Assembly: GCA_965366625.1 (NCBI GenBank)
Contig: CBDUGP010000022.1
Span: forward strand, 21,165 to 85,164
DNA from: an uncultured bacterium
GTDB taxonomy: Bacteria; Acidobacteriota; Thermoanaerobaculia; Multivoradales; J023
Length of the DNA: 64,000 nt
Direction: 5' to 3'
Shown: one piece after another, positions 1-64,000 of the stretch
Position numbering within the stretch: position 1 is the first letter of the stretch
Layout of the letters: the number at the start of each line of letters is the position of its first letter
The notes under the pieces: generated by a model
What the model was told of the DNA's origin: nothing
Databases searched by the model: none
The model's input: the letters and a program-made list of their open reading frames with translations, nothing else
Position numbers and translations under genes: made by a program

Positions 1-103
1 GCCCGAGGCTCAGAACATCCTGCTCCAAGAGGAGCGTCCGTCCTTCCTCAGGGCCGCTGACCACGACCAGCTTCGGTTCTACTCGGGATTTTCTTGCGTC
101 CAT
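1..103 (-). CDS. 5' fragment of a probable FHA-domain protein (runs off the window edge)
   Basis: Not in the ORF track. My translation from the ATG at 103 is MDARKSRVEPKLVVVSGPEEGRTLLLEQDVLSLG(R), which resembles the first strands of an FHA domain up to the GR motif. Confidence 0.55.
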   Translation of the reverse strand, partial: MDARKSRVEPKLVVVSGPEEGRTLLLEQDVLSLG

Positions 104-390
104 TCCGACGAAGTATAGCGGCTGCTCCAACCCGCCGATAGCGATCCGAATTGTCCTGTGGATTCCATGGTCCAACGCCCCAAGGCCGCCGACGCCTTGG
201 GCCAGGATTGAGCGAAGCGCTCAACTGTTGATCGACATAGGCCCGGACTCCGATTTCAATAAAATGCCATAAGTCTTTTTATAACAATCTTTCGTCGCTC
301 CTCGACGAGCCCGCGCAAAGCCGGCACTGCCCTTGCTCTAAGGCTTCTTGACCCTAGAACAAAGCTCAACAAGAACTCAAAGGAGCCATC

Positions 391-3300
391 ATGTTTCCCA
401 CTCCCCAAACGCCCCAGCTCAGAACGCCCCAGCTCGCTCGCCCCACGGATACGACTTTCAGGAAAGCCCGCGCCCATCTTCGATCGAATTCTCGATGGCG
501 AGCCGTCCTACTGTGCACCCTCGCCCTATTCCTGTGGGCCACCCTGCCGGCAGCCGCCGCCACGCCCAGCGATACCGAAGCACGGCAGATCATCGAAGAT
601 CTCTACACCCTTTACGGCCAATATTCAGAAGGTAGCGGAGAGCGACTAGAACTCAGCCTGTCCAACTTCCAAACCGTGACAATCCCTGAATTTGAAAGGT
701 GGGTGGCGATCGATTTCGTCTCAATGCCGGACGGCCAAGTGCTCTCTACGGAGCTCAACTACTTTTCCGAATCGCCCGAAGGCTCCAGAATGGTGACTTC
801 CCACGAGTGGAAAGACGCCTCATTTAGCTATGAAGTCAGCCCCGGAGGTTTCGATCCCGCGAAAACCAGCCTTGCAGAAGCCCTCGCCATGGAAGCTCCA
901 TCGGATTCTCGCTGGAGCCAAGTGGCCTTCGCGACCCGCTACAAGGTCACTATCGACCTAAAGGACCATCAAAGGACCTATGACGCTGCCGTGTTTTGGG
1001 TCGACAACCCATTCCAAAGTCAGGTTGGCTACGAAATGATGCTGGTCGACCACGTGGCCGACGGTATCCACTCCGTCGCTAACCTGCCGGCACCTCCCGC
1101 ACTAGATCCCACTTTCCTGGACCAACGGATGGCGGAAATTGAAAACGGTGGAGCCTGGCACCCCGACTCGGGTGGCATCGAGTCGGCCGCCAAGTCCCAG
1201 ACCTGCACTCCTGATTCTTTTACCCGACCGATTGATTGGATCCACATCGACGAGACAGACCACTACTTTGGAATGCACTTCATCAATGGCCGAGCCTCGA
1301 TCGAGTGCCGTTGTGATTCGAGGTGTGTAAATACCTGCATACCTACCATTACCTCTCTGAGTTGTGACGACACCGGATGGCTGACCGAATGGAACCCGTT
1401 CCATGTCAAAGCTCTGGCGTCGGACGTGAAGAGCTGGGCCGGTAGCCAACCGGGCGCCCAAGCTTGCATGGCAGCGGTTAACTGCGCGGTTCGCGGTTGC
1501 TTGACACCCTTTTGCGCATTCTCGGCCGGAGCCGAGATCAACGGCATCGGCGGTGTAGAGTTTTCATTTACGCCCAACGATCCCATGTGGTCGTACACTC
1601 ACGGCCTTCCCCAGGAGTGCCAGCCTTGTGAGCAGAAATTCCGCGTGGGTTTCGACGTCCAAGGTTTGGGGACCATTCAACCCCCTCCGGCATTGGAGGT
1701 CACCCTCCAACCTCTCGACGGCAGCAGCCCCGGCCCCGACTTGGTGCAAACACCCACCCAAGACGGACGGCTTTTATTCAATCGCAAAATCGCCGACGGC
1801 ACCCACTTCAATATTCGCGTGACCTCAGGGGGCGAATATTGCCAGGTAGCCTCCGGCGGCACCGGTCAAGTCAGCGGCGGAGATTGGGTCAACACCATCA
1901 TCCAATGCCAGGACCCCTGTGCCACCGGCAGCCAGCCCGGCGGCGGAGGCTCCAGCGAGGAACCGAGCGGACCGGGCAAAAGCACAAAATCCGACGGTTG
2001 TGGCGGCGGCGGTGGCTCGGAGACCAAAGCGCGCATCTCTTTCTTACATTGGGACAACGTCGGCACGTTTCCCCCTGGATCCAAAGCCTCGGTGACCTTG
2101 ACCGAAAACGGCGGCGGCAGCTCCACCATGAACACGGTGATCGATGCTCCTACCGAGCAAATTTTCGGCGAAAAGATCGTCGAACAATACTTCACCCAAA
2201 ATCCGATCGACGGTGCCACCTATTCGGTGGAGGTTCAGGAAAGCAACGAGGATCATTTGCGCTGCCAAGCCCTAACCCCGACCATCGAAGCGGGAACCGG
2301 CGAAAAAGCCGAGGGGTTGTGCATCAGCGTGCCCCAAGACTGTGAGCACAAACCAGAGTGGTGCCCCATCCAAGGTGCCGGCTCCGGTAGCCATTCCTGC
2401 CATTATTTGGTGCTCAACATCCACTACATCCGCTGGAAATGCGTCAAAGTGGGCGACGACTACGATTGCACCACCACTCCCTTCACCACCCAGATTTATT
2501 TGGGTGCGGTGTGCAGCGCCAAGGCGGCCGGCGACCAGACGACCTACCTGCCACCTTATCTCTACCTGCGCAACGACGAGGACCTGACCTACTCCGGTGA
2601 CATGGAGATCATGGGCGTCGCCCGATTGGACGATGGTCAGATCGGCGACTTGGTGATCACGGTCGACGGTGACGAAACCCTGGTGCGCAACGTCCAGACC
2701 AACCTCTACGACGAGTACACCTGCACCGAAATCTCTTCCGCCAACTGCAATGCCATGTCCAGATTCAAGGCCACCCTGGATACCACCCAGCTGAGCAATG
2801 GTGAGCACGAAATCAGCGTGCACGCCACCCGGGCCGACGACATGACCAGCAGCCACTACACAGTGATCATAGTGGTCGACAACGAGAATCGCCCGGCCGA
2901 CGATTCTCAACTCACCGACCACACCTTCCCGTCGGCCATGGCCTGCGGCGAGTCCCAAAACGTGTCGTTGACCTTGGAGAACACGGGGCATGCGACTTGG
3001 GTCGGTGGATCAGCTTACAAATTGGCTGCGGTCGGCAACTCGGACCCCTTCACCTCGACCACTCGAATCGCCATTCCCAGCGGCACCAACGTCTATCCGG
3101 GTCAAAGCCACACCTTCGAACTCGAGCTGACGGCACCCCTCAACGAGGGCAACTATCGCTCGGATTGGCGCATGGTCCACGAAGGGGTGACCTGGTTCGG
3201 CAATCGCTTGGACGAGGTCATCACCGTGCAATGCTCGGAGCCGGCCCAAGATCCCTATTTGGGCTCGCCGGTGACGATCCGCTTGAGCGGTAGCCGCATC

Positions 3301-4182
3301 GAAGCCGAGCACTTCGACTACGGGGGCGAGGGGGTGGCCTATCACGACCTCACCGCCACCAACGATGGCGACGCATCGGTTCGCGAAGAAAGCGTCGACA
3401 TCTCCGACCGTGGCACCCTCTACTCCGTCACCCACACCCTGGGCGGCGAGTGGATGGAATACACCGTCGACGTGGAGAACTCCGGCCTCTACGACATCAA
3501 GCTGCGGGCGCAAGGCAACAATGTCGACGGGGCGAGGATTCGCCTCTACCTCGAAGGTCAGCCGCTTACCGACACGACGGTCATCCCCAATGCCCCTTGG
3601 CAATCCGTGGTGATCGAAGATGTCTACGTGCCGGCGGGCGACGACAAGATCCTACGTTTGTTGGTCGAAGCCGGCGGCTTCTGGCTGGATTGGATTGAAT
3701 TCGTGGCCCCCGGCCCCGAGCAAGCCCCATACTTCGGCAGCCCGTTCGCAGTCGGCTCTGGAACCACCCGCATCGAAGCGGAGCACTATGACATCGGCGG
3801 CGAGGGATTGGCCTGGGAAGACGTGACCGCCGGCAATGACGGCGGCGCGCTACGCTCGGACGGAATCGACATCACCCGCCGAAATACCATCTACGCGGTC
3901 ACCCACAATCGCCCCGGCGAATGGTTGGAATATACGGTCGACGTCGCCTCGTCCGGCTTCTACGACCTGCACATCCGGGCTGAAGGCCACAATCCGGACG
4001 GGGCCGCGCTGAGTCTCAAGCTCAATGGCGCCACCCTCACCCAAGGCGTCGTGGTCAGCGAAGGTAACTTTCAGACAATCACCGTCGACGACGTTTACCT
4101 CTCTGCCGGTCAAGGCAAGATCCTCCGGATCGAAATCGACACGGGCGGATTCTGGTTGGATTGGATCGAATTCGAGCGCTGA
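391..4182 (+). CDS. Secreted modular protein: Cys-rich N-terminus, Ig-like units, NBR1-type Ig-like domain, two C-terminal CBM6-like domains
   Basis: RBS AAGGAG before ATG 391 and a signal peptide ending LPAAAA. NBR1-like block ENTGHATW...YPGQSHTFELELTAP...YRSDWRMVHEGVTWFG. Two repeats IEAEH(F/Y)DxGGEGxA...GEW(M/L)EYTVDV...GGFWLDWIEF. A terminator follows. Confidence 0.85.
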   Translation: MFPTPQTPQLRTPQLARPTDTTFRKARAHLRSNSRWRAVLLCTLALFLWATLPAAAATPSDTEARQIIEDLYTLYGQYSEGSGERLELSLSNFQTVTIPEFERWVAIDFVSMPDGQVLSTELNYFSESPEGSRMVTSHEWKDASFSYEVSPGGFDPAKTSLAEALAMEAPSDSRWSQVAFATRYKVTIDLKDHQRTYDAAVFWVDNPFQSQVGYEMMLVDHVADGIHSVANLPAPPALDPTFLDQRMAEIENGGAWHPDSGGIESAAKSQTCTPDSFTRPIDWIHIDETDHYFGMHFINGRASIECRCDSRCVNTCIPTITSLSCDDTGWLTEWNPFHVKALASDVKSWAGSQPGAQACMAAVNCAVRGCLTPFCAFSAGAEINGIGGVEFSFTPNDPMWSYTHGLPQECQPCEQKFRVGFDVQGLGTIQPPPALEVTLQPLDGSSPGPDLVQTPTQDGRLLFNRKIADGTHFNIRVTSGGEYCQVASGGTGQVSGGDWVNTIIQCQDPCATGSQPGGGGSSEEPSGPGKSTKSDGCGGGGGSETKARISFLHWDNVGTFPPGSKASVTLTENGGGSSTMNTVIDAPTEQIFGEKIVEQYFTQNPIDGATYSVEVQESNEDHLRCQALTPTIEAGTGEKAEGLCISVPQDCEHKPEWCPIQGAGSGSHSCHYLVLNIHYIRWKCVKVGDDYDCTTTPFTTQIYLGAVCSAKAAGDQTTYLPPYLYLRNDEDLTYSGDMEIMGVARLDDGQIGDLVITVDGDETLVRNVQTNLYDEYTCTEISSANCNAMSRFKATLDTTQLSNGEHEISVHATRADDMTSSHYTVIIVVDNENRPADDSQLTDHTFPSAMACGESQNVSLTLENTGHATWVGGSAYKLAAVGNSDPFTSTTRIAIPSGTNVYPGQSHTFELELTAPLNEGNYRSDWRMVHEGVTWFGNRLDEVITVQCSEPAQDPYLGSPVTIRLSGSRIEAEHFDYGGEGVAYHDLTATNDGDASVREESVDISDRGTLYSVTHTLGGEWMEYTVDVENSGLYDIKLRAQGNNVDGARIRLYLEGQPLTDTTVIPNAPWQSVVIEDVYVPAGDDKILRLLVEAGGFWLDWIEFVAPGPEQAPYFGSPFAVGSGTTRIEAEHYDIGGEGLAWEDVTAGNDGGALRSDGIDITRRNTIYAVTHNRPGEWLEYTVDVASSGFYDLHIRAEGHNPDGAALSLKLNGATLTQGVVVSEGNFQTITVDDVYLSAGQGKILRIEIDTGGFWLDWIEFER

Positions 4183-4205
4183 CCCGCGTGGCTCGATGAT
4201 TCGGC

Positions 4206-4238
4206 AAAAGAGGCCCGCTTCGGCGGGCCTCTTTCTTG
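4206..4238 (+). terminator. Rho-independent terminator, probably bidirectional
   Basis: 12-bp perfect stem AAAGAGGCCCGC-TTCG-GCGGGCCTCTTT followed by CTT, 24 nt after the stop at 4182. Confidence 0.85.
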
Positions 4239-4327
4239 ATTCAGGCTGCTATTCCGAGGCTGAGCCCACCTCGGTTCCGCGCCGAGCCCAAGGCTCGATT
4301 TTCGTCGATTGCTGGTAAGCTCGATGC

Positions 4328-5011
4328 ATGAGAACACTACGCGGTTGGACGGCCAGAGCCTTGCTGTTGACCACGGCTCTGATGATCGGGGGCTGTGAGG
4401 GCTGCCGCAAGCAGGTACGAGGCAAATACTTCGATTCACTGGAAAAAGTCGGCATTGAAAAACGTGAAGTGCTGGTCAAGAGAGTCGACAAGGCACGAGA
4501 CGCCCAAGAAGAAGCGCAAAAGCAATTCGAGGACGCCTTGGAAGAACTCCAAGCCCTCGTCGGCCACGACGGCGGCGAACTCGAAGCCATGTACGACACC
4601 TTGAAGGGTGAATTCGAAGGTGCCGAGGCCCGGGCGGAAAATGTGCGCGATCGCATCCGCAAAGTTCAGAATGTGGCCCAAGCTCTATTCGAGGAATGGC
4701 GGCAAGAGATCGCCCAATTCGACAACGCTTCTTATCGACGGGAGAGCGAAGGGAAGCTAGAAGAAACCAAGACTCGCTACTCGGAGTTGTTGGGCAAAAT
4801 GCAACAAGCCTCCGATTCCATGGAACCGGTGCTGAAAAGGCTTCACGATCAAGTGCTTTATCTGAAGCACAATCTCAATGCCCAAGCCCTGGGCTCCCTC
4901 GGCCAAGAGGCCGAGCTACTGCAGACCGACGTCGGCCGATTGATCACCGACATGCAGGCTTCGATCGCGGAAGCCGACCGATTCATCGCCGACATGACCG
5001 AGAAGGATTGA
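4328..5011 (+). CDS. DUF2959-family lipoprotein
   Basis: Lipobox-like LMIGGC. YFDSLEKVGIEKREVLVKRVDKARDAQEEAQKQFEDALEE and HDQVLYLKHNLNAQA match my recollection of DUF2959. Confidence 0.8.
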   Translation: MRTLRGWTARALLLTTALMIGGCEGCRKQVRGKYFDSLEKVGIEKREVLVKRVDKARDAQEEAQKQFEDALEELQALVGHDGGELEAMYDTLKGEFEGAEARAENVRDRIRKVQNVAQALFEEWRQEIAQFDNASYRRESEGKLEETKTRYSELLGKMQQASDSMEPVLKRLHDQVLYLKHNLNAQALGSLGQEAELLQTDVGRLITDMQASIAEADRFIADMTEKD

Positions 5012-5266
5012 ACCCGACCAGCCGACTGCACACGCCGGGCCCTCTGGCCCGAAGGTCGGCGCGGCGTCGCGCCTCGATTGAAGTCGGTCATGTCGGTGTT
5101 GGATTCGTCCCCACTGGTCCAACCGCCCCCGAACGAAAGTCCCGGAGTCCGATGCTCGGACCAGATCCTTGAAACGAATTTAGCCCCGAATTCACCTAGT
5201 TCGTGAGACCGCTCCGCGGCACTACCCCCCAGCACACGACTCCAGCGGATAAGGACACGGTGATAA

Positions 5267-5917
5267 ATGGCTACAATGACGGTAATTAGCCGAAGAAAGT
5301 TTTCGATGGTGCAGTGTTTCGACTCGGCCTACATCGATCGTCTACGCAAACGTGATCCGGAGACCGAGCAGCATTTCGTCTCCTATTTCTCGGATTTGCT
5401 CGCCATCAAGCTGCGCGCCCGCTTGCGCTCGCGACAGATGGTGGAAGACGTCAAACAAGAGACCTTCCTACGGGTCTTGCGCGCCCTGCGCTCGCCCCAG
5501 GGTATTCGCCAGCCGGAGCGGCTGGGAGCCTACGTGAGTTCCGTTTGCAACAATGTGATGTTCGAGCACCTACGGGCTCAAGGAAAGCACCCCACGGCCT
5601 CCGAGGAAGCCATTTCGTTGGTGAGCGAAAACGGCGGCGGCCCAGACGATGCTCTGGTGACCAAAGAGCGCAAAGCCCAAGTTCGAGGCATCATCGAAGA
5701 TCTACCCGCGAGGGATCGCGGTGTTTTGAGGGCGGTTTTTTTGGAAGAGCAGGACCGCGACCAAGTCTGCGCCGAGCTGGGCGTCGATCGCAGCTATCTG
5801 CGGGTCCTGCTGCATCGGGCAAAAACCGAATTCCGTAAGGACTTTCTCCTGCGCCAAGCCGCTCGCGACGCGAGCACCGCTTGGGGCCGCGGCAGGTTGC
5901 CGAACGGGGAGCATTAA
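5267..5917 (+). CDS. ECF (sigma-70 family) RNA polymerase sigma factor
   Basis: Region 2-like VEDVKQETFLRVLRAL and region 4-like RDRGVLRAVFLEE...VCAELGVDRSYLRVLLHRAK. The next gene starts 2 nt after the stop. Confidence 0.88.
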   Translation: MATMTVISRRKFSMVQCFDSAYIDRLRKRDPETEQHFVSYFSDLLAIKLRARLRSRQMVEDVKQETFLRVLRALRSPQGIRQPERLGAYVSSVCNNVMFEHLRAQGKHPTASEEAISLVSENGGGPDDALVTKERKAQVRGIIEDLPARDRGVLRAVFLEEQDRDQVCAELGVDRSYLRVLLHRAKTEFRKDFLLRQAARDASTAWGRGRLPNGEH

Positions 5918-5918
5918 A

Positions 5919-6695
5919 ATGAATCATGCAGAGGCCCTTCAGTCGCAGTGTACGGAACGCTATTTATTGGGAGAGATGAGTTCCGAGGAGCAGCTCGAAT
6001 TCGAAGAGCACTTCTTCGATTGCCGAGAATGCGCCGACGATGTCAAAGCAGCGGTGGCTTTCACCGACAATACGCGCGCCCTGCTTCAGCAAAGCGAATC
6101 CCAAGGCCACGAACTCTTCGGTCGGCCCGCACCGGCAGAAGGCGAAGATACACCCTCGGCTTCCCACACCCATCGGTCGTCCAAATCAGACGGTGGCGCA
6201 GACCTGATTCCCTTCTTGCCGCGCCGGCTTCAACCCCCCCCCGCCTTGCTCGCAGCGGCCATGCTGCTGATCCTTTGCGGCACAGCCTTCCAAAGCTTGG
6301 TGGTGATTCCCGATCTCCATCGCCGACTGGCCGACGCCCAGAGCCCCCAAGCGGTGAGCTGGCAATTCCTCTCCGTCTCCCGCAGCTCCGTGCCGGTGGT
6401 ACAGCTGTCCTCCGACCATCGATGGGTCGGTCTGCGTCTGAGCCAAAGCTTCGAGCGAGCTTTTCCCCATTATCGTTGTGAACTTGAAGACAACGACGGC
6501 CGGGTCGTACAAAGCGCCGTGATTCCGGCACCGCCTAAAAATGAAGAGCTGAGCATTATCTTGCCCACCTCGGGGCTACCCACGGGCGAGTATTCCTTGG
6601 TGTTGTCCGGTTTGGAATCCCGGTCGGGCCCGACCGCGGCGCCGGAAATCTCTCGTTATTCACTCAAGCTAGAAAACAAGCTAGACAACGAATGA
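5919..6695 (+). CDS. Putative anti-sigma factor: zf-HC2 zinc finger, TM helix, extracytoplasmic domain
   Basis: ERYLLGEMSSEEQLEFEEHFFDCRECADDV (HxxxCxxC) and a hydrophobic helix ALLAAAMLLILCGTAFQSLVVI. Coupled to the ECF gene. Confidence 0.82.
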   Translation: MNHAEALQSQCTERYLLGEMSSEEQLEFEEHFFDCRECADDVKAAVAFTDNTRALLQQSESQGHELFGRPAPAEGEDTPSASHTHRSSKSDGGADLIPFLPRRLQPPPALLAAAMLLILCGTAFQSLVVIPDLHRRLADAQSPQAVSWQFLSVSRSSVPVVQLSSDHRWVGLRLSQSFERAFPHYRCELEDNDGRVVQSAVIPAPPKNEELSIILPTSGLPTGEYSLVLSGLESRSGPTAAPEISRYSLKLENKLDNE

Positions 6696-6770
6696 GCCCA
6701 GGGGGCGACCAGGGGCGACAGGGGCCCACTGGCGCGTCTATCTCAGCTGACATCAGGAGAAGGAGCCGAA

Positions 6771-7598
6771 ATGAACTCTCTACGTTCCGATCTGAAAGAA
6801 CGATTCTTTTACCGGGGTAACGCCTTCGCCATCGGCGGTTATATGAACCGCCCCCACAAGGAGATCATCGAAACCCAGGCGTCGAGCGTCTTGCCCAACA
6901 TCGGTGGCGGCACCCGAGCAGAAGTGGCCGACTATCGCTATCGGGACCTGATTTCTTTCAGCTCGGCCCGCAGCAAAACCCTGGGAAACATGGAGGAGCG
7001 CGACGGCGAGCGCATTTACAACACCCTGTCGACAGTCACCGTAGAAAATCTCAACATCGCCGACTTGATCACCGCCGATCGAGTGGTCGGACGGTTGGTT
7101 TCGGAGCGTCACGAAGGCCAAAAAGAGCTGCCGATGCTGCCGGTAGGTAGCTATATTTCCAATTTGAGGATTGCCGGTGAGCCGGTTGAACTACCCACCC
7201 ACACCGTGCTCTTCCGGGCCGCGACCGTGCAAGAAATCAGCGAGCAAAGGGATAACGGCGCGCTCGACGGAATGGGGGGCGCGCTCGACATTCCCCGCCT
7301 CGAAGGAGTAGATCCCATGGGCGGGGGTCGTCGTTTCGAAGATCACCAAGTCCTAACCTCGCTCTACTCCCTACCCCGACGTCTACCTTCCGGCAGCCAA
7401 TCCGGCAAGACCCACATGGGCGAGCCTCTCTACCCGTGGGGCATCCACATCCGAGGCTTCGGCACGGTCTATTTCGGTGAGTTCATGATCACCCGTTACT
7501 CGCGTAGGCTCACCATGATTCGTCTCGACCTGGGATCCCCTGAGGACGGTGAGGTCTCGATCGTGTCGACCGACGGAAACGGATGCACCTATCCTTGA
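6771..7598 (+). CDS. Hypothetical protein of the ECF-CHAT cluster (choice-of-anchor P-like, tentative)
   Basis: RBS AGGAG...ATG and no signal peptide. Blocks ETQASSVLPNIGG and TVENLNIADLITADRVVGRL resemble proteins I associate with acidobacterial ECF/CHAT loci (from memory). Confidence 0.6.
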   Translation: MNSLRSDLKERFFYRGNAFAIGGYMNRPHKEIIETQASSVLPNIGGGTRAEVADYRYRDLISFSSARSKTLGNMEERDGERIYNTLSTVTVENLNIADLITADRVVGRLVSERHEGQKELPMLPVGSYISNLRIAGEPVELPTHTVLFRAATVQEISEQRDNGALDGMGGALDIPRLEGVDPMGGGRRFEDHQVLTSLYSLPRRLPSGSQSGKTHMGEPLYPWGIHIRGFGTVYFGEFMITRYSRRLTMIRLDLGSPEDGEVSIVSTDGNGCTYP

Positions 7599-7626
7599 TC
7601 TTCGATCTTGTCCTTGATCTTCGATC

Positions 7627-10305
7627 TTGAGCATCAGCACCAAGCTCTCGTGGGTCGCCTTGGTCGTAACCGTGGCCTTGACCTCAGTCTCCTGTGCAGG
7701 CCCGCCTCCACCGACCCTCGACGAGCTCCATCGAGGCGGTTATGACGCCCTTCAACGGGGAGACCTAAGCGCCGCCGAGCAGCTCGCCGACCGGGGCTCC
7801 AGTCGCGCTGCCGCCGAGAGCTCCGAGGAGTGGCGTCTCGCTTTTGGGGTCTTGAAGGCCGAGGTGCTGGCGGGCCGACGCCAGGATCGAGAAGCCGGCG
7901 ATCTGCTCGACCCGATGCTGCAACCCGGACCCGGCGAAGGCCCTAGCTCCCACGACGCGAACTCCCACGACGTGAGCGCCCACGGTGCCGTGTACGTCCG
8001 GGCGCTCATGACCCAGGGTTTGTTGCGCTGCCGCTCAGGAGGCGCAGAGGCCCTCGAAGAAGGTTTGCGGCGACTCGACCAAGCCGGCAGGAAAGCCCAG
8101 GCCCTCCCCTCGAGCACACTCCAGGGAGAAATCGACCTACGTTTAGGCAGCTGTCTCATCTTGGCCGGCCGAGCCGAGGAGGCAGAGCCTTATTTCGAAC
8201 AAGCCCTCGCGGTCGCCCGCCAAGAGAACATCCCCCATCTCGAAAGCCAAGCGGCGGGCAGCCTGGGTTTGGTCCACATCCGCAGTGGCAAATTCGACGA
8301 GGCCACGGAATGGTTATCCCACGCTTTGACCATTGCCGAGCAGATCGGCGCGGACATTTCCGCCGCCAAAACCATCTCCAATTTAGGTTGGTGTTATCTG
8401 GAGCTGGGCAATTACGAACGGGCTTTAACCCTCTTAACCCGAGCTGAGGCTTCGGCTCGGGAACTCGGTTTGGCCGGAGATCGGATCACCAACCTGAACA
8501 ACTTGGGCAGAACCCTCTTCAGGCTCGACCGCTCGTCCGAAGCCATGGACCGATATGCCCAGGCTCTAGAGCTGGCCGACCAAATGGACGCTCAGCAGAC
8601 CAAAGCCGCGGTGTTGTCGAATATGGCCTTGGTGGCGTTCGAGCAGCAGCGGCTCGACGAAGCCGCGGCCTTGCTCCAAGAGTCTTTGACCCTCCGTATC
8701 CAACTCGACGACGGCGTCGGCCGCTTGCACACCATGCTCTCGCAGAGCCAGGTGCTGATGTCCAAAGGCCAGAGCGAGGAAGCGGAACGCCGTGTGCGGC
8801 AAGTCCTTCAATCTCCGCTTCTTCGACCGGACCTGAAACAAGAAGCTCACGGCCTTCTGGCCCTTGTCTACGCCGAATCCCAACGTTTCTCCGAAGCCCA
8901 GGCCGAGCTGGACGTTGCGCTCGAGCTGCTCGACCAAACCCGCGGCCGACTGCGCAACGTCGGTCATCGCATGTCCTTCGGCTCCGGCACCAAAGACCTG
9001 GCGGATATCGCCGTCCGGTTGGCGGTCGAGAGCGGTCGTCCTACCCAAGCCCTGCAAGAGGCGATCGAGAGCCGGGCTAGACTGCTGCGAGAAAGACTGG
9101 GCAAGGAAGCGACTCATCCTCAGAAGGCCCCCGGTGTCTCGGCGCCCGGCCTCTCGGCTACAGGTCTTTCAACTACAGGTCTTTCAACTACAGGTCGGGG
9201 CAACACCGTAAAGCACCTGCAACGATTGGCGGCCGGCTCCAATCATGTCTTCCTGTCGTATTGGACGAGCCGTCCACGATCCTATTTGTGGTTGGTCCAC
9301 TCCGAGGGAGTAGAGCTGCACGAATTACCTTCGGATCTGGAATTGAGCCGGGATGTCGAGCTTTACCAGAAAGTGGTCCTGCAATCCGGAGATCCTTTGG
9401 TGGAAGGGCTCGAAGTCGGCCGACGGCTGTGGAACCGACTGGTGGGACCGATAGCCCAATGGATTCCCAAAAATGCCCAGGTCGTCATCGCGCCCGATGG
9501 CCCTCTGCATCGCCTGAGCTTCGACACCTTGATCGTGCCCCCTGACGACCCACCAACCCGGTCACGATATTGGATCGAGGAAGTGACCACCTCCCTCACC
9601 CCTTCCCTGGCGCTTCTGGGGGTGGCCGCCGAGCCCTCGGAGCTGCCGCGTCTGCTGTTGATCGGCGATCCCGTGCCGACCGAGGACTTTCCTCGGCTGG
9701 CCCACGCGGGCCGTGAAATCCAGCGGATCGCGGCTCTTTTCGAACCCTCTAGACGGCACATCATCACGGGTCCGAAAGCCGACCCTTCAGCCCTACGACG
9801 TTCCAACCCTGAGACCTTTGACTGGATCCACCTGGCAGCCCACGTCACCGCGAATCCGGAGATGCCCCTGGAATCGGCCGTGGTTTTGTCTCCCGGATCG
9901 GGATCCCACAAGCTCTACGCCCGCGATGTATTGGACATCCCCCTGGACGCCGACTTGGTCACCCTCTCCGCCTGCCGCAGCGCAGGGGCCCGTGCCATGG
10001 CCGGCGAAGGCTTGGTGGGATTGGCCTGGGCCTTCATGAGCACCGGTGCCAGGCACGTCATCGGCGGCCTTTGGGATGTGGAAGACGCGTCCACATCCCG
10101 GCTCATGGAGCAGCTGTATCGCGATCTCCAGGCGGGAGATTCCGCGGCCCAAGCCCTACGTCAGGCCAAGTTACAGCTGCTGAACTCGGACTCGGCCTAC
10201 CGCAAGCCCTACTATTGGGCGCCGTTTGTGCTCTACCACGGCACCTCGAGCCTGACCGAGCCAGACTCTTTCCGCCAATTGGGTCCAGACCAGAATTCCC
10301 GTTGA
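7627..10305 (+). CDS. TPR + CHAT (caspase-HetF-associated) domain protein
   Basis: Several TPR-like helices (LGWCYLELGNYERAL; LNNLGRTLFRLDRSSEAMDRYAQAL). CHAT motifs IAPDGPLHRLSF, IHLAAH (His 9841-9843), LVTLSAC (Cys 9973-9975), GLVGLAWAF and PYYWAPF. The TTG start is uncertain. Confidence 0.88.
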   Translation: MSISTKLSWVALVVTVALTSVSCAGPPPPTLDELHRGGYDALQRGDLSAAEQLADRGSSRAAAESSEEWRLAFGVLKAEVLAGRRQDREAGDLLDPMLQPGPGEGPSSHDANSHDVSAHGAVYVRALMTQGLLRCRSGGAEALEEGLRRLDQAGRKAQALPSSTLQGEIDLRLGSCLILAGRAEEAEPYFEQALAVARQENIPHLESQAAGSLGLVHIRSGKFDEATEWLSHALTIAEQIGADISAAKTISNLGWCYLELGNYERALTLLTRAEASARELGLAGDRITNLNNLGRTLFRLDRSSEAMDRYAQALELADQMDAQQTKAAVLSNMALVAFEQQRLDEAAALLQESLTLRIQLDDGVGRLHTMLSQSQVLMSKGQSEEAERRVRQVLQSPLLRPDLKQEAHGLLALVYAESQRFSEAQAELDVALELLDQTRGRLRNVGHRMSFGSGTKDLADIAVRLAVESGRPTQALQEAIESRARLLRERLGKEATHPQKAPGVSAPGLSATGLSTTGLSTTGRGNTVKHLQRLAAGSNHVFLSYWTSRPRSYLWLVHSEGVELHELPSDLELSRDVELYQKVVLQSGDPLVEGLEVGRRLWNRLVGPIAQWIPKNAQVVIAPDGPLHRLSFDTLIVPPDDPPTRSRYWIEEVTTSLTPSLALLGVAAEPSELPRLLLIGDPVPTEDFPRLAHAGREIQRIAALFEPSRRHIITGPKADPSALRRSNPETFDWIHLAAHVTANPEMPLESAVVLSPGSGSHKLYARDVLDIPLDADLVTLSACRSAGARAMAGEGLVGLAWAFMSTGARHVIGGLWDVEDASTSRLMEQLYRDLQAGDSAAQALRQAKLQLLNSDSAYRKPYYWAPFVLYHGTSSLTEPDSFRQLGPDQNSR

Positions 10306-10480
10306 TTTCCTGTCAGAGTGATCAAAATGAGCATCTTTTTGTCCCCCTATGCCAATTTTCCTATGCTTTCTTGAAACGCCTTCACACAAAGTCTCACTAC
10401 CCCTCGAAACCCGCGCCAAGTCAGCTCATCGAGATGCTCGTATCGGCGTCGGGTCGAACACCCTTTGTAGGAGACTTGAA

Positions 10481-12301
10481 ATGAAGAAAACCGTAATCGT
10501 CGGGGCCCTCGGCCTCGCGGTGATCGTCGCCCCCTCGACCTGGGCGGCGGAACAGGACGAAAAAAGTGCCCCAGGTGGTTCCGAACGGGTGGAAGCCCGA
10601 TTGGAAATGGCCAAGAAGGGCCCTCAACAGGCGGTTCCGCCGGTCGCTTCGTGCGGCTTGAGCACCCCCGACTACGTGGTGACCGGCTCCGAATCCACCG
10701 CTTCGGGCGACGAGCACTGCTTCCCCAGCAACGGCGCCGGAGCCTTTGGGCCGCGCTCCGACATCCCCCAAATGGCCATCGTCGACGGCATGGACGTGGT
10801 CGACGCGGACAATGACGGCGACAACGATTTCTTCGCCTGCGACGGATCCGTGGGCGAGGTCTACCTCTACACCCAAGGACCCGTGGGCGTTTTCGTTCCG
10901 TCGTTGGTCGCCGGCGGCATCACCTCCGGCGTCGGCGGAAGCCTATTCTGCACCAACCTGCGCGAGGGCGACTTCAACGGTGACGGCCTCGCCGACTTCG
11001 TCGTCGGCGACAATCGGGTCACCAAAGGTATGTTCGTTTACCTTCAGGGACCCGTCGGCACCTTCACCCCCGTGGCCGCGGGTTTGGACGTCACCTGGGC
11101 CTCCCCCAGCGGCGTGGAATGCAATTGCCTCTTCGGTGTCGCCGTCGGTGACGTCGATGGCGATGCCAACGACGACGTGATGGTGCTCGGCTACCGTGGC
11201 GCGGGCACCGGTCAAGTTTGGTTCTACCAGGGCAACGGCACCGGCGCGATGGCGGCACCGGCACTCAAATTCAACGTCTCGGTGGACTTCCCGGTGGTCG
11301 CCAATCCGACCGGCATCGCGCTCTTCGACTACGAGGGAGACGGGGATCCGGACCTGATCGTCGGTGGCTCGTTCGACGGCAGCCACTACGTTTATACCAA
11401 CGACGGCCTCGGCAACTTCGCGGCTCCCGCAGGCCAGGCCTTTAGCACCAACAACTTCACCGGCATCGACGCCTATGACGTCGACGGCGATCTCAAAGAA
11501 GACCTGATGTTGGTGGATTGGTCAAACCTTCGTCTGCTCTACAGCCAGAACCTCGGCGGCGCGCTCGCTGCCCCGGCGCCGGTCGGCGTGGTCCGCGGAC
11601 CGAGCATCGGCATCGGTGCCCCCACGCGACCCGAGCAGACCGGATTCAACCTCGACCACTTCAAATGTTACCCGTCGGAAGCGGATCGTCCAGCGGATGC
11701 ACCGGTCGTGCTCAGCGACCAATTCGGCGATAGCGAAGCCTACGTCTACAAATCCGCTCGCTTCTGCAATCCCGTCGAGAAACATCACGACGGGATCGTC
11801 ACGAAGATCCAAGACAAAGACGCCCACCTGGAGTTCTATCACCTGGAAACCAGCGGAGAGACCCCGTCGTTGGTCCAAGTGACCAACCAATTCGGTCCCG
11901 AGCAAAAGCTCGAAATCGGCAAGGCCAAATACCTGGCAGTGCCGACCCAGAAAATCAAACCGGGTAACCATCCCTTCCCCGAACGGCTCGATCACTTCAA
12001 ATGTTATGAGGTCTTCGGCCAGCCCGCAGCGGTGGAGATCGGTTTGCGGGATCAATTCGGTTGGGAGCCCCAGCTGCGTGCCTACGAGCCGCAGTTGCTT
12101 TGCAACCCGACCAAGAAAGAGCACAACGGCAAGGTGACGCCGATCCAAAATCCCTTGGATCACCTCGTCTGTTACCACCTCTATGGCACCGAGCCGATTT
12201 GGGACTTCGCCTACGTGCGCAACCAATTCGGCGAAGAGAGCCTGCGTCTCGAACCCGCCGACATGCTCTGCCTGCCGTCGAAAAAGAAAGTGATCCAATA
12301 A
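10481..12301 (+). CDS. Secreted FG-GAP/VCBS-repeat protein with C-terminal tandem DHFKCY-type Cys repeats
   Basis: Start re-called at ATG 10481 (AGGAG RBS, signal peptide MKKTVIVGALG...WAA). FG-GAP motifs GDFNGDGLADF, GDVDGDANDDV and DYEGDGDPDL. The C-terminus has two LDHFKCY...DQFG...(F/L)CNP..K.H.G units. Confidence 0.8.
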   Translation: MKKTVIVGALGLAVIVAPSTWAAEQDEKSAPGGSERVEARLEMAKKGPQQAVPPVASCGLSTPDYVVTGSESTASGDEHCFPSNGAGAFGPRSDIPQMAIVDGMDVVDADNDGDNDFFACDGSVGEVYLYTQGPVGVFVPSLVAGGITSGVGGSLFCTNLREGDFNGDGLADFVVGDNRVTKGMFVYLQGPVGTFTPVAAGLDVTWASPSGVECNCLFGVAVGDVDGDANDDVMVLGYRGAGTGQVWFYQGNGTGAMAAPALKFNVSVDFPVVANPTGIALFDYEGDGDPDLIVGGSFDGSHYVYTNDGLGNFAAPAGQAFSTNNFTGIDAYDVDGDLKEDLMLVDWSNLRLLYSQNLGGALAAPAPVGVVRGPSIGIGAPTRPEQTGFNLDHFKCYPSEADRPADAPVVLSDQFGDSEAYVYKSARFCNPVEKHHDGIVTKIQDKDAHLEFYHLETSGETPSLVQVTNQFGPEQKLEIGKAKYLAVPTQKIKPGNHPFPERLDHFKCYEVFGQPAAVEIGLRDQFGWEPQLRAYEPQLLCNPTKKEHNGKVTPIQNPLDHLVCYHLYGTEPIWDFAYVRNQFGEESLRLEPADMLCLPSKKKVIQ

Positions 12302-12342
12302 TTCCCGATCGACACCCCGATCGACAATAAGGCACCCCAGCC

Positions 12343-12383
12343 AACGGGGTTCCCGCGGCTACGCGGGAACCCCGTTTTTTTTT
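12343..12383 (+). terminator. Rho-independent terminator
   Basis: 15-bp perfect stem AACGGGGTTCCCGCG-GCTA-CGCGGGAACCCCGTT followed by a T-run to 12383. Confidence 0.9.
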
Positions 12384-12412
12384 CGGGCAGAGGGAAGTCG
12401 TCCGCTGGGTCT

Positions 12413-12781
12413 GGTGCCTGGCACCACGTCCCACCATCTTCCTGCCCGGATCAGGTGCCTGGCACCACACCCACCCAGATCACGTGCCTGGTACCGCCAC
12501 GAGATCGCACCGCCACGAGATCTGCTCCATCGGGTCAGGTGCCCATCGGGTCAGGTGCCTGGCACCACACCCAATCACCACCGGGTCAGGTGCCTGGCCC
12601 CGGCACGGGATCTGCTCCACACCCAGATCACGTGCCTGGCACCGCCACGGCACCGCCACGAGATCTGCTCCACCGGGTCAGGTGCCTGGCACCACACCCA
12701 ACCACCATCTTCCAACCACCATCTTCCTGCCCGGGTCAGGTGCCTGGCACCACCCATCCTGGCACCACCCATCCAGGCACC
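12413..12781. repeat. Cluster of family-A palindromic repeats (GGTGCCTGGCACC), all in the same orientation
   Basis: Perfect 13-mers at 12413, 12454, 12554, 12681 and 12739, with degenerate copies at about 12484, 12538, 12589, 12632, 12758 and 12773. Copies are often preceded by CGGGTCA or GGATCA and interleaved with CCACGAGATC(T/G) and CCACCATCTT modules. Confidence 0.9.
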
Positions 12782-12937
12782 ACCCATCCACCATCTTTCA
12801 GCCAAATTGCGGATCTCGGCTATCGATATCGCTAAGATGAATAGGGGCCTCGTGTTGAACACTGACGGGGCCACTCCCAGCCCTGACCCTCTGTTCCATC
12901 CCCCTAAATCCAATCCCCACATTTTGAGGTGGTTTCC

Positions 12938-14311
12938 ATGCACGTGCCGACTCTCCGACTTCCCCTGATCTACTGTTGCGTCGTTTTTCTGCTTTCCGCC
13001 TTGGCTACTAACCCCTTGAGTTCTGCGCCCTTGACTACCGACTCCCCGGGCTCGCAAGGCTCCAACCCAAAGACTTCTGCTGACCAAGAGCGCATCGAGG
13101 ACGACGGTGTCTGGATCACCCTCGGTGCCGATGCTTTTGAGCTCTTGCAGCAAGCCGAATTGCGCTTTGACGGCGCGCCGATTCAAGCCGAGCGAGCCGT
13201 CGGAGACGCGGTCGCGACTCGGGTCGCTCGACAGGACATCGATCAGATCGTCGAATCGTTGCACGATCACCTGCAACGTTGTCCGGGATTCTTCGCCCAC
13301 GGCTCACAGGCGGAAGCCGTGCAAACGCTGTATCGGACCCAGGATCCTCCGCAGCGGGGTGGCCAAATTGAATACGTGATCAACCAGCCCGCCTGGGTCC
13401 TAAATCTGGAAGCTCGCATCGACAAGGCTCGAATTCTGGCGACCATCGAGCATTTGTCGACGGAATACAACAACCGCTACTACCGCCACCCGTCGGGTGT
13501 GCAATCGGCCACCTGGATCCGCGACCAGTGGCAGGGATTCGCCCAAGGACGTGGTGACGTCACCGCCGAACTCTACGAGCATGCCGGCTGGGATCAGCCG
13601 TCAGTCATTCTGACCATGCAGGGCTCCACCCTGCCGGACGAGGTGATCGTGCTCGGCGGCCACCTGGATTCCGTGGCCTCCGGCAGCTCCAACCCCAACT
13701 TCTCCGCCCCCGGCGCCGACGACAACGCTTCAGGCATCGCGGTGCTCACCGAAGTGATTCGGGTCGCCATGGAGGCCGGCTTTCGTCCTGAGCGGACGGT
13801 CAAAGTCATGGGCTATTCCGGCGAGGAAGCCGGCTTGTTGGGCTCCCAAGAAATCGCCGACGACTTCAACGACAACGGCGTTCAAGTGGTGGCGGTGCTG
13901 CAGCTCGACATGACCGACTACAAGGGTTCTGTGCAGGACATGGCCTTCCTGAGCGACTACACCAACAGCACCCTCACAAGCTTCGCCAAGGACCTCTTGG
14001 ACACCTACCAACCCGAACTCGAATGGACCAATACCGCATGCGGTTACGGTTGCTCGGACCACGCATCCTGGCATCGAGAGGGTTATCCCACGGTGATGCC
14101 GTCCGAAGCCATTTTCGGCCAGCACAACCCGTGGCTGCACTCCACTTCCGATACGGTTTCAACTCTGGACAACAACGCTGACCACGCCTATAAATTCGCT
14201 CGATTAGCGGCCGCTTTGATGGTTGAAATCGGTGTCGTCGACGTGGGCCAACTCTTCCTCGACGGTTTCGAAACCGGGGATTGGAGCGCTTGGGCCGAGT
14301 CTGAGCCCTAA
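12938..14311 (+). CDS. Secreted leucyl aminopeptidase-like M28 peptidase with a C-terminal FxDGFExG motif
   Basis: Zn-ligand motifs GGHLDS, GADDNASG, GEEAGLLGS, QLDMT and CSDHASW, plus NNRYY and a signal peptide. Start is ATG 12938 (GAGGT RBS) or GTG 12929. Confidence 0.9.
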   Translation: MHVPTLRLPLIYCCVVFLLSALATNPLSSAPLTTDSPGSQGSNPKTSADQERIEDDGVWITLGADAFELLQQAELRFDGAPIQAERAVGDAVATRVARQDIDQIVESLHDHLQRCPGFFAHGSQAEAVQTLYRTQDPPQRGGQIEYVINQPAWVLNLEARIDKARILATIEHLSTEYNNRYYRHPSGVQSATWIRDQWQGFAQGRGDVTAELYEHAGWDQPSVILTMQGSTLPDEVIVLGGHLDSVASGSSNPNFSAPGADDNASGIAVLTEVIRVAMEAGFRPERTVKVMGYSGEEAGLLGSQEIADDFNDNGVQVVAVLQLDMTDYKGSVQDMAFLSDYTNSTLTSFAKDLLDTYQPELEWTNTACGYGCSDHASWHREGYPTVMPSEAIFGQHNPWLHSTSDTVSTLDNNADHAYKFARLAAALMVEIGVVDVGQLFLDGFETGDWSAWAESEP

Positions 14312-14578
14312 TCCCGATCGCAGCTCTTCGCGCCCCTCAGATCACTACCTCGGCCTACCGCGGCCTGCCTCTTTCCGGGTTCAATTCATTCCTCCCCGGG
14401 TTGATCTTCGTTTCGACAAATATTTTAACTTTTTAACTGACCCTGGGATCTTACCCACCTCACCTGCGCCCTGTCTCACAGCAGTTCTTCGCTCTCGATT
14501 CGAGATTTCGAAGGCCCGCGAGCCTCAGTTCTCGGCCTGGCCTTCGAGCTTGACCTAGAAGCTTGACCTTAGAAGAAA

Positions 14579-17500
14579 GTGAGACCCATGAAACCGCATG
14601 AAACCGCGACCCAACCCATTGCTCCAAAAGCTCAGCATCAAAGACGTCTACTGCCATGGCTGCAAGGCCTAGTCTTCGGCTCGTTATCGTGCCTCATAGC
14701 CCTGTCGAGCCTGGCAGGTGAGACGTCCGTGGTCGACACTTTGCCCCCGGAGCCTGTTTTGCTGCCGAAGATTCATGGCATGGAGCTGGAAAACGGAGCT
14801 TACGAATACACCGACCCCTATCTTCCTTTGATGACCGCCACCCGCGACTATCGGGTCGGGGTTTCACGCAAACTACAAGTCATCAACGGCGTGAGCGAGG
14901 TGCGTTTCTTCCTGCTCAAACCCGAAGCCCTCGACGACCAAGTCGGCTTGGCCGGCTCTCCACCCGGCGCGGCACATTGGATCGACATCTTCGACATGTA
15001 CGCCGGCAACCTAGGTGCGAATCCCCAGCTCGTCGCAGATGCCGACGACTTCCACAGTCATGGGGACGCCGACTTCGGGCCCATGCATTTCTCGATTTGT
15101 GATCCCACCCTAGGTCACAGCAACGGCAGGAACCCCTATTCCTGCGGCCCTAATCTCGATTGTTATGAATTCGATCTTATGCTCGGCCTGTCGATTGGAC
15201 ACACGGCAGCGAATCCCAACCCCAGCGGTGCGGACGAGGCCCAGCTCTTTTCCACCCGTGTCCTGGTCAAGATCCTGAATCCGAAAACCGCGGCCGCATC
15301 CATTCAAAGTGTGGAGATTGTCGACAAAAACGGCAACGGTAACCGGTCTGACGAAACCGTTGCCGGACCCCGTTTCGAAGGCACCACCAGCCACGGCATC
15401 GGCTCGTTCCACACGCCGATGATCGTCGGCGATCAGAACGAATTGCTGTTCGTTCGAATCGGCGGCAACTCGGTGCCGCAATATACCGACGAGAACGGCC
15501 AACCCAGGACCTCCGGCAAACACGACATGGTCTATTCGGTGAATACCACCGGCAACCCATGCGACGTCAACGCCTGGACGGAGCTGCGACCCATTTCGTT
15601 CGCTCCCATCGACCCGGAAGTGGCAGATTTCGGCTTTGCCCAGAATCCGTTCAGAACCCCGTCGGGACATGAGATCCAGCCCCACGAACGGATCTACGGT
15701 ACCTACCTTTGGGTCGACCAGGACGCCGACAACCTATTCTTCGGCAGCCTCAAACGCCCGTTGTTGAGCTCCGACATCGATCCGGCGAAACCCCTCTACG
15801 ACTACACCTGCTGGAACGGCGGCGACGAGTGTCATAGCGGCGAGCGTAGGAGCAACTTCCACGGTTGGATGATGGCCGGCCTGTGGACCCACGGCAAAAT
15901 GGTGCTGCTGGATTCCCTCGTCAACAACATGGATTTCGGAATTTTAGCCGCAGAGAAATACCACACCCGAGTCCAGCTCTTCTCCGACCGCGCGATACGG
16001 ATCGGCACCGGCGAAGACGCGTCAAAAATCGACGGCGGATCCGAGCCCGCGGGTTATGCCCGAACCACCGTGCAATTCGGCTCCACCGAGCACTTCCTCA
16101 ACATGGTCGACGCCATGAAACCTCGCACCCCCCGCGACGTGGTGTGGCACGTGACCGCCGGCGCGGTTTCCGACGAGATCGCCTTCGACGATTTAATCAG
16201 TCATCGCACGCTGATCTTTTCCCCCATGAATGCCTTGAAGGAAATGGATCCCGGTGCGGATCTCACCTACTACGACGGCAATCAATCGGCGGATCCGGGC
16301 CAATCACGAACCCTGCGATTACAAAACTCGGCGACCAGCAAGCGCTTCTTGACCCCACCCTTCGGCGAGGTGGTAGCGTCGTCGGATCAAGGGAGAATCG
16401 AAAACGTGGCGCTCGGCGGTATCAAGGCGCGCGGTTTTTATCTCTTCTCGCCGTCGAGCATCCGTTATTCAATCCCGTCCCAAGATCTGAGCGGAAGAGA
16501 CTGGCTGATCAGCCTTTTCCTGGATCGACGAGATTCGTCGACCGGCCGTTCCCGCCTCTTGACCCTGCCCAGCGGCGCCTCGGTCTCCCTCGATGGGGGC
16601 AATGCTGAGCTGCGGCTGTGCGGAAGCTCCGGCTCTTGCACCCAAATCACCCTGCCGATCGGGATTCCGACCAAAGCCTGGAACCATCTCGCGTTTCTCA
16701 GAGTCGGGTCGACGAATAAGGTTCAGCTCTTTCAAAACGGATTCCTCTTCGCCGAAATCGATCAGCCAGTCGGTTTCGACATCAGCTCCGGTGATTTGGA
16801 GGTGGGCAACACATCTTCGTCCTCGGAAGCGGGATTCGAAGGCTGGATCGATGAGTTCAAAGTGATCGAAGGCCCATTCAACCTCGAAGAAGTCTGCAAT
16901 CACGCCCGCGGCACCCTGGTGTCCATGCCCAGCTCATACCAAGGCGACCCCACCAACCCCTTCGCCCAGCTAGAGCTGCCCTTCCATGCCCGGGACCCCA
17001 AACCCGCCCATTGGGTCTCCGGCCGCGAAGCGGTCCAAGACGCCCTGCACAATGCCACGGCCATCGCCCAATCGCTGTCCGATTACTTCGCCTGCCACGT
17101 CGACTACACCAGCCACCTCGGGGTGTCGGTGCACCATCCAGGCGACCTTCAAATCCGGTCCTTGAGGCGGCGAATTCTCTTCCCTGAGGGCCCTGTGGTT
17201 TTTAATCACCCGCGGCCGACATCGATCCAAAACAACTTCTGCCTTTCGTGCCATGAGCCCGGCCGGACGGCGGGCCTACATACCGATGCCTTGATCGCAG
17301 ACCTCGCCCAGGCGCAGAACGATGCCAGACGAATGCCCATGCAAGCCCCCCGGGATCTAACCGGCTGGGTGCCGTCCGGATATTTCGGCCCGGATCGCCC
17401 GGCCACCGACACGTCCTATTCGGATCTCAACCCTTTGGTCAGCGATCGCTGGACCCACAACGGCCCGATCTTCCGGTGGAAATTCGATTCCGGCGCCGGG

Positions 17501-18217
17501 GCCCTGCAGCACAATTGGGTCGGCGGCAACCTCGAGTCCGGACACGACGGCGATGCAACGTCGACCCTCGGTCTAGCGCGCAAACCCGGAGTCGGCAGGG
17601 CACACAGCCTAGAATTCGACGGCAGCGGCGGATATTTGAGGGTCGACAGTTTGTTCGGTGACGAGCCCGACATTGTTGGAAATCAGCTGACTTTGGCGAC
17701 CTGGATGCGACTCGACTACCCGGGCCAAAGCGTCACGGCCCAGGACCAATGCCTGCCTTTTTCCTCGAGTGTGCCATGCACCGTCATCGCCAAGTCCGGC
17801 TCCGGGAACCACGACATCACCTGGGGGCTGCGGGTGCTCTACAAAGACTCCAGCTGGTGGGCTCAAATGCACGTCACCAATTCCAACGGTGACATCGCCA
17901 ATCGATCCCAAGCCCTGGGATCGGCTCTTGACCCAAGTGCCTTTGACCCAGGTGCCTGGCACCACCTCGCAGCGATCTATGACGACGGTGCCGTGGAATT
18001 CTTTCTCGACGGCAGCTCCCTGGGCGCCGGCGTTTCCATCCACAGCTCGGACACGGATCTCTTGACCGATCCAAGCCACCCTATTTCGATCGGCGCCAAG
18101 CTGAAGAGCGGCACCACGGCCCTCTTTCCCTTTCACGGCCGTTTGGACGAGCTTCACGTCTACGATCGGGCGTTGGCCGATTGGGAGGTCGCCCTGCTGG
18201 TGGTCGAGACACCCTGA
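14579..18217 (+). CDS. Large exported protein with two LamG/concanavalin-A-like domains and one CxxCH motif
   Basis: N-terminal hydrophobic segment. LamG motifs AWNHLAF...GWIDEFKV and AWHHLAAIYD...FFLDG...GRLDELHVYDRAL. CLSCH at 17240-17254. The start may be ATG 14588. Confidence 0.78.
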   Translation: MRPMKPHETATQPIAPKAQHQRRLLPWLQGLVFGSLSCLIALSSLAGETSVVDTLPPEPVLLPKIHGMELENGAYEYTDPYLPLMTATRDYRVGVSRKLQVINGVSEVRFFLLKPEALDDQVGLAGSPPGAAHWIDIFDMYAGNLGANPQLVADADDFHSHGDADFGPMHFSICDPTLGHSNGRNPYSCGPNLDCYEFDLMLGLSIGHTAANPNPSGADEAQLFSTRVLVKILNPKTAAASIQSVEIVDKNGNGNRSDETVAGPRFEGTTSHGIGSFHTPMIVGDQNELLFVRIGGNSVPQYTDENGQPRTSGKHDMVYSVNTTGNPCDVNAWTELRPISFAPIDPEVADFGFAQNPFRTPSGHEIQPHERIYGTYLWVDQDADNLFFGSLKRPLLSSDIDPAKPLYDYTCWNGGDECHSGERRSNFHGWMMAGLWTHGKMVLLDSLVNNMDFGILAAEKYHTRVQLFSDRAIRIGTGEDASKIDGGSEPAGYARTTVQFGSTEHFLNMVDAMKPRTPRDVVWHVTAGAVSDEIAFDDLISHRTLIFSPMNALKEMDPGADLTYYDGNQSADPGQSRTLRLQNSATSKRFLTPPFGEVVASSDQGRIENVALGGIKARGFYLFSPSSIRYSIPSQDLSGRDWLISLFLDRRDSSTGRSRLLTLPSGASVSLDGGNAELRLCGSSGSCTQITLPIGIPTKAWNHLAFLRVGSTNKVQLFQNGFLFAEIDQPVGFDISSGDLEVGNTSSSSEAGFEGWIDEFKVIEGPFNLEEVCNHARGTLVSMPSSYQGDPTNPFAQLELPFHARDPKPAHWVSGREAVQDALHNATAIAQSLSDYFACHVDYTSHLGVSVHHPGDLQIRSLRRRILFPEGPVVFNHPRPTSIQNNFCLSCHEPGRTAGLHTDALIADLAQAQNDARRMPMQAPRDLTGWVPSGYFGPDRPATDTSYSDLNPLVSDRWTHNGPIFRWKFDSGAGALQHNWVGGNLESGHDGDATSTLGLARKPGVGRAHSLEFDGSGGYLRVDSLFGDEPDIVGNQLTLATWMRLDYPGQSVTAQDQCLPFSSSVPCTVIAKSGSGNHDITWGLRVLYKDSSWWAQMHVTNSNGDIANRSQALGSALDPSAFDPGAWHHLAAIYDDGAVEFFLDGSSLGAGVSIHSSDTDLLTDPSHPISIGAKLKSGTTALFPFHGRLDELHVYDRALADWEVALLVVETP

Positions 18218-18342
18218 GGTCTGCTTGGCTCCAGGCCTTGATTGACAAGCCCCACGGCTTGCTTCAGCATCTGCCGGGAAGACTCCAGCCGGCTCGAAGC
18301 CTGCGACCGAACTGCCCGCCGAATTCGAAAGTGAGATCCAAC

Positions 18343-18702
18343 ATGTCCTATCTATCGGCAGAACAACTCCGAGATTTTCACCAACGCCTCCTGGACGCCA
18401 AAGCGAGCATCCAAGCGTTGTTGTCCCAAACTGCCGCGGACACCCAACCCGTGGACCTCAACTTGCCCATCGGTCGGCTGACCCGAATCGACGCCATCCA
18501 AATGCAGGGCATGGCCCAGATGAACCGGCATCAGCTCGAAATTCGTCTCCAACAGGTCGAGGCGGCCCTGTTGGCCCACGATCGCGGGGATTACGGAGTC
18601 TGTCGATCTTGTAAGGGGCCCATGCGCATCGAACGCTTGGAGGTGCTCCCTGAATCTCCCTTCTGCGTCGAATGCCAAGAGTCCTTTGAGCAAGCGCCTT
18701 AA
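18343..18702 (+). CDS. TraR/DksA-family C4 zinc-finger protein
   Basis: Start re-called at ATG 18343. GRLTRIDAIQMQ coiled coil and CRSC...IERLEVLPESPFCVEC. Confidence 0.85.
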   Translation: MSYLSAEQLRDFHQRLLDAKASIQALLSQTAADTQPVDLNLPIGRLTRIDAIQMQGMAQMNRHQLEIRLQQVEAALLAHDRGDYGVCRSCKGPMRIERLEVLPESPFCVECQESFEQAP

Positions 18703-18759
18703 CCACTTCCGCCGTGTTAATCTACTCTCATCCGTCCGAATCATTTTAAGGAGATCCGT

Positions 18760-19260
18760 ATGAGTGTTTTCCGCTGTTTCGTGGTCGTGCTCGTCTTACT
18801 CGCTTTACCCACCGTCGCCATGGCAGATCACCATGAGCTTATGCAGGAGGTCAAAACCTTTGGTGAGGCTGTGACCAAAGCCATGCTCGCCGAAGATGTC
18901 GACTCCATGCTCAACATGTACACCGACGACGCCATCTCGCTGCCCAACTTCGGCCCCCGCATGGACGGCAAGGAAGAGATGAAGAAGCACCATGAGCAAA
19001 TGGCCGCCATGGGCATGAAGATTACTTCCTTTGACAGCGAGCCCACCGAAGTGTGGCAAGCGGGTGATCAAGTGATCGAGGTCGGCACTTACCACATCAC
19101 CATGACCATGGGCGATGCACCAGCGCCGATTGAAGACAAGGGCAAATACGTGACCGTCTACGTCCGGGACAAGAGCGGCGCTCTAAAGATCAAAGTCGAA
19201 ACCTGGAATACGGACATGAATCCGATGGCCATGGGCGACTCGGGACATTCCCACGAATAG
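18760..19260 (+). CDS. Exported SnoaL-like / DUF4440 (NTF2-fold) protein
   Basis: AGGAG RBS and signal peptide. MYTDDAISLPNFGP...EVGTYHITM...DKGKYVTVY...KIKVETWN. Confidence 0.82.
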   Translation: MSVFRCFVVVLVLLALPTVAMADHHELMQEVKTFGEAVTKAMLAEDVDSMLNMYTDDAISLPNFGPRMDGKEEMKKHHEQMAAMGMKITSFDSEPTEVWQAGDQVIEVGTYHITMTMGDAPAPIEDKGKYVTVYVRDKSGALKIKVETWNTDMNPMAMGDSGHSHE

Positions 19261-19357
19261 TGTCCCCCTAGCTCTGTAAGGGCTTCTGTAGCTCTGTTGG
19301 TCGAGACGAAAACGGTGATAGGTTCCCTTCGGCATCTTTTTCAGCTCGAGGGAAACT

Positions 19358-20647
19358 ATGAAGGATTCAACAGAGGTTCTAATCGTCGGCGGCGGACCGG
19401 CAGGAAGCACGGCCGCCGCCCTCTTGGCTGCCGCCGGCCGCTCGGTCACCGTCATTGAAAAAGAACGATTCCCGAGATTCCACATTGGCGAATCGTTGCT
19501 CCCATATAGCGCGCCGCTTTTTCGCCGCTTGGGTGTTTGGGATCGTCTCCAGAACCAAGGATTTCAACGCAAGCTCGGGGCTCAATTCATTTTCGAGCCC
19601 GGTCAACGAGCTTCACGCCTCGATTTTCAGAAGAGCTTGGATCGCGACCTCTCACTCGCATTTCAAGTGCGCCGAGCCGAACTCGACCAATTGCTCTTGG
19701 ACAATGCCCGAGATCAGGGTGCCGAAGCCCTTGAAGGTCTCTCCGTGGACCGCGTCCTCTTCGAAGAAAGCAGGGCCGTCGGAGCCGAGGTCCGTGACGC
19801 CGAAGGAAACCTCCGGGTTCTGCGGGCTAAAGTGGTGATCGACGCCACCGGAAGAGACACGCTCCTGGGCCGTCAATTGGGCCTCAAACGCAAAGACGAA
19901 GCCCTGCGTCAGGCAGCCCTTTTCGGCCATTTCAAGGGCGCCGAAATGGGATTGGGGCCGGAAGGCGGCGACATCTTGGTCGTGGGGGGAGAATACGGCT
20001 GGTTTTGGCTGATCCCCTTGGACCAGGACACTACCAGCGTGGGTGTCGTGTTCCCGAGTCGGGTGCTGAGGGCAGCACGCTCCGTCGAGCAAGGCTCGTC
20101 CCAGGCAGTTTTCGACCTTTTGGTGGCCCAGTCTCCCGAAGTCTCGAAACGCCTTCGAAACGCCCGCTGCTCCCGCCCCGTTGAAGCCGCTGCGGACTTT
20201 TCCTATCGCTGCAAGCAATTCGTCGGCGACGGCTGGATGTTGGTGGGCGACGCCGCCGGCTTCTTGGACCCGGTTTTTTCCTCGGGTGTTTTTCTTGCCA
20301 TGAGCACTGCCGCACGGGCCGCTGATCTGCTGGTAAAACGACTGCGCGCGGGGGGGCCCGTTCGTCGCAGAGATCTGATCGGTTACGAGCGCTTCGCTGC
20401 ACGCGGATTCGATCGATTTCGCCGCTACATCCTCGCCTACTACGATCCCGCCTGTGTCTCCATGTTCGCCCGAGAGCCTCCCGTGATCATTCGACGGGCC
20501 GTCTCATCCGCGTTCGCGGGCAAAGTATTTGCGCGTGACCCTCGGATATGGCTGATGGAATCCCTCTTCTTCGGAGGCGCCGCACGGCTCCGCCGCCTTG
20601 CCGCCCGCAACAAAGTCGAGCTTCCCTTGGCGCCGTCCTGCGAATAG
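19358..20647 (+). CDS. Flavin-dependent halogenase-like FAD/NAD(P)-dependent oxidoreductase
   Basis: GGGPAGS FAD motif, RFHIGESLLP, WFWLIP (WxWxIP) and GDAAGFLDPVFSSGV. Confidence 0.82.
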   Translation: MKDSTEVLIVGGGPAGSTAAALLAAAGRSVTVIEKERFPRFHIGESLLPYSAPLFRRLGVWDRLQNQGFQRKLGAQFIFEPGQRASRLDFQKSLDRDLSLAFQVRRAELDQLLLDNARDQGAEALEGLSVDRVLFEESRAVGAEVRDAEGNLRVLRAKVVIDATGRDTLLGRQLGLKRKDEALRQAALFGHFKGAEMGLGPEGGDILVVGGEYGWFWLIPLDQDTTSVGVVFPSRVLRAARSVEQGSSQAVFDLLVAQSPEVSKRLRNARCSRPVEAAADFSYRCKQFVGDGWMLVGDAAGFLDPVFSSGVFLAMSTAARAADLLVKRLRAGGPVRRRDLIGYERFAARGFDRFRRYILAYYDPACVSMFAREPPVIIRRAVSSAFAGKVFARDPRIWLMESLFFGGAARLRRLAARNKVELPLAPSCE

Positions 20648-20658
20648 CCCCACGAGGT

Positions 20659-20726
20659 TAGGGTAGGGTGCCTGGCACCCTACCTAGGGTTCAGTGCCTG
20701 GGTAGGGTGCCAGGCACCCTACCCAG
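20659..20726. repeat. Pair of long perfect palindromes built on the family-A core and bounded by GTAG/CTAC
   Basis: 20659-20685 is TAGGTAGGGTGCC-T-GGCACCCTACCTA (13-bp arms). 20696-20726 is CCTGGGTAGGGTGCC-A-GGCACCCTACCCAGG (15-bp arms). They lie about 150 bp upstream of the RAYT-like gene. Confidence 0.92.
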
Positions 20727-20876
20727 GACCCAGGCGAGTGGTCGGCCCTGCTTAGAAAAGTTTCCAAGAATCCCCGCCAGCTACAGAATTCGCCGCTCCG
20801 ATTGCGTCTAGGAACTAGTAGTGACCCACCAGTGTGTCCACTGGTGACTACAAAACCTCGACGAAGGAGCGAAGCC

Positions 20877-21818
20877 ATGGCCAGACATCCCCGCATTCAC
20901 ATCCAATCTCGGCCTTTGATGGAGTTTTCCAATCGAATTGCCCAAGGACTTCACCTCCTTCAACCACAGAGCACGCTCAATCAGCTCGTCGTGGGCGCTT
21001 TGGCTCGAGCACAAAAACTCTATCCGATGAAAATCCATGCGGCCGCATTCTTAGGCAACCACTGGCACATCTTGGCCACTCCCGACTCGGTGGAGCAGCA
21101 AGCTCGATTCTTCTGCCACTTCACCCGGGCGATCTCCATCGAAATTCAGCGTCTCCGGGATTGGGAGGGAACCGTCTTCCCCAAGCGCTATCACGCTGCG
21201 GAGATTTCAACAGAACCGGAGATGCAAATGCGCCGCCTAAAGTACGTCCTGAGCAATTCCGCCAAAGAGGGACTTTGCGCATCTCCCTTGGACTGGCCTG
21301 GAGCCCCATTCGCCAAGGCCTTGGTCACCGGCGAGCCCCTAAGAGGAATATGGATCAATCGCAGCGCACTTTATAAGGCGCGTCAACGGGGCAAAGATGT
21401 TTGTGATCTCGACTTCGCGCAAGAAGAGCTACTTTTCCTCGATCCCTTACCGTGTTTGGAGCATCTAGACCCCAGCTCTCAGCGCTCTTGTATTGCGGAC
21501 ACAATCCGAGAAATCGAGCATGAAACCCAATTGAAACACCATGAGCAGGGCACGAATCCGATCGGTTCCAAAAAGCTTTTGGCCATGAATCCACTGCGTC
21601 GCCCCAAGTCTTTCGTAGGCTCCCCGCAACCCAGATTTCACGCTTGGAATCGGCAGATCAGGCAGGACATGTCAGAGGCGATGCAGTGGATCATTGAGTC
21701 CTACCGAAGTGCCGCCTCCGACCTCAAGCTCGGGTTAAAGCATGCAATATTTCCCGAGAATTGCTTTCCGCCGGGGCTCCCCTTCGTGCCCGCCGGCTCC
21801 ACTCAGATTCACTCATAG
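20877..21818 (+). CDS. REP-associated tyrosine transposase-like (RAYT, Y1 HUH) protein 1
   Basis: Start re-called at ATG 20877 (AAGGAG RBS). N-terminal MARHPR, HUH motif GNHWH, FPKRYHA, Tyr helix RLKYVLSN and GLCASPLDWPG. Confidence 0.85.
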   Translation: MARHPRIHIQSRPLMEFSNRIAQGLHLLQPQSTLNQLVVGALARAQKLYPMKIHAAAFLGNHWHILATPDSVEQQARFFCHFTRAISIEIQRLRDWEGTVFPKRYHAAEISTEPEMQMRRLKYVLSNSAKEGLCASPLDWPGAPFAKALVTGEPLRGIWINRSALYKARQRGKDVCDLDFAQEELLFLDPLPCLEHLDPSSQRSCIADTIREIEHETQLKHHEQGTNPIGSKKLLAMNPLRRPKSFVGSPQPRFHAWNRQIRQDMSEAMQWIIESYRSAASDLKLGLKHAIFPENCFPPGLPFVPAGSTQIHS

Positions 21819-21902
21819 GCAGCTTCGACACTCCATCGATACCCAACGCGGAAAGAGAAAAAGACGAGCTCCGTCGCGGTCCCCGGCTCAAGACATTGCG
21901 AA
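21809..21902 (-). pseudogene. Internally deleted, diverged remnant of the 3' end of a paralog of CDS 23238-24296
   Basis: 21809-21834 matches 23238-23263 at 25/26 nt (encodes SVEAAYE*). 21835-21902 matches 23354-23421 at 56/68 nt (SQCLEPGTATELVFFSFRVGYR vs SQFLELGTTTEPVFFYFRVGDR). Confidence 0.8.
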
Positions 21903-21925
21903 CTGAATCAAGACCATCTGAGTCA

Positions 21926-22130
21926 GTGCCTGGCACGACCACGTTGGACACCACCCGGTTGCGGGCTGAGTCGGTGCCCAAGCTGAGCCAGTACCTGTCA
22001 CCACCGGGTTGGAGTACCACCCAGGTGGGATGCCTGGCACCACTCCTTTGGTGGGCGGGATGCCTGGCACCATCCTTTGGATTGGCACCACTCCTTTGGT
22101 GGGCGGGATGCCTGGCACCATCCTTTGGAT
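21926..22130. repeat. Degenerate family-A repeat cluster including a perfect 48-bp tandem duplication
   Basis: GTGCCTGGCAC at 21926, GTACCTGTCACC at 21991 and GATGCCTGGCACC at 22029, 22059 and 22107. 22035-22082 is identical to 22083-22130. Confidence 0.88.
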
Positions 22131-22244
22131 TTGGCTTGGGCAGTTCGACTCGTGGTCGACAAACGAAAATCTCGACGAAGTCGTCGTATTCTCACAGCCG
22201 CTTTGCATGGTCTTGGCAAAATACTGTCGGAGTCATCGCCCTCA

Positions 22245-22694
22245 ATGATGGCGCAAGAGCGTGCCTACCAGTTCCTAGAGCGTGCGAAGTCTTTGATGGT
22301 GCGACAGTCAAAATCCGTCGCCAAGATGCAGATCAACTGGCATATGGGCAAGATTGCGTTCAATCTCGGCCTCAACAATCAGGGGGAGCGTTTGATCAGA
22401 AAAGCTCGCAAAGGGTTGAGGGAGCTAGGAGAATTCCAAGAGTTTGCTCTCGCGAGTCTAGATCTGGCAGCGCTATACCTGTTGTTCGGTGACACAACTT
22501 CGTTCGAAGCCCTGGTCAGAGATACCAATGAGTATTTGGTGCAGGCCATTCCGGATTCTGAGATGCTGAGAATTCTGTCCAACTGGCGGAGTCGTCTTCT
22601 TCGGTCCCCAGAAGAGTTCACGCAACTCCGACGACAGGTGGCGTCGCTCGGAAAAGAAGCTGCCGCTTCACCGCATGCTCAAATGTGCGAATAG
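22245..22694 (+). pseudogene. Probable truncated TPR-like helical protein (C-terminal remnant)
   Basis: Helical repeat KARKGLRELGEFQEFALASLDLAALYLLFGD. The upstream in-frame extension to 22077 is only translated repeat sequence. Confidence 0.45.
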
Positions 22695-22724
22695 AAGTCG
22701 GTACAGGAGAGGTCTTCTGGATGC

Positions 22725-22749
22725 GGCGACAGGCTCAAGCCCTGTCGCC
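22725..22749. other. GC-rich hairpin (terminator- or REP-like)
   Basis: GGCGACAGG-CTCAAGC-CCTGTCGCC, a 9-bp perfect stem with no T-tract. Confidence 0.4.
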
Positions 22750-23146
22750 TGAATCGGTTAACCGGTCGGCACAATAAAGCCTTGGGCTCCAGCCCTGACA
22801 GTGGTCTGAAGATGCATCTCTGATCTCCTGTAGCGATGAGGTGGAATTACCTCGTCACTCAGGCTATCAAGAAGAGTGCACCGACCCCTGATTTCGCAAT
22901 CCGATGGGTTTGTAGCTTTCCTGTTCTTCCTTTCTCATCAAGAGAAGCCTATTTTCGGCAGCCGCGCTACCTGGAGGGAATATTTTGGACAGCACGGAAC
23001 GCCCTTCGTTCTTGAAGGCATATCCCTCCGTCTGAAGGGGAGGCGAAACTGACCGACCACTGCTCAGGTGACCCAAACTGATTGCTATCTGATTGCCGGC
23101 ACTTGGAGAGGAAGAGGAGCGATTTGTTGTAAGTGCTTGAAAAGAC

Positions 23147-23197
23147 TGGAGCCGACAGGCGGGTTTGAACCGCCGACCTACTGATTACGAGGTCGGC
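23147..23197 (-). pseudogene. 3' half of a tRNA-Thr(CGT) gene, att-site-like
   Basis: The reverse complement of 23147-23190 is TCGTAATCAG-TAGGTC-GGCGG-TTCAAAC-CCGCC-TGTCGGCT-CCA: anticodon loop, T-arm, acceptor 3' strand and CCA. There is no D-arm. An 8-bp inverted repeat GCCGACCT/AGGTCGGC (23172-23179, 23190-23197) flanks the junction. Confidence 0.8.
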
Positions 23198-23237
23198 GTT
23201 AACGTTACAGATCGACGCGTGGTTGCATCGATGGAAA

Positions 23238-24296
23238 TCACTCATAGGCGGCTTCGACACTCCGTCCGCCACCACCATTGAGCCAAAGTCGGGCATGGGC
23301 GCGGACGGTGCCTTCATGGTCGACCCAGGGTGCCTCTAGGTAGCCTTTTCCATATCGATCCCCGACTCGGAAATAGAAAAAGACGGGCTCTGTCGTGGTC
23401 CCCAGCTCGAGGAATTGGGAATAGCCGTCGGCCGGGGCTTCGAGCATCGACCGCAGGGCAGCCCGTGGACCTGTTTCCGCGGGAAAGTGACGCGTTACAC
23501 CGCCGATGGAAGAGAAGTCGAGGGTCGCGCCGACCGGGCGTCGATGGACCGGGGCGACCGGCACGTTTTTAGCGCGATTCTCCGTCACGTCGACCAACGC
23601 GGCCTTGCCGTCGGCTGCGGTGGTTGTGGTTAAGCGCAAGACGAAGGGATCGTCTTGCCCGGCAACTTTGGCCGGCAGATCCCTCAGCCCGACCACACGT
23701 GCCTTGCGGTTGCGAGGGTCGAGGGCCAAGACCGCAGCCTTTGAGGCGTCTCCCGCCACCAGCTCGCCTTGGACCGCCTGCAACTCCACCGGATTCTGAA
23801 GCGGCCGCAAGGTCACCCGCAGACGGGTTTCGTCGACCCTATTGCTCTCCGAAGTGGCGACGGCGAAGTTCAACGTCTCGCTGCGATAGCCGTCCTTGCT
23901 CAAACGAACTCGCACGTCCGTACAAGGACTGCATTGATAACGAAAAGCGCCCGTGACTTCCTCTTTGTGGCGAGTCGACACCCGGAGTTCCGGTCTTTGC
24001 GGGTCAAATGAGCCTTCCGTGACCGACAAACGCACGCCTGCCAGGGGACGTCCCGTGGACGCGTCGACCACGGCGCCGCCCACCCGGATCTCACCGCTGA
24101 GCTTGCTTTCCAGGAGCTCCCGAACCGGAGGCAGTTCGGGAGGAGTCTGTGCCGACAGATAAGACGGTGCCAGGCACATGACCCCTAGGCACATGACCAC
24201 CAGGCACATCCATGCCCTATGAGCGGGTGCCAGGCACGTCCTTGCCAGGCACGTCTTTGCTAAGGCCACCATCGCAATTTCTTTAACCGTATTCAT
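23238..24296 (-). CDS. Exported protein with a carboxypeptidase-regulatory-like domain; candidate immunity/partner protein
   Basis: Starts 3 nt after the giant ORF stop, with a GGGAG RBS. The signal peptide is built from repeat-derived CLA(R/P)/MCL units. Domain block VGGAVVDASTGRPLAGVRLSV...VRVRLSKDGYRSET. Confidence 0.78.
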   Translation of the reverse strand: MNTVKEIAMVALAKTCLARTCLAPAHRAWMCLVVMCLGVMCLAPSYLSAQTPPELPPVRELLESKLSGEIRVGGAVVDASTGRPLAGVRLSVTEGSFDPQRPELRVSTRHKEEVTGAFRYQCSPCTDVRVRLSKDGYRSETLNFAVATSESNRVDETRLRVTLRPLQNPVELQAVQGELVAGDASKAAVLALDPRNRKARVVGLRDLPAKVAGQDDPFVLRLTTTTAADGKAALVDVTENRAKNVPVAPVHRRPVGATLDFSSIGGVTRHFPAETGPRAALRSMLEAPADGYSQFLELGTTTEPVFFYFRVGDRYGKGYLEAPWVDHEGTVRAHARLWLNGGGGRSVEAAYE

Positions 24297-24299
24297 CGT

Positions 24300-27200
24300 T
24301 TACTCCCTCTCCCTTGGCGTCTGCCCCGGCACCTCGTAGTACCACTGATAAATCACCGGGAATCCCGACGTCTGGAAATCACTGTGCCCGTAGAAATCCC
24401 AATTCAGATCCGTGGCATCCACGTTATTCGGCGTCATCACGTTTTCCACCGAGCCGGCCGGAATCAACAGCTGGGTCGCTTCATAAGCCACGCGAATCAC
24501 GTCCGGAAGGCTGGTGGGAATGGGGCCCCGCTCCGGTAGACGGGGGCTCATCATGGCCGGCGAATCGTTCGACAACGCCGGCTGACCCTGCCCGGCCACC
24601 GGAGCGCGCCAACAAGTTGGCGAGCCTTCTTCGCGGTCGTAATGGACCCAGGGATTGCGTTTCGCATAGTCGTCGATGCGCATCAGCTCGAGGGCATAGT
24701 CCTTCCACGCCCAGCTGTGGACTAATTTGGTGGCCGATTCTTTCGTGCTGTGTTGCTCTTGATTGAACCAGAAAGTCCAAGAGTCACAACGTAGATCGTC
24801 TTCGTCGTAAGTGATCGGAATTCCGTAGAGGTCGGGGATACCGCCGACGCCTCCGCTACCCCCCAGCAGACCGTAGGAATACGGCTGCTGCGGCCAGAAG
24901 ACTTCCTGCCAGATGGCCGGCTCCACGGAATAGAGGTTGCGGAAGAGGATGCCCGAGGTATCCACCGCGTGCTGGCGCAAGGCGTCGTAGACCACTTGGT
25001 TGCCCAAGCTGTGGGCCATGACGTAGATATTCTGCGCCTCACCCCCCCACTCGCCGACGATCTTGTTCTCGATCAGCTCGCGGAAGCTTTGGGACGATCG
25101 GAACGAATTGTCCACGTTGTCGATGTAGGAGATCGGCGCGTTTTCGTCGCCTTCCCAGGTAAAACCGACCACGTTGCCGCGGAAACCCAACCAGAACATG
25201 CGTTTGGTCACGATCTGGAAGGAAGCCTTGGCACCTTCTAAGTCGACGTTGAATCCGTGCACCGGCATGAAGTATTGGGTCTTATCCGTGTCGGGCATGG
25301 CGGTGCCAGGCACGTGTTCAGCTTCCGGATACAGGAAGTGGGGAATGGTGTTCACACCCCCGCCCGCATCACACGACGTCTCCGGATGGCATTCGGTTTT
25401 GTAGTTGGTGAATCGGGCCGACGGCGAGCCGCGCGCCGACCACAGGGAGAAGAAATGATTCAGATGCTCCAGGGTCATGCGGATCGAATCCACCGTATGC
25501 CAATCCGACTCGCCCTTCTCCCGTGAGAGCAGATTCATCTGCACTTCGTGGACCGTGTCTTCGCTCGCAAACGGATCCACCCGGAATAAATATCCCGTTT
25601 TGGTCTCGTCCGGAGTCAGCTCCAGCCGTTCGTGGGAGCGCAGCACGTAGTCGACGGACATGGACGCGCTATAGGAGAAGATTCCGCCGCCGAAGAAACC
25701 GCCGATCAAATCCTCGGCCACGTCTTCCCTCGACAAATACTGCAAACCTTCTCCAACGGCGTTCAGAGGAGCTTTCCAAAGCTGGATGTCGACGTCCCGG
25801 CTGGTGTCCACCAGCTGCAAGGTGAAATCGAACCCCTCCTCGATCAACGGTGCCGGGATCTGCAGGTGCAAGGGCGACAAATCGTCGATATTGCCCATGT
25901 TTACCGCTTCCGAATTGGCCGTGTTGGAGGTCCAGAATCGGTAGCCGTCCCCTTGATCCTCCATCATTTCGTCGTATTCGTCGATCGTCCAACCGAGCCC
26001 GTCGGGCACACCGGGGCGGATGTAGTTGTAGCCGCCACCGCTGCCGTCGCTGCTGTTGTTGACGGCGAGGTTCGCTTCCACGGGCGTGAAACGAATGGTT
26101 TGCTCCGCTTCGGACCCCTCAAAGGTCAGCTTGACGGTGACGTCGGCGGTGACCAACTCGCCGCCCGCCTGGGTGCCGTTGAGCGCTTCCACCCACACCT
26201 TGATGGTTTCGTTGCCCGGGCCGAAATTAAAGGTCGACGCGCTGTACGGGGTGCCAGGCACGATGTACAGATCCGGCTCTTTGCTGTCGCTCTGATTCTC
26301 GATCCGCCACAAACGCAGGATTCCCTGCTTCTTTTCGGTGAAGTCGTAATAGCTGTGACTGCCCTTGGTGCCCAACAGCCTGCCGGTATTGTCCGGCAAT
26401 TGCGAAGCCGGCGGACCGTCGTACTCGAAGGTCAGGGTCGCGGCGCCCCAATTGCCTCCCTCGGGCCGCAGCTCGACCATCAGGGGTACGAGGTTGTCCT
26501 CGTTGTCGACCTGTTTGTCGGCATAATCCGGGATCTGATCACCGCTCGCCGAACCGTTACCGTCGTCGTTGTCGTGGTTGACGTAGACGAATTTGCCGTA
26601 GCCTTGGTCGCCGTCGCCTTCCTCGATCTCCTCTTCCAAATCGTCCCGCTGGGGTTCGTCGATGTCGTCGTCGTTATTGGAATCGGCGTCGATATCCAAT
26701 AAGGCAATGGAGAACGGCTCCGGCTCCGACATCACCGTTAGCGGCACGTCGACGCCCGCCCGGGGCGACCACACCCAACCCACGTTGAGCGCCATCAGCA
26801 CCTCGTGATCGCCCTCGGGATGGTCGAACATCTCACCCTGAGGCAGCGTCGCGGTGCCATCGCCGGTGCCGTCGGTTTGGGCCAAGAAGGGAATCGTGCC
26901 GTCCTCGACGAAGAACATGTAGGTGTTGAGGGCCGGGTAATTCGACGGCTGAATTTGATAATTGAAAACCGTATCTTCTTCGTGATTGCCGTCGTGGCCG
27001 AGCAGAACCACCGGCGTGGGCGTGGTGACCTGGCCGGTGACCGACCACAACACGTACGTCGACCGCCAATTTTCGTCCGACACCTCTAAGATTTCGAATT
27101 TGCCGCCGCACAGGGGATCCTCAGTGCAGGGCTCCACCGCCTCGAAATGGGACGCATCGTCTGGGATCACCGGTACTCCGACCCAAGCGGTCGGTGTCGC

Positions 27201-30200
27201 CGTAATTTCATAACGGCCCGGCGTCGACGGCAGGGGCACGGCGTAGGAGTAGAGGCCGTCGCCGTCGGGGCTGCTGACCGTGGCACCACCACCGGCACCG
27301 TTGAAGGCGATCTGGACCCGTTCGTCGAGGGTGCCGCCGCCACAGCTGTCGGGCAAACATTCCGGTGCCGGGCTCTCCCCCAGGCGGGTGGCTTTAAACG
27401 TTCCCAGGGGCACGCGACAATAATCTTCGCCGCAAGCCTCGACTCCGAAGTCTTCGCGCACCACGTGCACGTTGACCTGCAAAGGAACCGACGTTTCTCC
27501 GGGCGGGTAGGCTTCGATCGAACCGACCCCTTCACCCCCCGAAGGTTGGCCACGTCCGGACACCCGCAGAACCGGGAAACCTACGAAGACCTCGCCCGGC
27601 ACCCAATCCTTGCGCACCTGGCCCGTAAAGCTGACCTCCGCGGAGCCGCCGTCCTCGCCCGTGGCGCTGGCGGTGACGGTGTAGGAATCATCCTCCCCGA
27701 GCACCAGCCACGCCCACACGCCGCTCACCCCGCCGTCGTCGGTGACCGTGGTGCCCGCACTGCACTCGCCCGCGATCACCGTGCCCGGACGACAGCCGAG
27801 CTTGTCCTCCCGGCTGATCAACTCCGGACCCTTGCCTTCGCCACCCGGACTACCGTTGAGGGTGAAGACCACGTCTTGATTGGAGATCGGATTGCCGTAT
27901 TGATCCACCGGCAGGGCCAAAACAGGGGTGCCGAGGCTCAAATGGGGCAGACCGTTCAAGGTCTGACCGTAGGGTTGCTCGAGGTCTGCCACCTCATCGG
28001 GAGCACCGATGGCGTAGAAGAGGTCGGGCACCGCATGGCCGTTGACCTCCACCGCCACCACGTTGAGGCCCGCCCGGGTGGAGTGATCCTCTTCCGGGAA
28101 GAGCAAATAATACGGACTCTCGTCCGTCTTCGTGCCGAGGGTGAAATCCACCGACGCCAAACCGGTCGAATCGCTGACCACCGAGCCCGACGCCGTGCTT
28201 CCGCCGCCGGTCAAGACCGTGAAGGTCACCTCGGCCCCTTGAACCGGCACCTGGTCGACGTCGAAGACCTCGACTTTGAAGGCGATGTAATCGCCGTCGC
28301 TCAAAGTTTCGCCAACCGTCGCCAGCTGTAAGTTGCCGTCGAAAATCTTGCCGCCCACCGCCTCCTCACCGCGTCGGTTCACCGGTCCACTGTGGGGTCG
28401 GCTGAGGGGCACCCGTGTGCCTTCCACCACCTCGAACCACGGCACCGCCAACATGCCGCCGGAGAGGGTTCCTGAAATCTGGTAGCGACGCTCGCCCGTG
28501 AGCGGGTCGAGCAACACATAACCGACGCCGGTCCAATCGACGAAGGACATGGCCTCGGCCGGCACCAGGGCTTCACCGCCGGCCAGCACCCAGCCTTCGA
28601 TTTCGTCGAGCACCGCTGAATCGAAAGGCAGGGTCGGCAGGAGGGTGCCCAGATTGGCGCTGTCGATGCGGTGCACGGTGATGCCGCGATCCGCGGCCAA
28701 CGCCAACGCCAGATCCGCGCTCATGGCCGCCATGCCTTGGACCTCGAAAAGCTCGCGCTCGCGCGCCGACGCTTCGAGCTGGGTCAAGGCCAGCCAGCGG
28801 CCGGCGACCCGCCGATCCTCGGTCCCGCCGTCGCCCACCAGACGTCCACTGTGGATGTCCGCGTCCACAAAGACACTTTTATATTCCAAGGATTCGATCA
28901 GCCCGAGGCTGCCCTGGGGCTCCACCAGACTGCCGACGGTCACCACGCTCGGCCGTGGGAAGACCCGGGTCAGACCTTCCAAGCGCGCCATCCGTGCGCC
29001 AAAATCATCCACTGCCGAGAGATAATCCGAAGCCATGGCGGCCAGCAGCTCAAGGGTATTTTGCGGCTCGCCGTTCGGCGGTGCATAAGCTTCCGCCCCG
29101 GCGCCGAAACCCAAGCCGGCGGCAATGCCGGCGCGATGATCGTTGACGAAGCTGGTGCTGCCCACGGTGGGTGAGGTGAGGGTCATTTCGAGCTCGAACG
29201 GCCTGCCCATGGCGATCGGCAGGCTGGCCGGCACCAACGGCTCGCCATCGGTACGCAGTTCCAGGCGTACGTTGACCAAATAGGGCGGCGTATTCCACAG
29301 GCGATGACCGTTGGCGGCGACGATCTGCTCGTCGGCGGCCGTGGCCGGCACGTACCAAAGGGTCGCCTCCTGGCCGGAAAGATCCGCCACCGGCACCGTC
29401 CGGTCGAAAATCACCCGACTGCCGTCCCGGGCCCGCAGACGCACCCGATGGGTCAGGCTGTCGGCCAGGTCGAGACCGAAGCCGTCGACCCCCAACACCA
29501 CGCCCACCATGCCCGGCGGCAAGACCTCGCCTTGTTGTTCGGCCAACAGCTCAGGTGCGGTGACCTGGGGATATTGGCCGGCACCCAAATATCCGTCCAC
29601 CTCTTGCTCGACCAGCGCGCTGGGCATGGGACATGCCCCCGCCTGCTCCAGGGGTCGGGAGCAGACGTCGCCCGCCAAATAGCTGTCGAAGAAAGCGTCG
29701 GCGTCGAAAGCCATTTGATCCAACAGCGGATCGGACGCCACGGATCGGTCGAAGGTTTTGAGCTGGGGATCGAGGGCCAACCAGGTGGCGCCGCTATCGT
29801 CCAAGACCACGCCGCGGTAATTGGCGTAGGGCAGATAAACCTCGGCCCACACCCGATCCAGCACATAGGCGACGGGACGACCGCCGGAGATCACCGGCGA
29901 CCAACCGATGCCCGCTGCGGTCAACACCCGTTCGAGGGCCGGCACGTTGGCAGCACCGAAATGGTCGAGCAAAGCGGCGGTCGGGATCTGCTGAGGACCC
30001 CATGCCAAGCGAGCCGGGAAACCCGCCAGGCGCATCAACTCGGCCAACAGACCGGCTTGGTCGGCGTCGTTGCCTTCGCCGGAGCGCAACACTGCCTCGG
30101 GGCCTTTGATGCCACCGTAATAATGACCGGCACGGATGTCCTGCAATACAAAGTTGTAAATCGCCACCGGATCCCCGGCCAACTCCACCACCTTTTCCGC

Positions 30201-30896
30201 CAAATAGTCGGGTCTGACGATCTCCGCCTTGCGGAACCTCAGGCTTTTCTCCTGGGTTTGGACCCGACGTTTGCGCGCCACCGCCGTGGCTTCGATCAGC
30301 TCCGAAGACGGCTTCGCCAGATAACCCTCCGGGAAGGCTCGGCGGTCCGAAGGCGCACGGGCCACGAGCGCTTCGTCGAATTTCGGTGCCAGGCGAGATG
30401 AGATCGGCGAAGCCTCCCGCGACCCACCCGCACAGGCCAACAGCTCGGACAACTCTTGGGAGCTGAGGCTCGCCTTCTCGCCAATCGCCCGTTTCAGCGC
30501 CTGCAGCTTCTCGCCGGCGGACTGCTCGAGTTCGTCCAAGCGCGAGTCCACGTCACCTCCCGCCCGCGCCAGCACCTGCCGTTGATGGGCCAGCTCCTCC
30601 TGCCAGATGAATTCCTCCAGCAGTAGCTCGCGGTCCACCGCCGAGCTTTTGGTCGGCAGGGCGTCGAGCTGGGCCTGGGCCATTTTCGCCAAAGCCGGGA
30701 AATGGCCGTAACACGACTCACCTTGCGCTGCCGACCCAGACTGGGTCGCGGACTGCGCTTGGAGGGGCGAGCCCAAGCCCGGCCACACGGGCAAAAGGGC
30801 CAACCCCAACCAAACCCAACCCTGTGACGGATAACCCTTGGACGGATCACCCTTGGACGAACGACGGGCACGTCCGCCGACGGAAGACTGACTCAT
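24300..30896 (-). CDS. Possible separately initiated 2198-aa protein inside the giant ORF (transglutaminase-like + acidic Ca-binding-like + alpha/beta-hydrolase)
   Basis: In-frame ATG at 30896 preceded by GGAG at 9-nt spacing, then a signal-peptide-like stretch (GRARRSS...WVWLGLALLPVWPGLGSPLQA-Q). Confidence 0.5.
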   Translation of the reverse strand: MSQSSVGGRARRSSKGDPSKGYPSQGWVWLGLALLPVWPGLGSPLQAQSATQSGSAAQGESCYGHFPALAKMAQAQLDALPTKSSAVDRELLLEEFIWQEELAHQRQVLARAGGDVDSRLDELEQSAGEKLQALKRAIGEKASLSSQELSELLACAGGSREASPISSRLAPKFDEALVARAPSDRRAFPEGYLAKPSSELIEATAVARKRRVQTQEKSLRFRKAEIVRPDYLAEKVVELAGDPVAIYNFVLQDIRAGHYYGGIKGPEAVLRSGEGNDADQAGLLAELMRLAGFPARLAWGPQQIPTAALLDHFGAANVPALERVLTAAGIGWSPVISGGRPVAYVLDRVWAEVYLPYANYRGVVLDDSGATWLALDPQLKTFDRSVASDPLLDQMAFDADAFFDSYLAGDVCSRPLEQAGACPMPSALVEQEVDGYLGAGQYPQVTAPELLAEQQGEVLPPGMVGVVLGVDGFGLDLADSLTHRVRLRARDGSRVIFDRTVPVADLSGQEATLWYVPATAADEQIVAANGHRLWNTPPYLVNVRLELRTDGEPLVPASLPIAMGRPFELEMTLTSPTVGSTSFVNDHRAGIAAGLGFGAGAEAYAPPNGEPQNTLELLAAMASDYLSAVDDFGARMARLEGLTRVFPRPSVVTVGSLVEPQGSLGLIESLEYKSVFVDADIHSGRLVGDGGTEDRRVAGRWLALTQLEASARERELFEVQGMAAMSADLALALAADRGITVHRIDSANLGTLLPTLPFDSAVLDEIEGWVLAGGEALVPAEAMSFVDWTGVGYVLLDPLTGERRYQISGTLSGGMLAVPWFEVVEGTRVPLSRPHSGPVNRRGEEAVGGKIFDGNLQLATVGETLSDGDYIAFKVEVFDVDQVPVQGAEVTFTVLTGGGSTASGSVVSDSTGLASVDFTLGTKTDESPYYLLFPEEDHSTRAGLNVVAVEVNGHAVPDLFYAIGAPDEVADLEQPYGQTLNGLPHLSLGTPVLALPVDQYGNPISNQDVVFTLNGSPGGEGKGPELISREDKLGCRPGTVIAGECSAGTTVTDDGGVSGVWAWLVLGEDDSYTVTASATGEDGGSAEVSFTGQVRKDWVPGEVFVGFPVLRVSGRGQPSGGEGVGSIEAYPPGETSVPLQVNVHVVREDFGVEACGEDYCRVPLGTFKATRLGESPAPECLPDSCGGGTLDERVQIAFNGAGGGATVSSPDGDGLYSYAVPLPSTPGRYEITATPTAWVGVPVIPDDASHFEAVEPCTEDPLCGGKFEILEVSDENWRSTYVLWSVTGQVTTPTPVVLLGHDGNHEEDTVFNYQIQPSNYPALNTYMFFVEDGTIPFLAQTDGTGDGTATLPQGEMFDHPEGDHEVLMALNVGWVWSPRAGVDVPLTVMSEPEPFSIALLDIDADSNNDDDIDEPQRDDLEEEIEEGDGDQGYGKFVYVNHDNDDGNGSASGDQIPDYADKQVDNEDNLVPLMVELRPEGGNWGAATLTFEYDGPPASQLPDNTGRLLGTKGSHSYYDFTEKKQGILRLWRIENQSDSKEPDLYIVPGTPYSASTFNFGPGNETIKVWVEALNGTQAGGELVTADVTVKLTFEGSEAEQTIRFTPVEANLAVNNSSDGSGGGYNYIRPGVPDGLGWTIDEYDEMMEDQGDGYRFWTSNTANSEAVNMGNIDDLSPLHLQIPAPLIEEGFDFTLQLVDTSRDVDIQLWKAPLNAVGEGLQYLSREDVAEDLIGGFFGGGIFSYSASMSVDYVLRSHERLELTPDETKTGYLFRVDPFASEDTVHEVQMNLLSREKGESDWHTVDSIRMTLEHLNHFFSLWSARGSPSARFTNYKTECHPETSCDAGGGVNTIPHFLYPEAEHVPGTAMPDTDKTQYFMPVHGFNVDLEGAKASFQIVTKRMFWLGFRGNVVGFTWEGDENAPISYIDNVDNSFRSSQSFRELIENKIVGEWGGEAQNIYVMAHSLGNQVVYDALRQHAVDTSGILFRNLYSVEPAIWQEVFWPQQPYSYGLLGGSGGVGGIPDLYGIPITYDEDDLRCDSWTFWFNQEQHSTKESATKLVHSWAWKDYALELMRIDDYAKRNPWVHYDREEGSPTCWRAPVAGQGQPALSNDSPAMMSPRLPERGPIPTSLPDVIRVAYEATQLLIPAGSVENVMTPNNVDATDLNWDFYGHSDFQTSGFPVIYQWYYEVPGQTPRERE

Positions 30897-33800
30897 GACT
30901 TCTCGCTCCAATCCAACCTCGGTCTGCCGGCTCACCGCGTCCCGTCGACGCAGGATGACCGCGCCGGCAAGGGCGAGCAGCACGGTCAACAACATGAGCA
31001 GACCCGGGCCGAGGGTCGGTATTTCCAAACCGGCGCGGACTTCGACGTCCGCCCGGGACAATTCCAAATCGTAGGGCACCCCGCCGAAATCGCCGGCCGC
31101 GTGCAGCTCCACCCGATAGGTGCCAGGCACCAAGTCAATGGTGTCGAAGCTGTGGATCAGCACCACTTGATCGTCCATCGGCACGGTCTGCACCACCACA
31201 AGGCTGTCGATCACGGCACTGGTCTCGGGATCCACCAACAGCAGGCTGAGCTGAGCGTCCGGCAGGTCCCCGGTGCTCAGGTTGCTCACCTGGGCGTCAA
31301 CCTTCAACGGCACGCCGACGAAGACTTCCTCGGGCAGATAAAGCAGACCGCCGACATCCAAGCCACCTTGGGCCGTGACCTCAAAAGCCACCGTGACCGT
31401 GGAGACGTTGCCGGCACAATCCGTGGCGCTCAGCGCGAGCACGTGATCGCCGACCGTGTCCACCACCAGCGGGCTGCTCACGGGCTGACCGTCGAGCAAG
31501 GCAGAGGAGACCGTGAGGTTGACGTCGAGCATCGTCCATTGGGCGGTCACGCTGGTTTCGTAGCTCCCGCCCTCCACCACACCGTCGACCGTGATCTCCG
31601 GCGCCGTGGCGTCGAGCAGGAAGGAACGGCTCGCGGTGGTGCTCAGTCGACAGCCGTCGACCGCCAGCAACTCGAAGAGGTGCTCGCCGTCGCCCACCAC
31701 CGGCTCCCCGGCGACGTAGGTCAGGCCGTCGAGGGTGGCGACCACCGAATCCAGCTGTTGGTCGTCGGCAATCCAAGTGAAGGCCGCCGAGCTCACGCAG
31801 GCACCTTCCGCCGGACCGCTCAAGTCGAGGGTCGGCGGCGTATCGTCGATCGTCGGCAAGAAGTCCACCGCCACACCGGTGCTGATGTTGTTGACCGTAT
31901 CCTCGGCGAAGACCTCGACCCGATAGGGATCCAGGCGATCCGGATCGATCACCACCCGCGACGAGAAGATCTCGCTCTCCACGCTCTCCCGGGGCAGCGG
32001 CAGGTCGTGGTCGGAATCGTCGAGATGGAAGAAGACCCGGAACACGCTCGACAGCTCGTCGATCGCTCGCACCCGAACCAGCATGGACTCGGAGCAAACG
32101 ATCTCGGTAGTCGGTTCCAGCAGGTCCACCACCGGCGGCGTGCGGTCGACCAACAACAAGCTCGACGTCGCCAAAGGCTCTTCCACGGTGCCACCCACCT
32201 GTGCCGCCGGTCGCTCGGCGGTCAACGACACCAAATAGGACTGCAAGTAGGACACGCTGAGGGGCACGTCCCAGGTGAAGGGACGGGATTGACCGGCGCC
32301 GAAGGAAGTCGCTGCCGCCTCGGCGTGGCCGACCACCGCATTGCGCACGGGATCGATCACGTCCACCTTGACCACCACATCGTTCAACGGCGCGTCGCCG
32401 AAGTTTTCCACCGTGGCGGTGATCGTGAACGGCCCCTCGTCGGGTTCGGCGGAGACCGGAGCCACCGCCACGCTGCCTTGCAGCTCGGCGCCGGCGGCGG
32501 TGATCACGAATCCGACCGGCTCGGAACTCGCCAGCTCCGCGCCCGGCTCGTCCACCACCCGCGCGGTGAAAGCGTAGTTGCCGGGAGGAATCGGCGAGGT
32601 ATCCAGAGCCCATGGCGTGGGCAACAGATCCCCCACGGGCAGGGCGATGACCGGCACGGAGGTGCTCGCCACCTCGGTGCCGCGGGCGATTTCGAGGCCC
32701 GAAACCGCCACCACCGTCAGCTCGACCGTGGCGTCCCGCAGGGTCGCGTCACCAATATTGAGCACCCGGGCCAAGAGGTTGGCACCGGCGCCCCGGCGGT
32801 AAGTGGGACGATCCGTGGAACCGGTGACCTCGGCCGCGACCCGCGCGCCGACGGTGAAGGCTGCGCTCGCCCGCGCCGCTTCGACACCGGCTCGCTGCAC
32901 CGTCACCACCGCCTGGTAGTCGCCGGGGTAAATCCCCGACACCGACCAGCCCGAATTCGTGACCCGGGTTTCGTAACCGAAGGTCTCGTCCTGCCAGCTG
33001 TCCACGTCGGTGACCCAGACGCCGTTGGCATCTTCAATGCTCAGGGTCACCAAAGTCGGCGCCGGACCGTCGTTGACCGTCACCTGTGCAGTAATCGCGG
33101 CGTTCTCGCCCAAGAAGTAGGCCGGCCGGTCGGTGGCGATCTCGGCGTGGGCGCCGAGGGTTTCGCGCACCGGAACCACCATCTCCTCAACGTTGTTGGT
33201 TTCGTCGAGCTCCACCAGCAGATCCGCCGGATCGAGCACCAGACGCCAACGGAAGTCGCCCTCCTGGCCGGTGGTATCCCACAAGAATCGGACCCGACGG
33301 GTTGCGCCCGAAGCCAGGTCAAAGGTCTCGCTGACCACCACGTCGGAAGCCCCGGAGGGTGCCGTGCGGATCAAGCTCGCCACCAATCCTTCGAGTTCCA
33401 CGGCTCCGGCATTGCGCGCCACGCCGTCGATGGCGACGGTCGTGCCGGTGACCGGGAAAGCCGGGGTCGCGGTGATCGATCGAACCTCCGCGTCACCAAA
33501 GGCGTCGGGGTCGACGATCACCTCGATCGGCAGGCTCTCTTGCACATCCGCCCCGAGCTCTTGGCGGGCGACAAAGGTATTGGTGCCCACCGCCAGCTCC
33601 ACGTCGGGCAAGACAAAGGTCCCGCTGGGCTGGAAGCGGCGTTGCAGCTGTTCGTCTTGGGTCAGCCACAGGGCACCGTCGTCGGTGCGCATCAGGTCCC
33701 AAGGACCACCGTCGCCCCACGGCAAGGCGTAACGATCCAAATCCGCCGCCAGCACGGTCTCACTGCCATCGATCATGGAACGGGTCTTCAGGCTGAAGAG

Positions 33801-36800
33801 GTCGCTATCGACGGGATGGATCTCGAAGTAGGCCAAGGTCCGATCGTCGAGCCAGACTGCGGCAAACTCGCCATCGGCCGCGCTCACGTCTTGAACCAGG
33901 CCGGTTTCCAAGTCCACCACCTTGAGCCGCGCGCCCTCCACATAACCGCCCGGCTGGGAATAAACGAAGCGGCTACCGTCCGGCGAGAACGGTGAGGAAG
34001 ACATGCCCAGGCTGTCGTAGTCGCCGACAAATTGGGCGCCGCCCTCCACCAAGTCGATCACCAAGGGTTGGCCATAGTAGAAAGCGGCCACCAAGAATCG
34101 GCCGTCGGGGCTTTGGGCCAAGTGGGAGATGCTCGAATAAGACTGGAATAGGACGGTTTCGGCACCGCTTCTCACGTCTCGGTAAAGCACCTGGGTCCGG
34201 CCGCTGGAGTCGTCCTCACCCACTGCGAAGAGGGTTCGGCCATCGTGGCTGAAGCGCGCCGAGCTATAACCCCCACGGGTGGTGAGCTGGCGCACCGACC
34301 GATCGGCGAGATTGGCCGAGAACAAATTCCAACCGTCGTTCCAATCCAGGAACACCAAGGTTTGACCCGACGGATCCAGAGCCGCTTCGTAAGGCTCGTC
34401 ACCGAAGAAGGTCCAGGTTTCACCGCTGTCGAGATCCACCACCGAAACGCCTTCTTGACTGCCGTAGCTGTCGAAAGCGATGCGGCGCTGGTCGGCGCTG
34501 AAGGACACCGCGTTGTAGTCGAAGTCGTCCAAGGTCACGGTCGACATCGGCTGTGCGGCGGGCAGCATCAGGACACCCACGTCCAGGCCGTCCCGGAAGA
34601 GGGTGACCAAGGAACCCGGATAGGCCCGTCCACCCACGTCGGCGATCGGCACCGGCCAAATCACCGGCACTCCGGCGATCGTCGGTTCGAGCAACTCGGG
34701 AGCCGGCGGCGTGGTGCATTCGGTGGTCGCGTCGGCGACGTTCGACGGTGCGGATTCCACCTCCAGGCCGCTTTCGAGAGCCAGGGTGGTCAGGCGGTAA
34801 TGGAAGGTCGCATCAAGACCCAGGCCCGAATCCACATAGGCCAGATCCGAACTCGACGGCATGGCGATCGGCGCGAATACCGTGCCGTCGGCGCTGCGAT
34901 ACAAGCGGTAACCCAATAACACCGGCGGCAGCGGCGAGGGCGCCTGCCACTCGAGATCGATGGCGCCACAGGCACCGGCGGCCGCCAGCAGACCCGTGGG
35001 CGGGTTCGGCGGATCCGTGGACACCAGGGCAATGGCGTTCGACGGCTCGGAGAATTGTCCGAAGCGGTTGACCTCCAAGGCCGAGTATTCATGGGCCCCG
35101 GAGGCGACCCCGGAATCCACCTGGGGCGGCGCCAAGAGATCGAATCCGATCAGGCCCACTTCGGCGATCGAGCAGCTCGGGCAGTAGTAGCTGCCCGGCG
35201 GAACCGAGACCCGCACCCCCTCCACCGGCAGGTAGAGATCTAAGTAAAGGTTGGTGGAGCTGTTGTACGAGCGGTAATACCACCACAGCCAATGGCCATC
35301 CACCAAGACCTCGACGGAGAAGCGGCGGGCGTAGGACCCCCAACGCAGATTCATCTCGGTGATCAGCTTGGGATCGGCCCAAGTCCACTGCCAGACCGTG
35401 CCCGCGTCGATCGTGTCGGTGTCGGGCATCCAGGACGTGCCCGTATCGCCGTCCACCGCCCGCAACCAATCCGCGTTATCACCGCCCGAGGCGGAGAGCA
35501 CATGGCCACCGGCCCCGTCGTAGGGATAGGACGCCGGTGGGTCCATCAGCGGCGTGCCGTCACGGTCGAGGGCATAACCGAAGCTCACGGGCTCGCCGGA
35601 CTCCGTCCAATCCACGGTGACGTCGGCGCCCGCGGCGATCGCGGTCATATTCGCCGGCGGTGTGGGACGGGGGTGCGAAACCAAAACCAACTCCCGCGAC
35701 CAACGGCTGCGGTTGCCATCGGAGTCCTCACCCCGATAACGCAAAGTGTTGAAGCCTTGGCTCAGGCTGACGGTCGGGAAGGTGACGCCTTCGAATTCCG
35801 ACGCAAATGCAGCCAGGGTCTGCCAGGTATCCGGCGCGACGAACCGCTGCAGCTCGATGGACTCGAAATAACGCTCCGAATAGCCGTTCAAGCTGCGACC
35901 CGGCGACTCGGAGATCGGGTCGACGAAATCGAAGGTCGGCGTCATCACCACGCCGTTGCGCCACGGCGACGCCGCAGACTCGTTGTCGCCCTCGTCGATG
36001 GCGGTCACTTGGTAGTTGTAATAACCGTCGGCCAAGCCCAGGTCGTCATAGGTCAGCTGGGTCAGCGGCAAGGCCGTCGGGGTCAGCAAATCGCCGCCTC
36101 GGTAGACCAAATAACCCGCTAAGTCGCCATGGGTATCGGGCACCGCGGTCCAGGTGAGGTGAATGTCCCCACCGTCGACCCGCACGGTCAGCTCCGCCGG
36201 GGACGGCGGTGCCAAATCGATTTCCGTCAGCGAAATGCTCTCCGGCGCGGGATCGGGTCCAAGGGCATCGGACGCCACCGCACGCAGGTGGTAAAGGCCC
36301 GAGGTGGCCGGCGCAAAGTCCATGACGTAAGGCCGACGGCTGAGCGCGGGTCCGAGGGGCAACCAATCGGTGGTGCCGTCGGCTTGGACCTCAAATTGCA
36401 CCGATTCGACGTCGAGATCCGGGGTTTCGGCGGTCAACAGCACCGATTCCTCGAATTCCGTGCCGTCCGGCGGATCGATGATGATCGCGTGGGGGCGACG
36501 GGTATCGATGGTGATCGGATCCGACTCGTTGGACGCCGCGGACTCGTTGTCCGCAGTGTCCGCCGCAGTGACGAAATAAACGTAGGTGCCGTCGGGCAGA
36601 TCTTGGTCGTCGTAGGCGGTGCCGTCGATCAAGAACGGCTCCTGGCTGCCCACCACCGGGCCGGGGGCGTTGGCCAACAGGCTGTTGCGATAGAGGTAAT
36701 AACCCGCCAGATCCGCCGGCGCCGGATCGAGCATCCACTCCACGTGGATGTCGTCGGTGACGCCGTCACCACCGAGGATGGTGGCCGCAGCGAAGGTGAG

Positions 36801-39800
36801 CACCGGAGCCACGGGGGCCTCGTTGTCCACCTCGACGTTGATTTGGGCCGTGGCCCGATTGCCGAAGATGTCGTCCACCTCGAGCTTCAGGTCGTAGAAG
36901 CCGTTGGGGAATTGGGGCAAGGCCGTATCCCACTGGCCGAGCTCGTCCGCCAACACCGACGCCGAACCCGAATTGAGGGGTTGCCAGGCACCGGCCGGCG
37001 CCGAACGTACCCACAGGCGCCACACCGACAAGCCGGTATCGCGATGGGCGGTGCCGAAGATCTGCACCAGATCCGAGATTCGATCGCCATCGCTCGGCAC
37101 GCTGATGTGGGCCACCGGCAGATTCAAGTTGATGGTCGCGGTCAGCGCATTCGAAGGATCGCTTTCGGTGCCGTTGGCCACCAACGCGGTCACGGTATAA
37201 ACGTAGGAGCCGTCCGCCAACGCCGGATCCACCAGGGTGGTGCCGACGATCGGACCGGCGATCTCTTCACCGTCGCGATAAACCAGGTAGGCCGAAGGCG
37301 CCGGGCCGGCCCCCGCTTGCCACACTAGGGTGACATCGCGAACGTTGGGCTCCGCCGACAGCAGAATCGGCGGTTGGGGCGGGGCCACCGACACGGTCAC
37401 CGACACCGAGGTTTCCGACCGGTTGCCCGCCCGATCCTCGGCCTCCAATTCGAGGCGATACTCGCCGTCCACCGGCAGGGCCGTCCACGGGGCCAGAAGC
37501 CCGGCTTCGTTGGCGGCGCCGGCGGCGATCGGCGGTAGCAAGTCGCCACCCTCGGGTTTCAGGTTCAACACCCAGCTGAGCATGTTGGCGTCGTCCACGG
37601 CGCCCAAGACATCCGTATCGTCGGCGATCACCGCGCCGTCGAGCGGCAGGTCGATCGACACGTCGGGCGGCGTATTGTCGACGGTGAAGATCCGACGCAC
37701 CTCCGCGGTGCGTCCCGGTTCGTCGGTGGCCGACAAACGCAGGGTGTAGGGGCCATCGTCCAAGCCGGAGGCATCCCAATCGAAGCTCACCAAGCCGTCG
37801 GCCGGCAAGAGGTTGTCTTCGGCCAAGGTCATGAAGTCGCCGTCGTCGGGCATCGCGCCCGGGGCATAGCTCCAGACGTAGGAAACCAAGTGGTCCTCGA
37901 TGACCTCGCCTTCGAGGCCCAGGGATTCGTTGATCGTATTGATCACCGCGCCGCCCTGAGGTTTGAAGATCTGCACCGCCGGCGCCGTATTGTCGATGGT
38001 GAAGATCACCGACTTTTGGGCCGAATTGCCGGCCGCGTCCACGGCGCTAAAGGTCGACAAATACTCACCGTCGGCACGATTCGTCAGCTCATCGAGCACC
38101 CGGCTTTCGAATACCCCCGAGCCCGTGGCGATCGGCTCACGATCGCTTTCCAAGCTTTGGAGATCGAGATTCCAGGTGTCCGGGTGCAGCTCGTCCTGGG
38201 AGCCCACCACTTGCAGCGGCAGACCCGACAAGGAATTCGGCCGCGGGCTGATGACTTCGAGCGCAGGCGGCACGGTATCGACGATGATCGATAGGCGCTC
38301 TTCCTCCGACTCCAGGGTCGGCGGCACCAGCGGATCCTCCGCCAGGATCACCAAGGTGTAATCGCCGTCGGCGACCACCGCAAAGGCGTCCGAGATGCCG
38401 TCCCACAGCGCGTGGATGCCGTCACCCACGGTGGCCGCGCCGGCTTGCAGCTCGCCGTCGGTCAGGGTAGCGACCACCAGATCGTCACCGTCGACCACGG
38501 TCAGGGTGATCAGGGCGTCCTGGATCAGCTCGTATTCGATCTCCACCTCGTCGAGCACGCCGTCGACATTGGGCGAGAAGAGTTCGGGCTCGCGCATGAA
38601 CCGGCGGATGAAGTTGCGCGGTCTCAGGGTCACCGGAATCTCAGAGCTCCAGGCCTCATTGCCCGGCTCGTCAAAGGCATAGACCCGCACCAGATATTCA
38701 CCCGGGGGATGGCTACCTGTGTTCCAGGTGCCTAAACCTTGTTCGGGTCCCGGCACCTCACGACTGCTGCCGGCCACCGGCTGCCAATCCCCGGCGCCGT
38801 CCAACCACAGGACCTGGAGCTCGAAGCGCTGGAAGTTCTTGTCGGTCACGCTGCCGAAGAATTCCAGGCTCGAGCCCACCAGCTCACCGCCCTCCGGCGA
38901 GCTCAGGGTCACGGCCGGTGGAGTTTTGTCGAGCTCGAAGGGCAGGCTCTCGGTCTGCTCAGCGCCACAGGGGGAACGGGCGGTGACCGCCGCCCGATAG
39001 ATGCCGTCGGCAACGTCCAAACCGCCTAGATCCGTGCCGTCCCAGGCAAAGAGCAGCTCTTCAACGCCGTCGGTACCGCCAGGCGGATAGGACTTCAGCA
39101 CCGTGCCGGCGGTGTCGGTGACCTGCACTTCGTAGGTTCCGGGGGTGCCGGTGGTGAAGCCGATCTCAGCGACGATCGGTCGACCCAGGCCGTTCACCGG
39201 CGAGAAGATCTCCGGATCCACAACCATAGCGATATTGGGCAAGTCCGGGATGATCACCGGAATGCTGGTGCACGACGCGTTGCCCGCTTGGTCCACCAGG
39301 CGAGCGGCGAGGTCGAAGGCACCGCTGCTCAGCTCATCGCGCTCGATTTCAAAGCCGGTGGCACTGGAATAGGGCGAGCAGAAATGGTCGCTATCGACAA
39401 GGCGCTCACCTAGGAAGATGCGGTGATTGGCCGAGCCCACCTCCTCCACGTCCAGGGTCACGTCGACCGTCAGGTCCGACGGACAAATCACCGATTGGGA
39501 GAGCGGCTCGGTGATCTGCGCCACCGCCGGCGTACGGTCGATTCGCACATTGAAGCTTTGGGGGCAGGTGCCCAACAGACCGGGCTGATCGACGTAGGTA
39601 TAACGCTCGGTCAGCTCGTGGTTGCCTTCTCCCAGGCTCGAGAGGTCGAGGCTCTGGCGGTAATCCCAGGACAACAGCGGCCCGTCGATCGTGACCCGTG
39701 GCACCCCGTTCACCAGCAGCTCGTAACGCTGCACGAGCGCGCCGGTCGGGTCCACGGGCACACGGCCGTCCACCGGTGAGGCCTGGCCGGTGGTCACCCA

Positions 39801-42800
39801 GTAGTTGGGGAACGCCGGTCCGGGATCACAGGGCGCCTGATCTTCTTGACCGAAGAATCCTCGGCCCAGCTGCGACGATCCGTCGGCAGCGCACGTGGCC
39901 GGGAAGTAACCGCCGAACAAGCGGCTATAACCTTCGCGATTCTGGATGCCCGTATTGAGGGAGATCGCTTCTTGACCCAGGTCGCCGGAGCCTTGGGCCC
40001 GCACCAGACGGTTGCCCAAGGGCACGAATACGCAGCCGGTGCTGACCTCCACGAAGTCGCCCGGCAGCAGGCGATCGATGACCGCGTAGCGTTGCTGCCA
40101 ATAAACATTGCCGAATTGATCGACCTCGCGGGTCGCCAGCTGGATCGAGCGCACAATGCCCGCCGACGCGTTGGTGACCCGGAACCGATCGCCGTTTTCA
40201 TCCAAACCGAGGTATTCGATCAGCAGCGGCACCTCCGGTCGGAAGAGCACGGGATCGCTGATCACCTCCACACCGCTGTCGCTGCCGGCCCGCAATCGAA
40301 CTTCGTGGGACACCATGGACAGGGTCGGATGGTTCCAATAAATCGCCGACAGACGGTCGCCCACGGTCACCGGACGGTCCGCCGTGGCGTAGGAGACGTC
40401 GGTGGTCCGGAATTGGCGATATACCGTGTCGTGGGAGACCTCGATCTCGCCCGGCTGCCAAGGTCCGGAGGGCAGGCCGGTCAGGCTGATCGGACGATAT
40501 TCCAGCCGCAGATCCGAAAGATCCGACTGCACCGTGCTCTGCAACAACAAGGTGTCGTAGAAGGAACTGAGGATTTGATCCTCACCCACCAGGAAACCGG
40601 TGGAGTCGCCGATGGCTCCCAATGGCGGTCGCTCGGGGTAGGCGCAGGGAGGATTATCCGTGCGACATCCCGGCTCGGAGTCGGTGAAGACCAGACGTTC
40701 GTCGCGGAAACCGCGAGCGGTGATGGTTTCGTTGCCGGCCATATCCCGGGCGATGATCCGCCGCTCCGAGCCCACCAATTGATGCGCCCCGACCACTCGC
40801 CAGGCGAGGTCGCCATCCTTCTCGAGGGTTTCGGTGCCCAGGGACTCCGTCGCCCACTCACCGTCGCTGTGGCGACCAAAGCTCTGATATTGCCACTCTT
40901 CGAGATTGTCGTCGCGCACCGCGGCGAACACCTCGTTGATCCACAGGTCTTGATCTGCCGGCTGCTTGTCCCCCGGGATTTCGACCGCCAGGTGGGTGTC
41001 GGCGAATCTCAACACCACCTCGGGCGGCGTATTGTCGACGATGATCGGCCAGGTGGCAGCACCGTAGGTCAGTAAATATCGACCGTCGGGCACGGGATTG
41101 CCCGCGTCGTCGTTGCCGTCCCAGGTGGTGGTTTTCGGGCCGACCACATCGGCGGCCACCGGCAGCTGTCGATAGACCACGCCGTTCGAATCGGCAATCG
41201 CAAAATCCAGATTGGCCGGGCGCAGCACCGAGTAGTGGAAGACCAGCTGATCCTTGACTCCGGGGCTGGTGCGCGGCGACATGTAGCGGTTTTCCGTGTA
41301 GAGATTGGCGATGTCGCGGTCGCCGTTCCACACCACCCGCCGCCATTTCGCACGCTCGTTGCCGGCTCGATCCCGGGCGGTCAAACGCACTCGATAGGTG
41401 CCGTTGGCGGGCGGCAGCCAGGTTCCCCACGACTCACCGAACAACAGCTCGTTGCTCGGCAGGCCGATCGGCTCGTAAACCAGCTCGGGCGCGTTCAGAT
41501 CCGCGTATTCCAAGCGGTAGTTGTCCATGTAGCGGTCGGTGGCCAGGATCCACAAATCCACCCCGGCATCGCCGAACAACACCCTCGGCTTGAGCCTCAC
41601 GGTCAGATTGGCGGCGGGGGTGAAATAGGCCAGCAGACCGTCGAGCTCGTAAGCCGTGTCGAGGTGGGCGACCAAATATTTGTCGGTGGGTGACCACACT
41701 GCCCGATCGAGATAGAAGGGCAGCTCACGGGTCTCGCCGGAGCGCCAATCAACCAAACTCTGAGGCCGGAAGCCGCCTTCACCCTTGGTGGAACCCTTGG
41801 CAGCCGCCGCTTCGGCCCAAGCCCGGTGGCGAGCCTCCACCTCGGGATCGTCGATCAGCAGGCGAGCAGGTCGGCCGAAGCGGCCGCTCGTTTCGGAATC
41901 GGCGCCCGTACCCCCGGCGCCCACGCAGCCCAGTCCCGCGTCGGCTCCACAACCGTAGTACTCCTCGCTCATCGCCACCACGAAGCCGTCGTTGGACACA
42001 CTGGTCACCGGCGGCGGCGCCCACCACGGACCTTGGGTTTCGATGCTGCCCTGTTCGAGCTGCTCGCCGTCTTGCAAGCCGATCACCAAAATATTCAGAT
42101 CACTGCCGCCATAACCGCCCTTCTGCAAACCTTGGGCGCCATCACCGAGAGCAGAAGGAATGATGCCCTTCTGGCCGGCCGTAACAGACGAGGAAGACGT
42201 AGCAGACGGGGAAGACGTGGCAGACGGACTTGAGTCCGCCCACACCACCCGGAAATTCTCGTCCGCACCTTGGCCTCGGGCTCGGCTTTGCCCTGCGCGG
42301 CCTCCCGCCCCGTAATAACCGTAACCTTCCGACGACACCCAAACGAATTGCTCGGCGTCGAAATCAGTGGCGGTGTCTGGTCCTTGGTAGAGGCTCACAC
42401 CCACGGCCGACTTCGAACCTTCGTCCGCCGTGGTCACCGAAGGAATCTCGCCGCCCCCACAACCGCCGTAGTTGTCGGTGCCTTTGACCTCCACCGTCGG
42501 CGGATCGTCCGAGCCTTCCGGTGCCAGGGAAATATCGTAGAAATAGCTTTCGCCCCAATTGACGCCCACCACCACATTGGCGCGATGGTTGTGGGTCCAA
42601 TCGATGGAATATCCGCAGGGGTTGTTGCCGCTGTAGAACCCGGCGTCGAATTCGAACGGGCTGCCCGGGTTCTCCAGATCCTGGATCATCAAACGATCCT
42701 GCCAATCGGAAGCCCATACCACCCACCGGCCGTCCGGGGACAGCCACGGGTCGAGCCCCACCTCGTCCGGCGGATCGAGAGGTTGGATGAGGTTGTCGGG

Positions 42801-45800
42801 ATACCGCACGATCGCAAACGGACCGTCACCCAAATATCCGGCCAGGAAGGTATCGCCTTGAAGGTTTGCCGACAGCAGCGGTAGGCCCACGGTGTACTCA
42901 CCGAGCTCGATCAGGTCGTCGCCGTTCCACTTCTGCAACAGGATTTCGTCGTCCGACGACGAGGTGCCGGCCGCGTGGTAGCGCTCCACCACGTAGAGTT
43001 CTTCCACCACGGCGCTGCGCACCATGCTGGTGAAATAAGAGCGCTCTTCCTCATAACCGGGAACCCGCGGGGAGATGAAACCGGTGAGCAGGAGCTGATC
43101 CAGCTCGGAGGTCACCGCAAAGAGATTGTTGTCGAGCACCACCCACGATTCGAGATCGTCGACCCGCACTTGGTACAAGCCGTCGCGCGCCAGGTTGCCG
43201 CGATCGTTGAGGCCGTCCCAAATCACGGCCTGGTCGCCGTCGTCGACGCTCAGGGTCCGGGTCAGATCACCCCGCGGCCCGAAAATGAACACCGTGTCGG
43301 CACCGTTGCGGAACGAAATGCGCGTGCTGTCGCGCACACCATCGCCGTTGGGGGAGAAAATCTGGCTCGAAATGAAGAGGTCGCCGCTTTGGATGCCGAC
43401 CGAAATGCTCGCCACGTTGTTGGCGTAGTCACCTTCGGGAAAGAGGTCCGCACGGTTGACCCGCACGGACAAGTCGAGTTCACCGCTCAAGGCGCCCGGA
43501 TTCCAATCGAGTGGCAGGGTGACCTCGCTATGGCCGTCGAGGGCGGGGATCGTCACCGAATCGAGCACCGTGCCGGAGGCGTCCAGCCATTCGAGCAGGC
43601 TGGCGGGAGACGGCTGATCCCCTGGGTTGGCCACCCGCACGTCCAAGTGCAGCGAATCGCCCACCTGAGGGAAGTCGGGCGTCAGATCGATACCGCCGCC
43701 GGTCACCGCTAGGTCCGGCAGGGTCTGGACGTCGGGCTCGACAAAGGCCTGGTTGTCCGACTCGTCGAGTTCGTCGACCTCGCCAACCCGGTCCACGAGC
43801 ACGTAAACCAAACGATCCTCGGGATCGGCGATGTACCAGGGTGAGGTGAGGTCCACGGAGCCGCCGGCCGCCAGGCCCGCATAAGCCTGGTTGACCAACA
43901 ACACCCCGGTATCGATGGCGTCGAGCCACAGCTCGGCGCTGAACGGACCGGCATCGTTGGCGGACGGATTGTCGATGGCGACCGTGATCTGCGCGGTCTG
44001 GCCCTGGAGCGGCGGATCCGCGACAAAAGCGAAGGACTCGTCCGTGACCCGCAGATTGGCCAGCGGGCTGGCGCCCACCGCCAACATCAAAATCTGAGTA
44101 TTGTCCGCCGGATCCAAATCACCGATCACCCCTTGGGGATCCGCCACCACCGTCACCGGCAGGGTGCCACCCACGTTGGGCACCCAATCCACCCCGACCA
44201 CCACGCTCTCGCCCGGGGCCAAAGGACCATCGACCGCGAGCTGTTGGATCAAGAAGTCGGAGCCGTCGTAGGTGTAGGAAAAAGCAACCTGGAAATTGCC
44301 CAGGGTGGTGGTACCGCCATTCCAAATCTCGGCGTCGATGCGCACCAGCTCACCCACCGCCGGCGCGGGCGGGGTGGCGACCACGCCGCCGTCGCGGATC
44401 TCGAGGTCCGGTTCCAGGCGCAACACCATCTGGCGCGACGCCGAGTTGTTGAAACGATCCGCGTCCTGCAACAGACGGTCCGGATCCGCCACCACCGTCA
44501 ACAGGTAAGGACGCGCTTCGGTCAGCACCACGTCGAGGCTGAAGGGTGATTGGGAAAGGGATGCCACCGCCACGTTGGTGGAGCCCAGACGACGGTTGTC
44601 GGCCGGGTTGCCGTCGAAGACCACGAGTTCGGCGGAGCCGGCGTCGGTCAGCCCTTGGTTGTGCACGATGCCTTGGACGGTCACCGCGGTAGGCACCGCA
44701 TTGACCTGGTCGGGGGTGAGCAACAGATCCCCGTCGGTCATGGCGAGATCGATGCCTTCAGGATGGGTGCGGACGCGGAACGAAATCTCGGCGGTATCGT
44801 TGTCGCGGGTTTTCTGGCTGAGCTTGCGCAGCGGATCGATCACCAGCCGCACGATGTAGTTCCCCGGCGGCAGGTTGTCGCCCGGCACCGCGTCGTCGAT
44901 GGTGGTGAATCCCACCTCACCGAGAAACGGCAGCAGACCGGGAATCACCAACGCCAAGGTGTCGTCGGCCCGATAGATCTGCCATTCGTATTCGGTGCCG
45001 GTGCTCAGGTCCGCACCGCCGTTGCGCACGGCGGCGATCAGGTTGAAACCCTCGCCGTCGAAAGGATCCTCGGGGGTGGCGAAAACCTCGGCGGCGTCGA
45101 CGTAGGGATCCGGCAGCAGATAAGCGACGAGCGCTTTGATGGCGGCGGCGGTTTTGTAGGAACTCGACTCCCAGCTGCCGTCGGCGCTTTGGTGGGCGGC
45201 CAAAAAGTCGATCGCCCCTTGCACGAATCCTTGATCGATCGGTTGGTCGAGCACCAATTGCAGGAAGAGCGCGGTTTGGGCGGCGGTGGGATAGAGATCG
45301 CCGAAACCCCCGTCCACCCGCCGGGCCAACAACCATGCCACCCCGGATTCCACCGCGGGCTGAAGCCAAAAACCTTCCGGATCCACGACTCGGGCCGCCA
45401 AAAGGACTTCCAAAGTCACGGGCACCGAACTCGGGCTGCCCGGCTGCCAACCCCAACCGCCGTCGGCCCGCTGCTGGTCCACCAGCCACTGCCAGCCCGT
45501 TTCGGCGACCCCATCGCGACCGGTGGTGGCCAAGGCACGCACGGCTCGCGCGGTGGTCACCGCGTCGGCGGTGTAACGGGAATAAGCGGCCCAACCGCCG
45601 TCGGGCCCCTGCTCCGCTGCCGCTTCGTCGGCGAGATCTTCGATCAGATTTTGATTGTCGCTGTACAGGGCCAGGCTCTCGAGCTTGCGATAACGCAAGG
45701 CTGCGGCACCGGCGCTGCGATTGTCGAGCAGGCGGATCGCATCTTCCACCGTGTCGAAATAACCGCCCGCGCGACCCAACGCCTCCAGCGCTTCAGCGCT

Positions 45801-47072
45801 GTCGCGCAGCTCGGTGGTGCCGGAATCCGCCCATAGGCCGCCACCGCTTTGGTCCGCCAGCCATTGCATGGCCAAGGGCAGGTTGACGTCGCTGCCGCCC
45901 AGGGGCAGCTCCCCCTGCTCGCCGACCTGCACCACGCCGCGCCCTAGGGTCTGGCGGAAGAAGGAGCCTTGCCAGAAAGTCCTAAGGTCGTCGAGAAACG
46001 AAACGTCTTGGGTCGAATAGGGCTCGTCCGGGTCGACGAGAAAAATCATGCCGATACGAAATTCATGGTCGCTGTCGATGTCGTCGGGAAAACGCGCGCC
46101 TTCCGCACGGATCACGTCGTCGACGGTCAACGTGCGCTCGGTCGCCTCGATGGTGGCGCCGAGGGACGGTATTTGGGTGACGTCGATCGCGTCGTTTTCC
46201 AACAGGCTGAACGGCGGCACCGCCGATGGTGGGGTCATGCCCATCAAATAGAGGGAGAGCGGGCTGAATCGACGACGCACGGAAGTAGCTGTAAAGGTGC
46301 CATCGCCATTGTCGGTCCACTGACTGCCGTACATGAAATCGTCGACACCGTAGAGGTAGCTCCAATGGGAGCCGTCCCGGCCCAACAAGTCGTCCGTGGG
46401 CCCAGAGCCGTCGTCCACTTGGGGATGCACCAACCAGCGGTGACCGAGTTCGTGATTGATGATCTGCCGCACCCGCTCCTGATCCAAGGAGCCGTCGGGC
46501 AGCCGGTAGTCGGGCAAATACATGCCGTCGATATAACCTTCGAGCCCCTCGCTGCCGAATTCCTCCGACAAATCGAAAACATCCACACCGATGCCTTCGT
46601 CATCGTTGGCGATGCTCCAATAAAGTCCACGCGCCTCGCCGGCGTCCCATTGGAAGTTGGTGAAGACCAGGACGAAGTCGAATCGGTCGGGATTATTCGC
46701 CAGAAACGACCGAGTTACCCATTGGCGGGCCGCCACATTCGAGGCCCCCGACACATCCCGGTCGTAGGGTCCGTCGTAGGAAAAAGGCAGAACGTAAACA
46801 TCGTCTTGCCACACTCCGGCACCCAGGGGCATGGAGCCCTTGCCGGCGTCCGCAGCGGCGAGCAGGCCGTCGACCACCATGCGATGATCGATCACGCAAC
46901 TGTCCGTATGCCGGTGGGTCGACGAGGATTCGGTCGACGAGGATTGGGTCGATGAGGATTGGGTCGACGAGGATTGGCCGGCATCAGGGGCGGCCGCCAT
47001 TTGCCCCACGTTCAAACCGAATAAGAGCAGACACAGAAGCAACGACACGGAAAGAGCACGCAAGCGCATCAT
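24300..47072 (-). CDS. Giant 7590-aa exported protein: HEXXH domain, prenyltransferase/squalene-cyclase-like barrel, CARDB, FlgD-Ig-like, TolB-like propellers, Ig/FN3, internal IPTL-CTERM, then transglutaminase-like and alpha/beta-hydrolase domains
   Basis: Open frame of 22.8 kb with an N-terminal signal peptide. HELGH at 46440-46454; QxxDGGW repeats about 45150-45870; several ...DPxxxIxExDxxNN CARDB ends; (I/L)FSP(N/V)xDG...WDG units; IPTL at 31011-31022; GNDADQA at 30054-30074; AHSLG at 25002-25016. Confidence 0.85.
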   Translation of the reverse strand: MMRLRALSVSLLLCLLLFGLNVGQMAAAPDAGQSSSTQSSSTQSSSTESSSTHRHTDSCVIDHRMVVDGLLAAADAGKGSMPLGAGVWQDDVYVLPFSYDGPYDRDVSGASNVAARQWVTRSFLANNPDRFDFVLVFTNFQWDAGEARGLYWSIANDDEGIGVDVFDLSEEFGSEGLEGYIDGMYLPDYRLPDGSLDQERVRQIINHELGHRWLVHPQVDDGSGPTDDLLGRDGSHWSYLYGVDDFMYGSQWTDNGDGTFTATSVRRRFSPLSLYLMGMTPPSAVPPFSLLENDAIDVTQIPSLGATIEATERTLTVDDVIRAEGARFPDDIDSDHEFRIGMIFLVDPDEPYSTQDVSFLDDLRTFWQGSFFRQTLGRGVVQVGEQGELPLGGSDVNLPLAMQWLADQSGGGLWADSGTTELRDSAEALEALGRAGGYFDTVEDAIRLLDNRSAGAAALRYRKLESLALYSDNQNLIEDLADEAAAEQGPDGGWAAYSRYTADAVTTARAVRALATTGRDGVAETGWQWLVDQQRADGGWGWQPGSPSSVPVTLEVLLAARVVDPEGFWLQPAVESGVAWLLARRVDGGFGDLYPTAAQTALFLQLVLDQPIDQGFVQGAIDFLAAHQSADGSWESSSYKTAAAIKALVAYLLPDPYVDAAEVFATPEDPFDGEGFNLIAAVRNGGADLSTGTEYEWQIYRADDTLALVIPGLLPFLGEVGFTTIDDAVPGDNLPPGNYIVRLVIDPLRKLSQKTRDNDTAEISFRVRTHPEGIDLAMTDGDLLLTPDQVNAVPTAVTVQGIVHNQGLTDAGSAELVVFDGNPADNRRLGSTNVAVASLSQSPFSLDVVLTEARPYLLTVVADPDRLLQDADRFNNSASRQMVLRLEPDLEIRDGGVVATPPAPAVGELVRIDAEIWNGGTTTLGNFQVAFSYTYDGSDFLIQQLAVDGPLAPGESVVVGVDWVPNVGGTLPVTVVADPQGVIGDLDPADNTQILMLAVGASPLANLRVTDESFAFVADPPLQGQTAQITVAIDNPSANDAGPFSAELWLDAIDTGVLLVNQAYAGLAAGGSVDLTSPWYIADPEDRLVYVLVDRVGEVDELDESDNQAFVEPDVQTLPDLAVTGGGIDLTPDFPQVGDSLHLDVRVANPGDQPSPASLLEWLDASGTVLDSVTIPALDGHSEVTLPLDWNPGALSGELDLSVRVNRADLFPEGDYANNVASISVGIQSGDLFISSQIFSPNGDGVRDSTRISFRNGADTVFIFGPRGDLTRTLSVDDGDQAVIWDGLNDRGNLARDGLYQVRVDDLESWVVLDNNLFAVTSELDQLLLTGFISPRVPGYEEERSYFTSMVRSAVVEELYVVERYHAAGTSSSDDEILLQKWNGDDLIELGEYTVGLPLLSANLQGDTFLAGYLGDGPFAIVRYPDNLIQPLDPPDEVGLDPWLSPDGRWVVWASDWQDRLMIQDLENPGSPFEFDAGFYSGNNPCGYSIDWTHNHRANVVVGVNWGESYFYDISLAPEGSDDPPTVEVKGTDNYGGCGGGEIPSVTTADEGSKSAVGVSLYQGPDTATDFDAEQFVWVSSEGYGYYGAGGRAGQSRARGQGADENFRVVWADSSPSATSSPSATSSSSVTAGQKGIIPSALGDGAQGLQKGGYGGSDLNILVIGLQDGEQLEQGSIETQGPWWAPPPVTSVSNDGFVVAMSEEYYGCGADAGLGCVGAGGTGADSETSGRFGRPARLLIDDPEVEARHRAWAEAAAAKGSTKGEGGFRPQSLVDWRSGETRELPFYLDRAVWSPTDKYLVAHLDTAYELDGLLAYFTPAANLTVRLKPRVLFGDAGVDLWILATDRYMDNYRLEYADLNAPELVYEPIGLPSNELLFGESWGTWLPPANGTYRVRLTARDRAGNERAKWRRVVWNGDRDIANLYTENRYMSPRTSPGVKDQLVFHYSVLRPANLDFAIADSNGVVYRQLPVAADVVGPKTTTWDGNDDAGNPVPDGRYLLTYGAATWPIIVDNTPPEVVLRFADTHLAVEIPGDKQPADQDLWINEVFAAVRDDNLEEWQYQSFGRHSDGEWATESLGTETLEKDGDLAWRVVGAHQLVGSERRIIARDMAGNETITARGFRDERLVFTDSEPGCRTDNPPCAYPERPPLGAIGDSTGFLVGEDQILSSFYDTLLLQSTVQSDLSDLRLEYRPISLTGLPSGPWQPGEIEVSHDTVYRQFRTTDVSYATADRPVTVGDRLSAIYWNHPTLSMVSHEVRLRAGSDSGVEVISDPVLFRPEVPLLIEYLGLDENGDRFRVTNASAGIVRSIQLATREVDQFGNVYWQQRYAVIDRLLPGDFVEVSTGCVFVPLGNRLVRAQGSGDLGQEAISLNTGIQNREGYSRLFGGYFPATCAADGSSQLGRGFFGQEDQAPCDPGPAFPNYWVTTGQASPVDGRVPVDPTGALVQRYELLVNGVPRVTIDGPLLSWDYRQSLDLSSLGEGNHELTERYTYVDQPGLLGTCPQSFNVRIDRTPAVAQITEPLSQSVICPSDLTVDVTLDVEEVGSANHRIFLGERLVDSDHFCSPYSSATGFEIERDELSSGAFDLAARLVDQAGNASCTSIPVIIPDLPNIAMVVDPEIFSPVNGLGRPIVAEIGFTTGTPGTYEVQVTDTAGTVLKSYPPGGTDGVEELLFAWDGTDLGGLDVADGIYRAAVTARSPCGAEQTESLPFELDKTPPAVTLSSPEGGELVGSSLEFFGSVTDKNFQRFELQVLWLDGAGDWQPVAGSSREVPGPEQGLGTWNTGSHPPGEYLVRVYAFDEPGNEAWSSEIPVTLRPRNFIRRFMREPELFSPNVDGVLDEVEIEYELIQDALITLTVVDGDDLVVATLTDGELQAGAATVGDGIHALWDGISDAFAVVADGDYTLVILAEDPLVPPTLESEEERLSIIVDTVPPALEVISPRPNSLSGLPLQVVGSQDELHPDTWNLDLQSLESDREPIATGSGVFESRVLDELTNRADGEYLSTFSAVDAAGNSAQKSVIFTIDNTAPAVQIFKPQGGAVINTINESLGLEGEVIEDHLVSYVWSYAPGAMPDDGDFMTLAEDNLLPADGLVSFDWDASGLDDGPYTLRLSATDEPGRTAEVRRIFTVDNTPPDVSIDLPLDGAVIADDTDVLGAVDDANMLSWVLNLKPEGGDLLPPIAAGAANEAGLLAPWTALPVDGEYRLELEAEDRAGNRSETSVSVTVSVAPPQPPILLSAEPNVRDVTLVWQAGAGPAPSAYLVYRDGEEIAGPIVGTTLVDPALADGSYVYTVTALVANGTESDPSNALTATINLNLPVAHISVPSDGDRISDLVQIFGTAHRDTGLSVWRLWVRSAPAGAWQPLNSGSASVLADELGQWDTALPQFPNGFYDLKLEVDDIFGNRATAQINVEVDNEAPVAPVLTFAAATILGGDGVTDDIHVEWMLDPAPADLAGYYLYRNSLLANAPGPVVGSQEPFLIDGTAYDDQDLPDGTYVYFVTAADTADNESAASNESDPITIDTRRPHAIIIDPPDGTEFEESVLLTAETPDLDVESVQFEVQADGTTDWLPLGPALSRRPYVMDFAPATSGLYHLRAVASDALGPDPAPESISLTEIDLAPPSPAELTVRVDGGDIHLTWTAVPDTHGDLAGYLVYRGGDLLTPTALPLTQLTYDDLGLADGYYNYQVTAIDEGDNESAASPWRNGVVMTPTFDFVDPISESPGRSLNGYSERYFESIELQRFVAPDTWQTLAAFASEFEGVTFPTVSLSQGFNTLRYRGEDSDGNRSRWSRELVLVSHPRPTPPANMTAIAAGADVTVDWTESGEPVSFGYALDRDGTPLMDPPASYPYDGAGGHVLSASGGDNADWLRAVDGDTGTSWMPDTDTIDAGTVWQWTWADPKLITEMNLRWGSYARRFSVEVLVDGHWLWWYYRSYNSSTNLYLDLYLPVEGVRVSVPPGSYYCPSCSIAEVGLIGFDLLAPPQVDSGVASGAHEYSALEVNRFGQFSEPSNAIALVSTDPPNPPTGLLAAAGACGAIDLEWQAPSPLPPVLLGYRLYRSADGTVFAPIAMPSSSDLAYVDSGLGLDATFHYRLTTLALESGLEVESAPSNVADATTECTTPPAPELLEPTIAGVPVIWPVPIADVGGRAYPGSLVTLFRDGLDVGVLMLPAAQPMSTVTLDDFDYNAVSFSADQRRIAFDSYGSQEGVSVVDLDSGETWTFFGDEPYEAALDPSGQTLVFLDWNDGWNLFSANLADRSVRQLTTRGGYSSARFSHDGRTLFAVGEDDSSGRTQVLYRDVRSGAETVLFQSYSSISHLAQSPDGRFLVAAFYYGQPLVIDLVEGGAQFVGDYDSLGMSSSPFSPDGSRFVYSQPGGYVEGARLKVVDLETGLVQDVSAADGEFAAVWLDDRTLAYFEIHPVDSDLFSLKTRSMIDGSETVLAADLDRYALPWGDGGPWDLMRTDDGALWLTQDEQLQRRFQPSGTFVLPDVELAVGTNTFVARQELGADVQESLPIEVIVDPDAFGDAEVRSITATPAFPVTGTTVAIDGVARNAGAVELEGLVASLIRTAPSGASDVVVSETFDLASGATRRVRFLWDTTGQEGDFRWRLVLDPADLLVELDETNNVEEMVVPVRETLGAHAEIATDRPAYFLGENAAITAQVTVNDGPAPTLVTLSIEDANGVWVTDVDSWQDETFGYETRVTNSGWSVSGIYPGDYQAVVTVQRAGVEAARASAAFTVGARVAAEVTGSTDRPTYRRGAGANLLARVLNIGDATLRDATVELTVVAVSGLEIARGTEVASTSVPVIALPVGDLLPTPWALDTSPIPPGNYAFTARVVDEPGAELASSEPVGFVITAAGAELQGSVAVAPVSAEPDEGPFTITATVENFGDAPLNDVVVKVDVIDPVRNAVVGHAEAAATSFGAGQSRPFTWDVPLSVSYLQSYLVSLTAERPAAQVGGTVEEPLATSSLLLVDRTPPVVDLLEPTTEIVCSESMLVRVRAIDELSSVFRVFFHLDDSDHDLPLPRESVESEIFSSRVVIDPDRLDPYRVEVFAEDTVNNISTGVAVDFLPTIDDTPPTLDLSGPAEGACVSSAAFTWIADDQQLDSVVATLDGLTYVAGEPVVGDGEHLFELLAVDGCRLSTTASRSFLLDATAPEITVDGVVEGGSYETSVTAQWTMLDVNLTVSSALLDGQPVSSPLVVDTVGDHVLALSATDCAGNVSTVTVAFEVTAQGGLDVGGLLYLPEEVFVGVPLKVDAQVSNLSTGDLPDAQLSLLLVDPETSAVIDSLVVVQTVPMDDQVVLIHSFDTIDLVPGTYRVELHAAGDFGGVPYDLELSRADVEVRAGLEIPTLGPGLLMLLTVLLALAGAVILRRRDAVSRQTEVGLEREVMSQSSVGGRARRSSKGDPSKGYPSQGWVWLGLALLPVWPGLGSPLQAQSATQSGSAAQGESCYGHFPALAKMAQAQLDALPTKSSAVDRELLLEEFIWQEELAHQRQVLARAGGDVDSRLDELEQSAGEKLQALKRAIGEKASLSSQELSELLACAGGSREASPISSRLAPKFDEALVARAPSDRRAFPEGYLAKPSSELIEATAVARKRRVQTQEKSLRFRKAEIVRPDYLAEKVVELAGDPVAIYNFVLQDIRAGHYYGGIKGPEAVLRSGEGNDADQAGLLAELMRLAGFPARLAWGPQQIPTAALLDHFGAANVPALERVLTAAGIGWSPVISGGRPVAYVLDRVWAEVYLPYANYRGVVLDDSGATWLALDPQLKTFDRSVASDPLLDQMAFDADAFFDSYLAGDVCSRPLEQAGACPMPSALVEQEVDGYLGAGQYPQVTAPELLAEQQGEVLPPGMVGVVLGVDGFGLDLADSLTHRVRLRARDGSRVIFDRTVPVADLSGQEATLWYVPATAADEQIVAANGHRLWNTPPYLVNVRLELRTDGEPLVPASLPIAMGRPFELEMTLTSPTVGSTSFVNDHRAGIAAGLGFGAGAEAYAPPNGEPQNTLELLAAMASDYLSAVDDFGARMARLEGLTRVFPRPSVVTVGSLVEPQGSLGLIESLEYKSVFVDADIHSGRLVGDGGTEDRRVAGRWLALTQLEASARERELFEVQGMAAMSADLALALAADRGITVHRIDSANLGTLLPTLPFDSAVLDEIEGWVLAGGEALVPAEAMSFVDWTGVGYVLLDPLTGERRYQISGTLSGGMLAVPWFEVVEGTRVPLSRPHSGPVNRRGEEAVGGKIFDGNLQLATVGETLSDGDYIAFKVEVFDVDQVPVQGAEVTFTVLTGGGSTASGSVVSDSTGLASVDFTLGTKTDESPYYLLFPEEDHSTRAGLNVVAVEVNGHAVPDLFYAIGAPDEVADLEQPYGQTLNGLPHLSLGTPVLALPVDQYGNPISNQDVVFTLNGSPGGEGKGPELISREDKLGCRPGTVIAGECSAGTTVTDDGGVSGVWAWLVLGEDDSYTVTASATGEDGGSAEVSFTGQVRKDWVPGEVFVGFPVLRVSGRGQPSGGEGVGSIEAYPPGETSVPLQVNVHVVREDFGVEACGEDYCRVPLGTFKATRLGESPAPECLPDSCGGGTLDERVQIAFNGAGGGATVSSPDGDGLYSYAVPLPSTPGRYEITATPTAWVGVPVIPDDASHFEAVEPCTEDPLCGGKFEILEVSDENWRSTYVLWSVTGQVTTPTPVVLLGHDGNHEEDTVFNYQIQPSNYPALNTYMFFVEDGTIPFLAQTDGTGDGTATLPQGEMFDHPEGDHEVLMALNVGWVWSPRAGVDVPLTVMSEPEPFSIALLDIDADSNNDDDIDEPQRDDLEEEIEEGDGDQGYGKFVYVNHDNDDGNGSASGDQIPDYADKQVDNEDNLVPLMVELRPEGGNWGAATLTFEYDGPPASQLPDNTGRLLGTKGSHSYYDFTEKKQGILRLWRIENQSDSKEPDLYIVPGTPYSASTFNFGPGNETIKVWVEALNGTQAGGELVTADVTVKLTFEGSEAEQTIRFTPVEANLAVNNSSDGSGGGYNYIRPGVPDGLGWTIDEYDEMMEDQGDGYRFWTSNTANSEAVNMGNIDDLSPLHLQIPAPLIEEGFDFTLQLVDTSRDVDIQLWKAPLNAVGEGLQYLSREDVAEDLIGGFFGGGIFSYSASMSVDYVLRSHERLELTPDETKTGYLFRVDPFASEDTVHEVQMNLLSREKGESDWHTVDSIRMTLEHLNHFFSLWSARGSPSARFTNYKTECHPETSCDAGGGVNTIPHFLYPEAEHVPGTAMPDTDKTQYFMPVHGFNVDLEGAKASFQIVTKRMFWLGFRGNVVGFTWEGDENAPISYIDNVDNSFRSSQSFRELIENKIVGEWGGEAQNIYVMAHSLGNQVVYDALRQHAVDTSGILFRNLYSVEPAIWQEVFWPQQPYSYGLLGGSGGVGGIPDLYGIPITYDEDDLRCDSWTFWFNQEQHSTKESATKLVHSWAWKDYALELMRIDDYAKRNPWVHYDREEGSPTCWRAPVAGQGQPALSNDSPAMMSPRLPERGPIPTSLPDVIRVAYEATQLLIPAGSVENVMTPNNVDATDLNWDFYGHSDFQTSGFPVIYQWYYEVPGQTPRERE
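30942..31022 (-). other. IPTL-CTERM-like sorting signal located internally in the giant ORF
   Basis: IPTLGPGLLMLLTVLLALAGAVILRRR, i.e. IPTL motif, TM helix and basic cluster, ending near residue 5377 of 7590. Confidence 0.8.
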
Positions 47073-47677
47073 TGATCTCCCCCGGTCTCGTCCGCTTGTC
47101 CGTCAGAGCCGTTCTCCGGCACCTCGACTTGGCGCGGGGCCACCAAAGGCGCAAAAGCAACCCCCGACTCGCCGTCCGATTGGCCTTGCCCAGACCCGGA
47201 GTTCACCTTGCCGCTGTCCTCGGACCAAGGTGAATAAACCGTCTCGTGGTCCAACAGCTCCGGACCCACCGCCCGTGGAATTCGGGCCGAAAGCACGGTC
47301 ACCGTCACCTCACCGTCGGGCCTCTTCTCAATCTTCACCAAGCGGTCGGGGATCGGCACCGCCGCCTCGGACGTCGAGCCGGGGCCGGATCCCTTCGGTC
47401 CTTGGATCAGGATCGCGTGTCGATCCGTGATTTCGAGCACCCGCAAACCCGGCTGTCCAGGCACCGCGTCACCCTTGCGCAGGACGTGGAAAAGCTCACC
47501 GCTTTGCACCACCACCTTGCCCTGGGGAAACATACAGCGAGCGACCTCAACACCGGGAAAGTGCTCGGAGAGTCGACCGACGACGCCAGTGTCGGCGACT
47601 GGGTCGGCGAAACTCGGCAACGAAATGAGGGTACAGGCCAGGAAGACGACTAGGCAGGGGTACGCACGGACGGACAT
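47069..47677 (-). CDS. Exported hypothetical protein, first gene of the giant operon (weak PilP/GspC-HR-like segment)
   Basis: Start re-called at ATG 47677 (GAGGAG RBS), with a signal peptide. Its TGA overlaps the giant's ATG (ATGA). Segment VVVQSGELFHVLRKGDAVPGQPGLRVLEITDRHAILI. Confidence 0.65.
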   Translation of the reverse strand: MSVRAYPCLVVFLACTLISLPSFADPVADTGVVGRLSEHFPGVEVARCMFPQGKVVVQSGELFHVLRKGDAVPGQPGLRVLEITDRHAILIQGPKGSGPGSTSEAAVPIPDRLVKIEKRPDGEVTVTVLSARIPRAVGPELLDHETVYSPWSEDSGKVNSGSGQGQSDGESGVAFAPLVAPRQVEVPENGSDGQADETGGDQ

Positions 47678-48211
47678 GGGGAGGCTCCTCGCGGCGGACA
47701 GACCGCGGACACACGGGAATCCCAGCACGACCCGCGTTCGCGAGGTTCAACGGACATTCAGACCAGGGCGGTCGGCACACATTGAGCCGCGATCGGGTTT
47801 CGAGCCGAGATCGGAAGGGACTCGGGACAAAATAAACTCGCGATTTCTGGCCCTGCCGCTTTTTTACCGAGTCGACAAGCGGTCTCCTCAATGGGGTCAG
47901 CAGGGGTAAAACTGACCACCGAGTCAACGCGCTTGGCGGGCAAGGGCCAACAGAGTCATAGACGAAACCGAAGGGAGACTTTACACAGACTGCCGCATCT
48001 TGGCAAGTATCTCCCCATCTACATGTCCACATAGGATCGGCAGATCAGTGGATCTGATCACTTTGCATCCGAAAAAGCGAAAGCTCTTCCGGCAGAATGC
48101 CGCACCTCGACGTACCCTGCTCACTCACAGGGTCCATCGCCCTACCCTTCTGACTTTACCCAACGGACAACTTTTCTAGACAAGGAAACCCACCCTCGGA
48201 GCAACAACCCA

Positions 48212-48501
48212 GAACAACTACCTGGTACCGGTCAACTTAGAACAACCAGAACAACTACCTGGTACCGGTCAACTCAGAACAACTACCTGGTACCGGTCTA
48301 CCCCGAACAACTACCTGGTTCCGGTCTACCCAGAACAACTACCTGGTACCGGTCTACCCCGAACAACTACCTGGTACCGGTCCAAACAAGGACCACGACC
48401 CGCCGGAACAACTACCTGGTTCCGGTCCAAACAGCAACACGACCCGCCGGAACAACTACCTGGTTCCGGTCCAAACAAGGACCCGGACAACTACCTGGTT
48501 C
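48212..48501 (+). repeat. Direct-repeat array of family-B 22-mer GAACAACTACCTGGTWCCGGTC
   Basis: Full copies start at 48212, 48249, 48277, 48305, 48333, 48361, 48406 and 48450, with a partial copy at 48487-48501. Start-to-start spacing is 37, 28, 28, 28, 28, 45, 44. Confidence 0.92.
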
Positions 48502-48666
48502 TGCCACAGCACGGTCTGCCGCCTCCCTGCCATGCAAATCTGAACGGGATTTTTGACCGCAAATTCGGATCACGATGCGGGTTTCGGACCCGGCTTTCGC
48601 GTTGCCAAATGAACCCCTCGGCACGCCGGTCTCACGGTGGGTCGCAATTCCCTTGGAGACCACCGC

Positions 48667-50373
48667 ATGTCCAGTTCTCGTTTTCCATTCGTTTCTCAAG
48701 CCAAGGTTCTGAGGACCTTCTGCCTATTCCTACTGGTCGGGTGCGGTTTCGCCCACCAACTCGCAGCCGACGAAGGCGCGGTTTACCGTATTTCTACCCC
48801 TGTCTCCGAGCTAGACGAGCTGCGCCGACAGGTCGATGTTTGGGCCTACTACCCCCTATCCGCCGAAGCGATCACCTTCCTGACCCCCGAGCAGCGCCAA
48901 TGGATGGAAGAGCGAGGTCTGGTTCCCCAGCTGGATGTCCAACGCACGGCGGAGCTGCGTCGTCATCGACCGAAGGCGGATCAGGTCGGCAGCGGTATCC
49001 CCGGCTTTTCTTGCTACCGCACCGTGGAGGAGACCTACGCGGATCTATTCGCGGCGGCCACGGCCAACCCGAATTTGGCCTCTTGGCTCGACATCGGCGA
49101 CAGCTGGCAGAAGACCGTCGGCCAGGGGGGTTACGACCATCGGGTTTTGGTGTTGACCAACCAGAACATCGCCGGTCCGAAACCCGTTTTCCTGCTGATG
49201 GCGGCCATGCATGCTCGGGAATACGCCACCGCTGAACTCGCCACCCGCTACGCCCTGCACCTACTCAACGGTTATGGAACCGACCCCGAGGCCACTTGGC
49301 TTTTGGATCATCGAGAGATCCACATCGTCGCCCAGCAGAATCCGGACGGGCGAAAGCGAGCGGAGACCGGTCTCTCCTGGCGTAAGAACACCAACAACGA
49401 CTTCTGCTCCGACAGCAACAATCGAGGTGTGGACCTCAATCGCAACAGCACTATCTTCTGGGGAGGCGGCGCCTCGAGCGGCTCCCAATGTAGCGAAACT
49501 TACCGCGGACCGTCGGCGGCTTCGGAGCCGGAAACCCAGACCATCGAGGACTATATGAACCAGGTCTTCCTCGACCAAAAGGGCGATATGGCGGATCCCG
49601 CGCCGGACACGGCCGAGGGGGTCTTCATTTCCGTGCACAGCTTCGGAGAGCTGGTGCTTTTCCCCTGGGAAGGCACCAACAACGACAGCCCCAACCATGC
49701 AGGTCTGCAGACCTTGGGTCGTCGATTCGGCTTCTACAACGATTATTCGGTTTGCCAGGATTGCTTGGGCACCGCCTCCGGCACCACGGTCGACGTGGCG
49801 TATGGCGAATACGGGGTCGCCGCCTACACCTTCGAGATCGGCAACACTTTCTTTGAGGGCTGCGTGGCATTCGAAAGCTCGATTTATCCCGACAACCTTC
49901 AAGCACTGATTTACGCCGCCAAAGTCGCTGATCGGCCGTATCAAAAACCTTCCGGCCCCGACGCGCTCAATCTTCAGCTATCGTCCCGCACCGCAGGGGT
50001 CGGTCAAACCGTGACCCTGCAAGCCACCCTCGACGACACCCGCTTCGACTCCAACGGTTTCGGCACCGAACCGGTGCAAAACATCAGCTCCGGGCGGGCG
50101 TCCTTCGACTTGGCCACCCTCGAGAGCGGCGGCGGCACGGCCCTCACCGCCGTGGACGGAGCCTTCGATGAAACCCAGGAAGAGGTGACCGGTAGCGTCG
50201 ACATCAGCGGCTTGTCCATCGGACAACATCTGCTCTTCGTGGTCGGCACCGACGAGTCGGGTCAGCAAGGTCCGCCCGGTGCCATTTTCGTCGACGTGAC
50301 GGTACCTTCGGAACTTTTCGCGGACGACTTTGAAGACGGCACCATGGCGGCTTGGTCCTCGGCAGAGCCGTGA
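48667..50373 (+). CDS. Secreted M14 zinc carboxypeptidase (carboxypeptidase T-like) with C-terminal Ig-like domain and FxDDFExG motif
   Basis: Start re-called at ATG 48667 (GGAG RBS). Motifs MHAREY (HxxE), WRKN, GVDLNRN, FISVHS and YTFE. Confidence 0.9.
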   Translation: MSSSRFPFVSQAKVLRTFCLFLLVGCGFAHQLAADEGAVYRISTPVSELDELRRQVDVWAYYPLSAEAITFLTPEQRQWMEERGLVPQLDVQRTAELRRHRPKADQVGSGIPGFSCYRTVEETYADLFAAATANPNLASWLDIGDSWQKTVGQGGYDHRVLVLTNQNIAGPKPVFLLMAAMHAREYATAELATRYALHLLNGYGTDPEATWLLDHREIHIVAQQNPDGRKRAETGLSWRKNTNNDFCSDSNNRGVDLNRNSTIFWGGGASSGSQCSETYRGPSAASEPETQTIEDYMNQVFLDQKGDMADPAPDTAEGVFISVHSFGELVLFPWEGTNNDSPNHAGLQTLGRRFGFYNDYSVCQDCLGTASGTTVDVAYGEYGVAAYTFEIGNTFFEGCVAFESSIYPDNLQALIYAAKVADRPYQKPSGPDALNLQLSSRTAGVGQTVTLQATLDDTRFDSNGFGTEPVQNISSGRASFDLATLESGGGTALTAVDGAFDETQEEVTGSVDISGLSIGQHLLFVVGTDESGQQGPPGAIFVDVTVPSELFADDFEDGTMAAWSSAEP

Positions 50374-50451
50374 CAGGTTGACTCGCCGGCACGGCCCTGC
50401 ATCCTTCCGGGCTGCCCCGAAGGGGCGAGGCATGAGTAGCCTCGGAATTTA

Positions 50452-50616
50452 TTCCGTGGCGACCGGCTCGAACACGGACTACATGCCCTGGGCTGACGGC
50501 GATTCGGCGAAATAACCCCCGGATTGTTCCGTGGCGACCGGCTCGAAAACGGACTACGCGCCCAAGGCTCATGGCGTTCGTGCCCCAAGATCACGGCGAT
50601 TCGTCGAAATAACCCT
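50452..50616. repeat. Two-part degenerate tandem repeat between convergent genes
   Basis: 50452-50482 and 50527-50557 match at 30/31 nt. ACGGCGATTCG(G/T)CGAAATAACCC occurs at about 50496 and 50593, the second copy being the VWA gene 3' end. Confidence 0.75.
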
Positions 50617-51775
50617 CGCGATGGCGCACTTTCAGCCCGGCCCGGTGGAGCTTGACCTTGACCGAATGCCAGACCCCGTCGTCGAGGTCTCGGGTCGGGT
50701 AGTACCCGAGCACGTATTGACGGCGCAGCTCCCGCAGGATGTCCGCCAGCAGCTCGCCGGCTCGGTCGATGTGATCGACTTCTAGAATGCGGCCCCCGGT
50801 GCCTTCGACCAATCGCTCGAGAGCTTCGAGGTCATGGGTGTATTGCTCGGCGCCACGCCAGAAGGAGAAGAAGGAGCTGCCGGCTTCCATCTGGCTGCGG
50901 GGCCGAATCCAATAGATCAAGGCCTGGCTTCGGCGCGCTTTCCACTCCAGGTCTTTTAGGGAAAGCACGCTCTCGACATCGATGCCGTCCGAGAGCAAGA
51001 TCACGACTTGGCGCCCTTGGCGACGGCTGATTTGTTCCAGGGCCAGGTAGAGATGGTCGTAAACGGCCGTGCCTCCGGAGGCTTCGACTCGAGCCACCTG
51101 CTCGGCCACCACTTCCGGATCGGCGGTGAATGGGGTTCTCGCTTGGAGGCGGTCGGAGAAAACCAGCACCGCGGCCTCGTCGAGCGGTCTCATGCCCGCG
51201 ACGAAAGCCCGGGCTCCGGCCAACGCCGACGCCAACGGGCGGCCGACCATGCTGCGGCTCGAATCGACCAGCAAGGCCGCGGTGAAAGGCGCATTGCCGT
51301 CCTCGAAGGTCACCAAATCCTGCGCTAGCCTGTCGTCGAGGACTTGGAAATCGTGTTTTGCCAGCTGGGGCGGATCTTGCGACCCGTTCTCAACTGTGAC
51401 GTAAAGTTGCTGCAAGCCCAAATCCAGCTCGAAGTGCACCTCGATCCGGCCGGTGACCATCGTGCGGGTCACCGAAACGCCGTTCACGTCGGTGGCCACG
51501 AATTCAAAAACATGGGACCGATTCTCCTCTCCCACATCCACGGTGGTGTGAAAAGGCTCCGCGGTCAATCGATCCACTTCCCGGCCATCGAGGCGAACGA
51601 CGATTTCGCGGATCGGCGCACCTCCCAAGACTTCGAGCCGAACTTCGACCGAGCCAAAGACCACCTGCCCATCCCGTGGATGGTGGACAAAAAAGTCCAT
51701 GGCCAAAGCCCGGGTCTGCCCAAGGAAGAGACACGCGAGCCATAGAATTCCAGCGAGCCAGCGTCCGGGACTCAT
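50591..51775 (-). CDS. VWA-domain protein with an N-terminal Ig-like domain
   Basis: Signal peptide. MIDAS motif LLVDSSRSM, GGTAVYD, LLSDG, LRRQYVLGYYP and VKVKL. Confidence 0.87.
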   Translation of the reverse strand: MSPGRWLAGILWLACLFLGQTRALAMDFFVHHPRDGQVVFGSVEVRLEVLGGAPIREIVVRLDGREVDRLTAEPFHTTVDVGEENRSHVFEFVATDVNGVSVTRTMVTGRIEVHFELDLGLQQLYVTVENGSQDPPQLAKHDFQVLDDRLAQDLVTFEDGNAPFTAALLVDSSRSMVGRPLASALAGARAFVAGMRPLDEAAVLVFSDRLQARTPFTADPEVVAEQVARVEASGGTAVYDHLYLALEQISRRQGRQVVILLSDGIDVESVLSLKDLEWKARRSQALIYWIRPRSQMEAGSSFFSFWRGAEQYTHDLEALERLVEGTGGRILEVDHIDRAGELLADILRELRRQYVLGYYPTRDLDDGVWHSVKVKLHRAGLKVRHREGYFDESP

Positions 51776-53799
51776 CGGCGCGCCTCCCTGCGTTCAACAG
51801 CGGCGATCGCCTGGGCTAGGACCGGCAGCCGGGCCACGGCGTGACGACGCAGCTCCAGGCGCGAGCCGCTGTCCTCGAGTTCGGGCGGCTGCTGATAAAC
51901 ATGCCTCGGCGAGGGACCGCTGTCCGGCGGAAGCTGGTCGAGCAGATCCGCGGCCCGTCGGCGATCTTCCGGGCTGCGGCCGGGCCGACGCTCCAAAGCC
52001 TGGGCGAGCTGTAGGCGTAAGCGCTGGTTGGCGGGAAAACGAGCGGCCGCGTCTTCCAGCAGCACAATCGCAGCGTCGAAGCGTCCAGACTCGGTATGCA
52101 AACTCGCGGCTTCTTGGAAGGCGATGACTTTGACTTCAGTCGAGACCTGCCGTCCGAGGATCGACTCCAGGGTTGCAAGGGCCGAGTCGGAACGTCCCAG
52201 ACGCCGCAAACCGATGGCCCAACGTAATCGAGCGTCGTCGAGCTCGGGACGCAGCTCCAGAAGTATCTCCAAGGCGTCCACAGCCCGGTCCACCTGTCCC
52301 CGTCGTTCGTGCCAAAAGACCAGATAACGCCACACTTCCGCGTTCTTCGGATCGACCTCCGTCGCCTGTTCCAGCAAGCGCAGGGCAGATCGGGGAAGAC
52401 CGGCCCGATCGACGGCAATGCCGAGCTCCGCCAGCACCGTGGAGGCAAGGCTCTTGGCCACCTCTTGATCGGCGGCCTCGGCATAGGCCTCCGCCAGCGT
52501 CCGAATACGAGACCAAGTGGCTTCGAGCACGAAGGCGTCTTCCTGATGCTGCTCGACATATCGGTCGTGCAGCTCGAGATGTAACCACACGATCGGCAAC
52601 AGGCTCTCCGGGTCTCGACCCGCCAAGGCTTTGACGAGCTTGGTCACTGCCTGTTCTAGGGTCCCCGGTATCTCGGCCTGTCGACCCGCTCCCGCCTCCG
52701 CGGCCGCGAACAGCTCGGAGTCGATCGCGATCAGCGAGTCCACGGCCCGATCCACATCTCCTGCCACGAGCTGGTCCAAGACCCCCTCGTAAGCTTGCAC
52801 GAGAGCTGCCACGCGTTTGGAGCGTCGACCTTCCAAATCCTGCGTTCGCATCTCTTGCCGCTCTTCAGGATTCTCGACCAGACGTCGAATTTGGGCCCAG
52901 CTCAGGGTTTGGTCACCCCACTGCGCTTCGAGCAAGAGAATCGGCAGGCTCCACGATGACCCGCGGCCGACGGGGCGAATTCGACGGCTACCCGTGCAGT
53001 CCGTGCCGCCTGCAATTCGGAGCTGCTCACCTTGCCATCGAACGCTACAGCCCGGAATCGGCTGATCGGTCTCGTCCACCAACTCCAATCCGCTCTGCGA
53101 CGCCGGCCCGGGCGGCACGGCCTCGGACCGGCCCATCACCCACACCGGCCAAGGATCAAAGGGCTCAAACCAACGATCTTCGACCCCGGCGGTGAGCCAA
53201 TCCCCTCGTGGGGGGACCCTTAGAGCGGGCTCCCCAGTCGGATTCCGAAGCTCTGCCCCCAAGCGACGCAATGAGTAACTTTGGCCGGCTCGGTCGCGGA
53301 CCAAGAGGCGCAGATCGTAAACACCGGGCGGCGCGCTGAAGGGCAATCCCACTCGCAGTCCGGTGGCGCCTAAACGCTCGCCGTGGACCGTCGTGTCGAG
53401 GTCGAGACGCCCGGCAAAGCTGTCGATCAGCTTGGGACCCGCCAACAGGTAGGCGTAGATTTCGAGCCGCAGCTTGGGGGGTACCGGGTCATGGGCTTGG
53501 AGCAAACTCCGACCGCCGACCTCGAAACTCAGCTCGAGCCGATCACCGGTCGCCGAGGGCAAGACCGCAGCAGCCGTCCAAAGGGAGCCACCTTCGGTGC
53601 CGGCAAAGAGCAAAGCCGCCACGTCGGCTTTGGTGCCGGGTAGTGGTCGGATCCGCAACTCGGGCGTCTCCTGCCCAAAGAGGCTTCGAGCCGACACAGC
53701 CAGAATCGCCGTCAACAGCACCCAATACCAATAGGTCCCTAAAAAGCAGGTCCTGAAAAAACAGGGTCTAAAGGACCCATCCGTCCGATGGAATTTCAC
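51772..53799 (-). CDS. Exported TPR-repeat protein
   Basis: Signal peptide and C-terminal TPRs (ALRLLEQATEVDPKNAEVW; LEILLELRPELDDARLRWAIGL). 4-bp overlaps with both neighbours. Confidence 0.8.
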   Translation of the reverse strand: MKFHRTDGSFRPCFFRTCFLGTYWYWVLLTAILAVSARSLFGQETPELRIRPLPGTKADVAALLFAGTEGGSLWTAAAVLPSATGDRLELSFEVGGRSLLQAHDPVPPKLRLEIYAYLLAGPKLIDSFAGRLDLDTTVHGERLGATGLRVGLPFSAPPGVYDLRLLVRDRAGQSYSLRRLGAELRNPTGEPALRVPPRGDWLTAGVEDRWFEPFDPWPVWVMGRSEAVPPGPASQSGLELVDETDQPIPGCSVRWQGEQLRIAGGTDCTGSRRIRPVGRGSSWSLPILLLEAQWGDQTLSWAQIRRLVENPEERQEMRTQDLEGRRSKRVAALVQAYEGVLDQLVAGDVDRAVDSLIAIDSELFAAAEAGAGRQAEIPGTLEQAVTKLVKALAGRDPESLLPIVWLHLELHDRYVEQHQEDAFVLEATWSRIRTLAEAYAEAADQEVAKSLASTVLAELGIAVDRAGLPRSALRLLEQATEVDPKNAEVWRYLVFWHERRGQVDRAVDALEILLELRPELDDARLRWAIGLRRLGRSDSALATLESILGRQVSTEVKVIAFQEAASLHTESGRFDAAIVLLEDAAARFPANQRLRLQLAQALERRPGRSPEDRRRAADLLDQLPPDSGPSPRHVYQQPPELEDSGSRLELRRHAVARLPVLAQAIAAVERREARR

Positions 53800-55586
53800 G
53801 ATCCGACCTCAACCTCCACAGTCAAGGTGGAGCCCACGTCAGCGAGGTCGTCGCGCAGGCCTACCCCCAGCACTTGGCGCCCCTGGCGGATGACCAGTTC
53901 GGTGGGATATTCAAAAGTGCTCGAAAGGGCTTCCATGAGATGAATATTCTTGACTTCAAAGGGCAAACGAATGCGCACGGGATCGCTCAGCCCGCCAGTG
54001 TCGTCGCTGACCACGAGCACCAAGGTCAGCTTGCCGGAATGGGAGATCTCACCGGGCAGCAGCACCAGATTGGCCATCGGGACTTGGACCTCGATCGGCA
54101 GGCGATAGAAACCGTCCTTCTGACGTTTGGCTTTGCCCAGTTCCACGCGCGCGTCGAGGGGATTCACCTTGGTGCCCAGAAGGACCGAGGACAAGGTTCG
54201 GTCCGCCATTTGTTGGTCGCCGGACTTGTCTCGATACTCTTCCAGGTACCGAATCTTGACCCCTGGTCTTTGGATTCGCACCTCTATCTTGTGGGTCTTG
54301 CCGTCCCCACGATGGGGTGAGGCATAAGCCAAGGAGTAGTAATCCGTGAGATCAGATTGCAGAGCGGCGAAAAATCCGTCGACGTCACCCCGTCCAATAG
54401 CAGCCCGTCCACCCGTGCGCTCCGCTAGCCATAACAGCCCAGAGTCCTGTTCCTTAAATTGCGCGAAACCCGCGCCTCCCACGGAAACGCCACGGCTTTC
54501 CGCGCCCACCAGGCTCGGCCCGGCGTCGGCGCCCACACCAATGGGATAAAAGGCAACCCGATTGGAGTTGGCGTCGGCGATCAGCTCCCGCACGGCAGCG
54601 GAGGTATCGAATTCCGCCAACGCGGCGTCGACCGAACTCACTCCGAGTTCGGGGCCCCAATCGAAGCCAAACTTTTGAAACCAGGCGCGCCAAACCAGCT
54701 CACCCGGTCGGGTCGGCAGGCGATCGGCCACGTAGAGCAAGGCTTTGCGTCCGGGCAAGCCGGCTAGGGATCCTAGGAAGCTCTTCAGCAGGCCCAGGCT
54801 CACCTGCATTTCGGCGTGCATTTCTTGGCTGTGACGGCGGGCTTGTTGGTGGGCGGAGCGGGCGTCGAGCAAAGAGGTCAGCTTCGTGGCACCGCCCGCA
54901 CCTCCGGGCCCCGAACGCGCAAGACCTTCCGTCGGGCCGGAGGTAATGCTTTGAATGATCCGCGCCACCTCCATCCGGCTGCTCGTACCAGGTTGTTGTA
55001 CCAGTCGCTGGAGAGACTCACGAACAGCACCGAGATCCGAGGTCAATGGCTGGACAATTTCCACCTTGCGATCCTTGCTCACCAGCAGCACCCGAGTCCC
55101 CTGTGCCACGGTCTTGTCCAGCTGCGCCGAGATCCGGTCAAAAGCCATCTTGCCCGCCGTCGGCGCCAGAAATGGATGGTCTACGAGGATGACCAGAGTC
55201 GAAGGCTCTTGGGGCTCTGCCGTCTCCTGCTCAGGTGATTCAACGTCGTTCTTCGGCACCACTCTTCGACCGTCTTGAACGCGGTAGAAGTGACTGATAT
55301 CCATAGATTTACCGTCATCCAGCAGCTCGAAATCCGACGCCTCGAGATCCGTCACGGGCAGACCTTCTTGCTCGGCGTAGACCTCGATATTGATCAGGCT
55401 GACATCCAGGGAATCCAAGAAAATGCCGTGGCGTCGAACCTCCTCGTCCCATCCACCGTCCTCCTGCGCCCAAGACGCGGGAACAGCCTGTAGCACCAGA
55501 AATACAGCCGTTGTCAGTAGCGCCCACTTGCCCTGCCAAGGGGATCGAACCGAGTCAAACCGCCGAGAACTCTGCGTATCGTCCAT
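53796..55586 (-). CDS. VWA-related protein of the acidobacterial type (degenerate MIDAS)
   Basis: Signal peptide. VSLINIEVYA...PVTDLEASDFELLDDG, LAGLPGRKALLYV, LAERTGGRA and YYSLAYA. Confidence 0.82.
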   Translation of the reverse strand: MDDTQSSRRFDSVRSPWQGKWALLTTAVFLVLQAVPASWAQEDGGWDEEVRRHGIFLDSLDVSLINIEVYAEQEGLPVTDLEASDFELLDDGKSMDISHFYRVQDGRRVVPKNDVESPEQETAEPQEPSTLVILVDHPFLAPTAGKMAFDRISAQLDKTVAQGTRVLLVSKDRKVEIVQPLTSDLGAVRESLQRLVQQPGTSSRMEVARIIQSITSGPTEGLARSGPGGAGGATKLTSLLDARSAHQQARRHSQEMHAEMQVSLGLLKSFLGSLAGLPGRKALLYVADRLPTRPGELVWRAWFQKFGFDWGPELGVSSVDAALAEFDTSAAVRELIADANSNRVAFYPIGVGADAGPSLVGAESRGVSVGGAGFAQFKEQDSGLLWLAERTGGRAAIGRGDVDGFFAALQSDLTDYYSLAYASPHRGDGKTHKIEVRIQRPGVKIRYLEEYRDKSGDQQMADRTLSSVLLGTKVNPLDARVELGKAKRQKDGFYRLPIEVQVPMANLVLLPGEISHSGKLTLVLVVSDDTGGLSDPVRIRLPFEVKNIHLMEALSSTFEYPTELVIRQGRQVLGVGLRDDLADVGSTLTVEVEVGS

Positions 55587-55864
55587 TGGATCTCCCTGAG
55601 CCGGATCTATGCCTTAGTCGCAAATTCAACCTAACTGAATCGATTTAGTGTATCAATTGGCCGAGCCCCTGCCCAGCCTCTCACCCAGGGGACACGTTGT
55701 TGTGACCAGAAGCTACGGACGTCGTGAATAATCGATCGGTCAACCCGGAACGTGCTGATACCCGACCACTCCCGTGCGTTATCAAGACACACGTCCCCCC
55801 ACCCAAATCTGGCTCTACGTCTGGTTCTGATCATGTAAGGCAGCGGACAAAGGAGAAATCGAAC

Positions 55865-56812
55865 TTAGCCTGACACCCAGGCTAAGTCAGAGGCCGGATC
55901 GACAAACGGCAGCCTGCTGGGAAAACAATTCCTTGGAAAGCTCACCGAACGGTCTCCCGCCTTCAGCCGCTCTGCAGCGTCGAAATAGGCGGTGGTGATC
56001 AGACCGAGCGCCTCACGCATATCTCGCCGTACCCTTTGACGAAAAGCATGGAATAGCGGTTTAGGAGGCGTCTCAAGCTCTTCCGGACGGAAATGTGGAT
56101 CCCCCGCGAGCACCGCAAGCACTCCGAGCGGGCTCGTTCCTTCAGCCGCATGGACCTTTGCCGTCTCGTCCTCGATCTGCCGAACCATCTCGGTGACGTA
56201 ATCCCGCCGGGTTGCGGCATCCACTTCTTGCCAACAAGGCAAGGGAGCCAATGGCAACTCCAGCTCTTCTGTGAAATCGTCGAGAGTGACAGCCTTGCCC
56301 TTAGCCCGAGCGCGGCTATAACCAGATCGGTCGATCCAAATGCCCTTCAGCGGCTCACCGGTCATCAACGCTGCGGCAAAACCGACCCCTGGCCACTGGA
56401 TCGGCGACCCAACAAGGCCTTCCTTACATCCGTGTTGCAAACAATAGGTCAGCCTTCCGATCTGAGCCTCCGGCTCCTCGGAAACCTCCGTGGCGCGGTA
56501 TCTCTCCGGGAAGGTCGAACCCTTCCAGTCATAGGCAATGCCGCTCTCGATCGATAGTTTTCGAGTGAAGTCCCTCATAAAATTCGCCTGGGCCCGCACC
56601 GAGCCGGCCCGTAGGTACAGGTGGAAGTGGTTCGCGGCAAAAGCCCCGCCATAGATCTCAATTCCATGTCGCTCACGGGCCTTGGCCAGGGCGCCGACGA
56701 TGATGGCGTTGAAGCGAGGGCTCGGTTGGATCAGGTGGCGACCTTGAAAAGTGCGGTTGACGACTTCGACGGTGGCGTTGGGATGGGTCCAAAGCCTGGG
56801 TTGTCTGGGCAT
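55865..56812 (-). CDS. REP-associated tyrosine transposase-like (RAYT, Y1 HUH) protein 2
   Basis: AGGAG RBS. MPRQPR, HUH ANHFH, FPERYRA, RLTYCLQH and GLVGSPIQWPG. Homologous to 20877-21818 along its whole length. Confidence 0.85.
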   Translation of the reverse strand: MPRQPRLWTHPNATVEVVNRTFQGRHLIQPSPRFNAIIVGALAKARERHGIEIYGGAFAANHFHLYLRAGSVRAQANFMRDFTRKLSIESGIAYDWKGSTFPERYRATEVSEEPEAQIGRLTYCLQHGCKEGLVGSPIQWPGVGFAAALMTGEPLKGIWIDRSGYSRARAKGKAVTLDDFTEELELPLAPLPCWQEVDAATRRDYVTEMVRQIEDETAKVHAAEGTSPLGVLAVLAGDPHFRPEELETPPKPLFHAFRQRVRRDMREALGLITTAYFDAAERLKAGDRSVSFPRNCFPSRLPFVDPASDLAWVSG

Positions 56813-56955
56813 GATGTGCTCCTAGGATTCCAGTCGGATTTTGCATGTCGAGTAGGCGCAATGCCTACACTCCTAGGAGAGTTAGGACGAAGAAGAGGTC
56901 GCCAATTCTGCAGATTCTCGAAATTTCCAGAAAAAATTTCAGCGTTGGGTACCCG

Positions 56956-57003
56956 GAACATCTACCCGGTACCGGACCGAAGAACATCTACCCGACACCG
57001 GAC
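56956..57003 (+). repeat. Two family-B-like repeats upstream of RAYT 2
   Basis: GAACATCTACCCGGTACCGGAC (56956-56977, 19/22 identical to the 48.2-kb unit) and GAACATCTACCCGACACCGGAC (56982-57003). Confidence 0.8.
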
Positions 57004-57026
57004 CGAAATCCCCTTAGAATAACTAC

Positions 57027-58373
57027 ATGGCACGAGAAACATGGGCGAGTCGGTTCGGATTCATCATGGCCACCGCCGGTTTCGCCGTCGGCCTCGGCAA
57101 TATCTGGCGCTTTCCCTACATGACCGGCATGAACGGCGGAGGTGCCTTTCTAGTCGTTTATTTGGTCTTTGCCTTGCTCATCGGCATCCCCCTGCTCACC
57201 GCCGAAATCTCACTCGGACGCAAAGCCCAGCTCACACCCATCGCCGGCATGGCTCGCTTGACCGGCTCAAAATCCAATCCATGGAATCTGCTCGGATGGT
57301 TGAGCGTCACCGCGGCCGTCATCATCGAGTCCTATTACGTGATGCTGATCGGCTGGATCTTCGGTTATTTCTTTCGCATCGTTTCGGGCGATCTGGTCGG
57401 TGCCTCCCCGGACGAGCTCACCGCTCAATACCAAACCTTCATTTCCTCCCCCGGCCCCGTCTTTGCCTACACCGCCCTCGTGGTTTTCGTGCTCGCCCTC
57501 ATCGTCGGGCGGGGGCTCAGAGCCGGGTTGGAGCGGGTCGCCAAGATCGCCATGCCGCTTCTTCTGCTGCTGCTCATCGCCCTGGCCGTCCGCTCGCTGA
57601 CCTTCGAAGGCGCTGAACGAGGTCTCGTCTGGTACCTAAAACCCGATTTTTCCTCGCTCACCGCTGAGACGATCCTGGCAGCCCTCGGACAGGCCTTCTA
57701 TTCGATCGGCATCGGCATGGCAGCGGCTTTCGGTCTGGGCGGTTACCTCGACCGCAACACCAGCGACGTACCCGGCAATGCCGCGATCGTCGTGGTTTTC
57801 GACACCGCCATCGCGGTGCTCGCCGGCCTGGTCATTTTCCCGGCCCTCTTCGCCTTCGACCTCGAACCCGACGCCGGCCCCGGCCTGCTCTTCGTCACCA
57901 TGACCCATCTCTTCGCCCAAATGCCCGCCGGACGGATCTTCGGCTCGGCCTTCTTCTTGCTTCTGATCCTGGCGGCGATCACCTCCGCCGCTGCCTTGCA
58001 CGAAGTTTTGACCACAACCCTCACCGACATGGTCGACATCAGCCGCCGCGCCGCCTGTTGGCTGACGGCAGGGGTCTTCCTCCTCCTTTCAATTCCGATG
58101 ATCCTCTCCCAGGGCCCTTGGTCCCACGTTCGCCTCTTTGGAATGGACCTTTTCGTTCTGGCCGACACCGTCTCCGGCAACTATTTGTTACCCGCCGGTG
58201 GATTGCTATTGAGCCTCTACGTGATCTTCGCTTGGACCTTCGAGCGATTCCTCCAAGACACCAACCAAGGTGCCCGGCGCCTGCGCGTGACCGTGCTGTG
58301 GAAACCTTTGATGATCGTCGGCATCCCGCTCGCCGTTTTCGCGGTCTTGCTCGCAGGATTGGGTGTTCTATGA
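57027..58373 (+). CDS. Sodium-dependent transporter, neurotransmitter:sodium symporter (NSS/SNF) family
   Basis: RETWASRFGFIMATAGFAVGLGNIWRFPY signature, ALGQAFYSIGIGM and many TM helices. Confidence 0.93.
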   Translation: MARETWASRFGFIMATAGFAVGLGNIWRFPYMTGMNGGGAFLVVYLVFALLIGIPLLTAEISLGRKAQLTPIAGMARLTGSKSNPWNLLGWLSVTAAVIIESYYVMLIGWIFGYFFRIVSGDLVGASPDELTAQYQTFISSPGPVFAYTALVVFVLALIVGRGLRAGLERVAKIAMPLLLLLLIALAVRSLTFEGAERGLVWYLKPDFSSLTAETILAALGQAFYSIGIGMAAAFGLGGYLDRNTSDVPGNAAIVVVFDTAIAVLAGLVIFPALFAFDLEPDAGPGLLFVTMTHLFAQMPAGRIFGSAFFLLLILAAITSAAALHEVLTTTLTDMVDISRRAACWLTAGVFLLLSIPMILSQGPWSHVRLFGMDLFVLADTVSGNYLLPAGGLLLSLYVIFAWTFERFLQDTNQGARRLRVTVLWKPLMIVGIPLAVFAVLLAGLGVL

Positions 58374-61228
58374 TCCTCACCGTCGACCGACAAACCGTCG
58401 AGATCCGAACCGGCGAATCCCTGCTCGTCGCCATGTTGCGCGCTGACCTTCATCCCACCGGAGGCGGCTGCCTATGCCTCGCCGGCGACTGCGCCCACTG
58501 CCTCGTGACCGTCGACGGCGTGGCTTATTCCCGGGCCTGTCAGATTCCGGCCCGCCCCGGTTTGGTGGTGGAACGAAACCACCGTGACGGCGCCCCTCCC
58601 TTGGCTCTTGAAGACCAGGTTCTTGAAGACCAGGTTCTTGAAGACCTGGCCCAAGGGCACCATCCCGGACAGGGCGTCGACATCCCAAGCCGGCATCTCT
58701 GGTGCGATGTGGTGGTGATCGGCACTGGACCCGCGGGTCGGGCGGAGGCCGAGCAGGCCCGAGCCGACGGCCGAGAGGTGGTGACCCTGGACGCGGCGGA
58801 CGGCCAGGAGGTGGTCGGCATTTACCAGGGTCCATTGGTGGTCGCGCGCACGGCCGAGGCCACGCTTTGCGTCCATCCCCGGGATGAGGTCGTGGTGGCC
58901 ACCGGAGCGGCCGAGCTTCAACCCGTGGTGCCCGGATCCCATCTCAGAGGACTGCTGACCGCACGAGCCGCAACCGAACTCGCCGCCGCCGGTTTCGAAC
59001 TCGGCAAGGTGGTGGCCATTGGCGAGTCGCCCGCTGGGCTCGAAGCCCAACCAGCCGACGGAACGCTTTGCCGCTTTGAAGGCAACAGCAAGGGTGACGG
59101 CAAGGGCAACGGCAAGGTCGAGGCGGTGGTGACGATCGACGAGAAGGGTCGAGAGTGTCGCTACCCCTGCGACACGGTTTCCTTAGGCCTTGGATTCCAA
59201 GCCCGGGACGCCCTATTGCGCATGGGGCGCGGACTGCCCGTGCGGGCGGTGGGTGACGCGGCGAAAACCTTCGATCCACCCCCTTGCCCGAGCTCCGGTG
59301 AGATTTGCCCGTGCGCCGGCGTCATCGTGGAGGATTTAGAAAGCGTCTGGCAGCGCGGGTTCCACGAACTCGAGCTGGTCAAGCGCGCTACCCTCGCCGG
59401 CACCGGGACTTGCCAAGGATCCACCTGCCTGCCCTATTTGCGCAGCTTCCTGGCCGCCAAGGGCGGTGAGCTCCAAGCCCCGTTCACTGCGCGTCCCATG
59501 ACCCGCCAACCCACCGTCGGCGAAATCGCCGCCGGTGCCTTTCACCAGAGCACGCCGCGCACCCCGCTCCACGACGAGCATTTGCGACTCCACGCGCGCA
59601 TGGAACGGTCGAGCGGCTGGTGGCGACCTTGGACCTACGGCGACACCGAAACCGAATACTTGGCCGCCCGCAAGGCAGTCTCCATCGGCGACATCGGCAC
59701 CTTGGGCAAATTCATCGTCGCGGGCCCCGACGCACAGGAATTCTTGAACCTCATTCTGCCGACGCGAGTCGAGACCCTAAAACCCGGAGCATGTCGCTAC
59801 GTCTTGTTGTTGGACGAGCGGGGCTACGTGGTGGACGACGGGCTGATCGCCCGTGAGCACCAGGACCCCACCGCCGGCAGTCGGTTCTACTTGACCCTGA
59901 CCAGCGCAGGTTCCACTTTCGGCGAGCTGTGGCTGCGGGATTGGGCCGAATCCAAAGGGGACGTCACGGTGCTCAACCAAACCCAAAGCCTCGGCGCCAT
60001 CAACGTCACCGGACCGAAAGCCGCCGAGCTACTAGCGCGGGCCGGCACGACCTTCTTGCCGTCGTTTTCGCGCCACGGCCACGCCGAGGTCGCCGGCATT
60101 CAGTGTCGGATCTTGCGCTTGAGCTTCACGGGCGAGCTTTCCTACGAGCTGCACCATGCCGCCGCCGACTCGGTCTTTCTTTGGCGCGCCCTGCTCGAGC
60201 TGGGAAAAGACCTGGGGATCCGCCCCCACGGCCTCGACGCCTTGCTCAAATTACGCCTCGACAAGGGACATCTGGTGGTTGGGCTCGATACGGACTTCGA
60301 CTCCACCCCCCGTCGGCTCGGCTATGCTTGGGCGGTCAGACTCGATAAGGACGACTTCGTCGGCAAAGCGGCCATCGAGCGCACCAACCGGATAGAGCTC
60401 GACCGTCAACTGGTGGGTCTCGAAATGGACCTGCCGGCGCCTCCCCAGGGCACCGTCGTTCGCCGCCCACGGACCGACGGAACCTACGAGTCCGACGGGA
60501 CTGACGAGCCGGTCTACGCGGGATATGTCACTTCGAGCAGCGCTTCTCCCGTGCTCGGACGGGCGGTGATGCTCGCTTGGATCGAGCAAGTGGACGGTCA
60601 ATGTCCCCGTGAGCTGGTCGTCGACGGACGCCCCGCCCGTCGGGTAGATCTGCCCTTCTACGACCCGAAACACCAGCGCTCGAGAGCTAAGGTTCCCTTC
60701 GAGCACGGCCGAGACTCGGCCGAAGGCCGGGTCAAGGGCCGGGTCGAGGGCAAGGCCGACCGCGAGCCGGCAAACGGCGGGTCCGAAGACCTAGGGCGAT
60801 TTCAACGTCTCGAAGGCACCCGCATTGCCGGGCCGGCTCACCTCTTGGATCGGCTCCAACTGCCGTCGGATCGTCTCTGCCTGCCCATCGCGCCCGACGA
60901 GCTTCTGATCACCAGCTCGACTCACAAAGATGACCTAAAGCTCGACGGCGGCGGAGCAGACGCCCTAGATCGCGTTCTCATCGAGCGGGAAACCGGCTTT
61001 GCAGCCGCCTGGCTGGACATGGAAGAAGCCCTTGAATTCCTGGAACGATCGTGCAGCTGGCCTTTGCCGGCCGCGCCTGTGCCGGCCGCGCCTGTGCCGG
61101 CGGATCGGCCCGCCTTTGCCCAAGGTCGGATCGCGGACCTGCCGATCAAGCTTTGGTTCGAAGAAATGCGGGTGCTTTTCCTGGTACCAGGTAGTTGTGC
61201 GGCGGAGCTCGAGGCGCGCATGAAATGA
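58370..61228 (+). CDS. Sarcosine-oxidase-alpha-like protein (2Fe-2S, FAD, BFD-like, GcvT folate domains) with a fused gamma-like C-terminus
   Basis: Start re-called at ATG 58370 (ATGA overlap). Motifs CLCLAGDCAHC...RAC, IGTGPAG, ICPC...KRATLAGTGTCQGSTC, RTPLHDEH, DIGTLGKF, SFTGELSYELH and LRLDKGH, followed by a gamma-like tail. Confidence 0.85.
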   Translation: MILTVDRQTVEIRTGESLLVAMLRADLHPTGGGCLCLAGDCAHCLVTVDGVAYSRACQIPARPGLVVERNHRDGAPPLALEDQVLEDQVLEDLAQGHHPGQGVDIPSRHLWCDVVVIGTGPAGRAEAEQARADGREVVTLDAADGQEVVGIYQGPLVVARTAEATLCVHPRDEVVVATGAAELQPVVPGSHLRGLLTARAATELAAAGFELGKVVAIGESPAGLEAQPADGTLCRFEGNSKGDGKGNGKVEAVVTIDEKGRECRYPCDTVSLGLGFQARDALLRMGRGLPVRAVGDAAKTFDPPPCPSSGEICPCAGVIVEDLESVWQRGFHELELVKRATLAGTGTCQGSTCLPYLRSFLAAKGGELQAPFTARPMTRQPTVGEIAAGAFHQSTPRTPLHDEHLRLHARMERSSGWWRPWTYGDTETEYLAARKAVSIGDIGTLGKFIVAGPDAQEFLNLILPTRVETLKPGACRYVLLLDERGYVVDDGLIAREHQDPTAGSRFYLTLTSAGSTFGELWLRDWAESKGDVTVLNQTQSLGAINVTGPKAAELLARAGTTFLPSFSRHGHAEVAGIQCRILRLSFTGELSYELHHAAADSVFLWRALLELGKDLGIRPHGLDALLKLRLDKGHLVVGLDTDFDSTPRRLGYAWAVRLDKDDFVGKAAIERTNRIELDRQLVGLEMDLPAPPQGTVVRRPRTDGTYESDGTDEPVYAGYVTSSSASPVLGRAVMLAWIEQVDGQCPRELVVDGRPARRVDLPFYDPKHQRSRAKVPFEHGRDSAEGRVKGRVEGKADREPANGGSEDLGRFQRLEGTRIAGPAHLLDRLQLPSDRLCLPIAPDELLITSSTHKDDLKLDGGGADALDRVLIERETGFAAAWLDMEEALEFLERSCSWPLPAAPVPAAPVPADRPAFAQGRIADLPIKLWFEEMRVLFLVPGSCAAELEARMK

Positions 61229-62433
61229 ACGAATTCGTCGAACGCTTGATCTCTCTCCGCTGGGCTGAGCCGAAGCCCAGCTACGACGTGGTGATCGTCG
61301 GCGGTGGCGGCCACGGTCTGGCCACGGCCTACTACCTCGCCACCCGCCATGGCATCACCAACGTCGCCGTCATCGAACGGGGTTATATCGGCAGTGGCAA
61401 CTCGGGCCGCAACACCACGGTCATTCGAGCCAATTACGGCATTCCCGAAGCGGTGCGCTTCTACCAACATAGCGTTGAGCTCTATCAAGGTCTCGAACAA
61501 GAGACCGGGCGCTCCCTGATGCACGAGCGCAAAGGGCTCCTGTGGCTTGCCCACAGCGAGTTGGGGGCCCGCGCCGAGCGGGCACGGGCCGAGCTCAACA
61601 CCGCCTTCGGCGCCGAGACTGTTTATGTCGAACGGGACGAAATCCGCCGGATTTGCCCCCAGCTCGACCTCGACGGCGCCGGCGTTTGGCCGGTTCGCGG
61701 CGGCAGCTTTCATCCCGCGGCGGCCACCGCCCGCCACGATCGCGTAGTCTGGGCGTATGCGGAAGGCGCCATGAGCCGGGGAGTGGACGTCATTCAACGC
61801 ACCGCGGTCAGCGGCCTAAACATGGACCGCGGCCGAGTGGTCGGGGTGGAAACCTCCAAGGGCCCGATCCACGCCGGCTTGGTCGTCTCCGCGGTCGGTG
61901 GGCATGTGACGAGCCTGGCGTCGATGGCCGGTCTTCGTTTGCCGATCCGCACTCACCCTTTGCAGGCTTTCGTCACCAACCACTACCAGCGACAATTCCA
62001 CCCGATCGTCGCATCCGCCGACCTGCTCTTCTACGCCTCCCAAACCGCCCGGGGCGAGATGTTGATCGGCGCCGAAATCGACCGCCAACCCAGCTATTCC
62101 TATCGCGCGGGTCACCCCTTCATCCAAAGCTGCGCCCATCGCGCCATGACCCTCTTGCCGTTCCTCGGCCGACTGAAAGTCTTGCGTCAATGGACCGGCG
62201 TGTGCGACATGAGCCCGGACTACTCCCCCATCCTCGGCAAATCGGGGGTCGACGGCTTCTATTTGACCACCGGCTGGGGCACCTGGGGATTCAAGGCGAT
62301 TCCCGCCGGTGGCGAGCAAATGGCCCGCTTGATCGCCGAAGAAGAAACTCCGGAGCTGATCGCCCCCTTTTCCTTGGATCGTTTCGCCCGCGACCGCACC
62401 CTCGCGGACCGCGGCTCCTCCGGCACCCATTAG
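61225..62433 (+). CDS. soxB: Sarcosine oxidase subunit beta-like FAD-dependent oxidoreductase
   Basis: Start re-called at ATG 61225 (ATGA overlap). YDVVIVGGGGHGLATAYYLA, GSGNSGRNTT, HPLQAFVT and GWGTWGFKAIP. Confidence 0.88.
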   Translation: MNEFVERLISLRWAEPKPSYDVVIVGGGGHGLATAYYLATRHGITNVAVIERGYIGSGNSGRNTTVIRANYGIPEAVRFYQHSVELYQGLEQETGRSLMHERKGLLWLAHSELGARAERARAELNTAFGAETVYVERDEIRRICPQLDLDGAGVWPVRGGSFHPAAATARHDRVVWAYAEGAMSRGVDVIQRTAVSGLNMDRGRVVGVETSKGPIHAGLVVSAVGGHVTSLASMAGLRLPIRTHPLQAFVTNHYQRQFHPIVASADLLFYASQTARGEMLIGAEIDRQPSYSYRAGHPFIQSCAHRAMTLLPFLGRLKVLRQWTGVCDMSPDYSPILGKSGVDGFYLTTGWGTWGFKAIPAGGEQMARLIAEEETPELIAPFSLDRFARDRTLADRGSSGTH

Positions 62434-62454
62434 ACGCACCCGAGCAAGCCAAAG

Positions 62455-62697
62455 ATGAGCATCCCAATCACTTGCCCCCACTGTGGCCCGCGACCGATGG
62501 AAGAATTTCTCTTCGGCGAGATTCCCGTGGTTCCCGACGCCTTGACCGACCCCCAAGACCGGAACTTGGACCGAGCCTTCATGCACCAAAACCCCGAGGG
62601 ACCGACCGTCGAGCGCTGGTTTCACCTCTACGGCTGCCGCCGATGGTGCACGGTGCGGCGGGATACCCGCACGGACGATATTTCCGAAACCCGCTAA
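62455..62697 (+). CDS. soxD: Sarcosine oxidase subunit delta-like
   Basis: ITCPHCGPRPMEEF...ERWFHLYGCRRW (Cys3His zinc motif). Confidence 0.88.
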   Translation: MSIPITCPHCGPRPMEEFLFGEIPVVPDALTDPQDRNLDRAFMHQNPEGPTVERWFHLYGCRRWCTVRRDTRTDDISETR

Positions 62698-62740
62698 AAT
62701 ACGCCTTGAGCCATGTGAAGACATACCATCGGGAGGCCCC

Positions 62741-63487
62741 ATGTCGATCGAATCCCCAGAAGATCTAGCCGCCCTGCGACGCATCGGTTTCATCGTCGCG
62801 GATACCGTCAAGAAAATGTTCGCCTATGCTCGCATCGGCATGACCACCGCCGAGCTCGACGCCTTCGGCAAAAGCATTCTCGACGGTTGCGGCGCGCGTC
62901 CCGCACCCCAGCTTTGTTACGGTTTCCAGGGCTCGACCATGATCAGCATCAACGAAGAGGTCGCCCATGCCATCCCGGGCGACCGGATCTTGCGCAACGG
63001 CGACATGGTCAATATCGACGTCTCCGCCGAGCTCGACGGTTATTTTGCCGACACCGGCTTCACCCGTCCGATCGGTTTCGCCGAGCCGAAGCTCCACGAG
63101 CTGTGCGCCGCCGGCCAGGAAGCGCTACGGCTCGCCCTGCTGGCGGTCACCGATGGCGGCAGAATGGCGGACGTCGCCAAAGCGATTCGAGGAGTGGCTC
63201 GCCGACGCGGCTTCTCGGTGATCGAAAACTTGACCGGCCACGGCGTGGGTCGTCACATCCACGAGCCCCCGCACCACGTTCCCAACTTCACCAAAAAAGC
63301 CGATCGGCGACGATTCAAAAAAGGCACCGTGCTGACCCTCGAGCCCTTCCTCTCCACCGGCCCTCGCCAAGCCCTTGAATCGGCCGACGGTTGGACCCTG
63401 GTGACCCCCAAAGGCCACCACAGCGCCCAATTCGAGCACACCGTGGTGGTAACCGACAGCGAGCCCTTGATCCTCACCGCGGCCTAA
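62741..63487 (+). CDS. map: Type I methionyl aminopeptidase
   Basis: SINEEVAHAIP, DMVNIDVS, GYFADTG, GHGVG...HE, TLEPF and SAQFEHT. Confidence 0.95.
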   Translation: MSIESPEDLAALRRIGFIVADTVKKMFAYARIGMTTAELDAFGKSILDGCGARPAPQLCYGFQGSTMISINEEVAHAIPGDRILRNGDMVNIDVSAELDGYFADTGFTRPIGFAEPKLHELCAAGQEALRLALLAVTDGGRMADVAKAIRGVARRRGFSVIENLTGHGVGRHIHEPPHHVPNFTKKADRRRFKKGTVLTLEPFLSTGPRQALESADGWTLVTPKGHHSAQFEHTVVVTDSEPLILTAA

Positions 63488-63521
63488 CCTACTGAGAAAG
63501 AACGTTAATCACCCGACAATA

Positions 63522-63611
63522 AAAGCGCGCGGGGTCGAACGAGGACGGCCGAGTATGTCTGAGCGCAGCGAGTTGCGCAGGCCGACCGCAGTCGAGCCCG
63601 ACGCGCGCTTT
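63522..63611. repeat. About 90-bp imperfect inverted repeat (REP/MITE-like or terminator)
   Basis: AAAGCGCGCG...CGCGCGCTTT outer stem, inner GGGTCGA/TCGAGCCC and CGGCC/GGCCG pairs, and TGTCTGAGCGCAGCGAGTT near the loop. Confidence 0.55.
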
Positions 63612-63753
63612 GGCGGGTAGCTAGATTTGGGATTAGCAGCCGCCACTGCCGCCACCCGCCTCACCAAGCCCAGCGGTCTTTGGCTTCATCTGACGCATAC
63701 CCTGTCGTAGGCATATGATGTAGAGGTTCAGCCGAGCCAAAGCCGAAGCGGAG

Positions 63754-64000
63754 ATGGAGTCCGAAATGCCTGAAACCAACGATCCCCAAGCCCACGACGC
63801 GCACAAAACTGGGGCGCCGAAACCGGGCTGCATCATGTGCGACAGCCTCTACGTCAAACCCGACGGGGGTCTACCCTGTTGGGACGACGTCGGCGAGGAC
63901 TTGATCCTGCGCACCTTGGACGAACAGAAGCTGATCGCGGGCACGGAAGAGCCGGTCTTTTACACCCCCGAACTCAAACACATCCGTAGTTCGTTCCGCG
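63754..64000 (+). CDS. 5' fragment of a Cys-containing protein (SPASM/radical-SAM-like, tentative), runs off the window edge
   Basis: Not in the ORF track. ATG 63754 or 63766 opens ...PGCIMCDSLYVKPDGGLPCWDDVGEDLILR..., with no stop before 64000. Confidence 0.45.
   Translation, partial: MESEMPETNDPQAHDAHKTGAPKPGCIMCDSLYVKPDGGLPCWDDVGEDLILRTLDEQKLIAGTEEPVFYTPELKHIRSSFR

Follow-up and report, generated by a model that had tools for sequence, protein, structure and literature searches.

The palindrome GTGCCWGGCAC (family A), which recurs between and inside the genes of the window (the whole 64,000-nt stretch of DNA analysed here), is best read as the apical stem-loop (GGTGCC-W-GGCACC) of a REP family belonging to a nearby RAYT-like gene, RAYT-A, the two together constituting a REPtron, that is, REP/REPIN sequences plus a RAYT (TnpA-REP) gene (Nunvar 2010; Bertels & Rainey 2011, PMC3116915; Messing 2012, PMC3479197; Di Nocera 2013, PMC3733652). 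We place the probability of this reading at about 0.6. The system is one of REP and RAYT in which the in-gene copies are unusually minimal and made by substitution.

GTGCCWGGCAC was observed at 16 sites in the window where dinucleotide shuffles predict 0.03, in agreement with the first-pass annotation, which had estimated well under one copy per 64 kb. No other palindromic 11-mer comes close, the second most frequent having four copies. The motif is present, as GGTGCCWGGCAC/GTGCCWGGCAC, at every position at which that annotation had located it inside a gene (10045, 17951, 24166, 24226, 25302, 26250 and 31119). All 16 copies fall between 10.0 and 31.1 kb, within ~11 kb of the RAYT-A gene, and none was found in the ~55 kb of this genome that make up the remainder of the window and 12.5 kb of flanking contigs. 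These counts cover ~76 kb of the genome (window and flanking contigs), and the clustering around RAYT-A could perhaps be a local accident of a family that may be common elsewhere. Within these ~76 kb, nine copies are extragenic and seven lie in ORFs, the copy in ORF 21761-22492 being counted as non-coding. Syntenic relatives carry the motif once in 87 kb; the REP family is expanded in this lineage only. The 13-mer is free of stop codons in all six frames, which allows copies in genes to survive. A literature search with the 11- and 13-mer sequences returned unrelated primers only.

A putative RAYT gene flanked by its own repeats

RAYT-A (20877-21818, forward strand) encodes a 313-aa protein with a C-terminal extension of ~170 aa, which we regard as a putative, previously unrecognised RAYT-like HUH tyrosine transposase. 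Its translation contains the HUH motif N-H-W-H, the tyrosine motif K-Y-V-L-S-N with a predicted catalytic-type Tyr, and D-W-P-G, as would be expected of an HUH/Y1 gene of the RAYT type. When the protein was aligned with RAYT-like proteins of other loci, N61, H62, H64, R104 and Y123 were invariant, and a profile of this alignment had E. coli TnpA-REP (4ER8) as its best PDB match (E=7.5e-8). The NCBIfam model for REP-associated tyrosine transposases (NF047646) matched RAYT-A with E=2.8e-12 and 46.7 bits, under its curated cut-off of 80, and the match to Pfam Y1_Tnp was not significant (E=0.16); the assignment of RAYT-A to this group therefore rests on the motifs and the small profile.

Repeats of family A flank this gene upstream and downstream, as in a REPtron. 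Just upstream, a REP doublet (20661-20724) lies 150 nt 5' of RAYT-A and corresponds to inverted repeat I1 (96% complementary); it consists of two near-perfect palindromes of 23-31 nt, GGGTAGGGTGCCWGGCACCCTACC, with GTAG/CTAC, for which DNA hairpins of -11.3 and -16.8 kcal/mol are predicted (z = -4.2 and -6.4). The downstream copies (21926-22131) sit 110-310 nt past RAYT-A: the core is exact at 21926, and a 48-nt tandem repeat (22029-22119) holds three GATGCCTGGCACC variants. ORF 21761-22492, which covers these downstream copies and has no Pfam match, is probably not a gene. A further family-A array lies between an FG-GAP/DUF7450 gene and an M28 peptidase gene (12413-12790), where short tandem duplications of 11-16 nt have yielded six exact cores along with degenerate ones; its unit folds with an inner stem of 5 bp and an outer stem of 4 bp, separated by an internal loop of 2 nt. 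Family A thus takes the form of short, imperfect stem-loop palindromes in doublets and arrays, with predicted hairpins of -7 to -17 kcal/mol and z-scores down to -6.4. A GT[AG]G foot is seen in the doublet close to RAYT-A (GGGTAGG...CCTACCC) and also in family B, described below (reverse complement TACCAGGTAG). The 12.4-kb array has GTCA in this place, the gene copies carry no such tag, and GTAG is missing from most array and gene copies.

We rejected a CRISPR-like array as an identity for these repeats, given that the "spacers" are themselves repeated and cas genes are absent, and no RNA family was assigned to them when the window, together with nine loci rich in the motif, was scanned against Rfam. 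The arrays also affect assembly and annotation: metagenome assemblies are broken by them, several contigs of this species ending there, and they give rise to spurious ORF calls such as a 184-aa "gene" across the 12.4-kb array.

The window also holds a second family, B, which is, judged from its core, a sister motif of family A that differs from it by one transition per arm. It forms an array of tandem 28-44-nt units (48181-48502) with the core CTACCTGGTAC, the reverse complement of which carries GTAG, and a further pair at 56956-57007, beside a second RAYT-like gene. This gene, RAYT-B (55865-56812, reverse strand), encodes a protein of 315 aa that is paralogous to RAYT-A (44% identity) and has the motifs N-H-F-H and T-Y-C-L; on its own it matched no NCBIfam or Pfam model, and it is kept at the same place in the relative L177. 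The RAYT-A module, for its part, is missing from the syntenic site of the relative L007, where a halogenase gene directly adjoins a 339-aa gene, and in another sample of the same species (L002) it is in tandem duplicate.

Copies of the motif inside genes

Five copies lie in firmly supported genes (10045, 17951, 25302, 26250 and 31119), and two more (24166 and 24226) in a repeat expansion of a signal peptide. In the CHAT-domain gene (ORF 7627-10305), the copy at 10045-10056 on the forward strand reads GGT GCC AGG CAC (GARH). Its orthologues read GGT GCC AGG AAT in L177 and GGA GCC CGA AAC in L178, both GARN; a change of AAY to CAC (N to H) completed the motif with no indel, and the L177 orthologue already carries GGTGCCAGG at this site, on a contig without a full copy of the motif. 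In the gene with a Laminin_G_3 domain (ORF 14579-18217; feature at 17928-17963, forward strand), GGT GCC TGG CAC C encodes GAWHH and adjoins a 15-nt tandem duplication. GAWHH had been taken for a natural LamG motif, which holds for WHH, since W1127 and H1129 of the protein are invariant across 13 homologues. In L007 the site reads AGC GCC TGG CAC CAT (SAWHH, GAWHH in the window) and the five codons just upstream are missing; the WHH arm was conserved, and the left arm changed into its complement.

The remaining three firm copies, each encoding VPGT, lie in a giant gene (24300-47072, reverse strand) for a surface-type protein of 7590 aa, the C-terminal homologue of which (P0016) has Big_1 and DUF900 domains. 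At 25302-25313 (reverse strand), GTG CCT GGC ACC differs from GTG CCC GGC ACC in L007 by a single synonymous change from a common to a rare Pro codon, and the outgroup L131 has CAC GCG GAC ACC. The copy at 26250 is embedded in a 29-nt hairpin (26242-26270, reverse strand; -7.5 kcal/mol, z = -2.9) with an outer CTGTAC/GTACAG stem, 2-nt internal loops and an inner GTGCC-W-GGCAC; the site encodes APGV in both L007 and L131 and VPGT in the window, its length is unchanged relative to L131, and 14 of 30 nt across the hairpin differ from L007, compared with 1 of 15 just upstream. The third copy (31119-31131, reverse strand), again GTG CCT GGC ACC, stands in the context LVPGTYR. At the corresponding position, a distant homologue of 7614 aa (P0063) has LDLVPGTYRLEL in a peptide-level comparison of distant homologues, indicating that the peptide here is old and that the motif is a matter of codon choice.

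Before the changes, the firm sites were part-matches (GAR-, -WHH, VPGT) or lay in fast-evolving loops, and the comparisons indicate that the five copies were made in place by nucleotide substitution, in several cases altering the amino acid. An origin by point mutation, one of the routes put forward in the first-pass annotation, was recovered where orthologues can be compared, with no length change at the motif (10045, 25302 and 26250). The signal-peptide copies differ in this respect. The two cores and accompanying half-site repeats (24166-24260, reverse strand; codons 21-45 of ORF 23238-24296) have a 15-nt period, encode TCLA / MCLxV / MCLAP and belong to a 20-codon (60-nt, 4 x 15 nt) in-frame expansion relative to the L007 orthologue. 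That orthologue has the same ATG beside the stop codon of the giant gene and the same SA|Q(D/T)PPELPP cleavage region, so that 24166 and 24226 are probably within the signal-peptide coding region, where they had been placed before.

One alternative is classical insertion of REPs or REPINs into genes, with the reading frame kept by luck, in the manner of Rickettsia palindromic elements or of the REPs found inside genes in Opitutus. We judge this unlikely. Intragenic REP insertions are documented (PMC3733652), the 24166-24260 region adds 60 nt relative to its orthologue, a 15-nt duplication lies beside 17951, and QVPGT mini-arrays occur in another acidobacterial locus (L041); however, there is no length change at 10046, 25303 and 26251 relative to orthologues and outgroup, the peptide at 31120 is conserved in a distant homologue, and the added sequence resembles local tandem duplication rather than a transposed unit. 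Added in-frame residues, the hallmark of Rickettsia palindromic elements, were found only at 24166-24260 (+20 codons) and in the 5-codon duplication by 17951. RAYT-mediated insertion, also raised earlier, thus suits the signal-peptide expansion and perhaps the duplication by 17951, but not the five firm sites. The copies are in frame to the extent that the reading frame is unbroken, but not in the sense of a single frame, as all three codon phases are used (VPGT, GA[R/W]H and CLAP). We also rejected gene copies as conversion tracts from array units: the extended flanking identities (19 nt for 25303 against 12632 and 18 nt for 17952 against 12740) are marginally above chance and partly reflect protein conservation.

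The excess within genes that had been proposed holds in the window under a codon-aware null. Synonymous codons were shuffled within each gene 2000 times, using window genes only, which gave 0.50 copies expected and a maximum of 4; none of the 2000 shuffles reached the observed count of 5-8 (eight with the copy in ORF 21761-22492, seven once this ORF was judged non-coding, and five in firm genes). The gene copies use rare codons, AGG making up 5% of Arg codons and CCT 11% of Pro codons. The window has three VPGT tetrapeptides, and each is spelled by the motif with its rare Pro codon, an outcome with a probability of ~0.047 per occurrence; of three GA[W/R]H, two are encoded in this way. By comparison, when palindromes with arms of 5 and 6 nt are counted as a whole, their numbers in genes equal those of the codon-shuffle null, indicating that the effect is specific to GTGCCWGGCAC and arguing against generic quasi-palindrome formation or correction. 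Chance, in the sense that the gene copies reflect amino-acid motifs and codon usage and were noticed because of the intergenic family, can draw on the fact that natural protein motifs (WHH of LamG, GAR of CHAT, PGTY of Ig-like domains) already give half the palindrome. It is hardly credible in light of the codon-shuffle result, of the improbable spelling of VPGT in every case here and in five of five cases in L041, and of derived changes that include amino-acid replacements towards the motif.

We also weighed a word of the HIP1 or uptake-sequence kind: a palindrome spread evenly through the genome and kept by repair bias linked to a CCWGG methyltransferase (Dcm/Vsr-type) or by biased uptake and recombination. 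The substitution origin and the rare codons are as reported for HIP1, the excess over codon-aware expectation within genes is HIP1-like, and the core contains CCWGG, which is itself mildly over-represented (observed/expected 1.2). Yet the analogy drawn in the first-pass annotation fits the distribution poorly: 16 copies in 21 kb around RAYT-A and none in ~55 kb of the same genome, with a single one in the relatives, leave the ~76 kb read without an even, dense spread on the order of one per kb. The intergenic arrays, with their extended stems, do not resemble HIP1 or USS, the cluster has a cognate RAYT gene at its middle, no methyltransferase or Vsr gene was found among the window ORFs scanned for domains, and a specificity of 11-13 nt far exceeds the context of very-short-patch repair. 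Nor is the motif evenly spaced, orientation-biased and non-palindromic, as DUS and USS are, being palindromic, clustered and arrayed with hairpin extensions. We therefore regard such a word as quite improbable.

The motif in other genomes and a possible mechanism

In many phyla the 13-mer is likewise found in arrays and on the flanks of RAYT genes, with at least 120 loci in at least 83 contexts. It flanks RAYT-like genes in a gammaproteobacterium (L015) and an actinobacterium (L087), and one copy lies just past the stop codon of a RAYT-like gene in Alkalihalobacterium (L083). Copies within genes recur as well: in a giant Rhs-type ORF of Acidobacteriota (L041) five of five VPGT are motif-spelled, three of them in a QVPGT mini-array, and an ABC transporter of Pseudoduganella lurida carries a copy (GAWH) in its linker. 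The RAYT link at other loci emerged only once searches started from the RAYT of the window. An all-against-all BLAST of ORFs from 120 motif loci yielded only common housekeeping families as shared neighbours. A control palindrome, GGGTCCWGGACCC, also forms REP-like pairs in metagenome contigs, with 40 loci in 16 contexts, one with its own RAYT, in a collection that differs from the one searched for the family-A 13-mer. Given that the control behaves likewise, the cross-phylum recurrence of the 13-mer is suggestive rather than proven exceptional; viral contigs, used as a further control, gave one match and hence no statistical power.

These loci also bear on the possibility that the motif is a protein-binding operator, for a sigma-54 activator or a nucleoid protein, with copies selected as regulatory sites. 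The copies are confined to one gene neighbourhood, the motif holds TGGCAC, which is the -24 element for sigma-54, and a half-site, GCACC, that recalls those of NtrC, and a sigma-54 activator gene is encoded in L136, which adjoins the window start just upstream. However, the -12 element TTGC follows no copy, arrays of up to six copies with hairpin extensions and copies deep in the 7590-aa gene are not operator-like, and in unrelated phyla the 13-mer flanks RAYT genes with unrelated neighbours, all of which makes an operator very unlikely.

Returning to the REPtron reading, intergenic copies grow into arrays through short tandem duplications of ~11-16 nt, and the in-gene substitutions would be driven by a motif-specific, locally acting process rather than by protein-level selection. 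The mechanism we prefer is short-patch templated repair, by fold-back synthesis or by copying of nearby REP copies, at places where RAYT or the REP hairpin machinery may nick or stall in single-stranded DNA; sites that are near-cognate to the REP core and not far from the RAYT gene could in this way be converted into it step by step. The five firm gene copies have no insertion signature, unlike what Y1 transposition predicts, and the link to RAYT is thus circumstantial, drawn from proximity and lineage co-occurrence. A broader proposal, which we consider doubtful, is that GGTGCC-W-GGCACC is a conserved apical hairpin that very widespread RAYT-type HUH nucleases (at least 11 phyla) recognise, and that these enzymes, besides moving REP units, would convert near-matches close to their own gene into new REP cores by nick-triggered, templated short-patch repair, essential and giant genes included, rewriting a few codons in what would be a HIP1-like drive by a domesticated transposase.

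Comparison with known systems

The DUS of Neisseria and the USS of Pasteurellaceae are evenly distributed, non-palindromic and competence-dependent. Family A resembles them in that short words accumulate in genes by molecular drive, in frames and positions that the proteins tolerate; we know of no hairpin arrays or transposase associated with DUS or USS. Very-short-patch repair of the Dcm/Vsr type at CCWGG is a bias by which words that contain this site can become more frequent (Bhagwat & McClelland 1992). In contrast to the 11-13 nt seen here, its repair context is 5 nt; CCWGG as a whole is 1.2-fold over expectation, and dcm and vsr were not seen in the window.

HIP1 (GCGATCGC) of cyanobacteria is an 8-mer that occurs about once per kb, fairly evenly genome-wide, and is methyltransferase-linked (Robinson 1995/1997; Delaye & Moya 2011; Elhai 2015). 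Like HIP1, family A is a short palindrome found in genes above codon-aware expectation and spread by substitution rather than insertion; unlike HIP1, its distribution is local and a RAYT is present. To our knowledge, HIP1 has no transposase partner and forms no hairpin arrays.

The tolerance of in-frame palindromes within functional genes, often in loops, linkers or N-termini, is shared with Rickettsia palindromic elements and with intragenic REPs such as those of Opitutus terrae (PMC3733652). Those elements insert 20-50 or more residues, to which only the signal-peptide expansion is similar here, the other five sites having no added residues at the motif.

The closest correspondence is with REPtrons. 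Shared features are a multicopy short hairpin palindrome in doublets and clusters, an HUH/Y1-like gene flanked by cognate repeats, a GTAG/CTAC foot on those copies nearest the RAYT gene, an expansion specific to the lineage and occasional in-gene copies; REPs within genes, and REPtrons themselves, are already documented (PMC3733652), as are TnpA-Y1 proteins of diverse classes, among them acidobacterial ones that have additional C-terminal domains (PMC6006769). The present system differs from known REPtrons in its divergent 313-aa RAYT, with a ~170-aa C-terminal extension and a score under the NCBIfam cut-off, in a conserved unit of only 11-13 nt (the hairpin tip) with outer stems that vary by locus, and in having all observed copies within ~11 kb of the RAYT gene. 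The spread of REPs and REPINs still lacks mechanistic understanding, and in-gene copies have so far been described only as insertions, of 20-40-nt units. The present case is a minimal REP core that appears to arise by substitution in conserved genes, using rare codons and sometimes changing the protein, and that in the sequence read is restricted to the vicinity of the RAYT gene and to the RAYT-bearing lineage. If the link is causal, it would offer a concrete way to study RAYT action and an example of a domesticated transposase able to shape coding sequence.

Placement of the palindrome and the RAYT-like gene

The palindrome GTGCCWGGCAC, the core of the family-A repeats, occurs at 16 sites in the 64-kb window compared to 0.03 expected from dinucleotide-preserving shuffles, and it is the most frequent palindromic 11-mer of the window (the runner-up has four copies). 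The sites are confined to 10046-31130. The first-pass annotation had proposed that this palindrome recurs in frame within genes in the manner of HIP1 or DNA uptake sequences, and both the 12-mer GGTGCCWGGCAC and the 11-nt core within it were found at every coordinate it gave. One copy lies at 10045 within the CHAT domain (Pfam) of ORF 7627-10305, another at 17951 within the Laminin_G_3 domain (Pfam) of ORF 14579-18217, and three more at 25302, 26250, and 31119 in a giant minus-strand ORF of 7590 aa (24300-47072), where all read GTG CCT GGC ACC and encode VPGT. The copies at 24166 and 24226 fall in codons 21-45 of the minus-strand ORF 23238-24296, in a signal peptide region of 15-nt tandem repeats that encode TCLA, MCLVV, MCLGV, and MCLAP. 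The remaining nine are intergenic, in an array at 12413-12790, a doublet at 20661-20724, and at 21926; the last is placed by the ORF finder inside a 243-aa ORF that has no Pfam support. Two plus-strand ORFs, 12414-12968 (184 aa) and 21761-22492 (243 aa), cover repeat arrays and have no support from any family; both are probably artefactual. Public contigs L001 and L003 annotate the former as a gene.

The intergenic doublet precedes a gene for a RAYT-like HUH tyrosine transposase, RAYT-A (20877-21818, plus strand). The 299/338-aa ORF 20802-21818 had no Pfam match at the default threshold; its translation contains the HUH signature LGNHWHIL, the tyrosine motif KYVLSNSAKEGL, and DWPG. Begun at 20877, the start called in contig L006, the protein has 313 aa and matched the 'REP-associated tyrosine transposase' model of NCBIfam (NF047646; E=2.8e-12) with a score under the curated cut-off. 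When RAYT-A was aligned with its paralogue RAYT-B and with RAYT-like proteins of other loci, the invariant positions included N-H-x-H, an Arg, and the catalytic Tyr, and a profile of the RAYT alignment recovered E. coli TnpA-REP (PDB 4ER8; E=7.5e-8) as the best solved structure, with ISDra2 TnpA second. RAYT-A also has a C-terminal extension of ~170 aa without a recognisable domain, and its last 10 nt together with the following 84 nt (21809-21902) partly duplicate the 3′ end of a 352-aa neighbour gene (23238-23421).

At a distance of ~150 nt upstream of RAYT-A there are two near-perfect palindromes (GGGTAGGGTGCCWGGCACCCTACC) with GTAG/CTAC, a tag typical of REPs, and their hairpins have energies of -11 and -17 kcal/mol; one exact core and three close variants lie downstream. 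A RAYT gene flanked by its cognate repeats constitutes the REPtron layout (PMC3733652, PMC6006769). Judging from these sequence features, we interpret the family-A repeats as a REP family with its own divergent RAYT-like gene, in a genome that, going by how homologues are named, is probably from the Acidobacteriota. The module is absent at the syntenic site of the relative L007, where the halogenase gene directly adjoins a 339-aa gene, and it is present as a tandem duplicate with 99.9% identity in L002, a contig of the same species from another sample (L002 6400-9539 vs window 20659-22313); the duplicated module comprises the REP doublet, the gene, and the downstream REP. Several contigs of the window's species end within or beside repeat arrays.

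Tandem Repeats Finder resolved the arrays into short tandem duplications, often including one palindrome arm, whose periods are 11, 14, 15, and 16 nt, and the same duplication process is seen within genes at a 15-nt period (17928-17957, 24170-24209, and 24228-24260). Many short, perfect or near-perfect tandem duplications of 15-nt period occur within genes of the window (for example at 7947-7984, 9158-9196, 30818-30859, 46915-46977, 58606-58646, and 61060-61101) and account for 17 of the 62 Tandem Repeats Finder rows, with period 12 accounting for nine and period 18 for two. The duplicated units are unrelated to each other in sequence, and their abundance suggests frequent slippage of ~15 nt in this genome.

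RAYT-B (55865-56812, minus strand; 315 aa) is 44% identical to RAYT-A and is conserved in position in the relative L177. The family-B repeats (48181-48502 and 56956-57007) are built on CTACCTGGTAC, a core separated from that of family A by a single transition in each arm, and carry GTAG on the other strand; at 12483 the two families are combined in an A/B hybrid site (CGTGCCTGGTACC). In L177 an M14 peptidase gene directly follows an FG-GAP/DUF7450 gene across a 390-nt spacer (14576-14965) that contains an array of half-sites TGGCACCTGA. In the window (12300-48640) the two genes are separated by 36 kb carrying M28, LamG, halogenase, RAYT-A, and the 7590-aa gene, with a family-A array at the left junction and a family-B array at the right.

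Gene copies of the motif and their origin

As a null for the gene copies we shuffled synonymous codons within each gene 2000 times, keeping both the protein and the codon composition of the gene. Across ~59 kb of coding sequence, 0.50 copies were expected with a maximum of four, compared to eight observed, or five in firmly supported genes only, and the earlier claim that gene copies exceed chance was thus borne out within the window. The motif also draws on rare codons (AGG, 5% of Arg codons; CCT, 11% of Pro; GGT, 23% of Gly). All three VPGT tetrapeptides in window genes are motif-coded, where codon usage predicts ~0.047 per occurrence, as are two of the three GA[W/R]H peptides. The view that the gene copies are mere coincidences is ruled out by these codon-aware tests, and we assign it a very low probability. 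A general palindrome excess was looked for in the window genes and none was found, so the excess is specific to the GTGCCWGGCAC word. All three codon phases are occupied, and the family-A 13-mer is able to reside in genes because it is free of stop codons in all six reading frames.

The first-pass annotation had offered point mutation or biased repair as well as RAYT-mediated insertion as origins of these copies. We compared the gene sites with syntenic relatives: L007 (78-85% amino-acid identity), L131 (an outgroup for the C-terminus of the giant gene), and L177 and L178 (CHAT gene, 65-68% identity). At 10046 the window has GGT GCC AGG CAC (GARH), and L177 and L178 have GGT GCC AGG AAT and GGA GCC CGA AAC, respectively, both GARN; the palindrome was completed by the change of N to H with no indel. 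At 17952 the window has GGT GCC TGG CAC CAC and L007 has AGC GCC TGG CAC CAT, a change of S to G in which the conserved WHH arm stayed the same and the opposite arm is now its complement; a 15-nt tandem duplication (five codons) lies immediately upstream. An alignment of 13 LamG homologues, in which W1127 and H1129 are invariant and H1128 almost so, agrees with the earlier reading of WHH as a natural LamG motif. At 25303, GTG CCC GGC ACC in L007 corresponds to GTG CCT GGC ACC in the window, a single synonymous change to a rarer codon. The VPGT at 26251 replaces APGV of both L007 and L131 and is derived in the window's lineage, with length the same as in L131. This copy sits in a 29-nt hairpin with the outer stem CTGTAC/GTACAG that the relatives lack, and 14 of 30 nt differ from L007 inside it compared to one of 15 just upstream. 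At 31120, compared at the protein level, VPGT within LVPGTYR is matched by LVPGTYRLEL in the homologous protein P0063, indicating an old peptide.

Based on these alignments, the five firm gene copies arose without insertion; of the two proposed origins, substitution stood at these sites and insertion did not. Added sequence was found only at the signal-peptide expansion and at the 15-nt duplication beside 17952. ORF 23238-24296 equals the L007 gene with 20 extra signal-peptide codons, and the L007 orthologue has an equivalent ATG beside the giant gene's stop and an ordinary signal peptide ending in SA|QDPPELPP. Classical in-frame insertion of REP units fits this expansion, but it is the only site that does, and we consider insertion unlikely as the source of the gene copies.

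Clustering around RAYT-A and a candidate mechanism

From RAYT-A at 20.9-21.8 kb, the 16 family-A copies reach about 11 kb in either direction (10.0-31.1 kb). No family-A core was found in the remainder of the window or in the same-population contigs that extend it, L136 by ~2.5 kb on the left and L132 by ~10 kb on the right. The relatives L007, L131, L177, L178, and L009 (87 kb in total) yielded one intergenic copy between them, with GGCACC half-sites in a 16-nt tandem array after it. We estimate P ~0.002 that all five gene copies would fall in 10.0-31.1 kb by chance, assuming uniformity over the coding sequence seen. In the ~76 kb seen the copies are local to RAYT-A and lineage-specific, unlike HIP1 or uptake sequences, and the original framing in those terms is not the best fit. 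A genome-wide drive of HIP1, USS, or Dcm type is at odds with the clustered copies and with the RAYT gene among them, and we regard it as quite improbable; CCWGG overall shows only a 1.2-fold enrichment, and neither a methyltransferase nor a Vsr gene was found in the window.

The palindrome is still less likely to be an operator or sigma-54 site, given that the -12 element is absent and that such a role leaves the hairpin arrays unexplained; no sigma-54 promoter was found at the family-A repeats. A sigma-54-dependent activator (FHA-GAF-AAA+) is encoded upstream of the window's first gene, just left of the window start (L136 755-2665).

At three of the four polarisable sites one arm is ancestral and protein-constrained and the other has been turned into its complement, which is the expected product of fold-back or templated short-patch synthesis. 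We propose that a motif-specific, locally acting process drives near-matching sequences to the perfect core, and given the lack of a generic palindrome excess this process would have to be tied to this particular hairpin. With low confidence, we favour repair or synthesis that would be set off at single-stranded DNA on which the RAYT or REP machinery acts in the vicinity of the RAYT gene. Extended identity hints weakly that the gene copies may have been copied from nearby array units.

The 13-mer in other phyla

Taking a single genome for each species, we searched for pairs of the 13-mer GGTGCCWGGCACC lying 20-50 nt apart. Paired or tandem arrays were recovered at at least 120 loci (L010-L129) in at least 11 phyla with GC contents of 33-76%, including Bacillota, Actinomycetota, Pseudomonadota, Planctomycetota, Acidobacteriota, Gemmatimonadota, Desulfobacterota, Cyanobacteriota, Spirochaetota, and Elusimicrobiota. 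The flanks are unrelated between taxa, with at least 83 distinct unit contexts among the matches listed, and are mostly species-specific stem extensions; G seldom directly adjoins the 13-mer on the outside (8 of 120 among the matches listed). A search with RAYT-A showed that two MAGs, one gammaproteobacterial (L015) and one actinobacterial (L087), have RAYT-like genes that the identical 13-mer flanks, and in Alkalihalobacterium elongatum (L083) one copy lies directly downstream of a RAYT-like gene. In a giant Rhs-type ORF of Acidobacteriota bacterium OFTM328 (L041, 3699-7390) all five VPGT are motif-coded, three of them forming an in-frame QVPGT mini-array with spacings of 24 and 33 nt, and Pseudoduganella lurida has a motif-coded GAWH in an ABC-transporter linker.

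A composition-matched control palindrome, GGGTCCWGGACCC, was found at 40 loci in 16 contexts in a metagenome collection, one with its own RAYT; the two scans covered different collections, and these counts are therefore not a like-for-like measure of how exceptional the 13-mer is. In metagenome contig Ga0172363_10055985 (L162, 233-1075), GGGTCCWGGACCC flanks a RAYT-like gene (224 aa; NF047646, E=7e-18), indicating that arbitrary GC-rich 13-nt palindromes can serve as REP cores, and the control loci suggest that REP families on other palindromes are common. Unusual features of this family are minimal gene copies that arose by substitution, tight clustering at the RAYT gene, and a hairpin tip common across phyla.

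Follow-up and report, generated by a model that had tools for sequence, protein, structure and literature searches.

To our knowledge, REP repeats and the RAYT enzymes associated with them have been studied almost entirely in Proteobacteria, and the rules in use (a GTAG guide, recognition of a hairpin, inverted doublets) derive from few enzymes. In REPtrons a TnpAREP/RAYT gene is accompanied by flanking REPs, as at E. coli yafM (4er8), which belongs to class 2 (Quentin et al. 2018, PMC6006769; Corneloup et al. 2021, PMC8266576). Subclass 2.4 proteins, of ~194 aa with a YIxNNP motif, come from Cyanobacteria and Bacteroidetes (PMC6006769). For subclasses 2.1 and 2.3, HTH-type or other tails but no REPs are reported, and class 3 proteins are ~178 aa long, have a CnGA foot and carry the motif YV[VI]xEQ. 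Acidobacteria are among the hosts of class 3 and of some TIRYTs, and the flanks of class 3 and subclass 2.6 are described as 'atypical' and non-GTAG (PMC6006769; PMC3733652). Here we describe a locus from an uncultured member of the Acidobacteriota (Thermoanaerobaculia), contained in a 64,000-nucleotide stretch of contig CBDUGP010000022.1 that we call the window, and compare it with these systems.

The gene at the center of the locus, W1 (Table 1), has as neighbors a gene for an FAD oxidoreductase and a 149-aa ORF without a Pfam match; none of its neighbors is tnpB-like. Its protein carries the HUH motif H62-W-H64 (NHWH, 61–64), a candidate catalytic tyrosine (Y123), N127, and DWPG at 139–142, with H62, H64, Y123 and DWPG nearly invariant among 24 family sequences compared. 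A family profile searched against the PDB matched ISDra2 TnpA and 4er8, and the HUH and tyrosine of the family align with those of both. The AlphaFold model of W1 (pLDDT 89.3, pTM 0.86) has 4er8_A, the E. coli TnpAREP, as its best Foldseek match (E 3e-6, TM 0.67), and the top ~30 matches are TnpAREP, ISDra2, IS608 and IS200 TnpA. NCBIfam REP_Tyr_transpos matches W1 at E 2.8e-12, while the score against the equivalog NF047646 is 46.7 bits, under the RAYT cut-off of 80. Pfam PF01797 (Y1_Tnp) yields 12.3 bits for W1 vs a gathering cut-off of 23, and is matched at E <= 0.01 by 15 of the 24 family members (best 2.8e-7). The tyrosine motif of W1 reads Y-V-L-S-N-S; family-wide, the N of the class-2 Y---NP is retained, and G or S stands where class 2 has P. 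The RAYT-type tail K-x-G-x-V...DWP is present as K-E-G-L-V and DWPG, which align to K-H-G-W-V and DWPF of 4er8. The C-terminal half of the family matched no Pfam domain and is without known fold, and PADLOC and PHROGs searches gave zero matches. Judged from sequence and modeled fold, W1 is an intact protein, long for its kind, that is related to the tyrosine transposases associated with REP repeats in bacteria, in agreement with an earlier note on this DNA that had called the protein RAYT-like from its letters.

Table 1 Features of the W1 and W2 loci and of their repeats (positions within the window).
Feature	Position	Strand	Description
Array A	12411..12790	+	At least 8 W1-type units (..GGGTCAGGTGCCTGGCACCACACCC.., ..GATCACGTGCCTGGCACCGCCACGAGATC..), one strand, 29–71 nt apart, in gap between two genes
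Palindrome 1	20661..20688		GGTAGGGTGCC-T-GGCACCCTACC; perfect 11-nt arms 20662-20672 / 20674-20684
Palindrome 2	20697..20727		CCTGGGTAGGGTGCC-A-GGCACCCTACCCAGG; perfect 15-nt arms 20697-20711 / 20713-20727
Upstream block	20784..20809	+	CAGAATTCGCC...GCGTCT, W1 variant of family-wide TTT[CA]CGTC[TC]
Predicted 5′ leader stem-loop	20794..20871	+	CGCUCC 20794-20799 pairs with GGAGCG 20866-20871, spanning the Shine-Dalgarno; -36.6 kcal/mol, z = -4.3
GTAG...CTAC hairpin	20818-20851	+	GTAGT/gacc/CACCAGTG/tgtc/CACTGGTG/ACTAC; ends 25 nt before ATG 20877
W1	20877..21818	+	313-aa HUH/Y1 protein; C-terminal half of ~170 aa conserved
Downstream cluster, degenerate units	21922..22130	+	GTCAGTGCCTGGCACG; GGGATGCCTGGCACCA x3; 105–310 nt past stop codon
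Small W1-type cluster	24167..24260	-	GGTCATGTGCCTGG..., GACGTGCCTGGCACC; between the end of a giant ORF and the next gene
Array B	48203..48500	-	~9 W2-type units GG(T/A)ACCAGGTAGTTGTTC, head to tail, periods 28–44 nt
W2 downstream box	55785..55794	-	ACGTGTGTCT after small hairpin and G-run; equals the family-wide 3′ box
W2, second paralog	55865..56812	-	315 aa, 45% identical to W1; HUH (NHFH) and Tyr intact
Two W2-type repeats	56956..57007	-	(T/C)CGGGTAGATGTTC, GGT(A/G)(C/T)C before each; upstream of W2

Relatives of W1 are entered in databases as hypothetical proteins or auto-labeled 'RayT'. A single-protein query of genome contigs returned no relative; an alignment-based scan found 182, from which 78 loci were kept, all in Acidobacteriota. 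At E <= 1e-30, 1182 protein clusters (50% identity) match the family, which in the present searches was seen in Acidobacteriota only, mostly in Thermoanaerobaculia. The near invariance of HUH and tyrosine in >1000 clusters argues for nuclease activity being retained. We consider it fairly likely that the W1 lineage represents a large, so far unclassified group of RAYT-like (TnpAREP-like) ssDNA HUH/Y1 enzymes. Divergent paralogs occur several per genome, with nine loci of one MAG matching W1 at 36–52% identity, and at such identities the paralogs are old rather than recent insertions. Their number per genome, which may reach nine or more, exceeds the usual RAYT level. The window holds two of them, W1 and W2, 35 kb apart.

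Upstream of W1, the sequence GTAG-GGTGCC-W-GGCACC-CTAC is present at 20663-20683 (center T) and 20702-20722 (center A), the only two copies in the window, where none is expected by chance. The earlier note had placed GTAG directly before and CTAC directly after the core, with T and A as centers, and both copies bear this out; its arm lengths of 13 and 15 hold for the 15 of palindrome 2, those of palindrome 1 being 11. Palindrome 1, with GTAG at 20663-20666 and CTAC at 20680-20683, begins 14 nt past the stop codon of the upstream gene and folds as ssDNA at -11.3 kcal/mol, and palindrome 2 by itself folds at -17.6 kcal/mol. The two form a 28-nt inverted pair with an 8-nt spacer, and their joint 28-bp hairpin reaches -37.7 kcal/mol (z = -10). 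Rfam miRNA-precursor matches here were sub-threshold only, reflecting the long hairpin at 20663-20722, and were rejected. The GTAG-bounded 21-mer matched genome contigs once, in an unrelated Firmicute; a looser 25-mer found, among metagenome contigs, five long hairpins in unrelated organisms that share the same 13-nt tip and have no Y1 gene close by. Six metagenome contigs from separate assemblies carry the identical gene and identical repeats, with zero repeat polymorphism among the six.

With up to two mismatches (<=2), GGTGCCWGGCACC has 27 matches in the window vs 2.5 expected, a count inflated by matches in genes. We rejected these as insertions, since they are in-frame coding sequence for VPGT (3x, in one frame of the giant ORF) or GAWH (in another gene). 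True non-coding W1-type copies form four clusters, namely array A, the palindromes at 20661-20727, the downstream cluster and the small cluster. The degenerate repeats that the earlier note had seen past the gene are real, with units at 21926, 22029, 22059 and 22107 and a perfect 48-nt tandem duplication at 22035-22130, and homologs carry CTGGCACC(T) at the matching position. Copies in the array read GGGTCA...ACACCC, and the GTAG...CTAC extension is found only on the two copies adjoining W1. Folding of array units is weak (-4.5 kcal/mol, z = -0.5), and several genomes have a unit that is hardly palindromic at all. Sequence may therefore matter more for recognition than a hairpin does, in contrast to classical REPs. 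As to layout, the pair at 20661-20724 is the sole possible inverted doublet of REPIN type, array A units lie on one strand, and adjacent copies of an 18-mer in relatives form 21 same-strand vs 0 opposite-strand pairs; the earlier suggestion that units spread as direct arrays rather than REPIN pairs is thereby upheld. A CRISPR was rejected because the array spacers repeat together with the units, as was a sigma-54 promoter (the core has TGGCAC) because TTGC occurs at the right spacing in no copy. A scan for sigma-70 promoters and terminators gave nothing useful.

W2 has repeats of another type. They also occur upstream of two relatives (L003 and L004), and the units of this type in the genome of W1 and W2 contain GGTAG. 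Repeat types appear paralog-specific, W1 being accompanied by GGTGCC-W-GGCACC and W2 by GGTACC-R-GGTAG-WTGTTC.

Around the family genes of the 78 loci, (A)GGTGCC words show ~4-fold enrichment. AGGTGCC/GGCACCT occurs at 1.51/kb near the gene vs 0.37/kb farther off, with control words at a ratio of ~1, and when ORF-free DNA alone is counted, at 1.81/kb near the gene vs 0.66/kb at a distance. Repeated 9-mers in the flanks of ~25 loci contain AGGTGCC, and in 732 kb of loci 8 of the 15 near-exact core matches fall <=400 bp from the gene. Orientation is inverted between the two sides: GGCACCT stands downstream at 30/71 loci (42%) vs 24/271 background windows, and AGGTGCC upstream at 17/71 (24%) vs 20/271, where background windows with the sense or antisense word amount to 7–9%. 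This layout is not universal in the family. Downstream copies peak 200–300 nt past the gene, the same place as the cluster of W1. The earlier note had proposed a look for its motif within 500 bp of homologs; an exact AGGTGCC word lies <=500 bp from the gene at 43/71 loci, and the GTAG/CTAC part of the motif showed no enrichment near homologs. Exact AGGTGCC being found at only ~60% of loci, and the repeats of W1 itself reading GGGTGCC and GGCACCA, the tag is loose.

Copies of the repeats also lie away from family genes. The 18-mer adjoining the genes of two relatives (L058 and L059) occurs in 111 stretches, ~22 of them in the MAG of those relatives, and none of 80 stretches examined among the 111 holds a family gene. 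One repeat-rich MAG carries a Myxococcota label. The W1 palindromes are members of a family of repeats that accompanies these genes in many Acidobacteriota. Its conserved mark is (A)GGTGCC(A)GG and not the E. coli-type GTAG; the GTAG and CTAC of the two gene-proximal copies are no more than the local form of an outer stem that varies.

Both ends of the family genes also bear conserved, strand-specific boxes with small hairpins. TTT[CA]CGTC[TC] occurs on the sense strand upstream at 40/76 loci (53%) vs 0.3% of background windows. At the 3′ end, A[GC]GTGTG[TC]C with a hairpin before it is found in 24–36% of loci vs <1% of background windows. In one clade the 5′ box is a perfect 11–12 bp hairpin. 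A third GTAG...CTAC hairpin had been correctly placed 25 nt before the ATG of W1 by the earlier note and counted with the repeats. It carries the family word AGTGTGTCC at 20831-20839, but, being single-copy in the window, it does not belong to the repeats; it forms the tip of the predicted 5′ leader structure. Leader hairpins pairing with the Shine-Dalgarno are predicted for W1, W2 and eight relatives; a shuffle control did not separate this pairing from chance. RNAalifold predicted zero pairs on a MAFFT alignment of 10 leaders, because that alignment is not structural. Most family members are without such a leader, and their box lies 17–24 nt ahead of the ATG. In IS200, a 5′ leader stem-loop controls translation. 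The likeness lies in a predicted hairpin that pairs with the Shine-Dalgarno of a Y1 gene, and by this analogy the leader stem-loop over the ribosome-binding site probably keeps translation of W1 low.

Our favored reading, which we hold to be probable, is that W1 and its repeats constitute a REPtron-like system with the palindromes as cognate REP-like repeats. Units with the core GGTGCC-W-GGCAC(C) are set on one strand upstream and on the other strand downstream of W1, and further copies are dispersed in intergenic DNA. From TnpAREP and IS200/IS605 TnpA we infer that the enzyme would bind the folded repeat on ssDNA, nick beside it through a covalent Tyr-5′-phosphate link and rejoin the repeat elsewhere; by this analogy, the W1 protein would be what moves the repeats. 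Insertion beside existing copies, followed by slippage, could then yield head-to-tail arrays. We suggest only tentatively, and with more doubt than conviction, that this is a distinct REPtron class. A long Y1 enzyme whose C-terminal domain is new would read a GGTRCC-W-GGYAC tag instead of GTAG and copy units head to tail into arrays, and each of the many paralogs per genome would co-evolve with its own repeat type. The gene-end boxes (TTTTCCGTCT upstream; hairpin-GGGAG-AGGTGTGTCC downstream) would be processing or control sites of the enzyme.

The earlier note had taken W1 for an E. coli-type RAYT that reads a 5′ GTAG foot, the GTAG-bounded loopless palindrome being the mobile unit. GTAG and CTAC abut the core in both gene-proximal copies, GGTAG recurs within W2-type units, and W and R residues are conserved where TnpAREP contacts GTAG (PMC6006769). 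Nevertheless, GTAG as a recognition tag fails outside these copies: GTAG/CTAC is at 0.97x near 80 family genes, the dispersed W1-type copies in the window read GTCA...ACAC, the repeats of other genomes lack it, with orthologous repeats of L003 and L004 reading GTTG, and the GTAG-bounded 21-mer has no further copy in the window or in related genomes. We therefore regard this reading as quite unlikely. Some insertion sequences, such as IS1397 and ISPpu9, target REPs. It is conceivable, if unlikely, that the repeats are independent intergenic elements (mRNA 3′-end or structural, or moved by another enzyme) and that Y1 cassettes merely settle in or beside them. This would suit the arrays far from any family gene, the raised AGGTGCC density in distant ORF-free DNA, the closeness of palindrome 1 to the upstream stop codon, and the long hairpins in unrelated organisms. 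However, insertion into a same-strand array predicts same-strand flanks, whereas the observed flanks are opposite and the downstream position is fixed. W1 and W2, separated by 35 kb, differ in repeat type, and the age of the paralogs speaks against recent insertion.

An autonomous IS200/IS605-like insertion sequence, whose left and right ends would be the boxes and repeats, seems highly improbable in spite of the strand-specific boxes at both ends and the 5′ hairpin of one clade. Near-identical copies are absent (W1 and W2, and the paralogs of one MAG, diverge as given above), the protein has 313 aa with Y---N and a RAYT-type tail vs a 150-aa Y---Q TnpA, a tnpB-like neighbor is missing, and the locus is identical in the six contigs of separate assemblies. 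Finally, the 13-bp palindromes may be dsDNA sites for a dimeric protein, possibly with the C-terminal half of the Y1 protein as regulator, and involve no transposition-like chemistry. We judge this very unlikely given the near-invariant catalytic HUH and tyrosine and the tandem arrays of 8–9 units in gene-poor gaps, which are atypical for operators, even though what the repeats conserve is short and symmetric in sequence and not a stable hairpin, and the C-terminal half is conserved without known fold.

Set against described systems, the REPtron-like reading draws on several likenesses. W1 has the HUH/Y1 fold and the RAYT-type tail (Y-x-x-x-N, K-x-G-x-V, DWP), its paralogs are of low identity and not IS-like identical copies, palindromic repeats bracket the gene in opposite orientation and have dispersed intergenic copies, and repeat type differs by paralog, as in Pseudomonas and Stenotrophomonas. 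Yet the family proteins (~310 aa) are about double the REPtron length, with their conserved C-terminal half, have N-G/S for the NP of the tyrosine motif, and in W1 score under the NCBIfam RAYT cut-off. The conserved word of the repeats is (A)GGTGCC(A)GG instead of GT[AG]G; units have a short, almost loopless core and many fold weakly; same-strand tandem arrays take the place of inverted REPIN/BIME pairs; and at least nine paralogs are possible per genome, with boxes at both gene ends. The two palindromes at 20663-20683 and 20702-20722 resemble the 'double foot' of subclass 2.4, in which 5′ GT[AG]G and 3′ C[TC]AC close one palindrome (PMC6006769), so this feature is not new in itself; the GTAG foot is a family rule there but is limited to two copies here. 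Long Y1 proteins with additional C-terminal domains are shared with subclasses 2.1/TIRYT and 2.3 (PMC6006769; PMC3733652), while the family is set apart by its motifs NH[WF]H and Y-x-L-x-N-[GS]-x-KEGL.

In the W1 lineage the catalytic core and the layout of a REPtron are kept, and the tag, the shape of the unit and the mode of copy accumulation are altered. Three altered features around a kept core make it a natural test of what repeat recognition and spread require. W1 and W2, with distinct repeat types within 35 kb, provide a ready-made specificity experiment, and a family of >1000 protein clusters is now given a name and a testable function.

W1, the RAYT-like HUH/Y1 gene, scores weakly against both NCBIfam REP_Tyr_transpos (46.7 bits; cut-off 80) and Pfam Y1_Tnp, the latter matched by 15 of 24 family members. 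Its AlphaFold model is confident (pLDDT 89.3) and finds its best structural match in 4er8_A, the E. coli TnpAREP structure (E 3e-6, TM 0.67), followed by IS200/IS605 TnpAs. A search among solved structures with the family profile retrieves ISDra2 TnpA as well as E. coli TnpAREP. When W1 is aligned with 4er8, the HUH motif, a W, the Tyr with N at +4, K-x-G-x-V and DWP all correspond, and by sequence read as a RAYT-type tail, save that G or S takes the place of the P in ‘NP’. The RAYT-like identity proposed in the earlier note is thus borne out. Residues ~160 to 300 are conserved (PLPC, FP..CFPPGLPF) but have no counterpart among known folds or Pfam families.

This Y1 family is large and taxonomically narrow, with 1182 clusters (50% identity) matching at E <= 1e-30, nearly all of 300–330 aa, and with all 78 recovered genome loci in Acidobacteriota, mainly Thermoanaerobaculia MAGs. 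Genomes carry several divergent paralogs (at least nine in one MAG), and the window itself holds a second, W2. From this distribution the window would derive from an acidobacterium of the same group. In three family loci (L001, L003 and L004) an earlier, first ATG, ~90–100 nt upstream of the aligned start, has a GGAGG of its own and could mark either an N-terminally extended protein or a small upstream ORF.

Features of the two Y1 genes and their repeats in the window
Feature	Position	Strand	Remark
GC-rich hairpin, then nine T	12332-12381
Array A	12411-12790		at least 8 W1-type units, one strand
Palindrome, centre T	20663-20683
Palindrome, centre A	20702-20722
W1 upstream box variant, GCGTCT	20804-20809		within block 20784-20809
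Third hairpin	20818-20851
W1 ORF	20877-21818	+	313 aa; HUH/Y1, RAYT-like
Degenerate cluster 3' of W1	21922-22130
Perfect 48-nt tandem duplication	22035-22130
Further core cluster	24167-24260
Single ORF, 7590 aa	24300-47072	-
Array B	48203-48500		~9 W2-type units, head to tail, 7.4 kb from W2
W2 downstream box	55785-55794	-
W2	55865-56812	-	second Y1 paralog, 45% identical to W1
W2-type units, two copies upstream of W2	56956-57007

Upstream of W1 stand two copies of GTAG-GGTGCC-W-GGCACC-CTAC, with none expected by chance and no third in the window even allowing three mismatches. Their GTAG/CTAC bounds and T and A centres are as first described, but the perfect arms measure 11 and 15 nt, not 13 and 15. 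Folded as ssDNA, they reach −11.3 and −17.6 kcal/mol singly, and jointly form one 28-bp hairpin (−37.7 kcal/mol, z = −10). Allowing up to two mismatches, the 13-nt core is matched 27 times in the window against 2.5 expected, a count that needs pruning. Intragenic matches are coding coincidences: three share one frame of the 7590-aa ORF and encode VPGT (the VPGT(Y)-type motifs of this ORF mimic the repeat core in DNA), and the rest encode GAWH. Genuine non-coding copies fall into four clusters, namely array A, both W1 flanks and the further core cluster. Copies in array A read GGGTCA-GGTGCC-T-GGCACC-ACACCC, which leaves GTAG...CTAC to the two gene-adjacent copies alone. The degenerate cluster reported after the gene is present and includes the 48-nt duplication, which suggests recent slippage or unequal exchange between units.

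Contigs L087–L092, which carry an identical W1 gene, were inspected for repeat-site polymorphism, and their overlapping flanks are 100% identical to the window. Several of these short-read contigs begin or stop within the palindromes or the downstream cluster, in keeping with assemblies breaking where sequence is repeated or self-complementary. An unrelated Firmicute contig (L081:690-760; Anaerobutyricum MAG, JBGUIF010000017.1) has a longer perfect palindrome that includes GTAG-GGTGCC-A-GGCACC-CTAC; another copy of GGTGCCTGGCACC stands ~50 nt upstream, and the contig bears no Y1 gene of the W1 family. The match may be fortuitous or belong to an unrelated family of hairpins.

Across related loci, the repeats associate with the gene family, but GTAG is not what they share. 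In 732 kb of related loci there are just 15 near-exact copies of the window core, 8 of them less than 400 bp from the gene, and words occurring at least three times in the flanks of ~25 loci contain AGGTGCC (e.g., CGAGGTGCCAG, ATAGGTGCC, GGCACCTTAAAT, GGTGCCACC). The earlier note had proposed looking for its motif within 500 bp of homologs: AGGTGCC/GGCACCT is indeed four times denser there than farther off, but the GTAG/CTAC tag shows no enrichment (0.97×), nor do control words. In ORF-free DNA only, AGGTGCC/GGCACCT occurs at 1.81/kb near family genes versus 0.66/kb far from them, with controls at 0.55/kb and 0.48/kb. E. coli-type recognition of GTAG, as borne by the two W1-adjacent copies, is improbable given the flat GTAG/CTAC ratio. 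Upstream flanks favour the sense word; downstream flanks favour the antisense word, with GGCACCT present in 30 of 71 loci against 9% of background windows and peaking 200–300 nt 3' of the gene, exactly the distance of the W1 downstream cluster. Such oppositely oriented flanks form a REPtron-like bracket. This polarity counts against simple gene insertion into a same-strand array, and we consider it unlikely that the repeats are independent and attract the gene.

The unit beside the family genes L058 and L059, GAGGTGCCAGGCACTTCG, is a palindrome with arms of ~10 nt about one base (CCGAGGTGCC-A-GGCACTTCGG); its inner core is as in the window, and its outer arms are different yet still complementary. 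In the genome collection 111 stretches contain this unit, mainly from three MAGs (~22 in the MAG of L058/L059), and none of the 80 stretches fetched carries the family gene. Adjacent copies, 24–66 nt apart, share a strand in 21 pairs versus 0 in opposite orientation. The window arrays share this habit, since array A units are all same-strand, and the spread as direct arrays put forward earlier holds. The W2 unit is GGTACC-R-GGTAG-WTGTTC, and repeats of its type also lie upstream of the relatives L003 and L004. The window has, within 45 kb, two paralogs with two repeat types and two arrays, as would be expected were each enzyme dedicated to a substrate of its own. In JAKLJY01, a MAG labelled Myxococcota (L100, L104, L137, L141, L157 and others), GAGGTGCCAGGCACTTCG arrays reach 6 copies of this Thermoanaerobaculia-type unit. 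The binning or the label of this MAG may be wrong, the repeats may have spread horizontally, or they may exist there in the absence of the gene. The T-tailed hairpin directly before array A looks like an intrinsic terminator, which would place the array past the end of the upstream transcription unit.

The gene ends carry conserved boxes, which may be promoter elements, UTR elements or enzyme sites. Sense-strand TTT[CA]CGTC[TC] precedes 40 of 76 family genes (0.3% of background windows), mostly 17–24 nt before the ATG, and may act in the manner of a promoter, as an operator or as an enzyme site. The downstream box, in which GGGAG and then A[GC]GTGTG[TC]C follow a small covarying hairpin, lies 50–100 nt past the stop codon in 24–36% of loci (<1% of background windows). 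For W1, AGTGTGTCC sits inside the leader hairpin (20831-20839), not downstream. Flank repeats in the clade of loci L009, L011 and L039 themselves carry ACGTGTGTC.

The third GTAG...CTAC hairpin of the earlier note exists, ending 25 nt before the ATG, but is single-copy in the window and forms the tip of a predicted leader structure: RNA folding of 20790-20882 gives one long stem-loop (−36.6 kcal/mol, z = −4.3) in which CGCUCC (20794-20799) pairs with GGAGCG, covering the Shine-Dalgarno sequence. In W2 and eight same-clade relatives, the segment right after the conserved CGTC box is likewise predicted to pair with the Shine-Dalgarno sequence, through helices that differ in sequence (CCUCCAUG/CAUGGAGG, CCAUAGAG/CUCUAUGG, CCAAGG/CCUUGG, CUCCUAGG/CCUAGGAG), a pairing that a shuffle control does not discriminate from shuffled sequence. 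RNAalifold found no pairs in the leader alignment, which is not structural. The predicted pairing suggests IS200-style translational damping.

For the observed fold, motifs, association, orientation, dispersal and arrays, the best-supported reading, which we regard as probable, makes W1 a domesticated, RAYT-like nuclease/ligase of ssDNA whose cognate repeats are REP-like. By analogy with TnpAREP and IS200/IS605 biochemistry (PMC8266576, PMC6006769), the protein would act on the repeats, and arrays would grow by insertion beside existing units and by slippage. That the repeats are double-strand operator sites seems very doubtful, and that W1 is an autonomous IS slightly more so.

As a domesticated nuclease with cognate repeats, W1 would work like a REPtron, with which it shares the RAYT tail. 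It differs from described RAYT classes in falling below the NCBIfam cut-off and lacking NP, and its system in having neither a conserved GT[AG]G foot nor REPIN doublets; none of the 12 subclasses of Quentin et al. (PMC6006769) accommodates it in length, motifs or taxonomy. REPs with a GTAG...CTAC ‘double foot’ have been described before, in subclass 2.4 (PMC6006769). The W1 system is of real interest to the REP/RAYT field, though not a new principle.

Follow-up and report, generated by a model that had tools for sequence, protein, structure and literature searches.

A giant surface-protein gene fused in frame to its downstream partner, with an internal IPTL-type sorting tag and signal peptide: a probable polyprotein

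A minus-strand open reading frame of 7,590 aa (positions 24300-47072; ORF list, translation and Pfam), found in the 64,000-nucleotide stretch of Acidobacteriota DNA analysed here (the window), is best explained as a gene fusion that has been retained and conserved within a clade, and its product is probably a polyprotein that inserts in the membrane as a hairpin and is resolved by signal peptidase, possibly also by an IPTL sorting enzyme. This reading fits because a sorting tag is conserved at the junction, the loop that follows it is positively charged and an AXA-type cleavage site comes next. No in-frame stop interrupts the junction in the ORF list or the translation. Judged from its sequence, the 7,590-aa protein would probably be separated again, in the course of export, into the two proteins from which it arose, and such a polyprotein would be the expected consequence of the fusion rather than an alternative to it.

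From its N-terminus the protein comprises a signal peptide, an Ig-rich scaffold of about 5,350 aa, the internal tag, a loop, an internal signal peptide and a transglutaminase-like/DUF900 downstream module of about 2,150 aa (all features given below lie on the minus strand). Pfam matches were to CARDB, FlgD_ig, Big_13 and Big_3_3 upstream of the junction and to Transglut_core, Big_1 and DUF900 downstream of it. GGGGAG stands before the start ATG, which overlaps, as ATGA, the stop of an upstream 219-aa ORF (47069-47728); the Sec-type signal peptide at the N-terminus of the protein (MMRLRALSVSLLLCLLLFGLNVGQMAAAP..., 46986-47072) corresponds to hydropathy segment 1-29. When the entire protein was scanned for hydropathy (Kyte-Doolittle, 19-residue window, > 1.6), two strong segments were obtained, this signal peptide and the helix of the internal tag, together with one marginal segment at residues 707-725.

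The tag consists of EIPTL, a 20-residue hydrophobic helix and RRR (residues 5350-5377). Its IPTL signature (residues 5351-5354, 31011-31022) stands directly before the helix TM1 (GPGLLMLLTVLLALAGAVIL, residues 5355-5374, 30951-31010), a predicted stop-transfer segment with N-out/C-in orientation whose KD19 maximum of 2.50 was the strongest in the whole protein, and the basic cluster RRR (residues 5375-5377, 30942-30950) closes it; in the split relatives described below the counterpart of RRR is RR, two residues and a stop. An earlier note on this DNA had taken the segment for an IPTL-CTERM sorting signal. As regards architecture this holds, since the IPTL signature, the helix and the Arg cluster that mark members of TIGR04174 (IPTL-CTERM) are present in the right order, but the score against that model (17.1-19.0 bits) lies just below its 20.5-bit cutoff, the tag is internal and the motif varies among relatives (IPTL in three fused relatives and VPML in one; IPDL in split relatives). 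Among the relatives' tags, L003 (21.1 bits) and P0008 (23.8) passed the cutoff, L009 (18.6), Co_bin.310 (17.7) and P0006 (13.7) scored under it and L008 gave no match; of the sorting-signal models, TIGR04174 ranked first for the window and for four of the six tags tested from relatives. The window's tag is followed by a further 2,213 residues; that of L008 and L009, where the two parts are separate genes, is C-terminal. Neither a second tagged ORF nor a sorting enzyme for the IPTL tag was found in the 64-kb window. The IPTL-CTERM family is defined mainly in Proteobacteria, and we know of no sorting enzyme identified for the class.

After RRR, a spacer of 15 codons (DAVSRQTEVGLEREV) leads to an in-frame ATG (M5393, 30894-30896, in an ATGA context), which may serve as an internal start and with which the kept signal peptide begins; a Shine-Dalgarno-like GGAG (30906-30909) precedes it by 9 nt. 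The internal signal peptide (residues 5393-5439, 30756-30896) has, by inspection, the n-, h- and c-regions of a Sec-type signal: a basic n-region (MSQSSVGGRARRSSKGDPSKGYPSQG, net charge +4), a 12-residue h-region (WVWLGLALLPVW, 30783-30818) and the c-region PGLGSPLQA with a predicted signal peptidase I site, LQA/QS. It starts at residue 5393, and only additional translation from the ATG at 30896 would place it at an N-terminus. The earlier note had described the tag, the 15-codon spacer, the GGAG-preceded ATG, LQA-Q and the lack of an in-frame stop, and all were found where it had placed them. Between helix and h-region lies a predicted cytoplasmic loop of 44 residues with a net charge of +5 (30819-30950). 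The corresponding loops of the five fused proteins, this one and the four relatives introduced below, span 14-159 residues and are all net positive (+5 to +14); their sequence is poorly conserved, yet in all five they are open and in frame. Even in an 83%-identical relative the linker could not be aligned, whereas TM1 and the second signal peptide were conserved.

The downstream module belongs to a family for which 3,707 homologues were found, and among the listed matches that reach this region it begins near the protein's own N-terminus in all except P0006 and P0008. Eleven of the closest N-termini were inspected; all are signal peptides, and in nine C-x-x-[HR]F follows directly. In the window the conserved mark of the family's mature N-terminus, recognised by comparison with standalone relatives, is CYGHFPAL (30690-30713), and similar motifs (CGGHFPLL, CSDHFRQI, CLSHFPEL and the like) directly follow the signal peptides among P0007 and P0009-P0021. 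The internal signal peptide is homologous to the N-terminal signal peptides of these standalone relatives, with C-x-x-HFP-x-L next in both. This homology bears on the idea that the protein is an uncleaved two-pass membrane protein, permanently anchored by a hairpin of the tag helix and the second hydrophobic segment and holding both ectodomains on the inner membrane. Two hydrophobic segments around a positive-inside loop are compatible with such a hairpin, but we consider it improbable, because a segment descended from the same stock as N-terminal signal peptides has just 12-14 hydrophobic residues and, in all five fused proteins, resembles cleaved signal peptides in its helix-breakers and AXA-type site (LQA/Q, LQA/Q, AWA/Q, ARA/G and AEA/E).

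Evidence for the origin of the junction came from relatives in which the two parts are separate genes. A check for homologous loci split at this point, suggested in the earlier note, showed that L008 and L009 are split exactly there. Their upstream gene ends ...IPDL-TM-RRVA or ...RRQA before the stop, the TGA of which overlaps the ATG of the downstream gene (ATGA), and the downstream gene (2,231 or 2,356 aa) begins with a signal peptide. The earlier suggestion of two ancestral genes of about 5,380 and 2,198 aa joined by a small indel is thereby directly supported, and the sizes match those of the split loci. The window's GCG GTG AGC corresponds to the ATGA overlap of L008 and L009 plus one extra base (L008, GCATGAGTCGG, M-S-R; L009, GCATGACT; window, GCGGTGAGCCGG, V-S-R). 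On this short alignment, GTGA at 30932-30935 is probably the remnant of an ancestral overlapping start and stop, its GTG now encoding Val5380 and its TGA (30932-30934) now in the +1 frame; the latter had been pointed out previously, and it does sit where the ancestral stop would be. A second +1-frame TGA occurs inside the ATGA at 30893-30896. Removal of one G at GTGA gives ...ILRRRDA and a stop, parallel to the ...VLRRVA and ...LLRRQA ends of the split loci. Unfused relatives with a C-terminal tag and an overlapping next ORF are thus present as L008 and L009, to which the fused clade is sister. In the more distant L006, L010 and L012 the pair of giant gene and transglutaminase gene is kept and the giant protein has no tag.

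The ease with which a one-base deletion restores a perfectly formed split layout with a GTGA overlap also raised the possibility of an assembly or sequencing artefact, the true sequence being GCG TGA and the locus, like L008, L009 and L012, consisting of two genes, one ending ...ILRRRDA before its stop and the next starting at GTG. This is very hard to credit, because the fusion recurs at this position in four other independent assemblies, each with its own local sequence, and these form a clade with the window; moreover the site, GACGCGGTGAGC, contains no homopolymer longer than 2. The assembly error that the earlier note had entertained was accordingly rejected, five independent assemblies in one clade sharing the in-frame junction. 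The four others are two Acidobacteriota MAGs, Co_bin.310 (Thermoanaerobaculia) and P01_H01_bin.49, together with P0006 (7,614 aa) and P0008 (a Holophagales MAG), and in all four the order of tag, loop and signal peptide recurs at the homologous position. This recurrence, the scarcity of strong hydrophobic segments in the protein and the single internal ATG with GGAG at -17 to -5 exceed what would be expected by chance. Loss of the IPTL-helix segment from homologues, which the earlier note would have held against its own reading, was looked for, and the segment proved to be conserved. The junction of Co_bin.310 was obtained by joining two contigs in the analysis (97-nt overlap, 5x coverage), and its linker has a repeat period of 165 nt, a multiple of 3.

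The five fused sequences were monophyletic in a neighbour-joining tree (NJ bootstrap 93/100), with the split pair P0007 and P0009 as sister (96/100). For the three linkers with DNA we estimated that about 2.8 in-frame stops would be expected if they were unconstrained, and none is present (P ~0.06). As the five fused sequences possibly go back to one ancient event, persistence of the fusion could be neutral rather than selected.

The retained fusion may be pictured as follows. The ancestral operon would have contained a gene for a giant Ig-rich surface protein, with the tag IP[TD]L-TM-RR at its end, and a second gene, its start overlapping the first stop (ATGA), for a transglutaminase-like protein secreted by way of a signal peptide. 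In the lineage of the window a one-base frame merge just before the overlap would have joined both ORFs, and because no stop remains, ribosomes starting at 47072 make a single 7,590-aa chain. Its N-terminal signal peptide would launch Sec export of about 5,350 residues, until the IPTL helix halts transfer in the N-out/C-in orientation; the Arg/Lys-rich loop would remain cytoplasmic and the kept signal peptide would restart export of the last ~2,150 residues. Signal peptidase I would then cleave after LQA5439, and an IPTL-type sorting enzyme, if the lineage has one, would make a second cut, at the tag. The cell would end up with the pair of mature proteins that the split operon gives, at a fixed 1:1 ratio, and this would account for both the tolerance of the fusion and the conservation of its two signals.

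Separate initiation of the downstream module at 30896 is possible too, and the conserved GGAG-ATG fits it equally well. A real fusion could then still be run as two genes, the module being made mainly from this ATG with an ordinary N-terminal signal peptide, and read-through being a tolerated by-product or resolved in the same way. This ATG is the only one of the 74 internal ATGs of the ORF with GGAG at -17 to -5 (a similar SD precedes 13 of 22 window genes), Co_bin.310 also has GGAG-9nt-ATG, and the second n-region starts with Met in four of the five fused proteins. We nevertheless think two-gene use unlikely, because without a stop codon all ribosomes on the upstream part continue and the fused chain is made regardless, and because the conserved Met of Co_bin.310 lies ~140 residues before the h-region, which would make a poor N-terminal signal peptide but is harmless in an internal one. 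A bolder version of the polyprotein reading holds that the fused state is selected and not just tolerated, the hairpin acting as a covalent coupling device that passes the transglutaminase/hydrolase module (2,150 residues) to the translocon which has just exported the scaffold (5,350 residues), with two different membrane proteases resolving the chain. We regard this as possible but doubtful; if true, a surface scaffold and its effector-like partner would be made strictly 1:1 and assembled in one place.

Chains of this kind have parallels elsewhere. The cytochrome b/c1 precursor FbcH of Bradyrhizobium is a bacterial polyprotein resolved by signal peptidase at an internal signal sequence, although it is a respiratory-chain protein and has no sorting tag. 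The structural polyproteins of Flaviviridae also combine a stop-transfer helix with an internal signal peptide, cleavage separating two mature proteins of one ORF (PMC7601889), but they are viral and lack a sorting tag. Sorting tags function when placed mid-protein (PMC11980579), and internal tags arising from gene fusion appear to be known already, with MXAN_5598 and HVO_0405 as precedents. MXAN_5598 of Myxococcus xanthus, a likely two-gene fusion according to the authors, resembles the window's protein in having a large adhesin-like N-terminal part, an internal tripartite tag and a second functional part, and the ORFs of its unfused counterparts, TraA/TraB, overlap (PMC11980579). It differs in phylum and in its tag, a MYXO-CTERM that has an invariant Cys and for which the enzyme, myxosortase, is known. 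For the window's fusion, both the split sister loci and the clade of fused ones are on record. As cited in PMC11980579 (its ref 46, Abdul Halim et al. 2017), an ArtA substrate of Haloferax volcanii has a non-C-terminal tripartite signal (PGF) and, by the title of that study, is processed in an ArtA-dependent manner, an experimental precedent for tag position not being critical; that protein is archaeal, a Tat substrate and carries PGF-CTERM with an archaeosortase. The name of the family NF033207, 'midcut-by-XrtH protein', points to cleavage at an exosortase-type signal inside the chain. Profile positions 32-68 of this family were matched with 33 bits by P0008 in its tag region, and the window scored 16 bits; all scores were below the 45-bit cutoff and the tag segment alone matched, so that the resemblance is one of signal type and not of family membership.

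The transglutaminase-like core of the downstream module (29766-30167; PF01841, 37.2 bits against a cutoff of 23) contains the locally invariant motif GEGNDADQAG, and PF01841 also exceeded its gathering cutoff in P0007, P0009 and P0010; a PDB sequence search with the transglutaminase-like module gave no match. The variable C-terminal 'cargo' of the module is in the window a DUF900 alpha/beta-hydrolase domain (24954-25292; PF05990, 34.6 bits against 20.5) with the nucleophile-elbow motif AHSLG, and relatives carry RHS/DUF6531 in its place. Three nucleotides downstream of the giant ORF lies a gene for a 352-aa secreted protein (23238-24296), a conserved third member of the operon: tblastn detected a homologue directly downstream in L002 (71% identity), L003, L008 and L009, gene calls occupy this position in L008 and L009, and L010 and L011 have 346-aa genes there. 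The 352-aa protein itself has a weak match to CarboxypepD_reg.

The giant open reading frame lies on the minus strand of the window (24300..47072; 22,773 nt, 7,590 aa), and the region joining its two parts (residues ~5350-5440) reads ...VRAGLE-IPTL-GPGLLMLLTVLLALAGAVIL-RRR-DAVSRQTEVGLEREV-M-SQSSVGGRARRSSKGDPSKGYPSQG-WVWLGLALLPVW-PGLGSPLQA↓QSATQSGSAAQGESCYGHFPAL.... All of the junction details described in the earlier note were recovered in the sequence: in the window translation the IPTL motif of the tag lies at 31011-31022 (minus strand), the last residue of its RRR cluster is residue 5377, the 15 codons between this cluster and the ATG at 30896 contain no stop in frame, a GGAG is found 9 nt 5' of that ATG, and a TGA lies in the +1 frame within GCG GTG AGC. 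Using a 19-residue hydropathy window and a threshold of 1.6, only two strong hydrophobic segments were detected in the whole giant protein, the N-terminal signal peptide and the tag helix, together with a third, marginal one at residues 707-725. Just one of the 74 internal ATG codons, the one at 30896, had a GGAG at positions -17 to -5, and a comparable Shine-Dalgarno-type motif was present at 13 of the 22 gene starts of the window. The top sorting-signal model for the tag was TIGR04174 (IPTL-CTERM), with 17-19 bits, just under its 20.5-bit cutoff. Together, the hydropathy, the GGAG count and the TIGR04174 ranking rule out a chance origin of this pattern. A lipoprotein signal at LQA↓Q was rejected because the +1 position lacks Cys, and a pseudogene was rejected because the frame is open over all 7,590 codons and each of the two halves is conserved.

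The upstream part of the protein contains a signal peptide, a HELGH motif, a prenyltransferase-like repeat and long CARDB, FlgD_ig, Big_13 and Big_3_3 arrays. The HELGH motif (HExxH, zincin-like; 46440-46454, residues 207-211) is near the N-terminus of the giant protein, in a region without Pfam match, and the prenyltransferase/squalene-cyclase-like repeat (residues 460-560) comes after it. In the downstream 2,198 residues a transglutaminase-like core and Big_1 are joined by a DUF900 alpha/beta-hydrolase domain, which lies at the C-terminus and bears an AHSLG motif. When the first 858 residues of this part were used as query in an exhaustive HMMER search, 3,707 homologues were obtained, and among the matches listed that reach the module start, all but P0006 and P0008 begin it near their own N-terminus. 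The closest N-termini inspected were classic signal peptides in every case (11/11), and in nine of these 11 homologues the signal peptide is directly followed by a C-x-x-[HR]F motif, the window equivalent being CYGHFP after LQA↓Q. By comparison with these standalone homologues, the internal second signal peptide is, as judged from sequence, an N-terminal signal peptide kept from an otherwise standalone secreted family. The C-terminal regions differ within the family (RHS/DUF6531 in the homologue P0013, DUF900 in the window), so that it acts as a polymorphic effector scaffold would, its C-terminal domains being exchangeable; this variability lends some support to the idea in the earlier note that the module is a toxin-like cargo. 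At the more distant locus L012 (GCA_025490955.1), gene 6001-16056 encodes a module homologue with an RHS / YD-shell / DUF6531 C-terminus instead of DUF900. Within the transglutaminase-like core, GEGNDADQAG (30057-30080, residues 5665-5672) was invariant in all three close relatives that were aligned, and more distant relatives keep GNDADQA. The transglutaminase-like domain of the window may be a variant or inactive fold; PDB sequence searches with this core and with the C-terminal 520 aa as queries returned nothing useful.

The earlier note had considered an assembly error as one source of the joined frame, and the junction was compared in four further independent assemblies. The closest relative found, the Thermoanaerobaculia MAG Co_bin.310 (downstream module 83% identical to that of the window), carries it on two contigs (loci L001 and L002) that overlap by exactly 97 nt within a linker repeat of 165-nt period, in which the frame is preserved whatever the copy number. 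The junction reads EIPTLHPVALLLLAALLAVAGVAALGQRPIDSPMNRRPGRGGRAMRARQKARRGRGSRWMAGLVWVLGLGG...AAWA↓QG in the Acidobacteriota MAG P01_H01_bin.49 (locus L003), EVPMLDPGMLLLLTLMLLTAGFLQLRRLSSTASRGSKMKLFLFFLAALSLWPAEARA↓GTCDERFP in P0006 (7,614 aa, JGI) and EIPTLGPWTLALLTLLLTSAGFVVLRRRQVGDRISMMHDLHRHPGRRAGFLVLPLLLFGQTALPTGAEA↓EAP in P0008 (Holophagales MAG). As all four assemblies are in frame at the same junction, an assembly artefact was ruled out. Neither an alignment (A1) nor the P0006 junction gave a match in scans of metagenome contigs, and a scan of genome contigs with the P0008 junction was likewise negative. In a neighbour-joining tree of the downstream module (743 aligned columns), the five fused sequences formed one clade (bootstrap 93/100), with the split pair P0007 and P0009 as its sister (joint clade 96/100). 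The Co_bin.310 linker (L001 10621-10912, L002 1-130) contains a perfect repeat of 127 nt that recurs every 165 nt, and the MAG assembly broke exactly there. Each repeat unit encodes AVGPQRR-ASSSLLALLGPW, which looks like a degenerate version of the genuine second signal peptide, GVGPQKYWKGFGLGLALLSVW, a likeness suggesting that the signal-peptide region was tandemly duplicated inside the loop.

In the split sister lineages the genes for P0007 (47% identity) and P0009 (44%) each lie directly 3' of a giant gene of the same orientation, with a 4-nt overlap. The upstream giant proteins of these loci (L008 and L009) end at the tag, as ...APAP-IPDL-GVLGRLLMVMLLAAAAFVVL-RR-VA-stop and ...VATA-IPDL-GRFGQLLLALLLAVGGLALL-RR-QA-stop; at both, the stop TGA overlaps the downstream ATG (GCATGAGT and GCATGACT), and AGG Arg codons form the Shine-Dalgarno sequence (GGAGG/AGGAGG). 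Homologous loci are therefore split at this very point, the decisive finding in support of the view, also put forward in the earlier note, that two genes have fused. The window reads ...AVIL-RRR-DA-V-S-R... (GAC GCG GTG AGC CGG) where L008 has ...RR-VA-stop / M-S-R (GTC GCA TGA GTC GG), and deletion of a single G in the window would give ...RRRDA-stop with a GTGA start/stop overlap, an arrangement as in L012. Read in this way, the +1-frame TGA of the window is most simply a fossil of the ancestral stop, and on this short alignment the frames were likely merged by one inserted base. The linkers of the window and of Co_bin.310 aligned with too many gaps at the nucleotide level for single frameshifting indels to be placed. 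At the more distant loci L006, L010 and L012 the pair of giant gene and transglutaminase gene is kept, abutting or overlapping, and their giant proteins have no membrane tag; the giant gene of L006 runs collinear with residues 2814-5317 of the window protein. By tblastn, a gene of ~350 aa comes next in L002, L003, L008 and L009, and in L010 and L011 this place is taken by 346-aa genes. The most economical history would be one in which a coupled operon came first, the giant protein then acquired the IP[TD]L-TM-RR tag, and the frames finally merged at the overlap, the fusion being retained through divergence to ~45% identity. Upstream of the giant gene, a 219-aa ORF (47069-47728, minus strand) has a signal-peptide-like N-terminus and no family match; its TGA overlaps the giant gene ATG (ATGA), and translational coupling thus seems to extend across the whole operon.

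Without a stop codon, each ribosome finishing the scaffold would run on into the downstream module. The tag helix would then act as a stop-transfer segment, the loop between tag and second signal peptide would remain cytoplasmic, and the retained signal peptide would open the translocon again to let the final ~2,150 residues pass. In each of the five fused proteins the loop, 14-159 residues long, carries a net positive charge (+5 to +14), which fits a cytoplasmic placement under the positive-inside rule. The second hydrophobic segment has a short h-region of 12-14 residues with helix-breakers and an AXA-type site conserved in the fused proteins (LQA↓Q, LQA↓Q, AWA↓Q, ARA↓G and AEA↓E), features that mark it as a predicted cleaved signal peptide, not a permanent helix. 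A cut after this signal peptide and, provided that there is a cognate enzyme, another at the tag would yield both mature proteins made by the split operon. Such re-cleavage would explain why the fusion is tolerated and both signals conserved while the linker is free to evolve, and between the window and Co_bin.310 the tag and second signal peptide are indeed conserved and the linker between them evolves freely. GGAG-9nt-ATG is also present in both, suggesting that the downstream module may still be initiated separately in addition to read-through. In the three linkers available at the DNA level ~2.8 in-frame stops would be expected if unconstrained (our own estimate) and none was seen (P ~0.06); selection for the fused state is weakly supported, with an ascertainment of five sequences. 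We know of no sorting enzyme for IPTL-class tags; neither further tag-bearing ORFs nor a sortase-like neighbour was found in the 64-kb window, and the term 'midcut-by-XrtH' was not found in the literature searched.

Sorting tags are stated to work when placed in mid-protein (PMC11980579), which supports the key premise of the proposed processing, and the same paper reads MXAN_5598, with its internal MYXO-CTERM, as the likely product of a fusion of two genes. The proposed polyprotein mechanism is plausible and has a precedent. Like MXAN_5598, in which the internal tripartite sorting tag is also ascribed to gene fusion, the window locus is a case of such a tag made by fusion. It stands out in that split and fused states are both visible in sister lineages, in the predicted cleavable signal peptide retained immediately after the tag, and in exceptional protein size. 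The locus is a phylogenetically resolved natural case of a 'C-terminal' tag and an 'N-terminal' signal peptide persisting mid-protein, with the pre-fusion state (a split operon with ATGA overlap) in sister lineages and the post-fusion state in five lineages. This supports position-independent working of both signals, and suggests that fusion of translationally coupled genes for secreted proteins can be almost neutral, since the products would be separated again by the export machinery. Annotators should not 'repair' giant ORFs of this kind as frameshift errors, and the tag, loop and signal peptide offer a compact cassette for tests of internal cleavage. IPTL-type tags are now extended to Acidobacteriota, which may aid the hunt for their sorting enzyme.

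Elsewhere in the window, two paralogous ORFs (20802-21818, plus strand, and 55865-56812, minus strand; 45% identity over 308 aa) flank the giant-gene region in inverted orientation; neither has a Pfam match, and one has a sub-threshold match to a REP-associated tyrosine transposase (NF047646; 46.5 bits, cutoff 80). A three-gene cluster at 50591-55586 (minus strand) encodes VWA-domain, TPR and acidobact_VWFA proteins, the last from gene 53796-55586 (TIGR03436, 140 bits). This cluster fits an Acidobacteriota origin of the window, and the acidobact_VWFA match and the closest relative found, Co_bin.310, make a Thermoanaerobaculia-like genome of that phylum its most likely source. The stretch 5267-10305 (plus strand) encodes an ECF-type sigma factor and a zf-HC2 anti-sigma factor, after which come a 275-aa ORF and the gene for an 892-aa TPR-CHAT protein.
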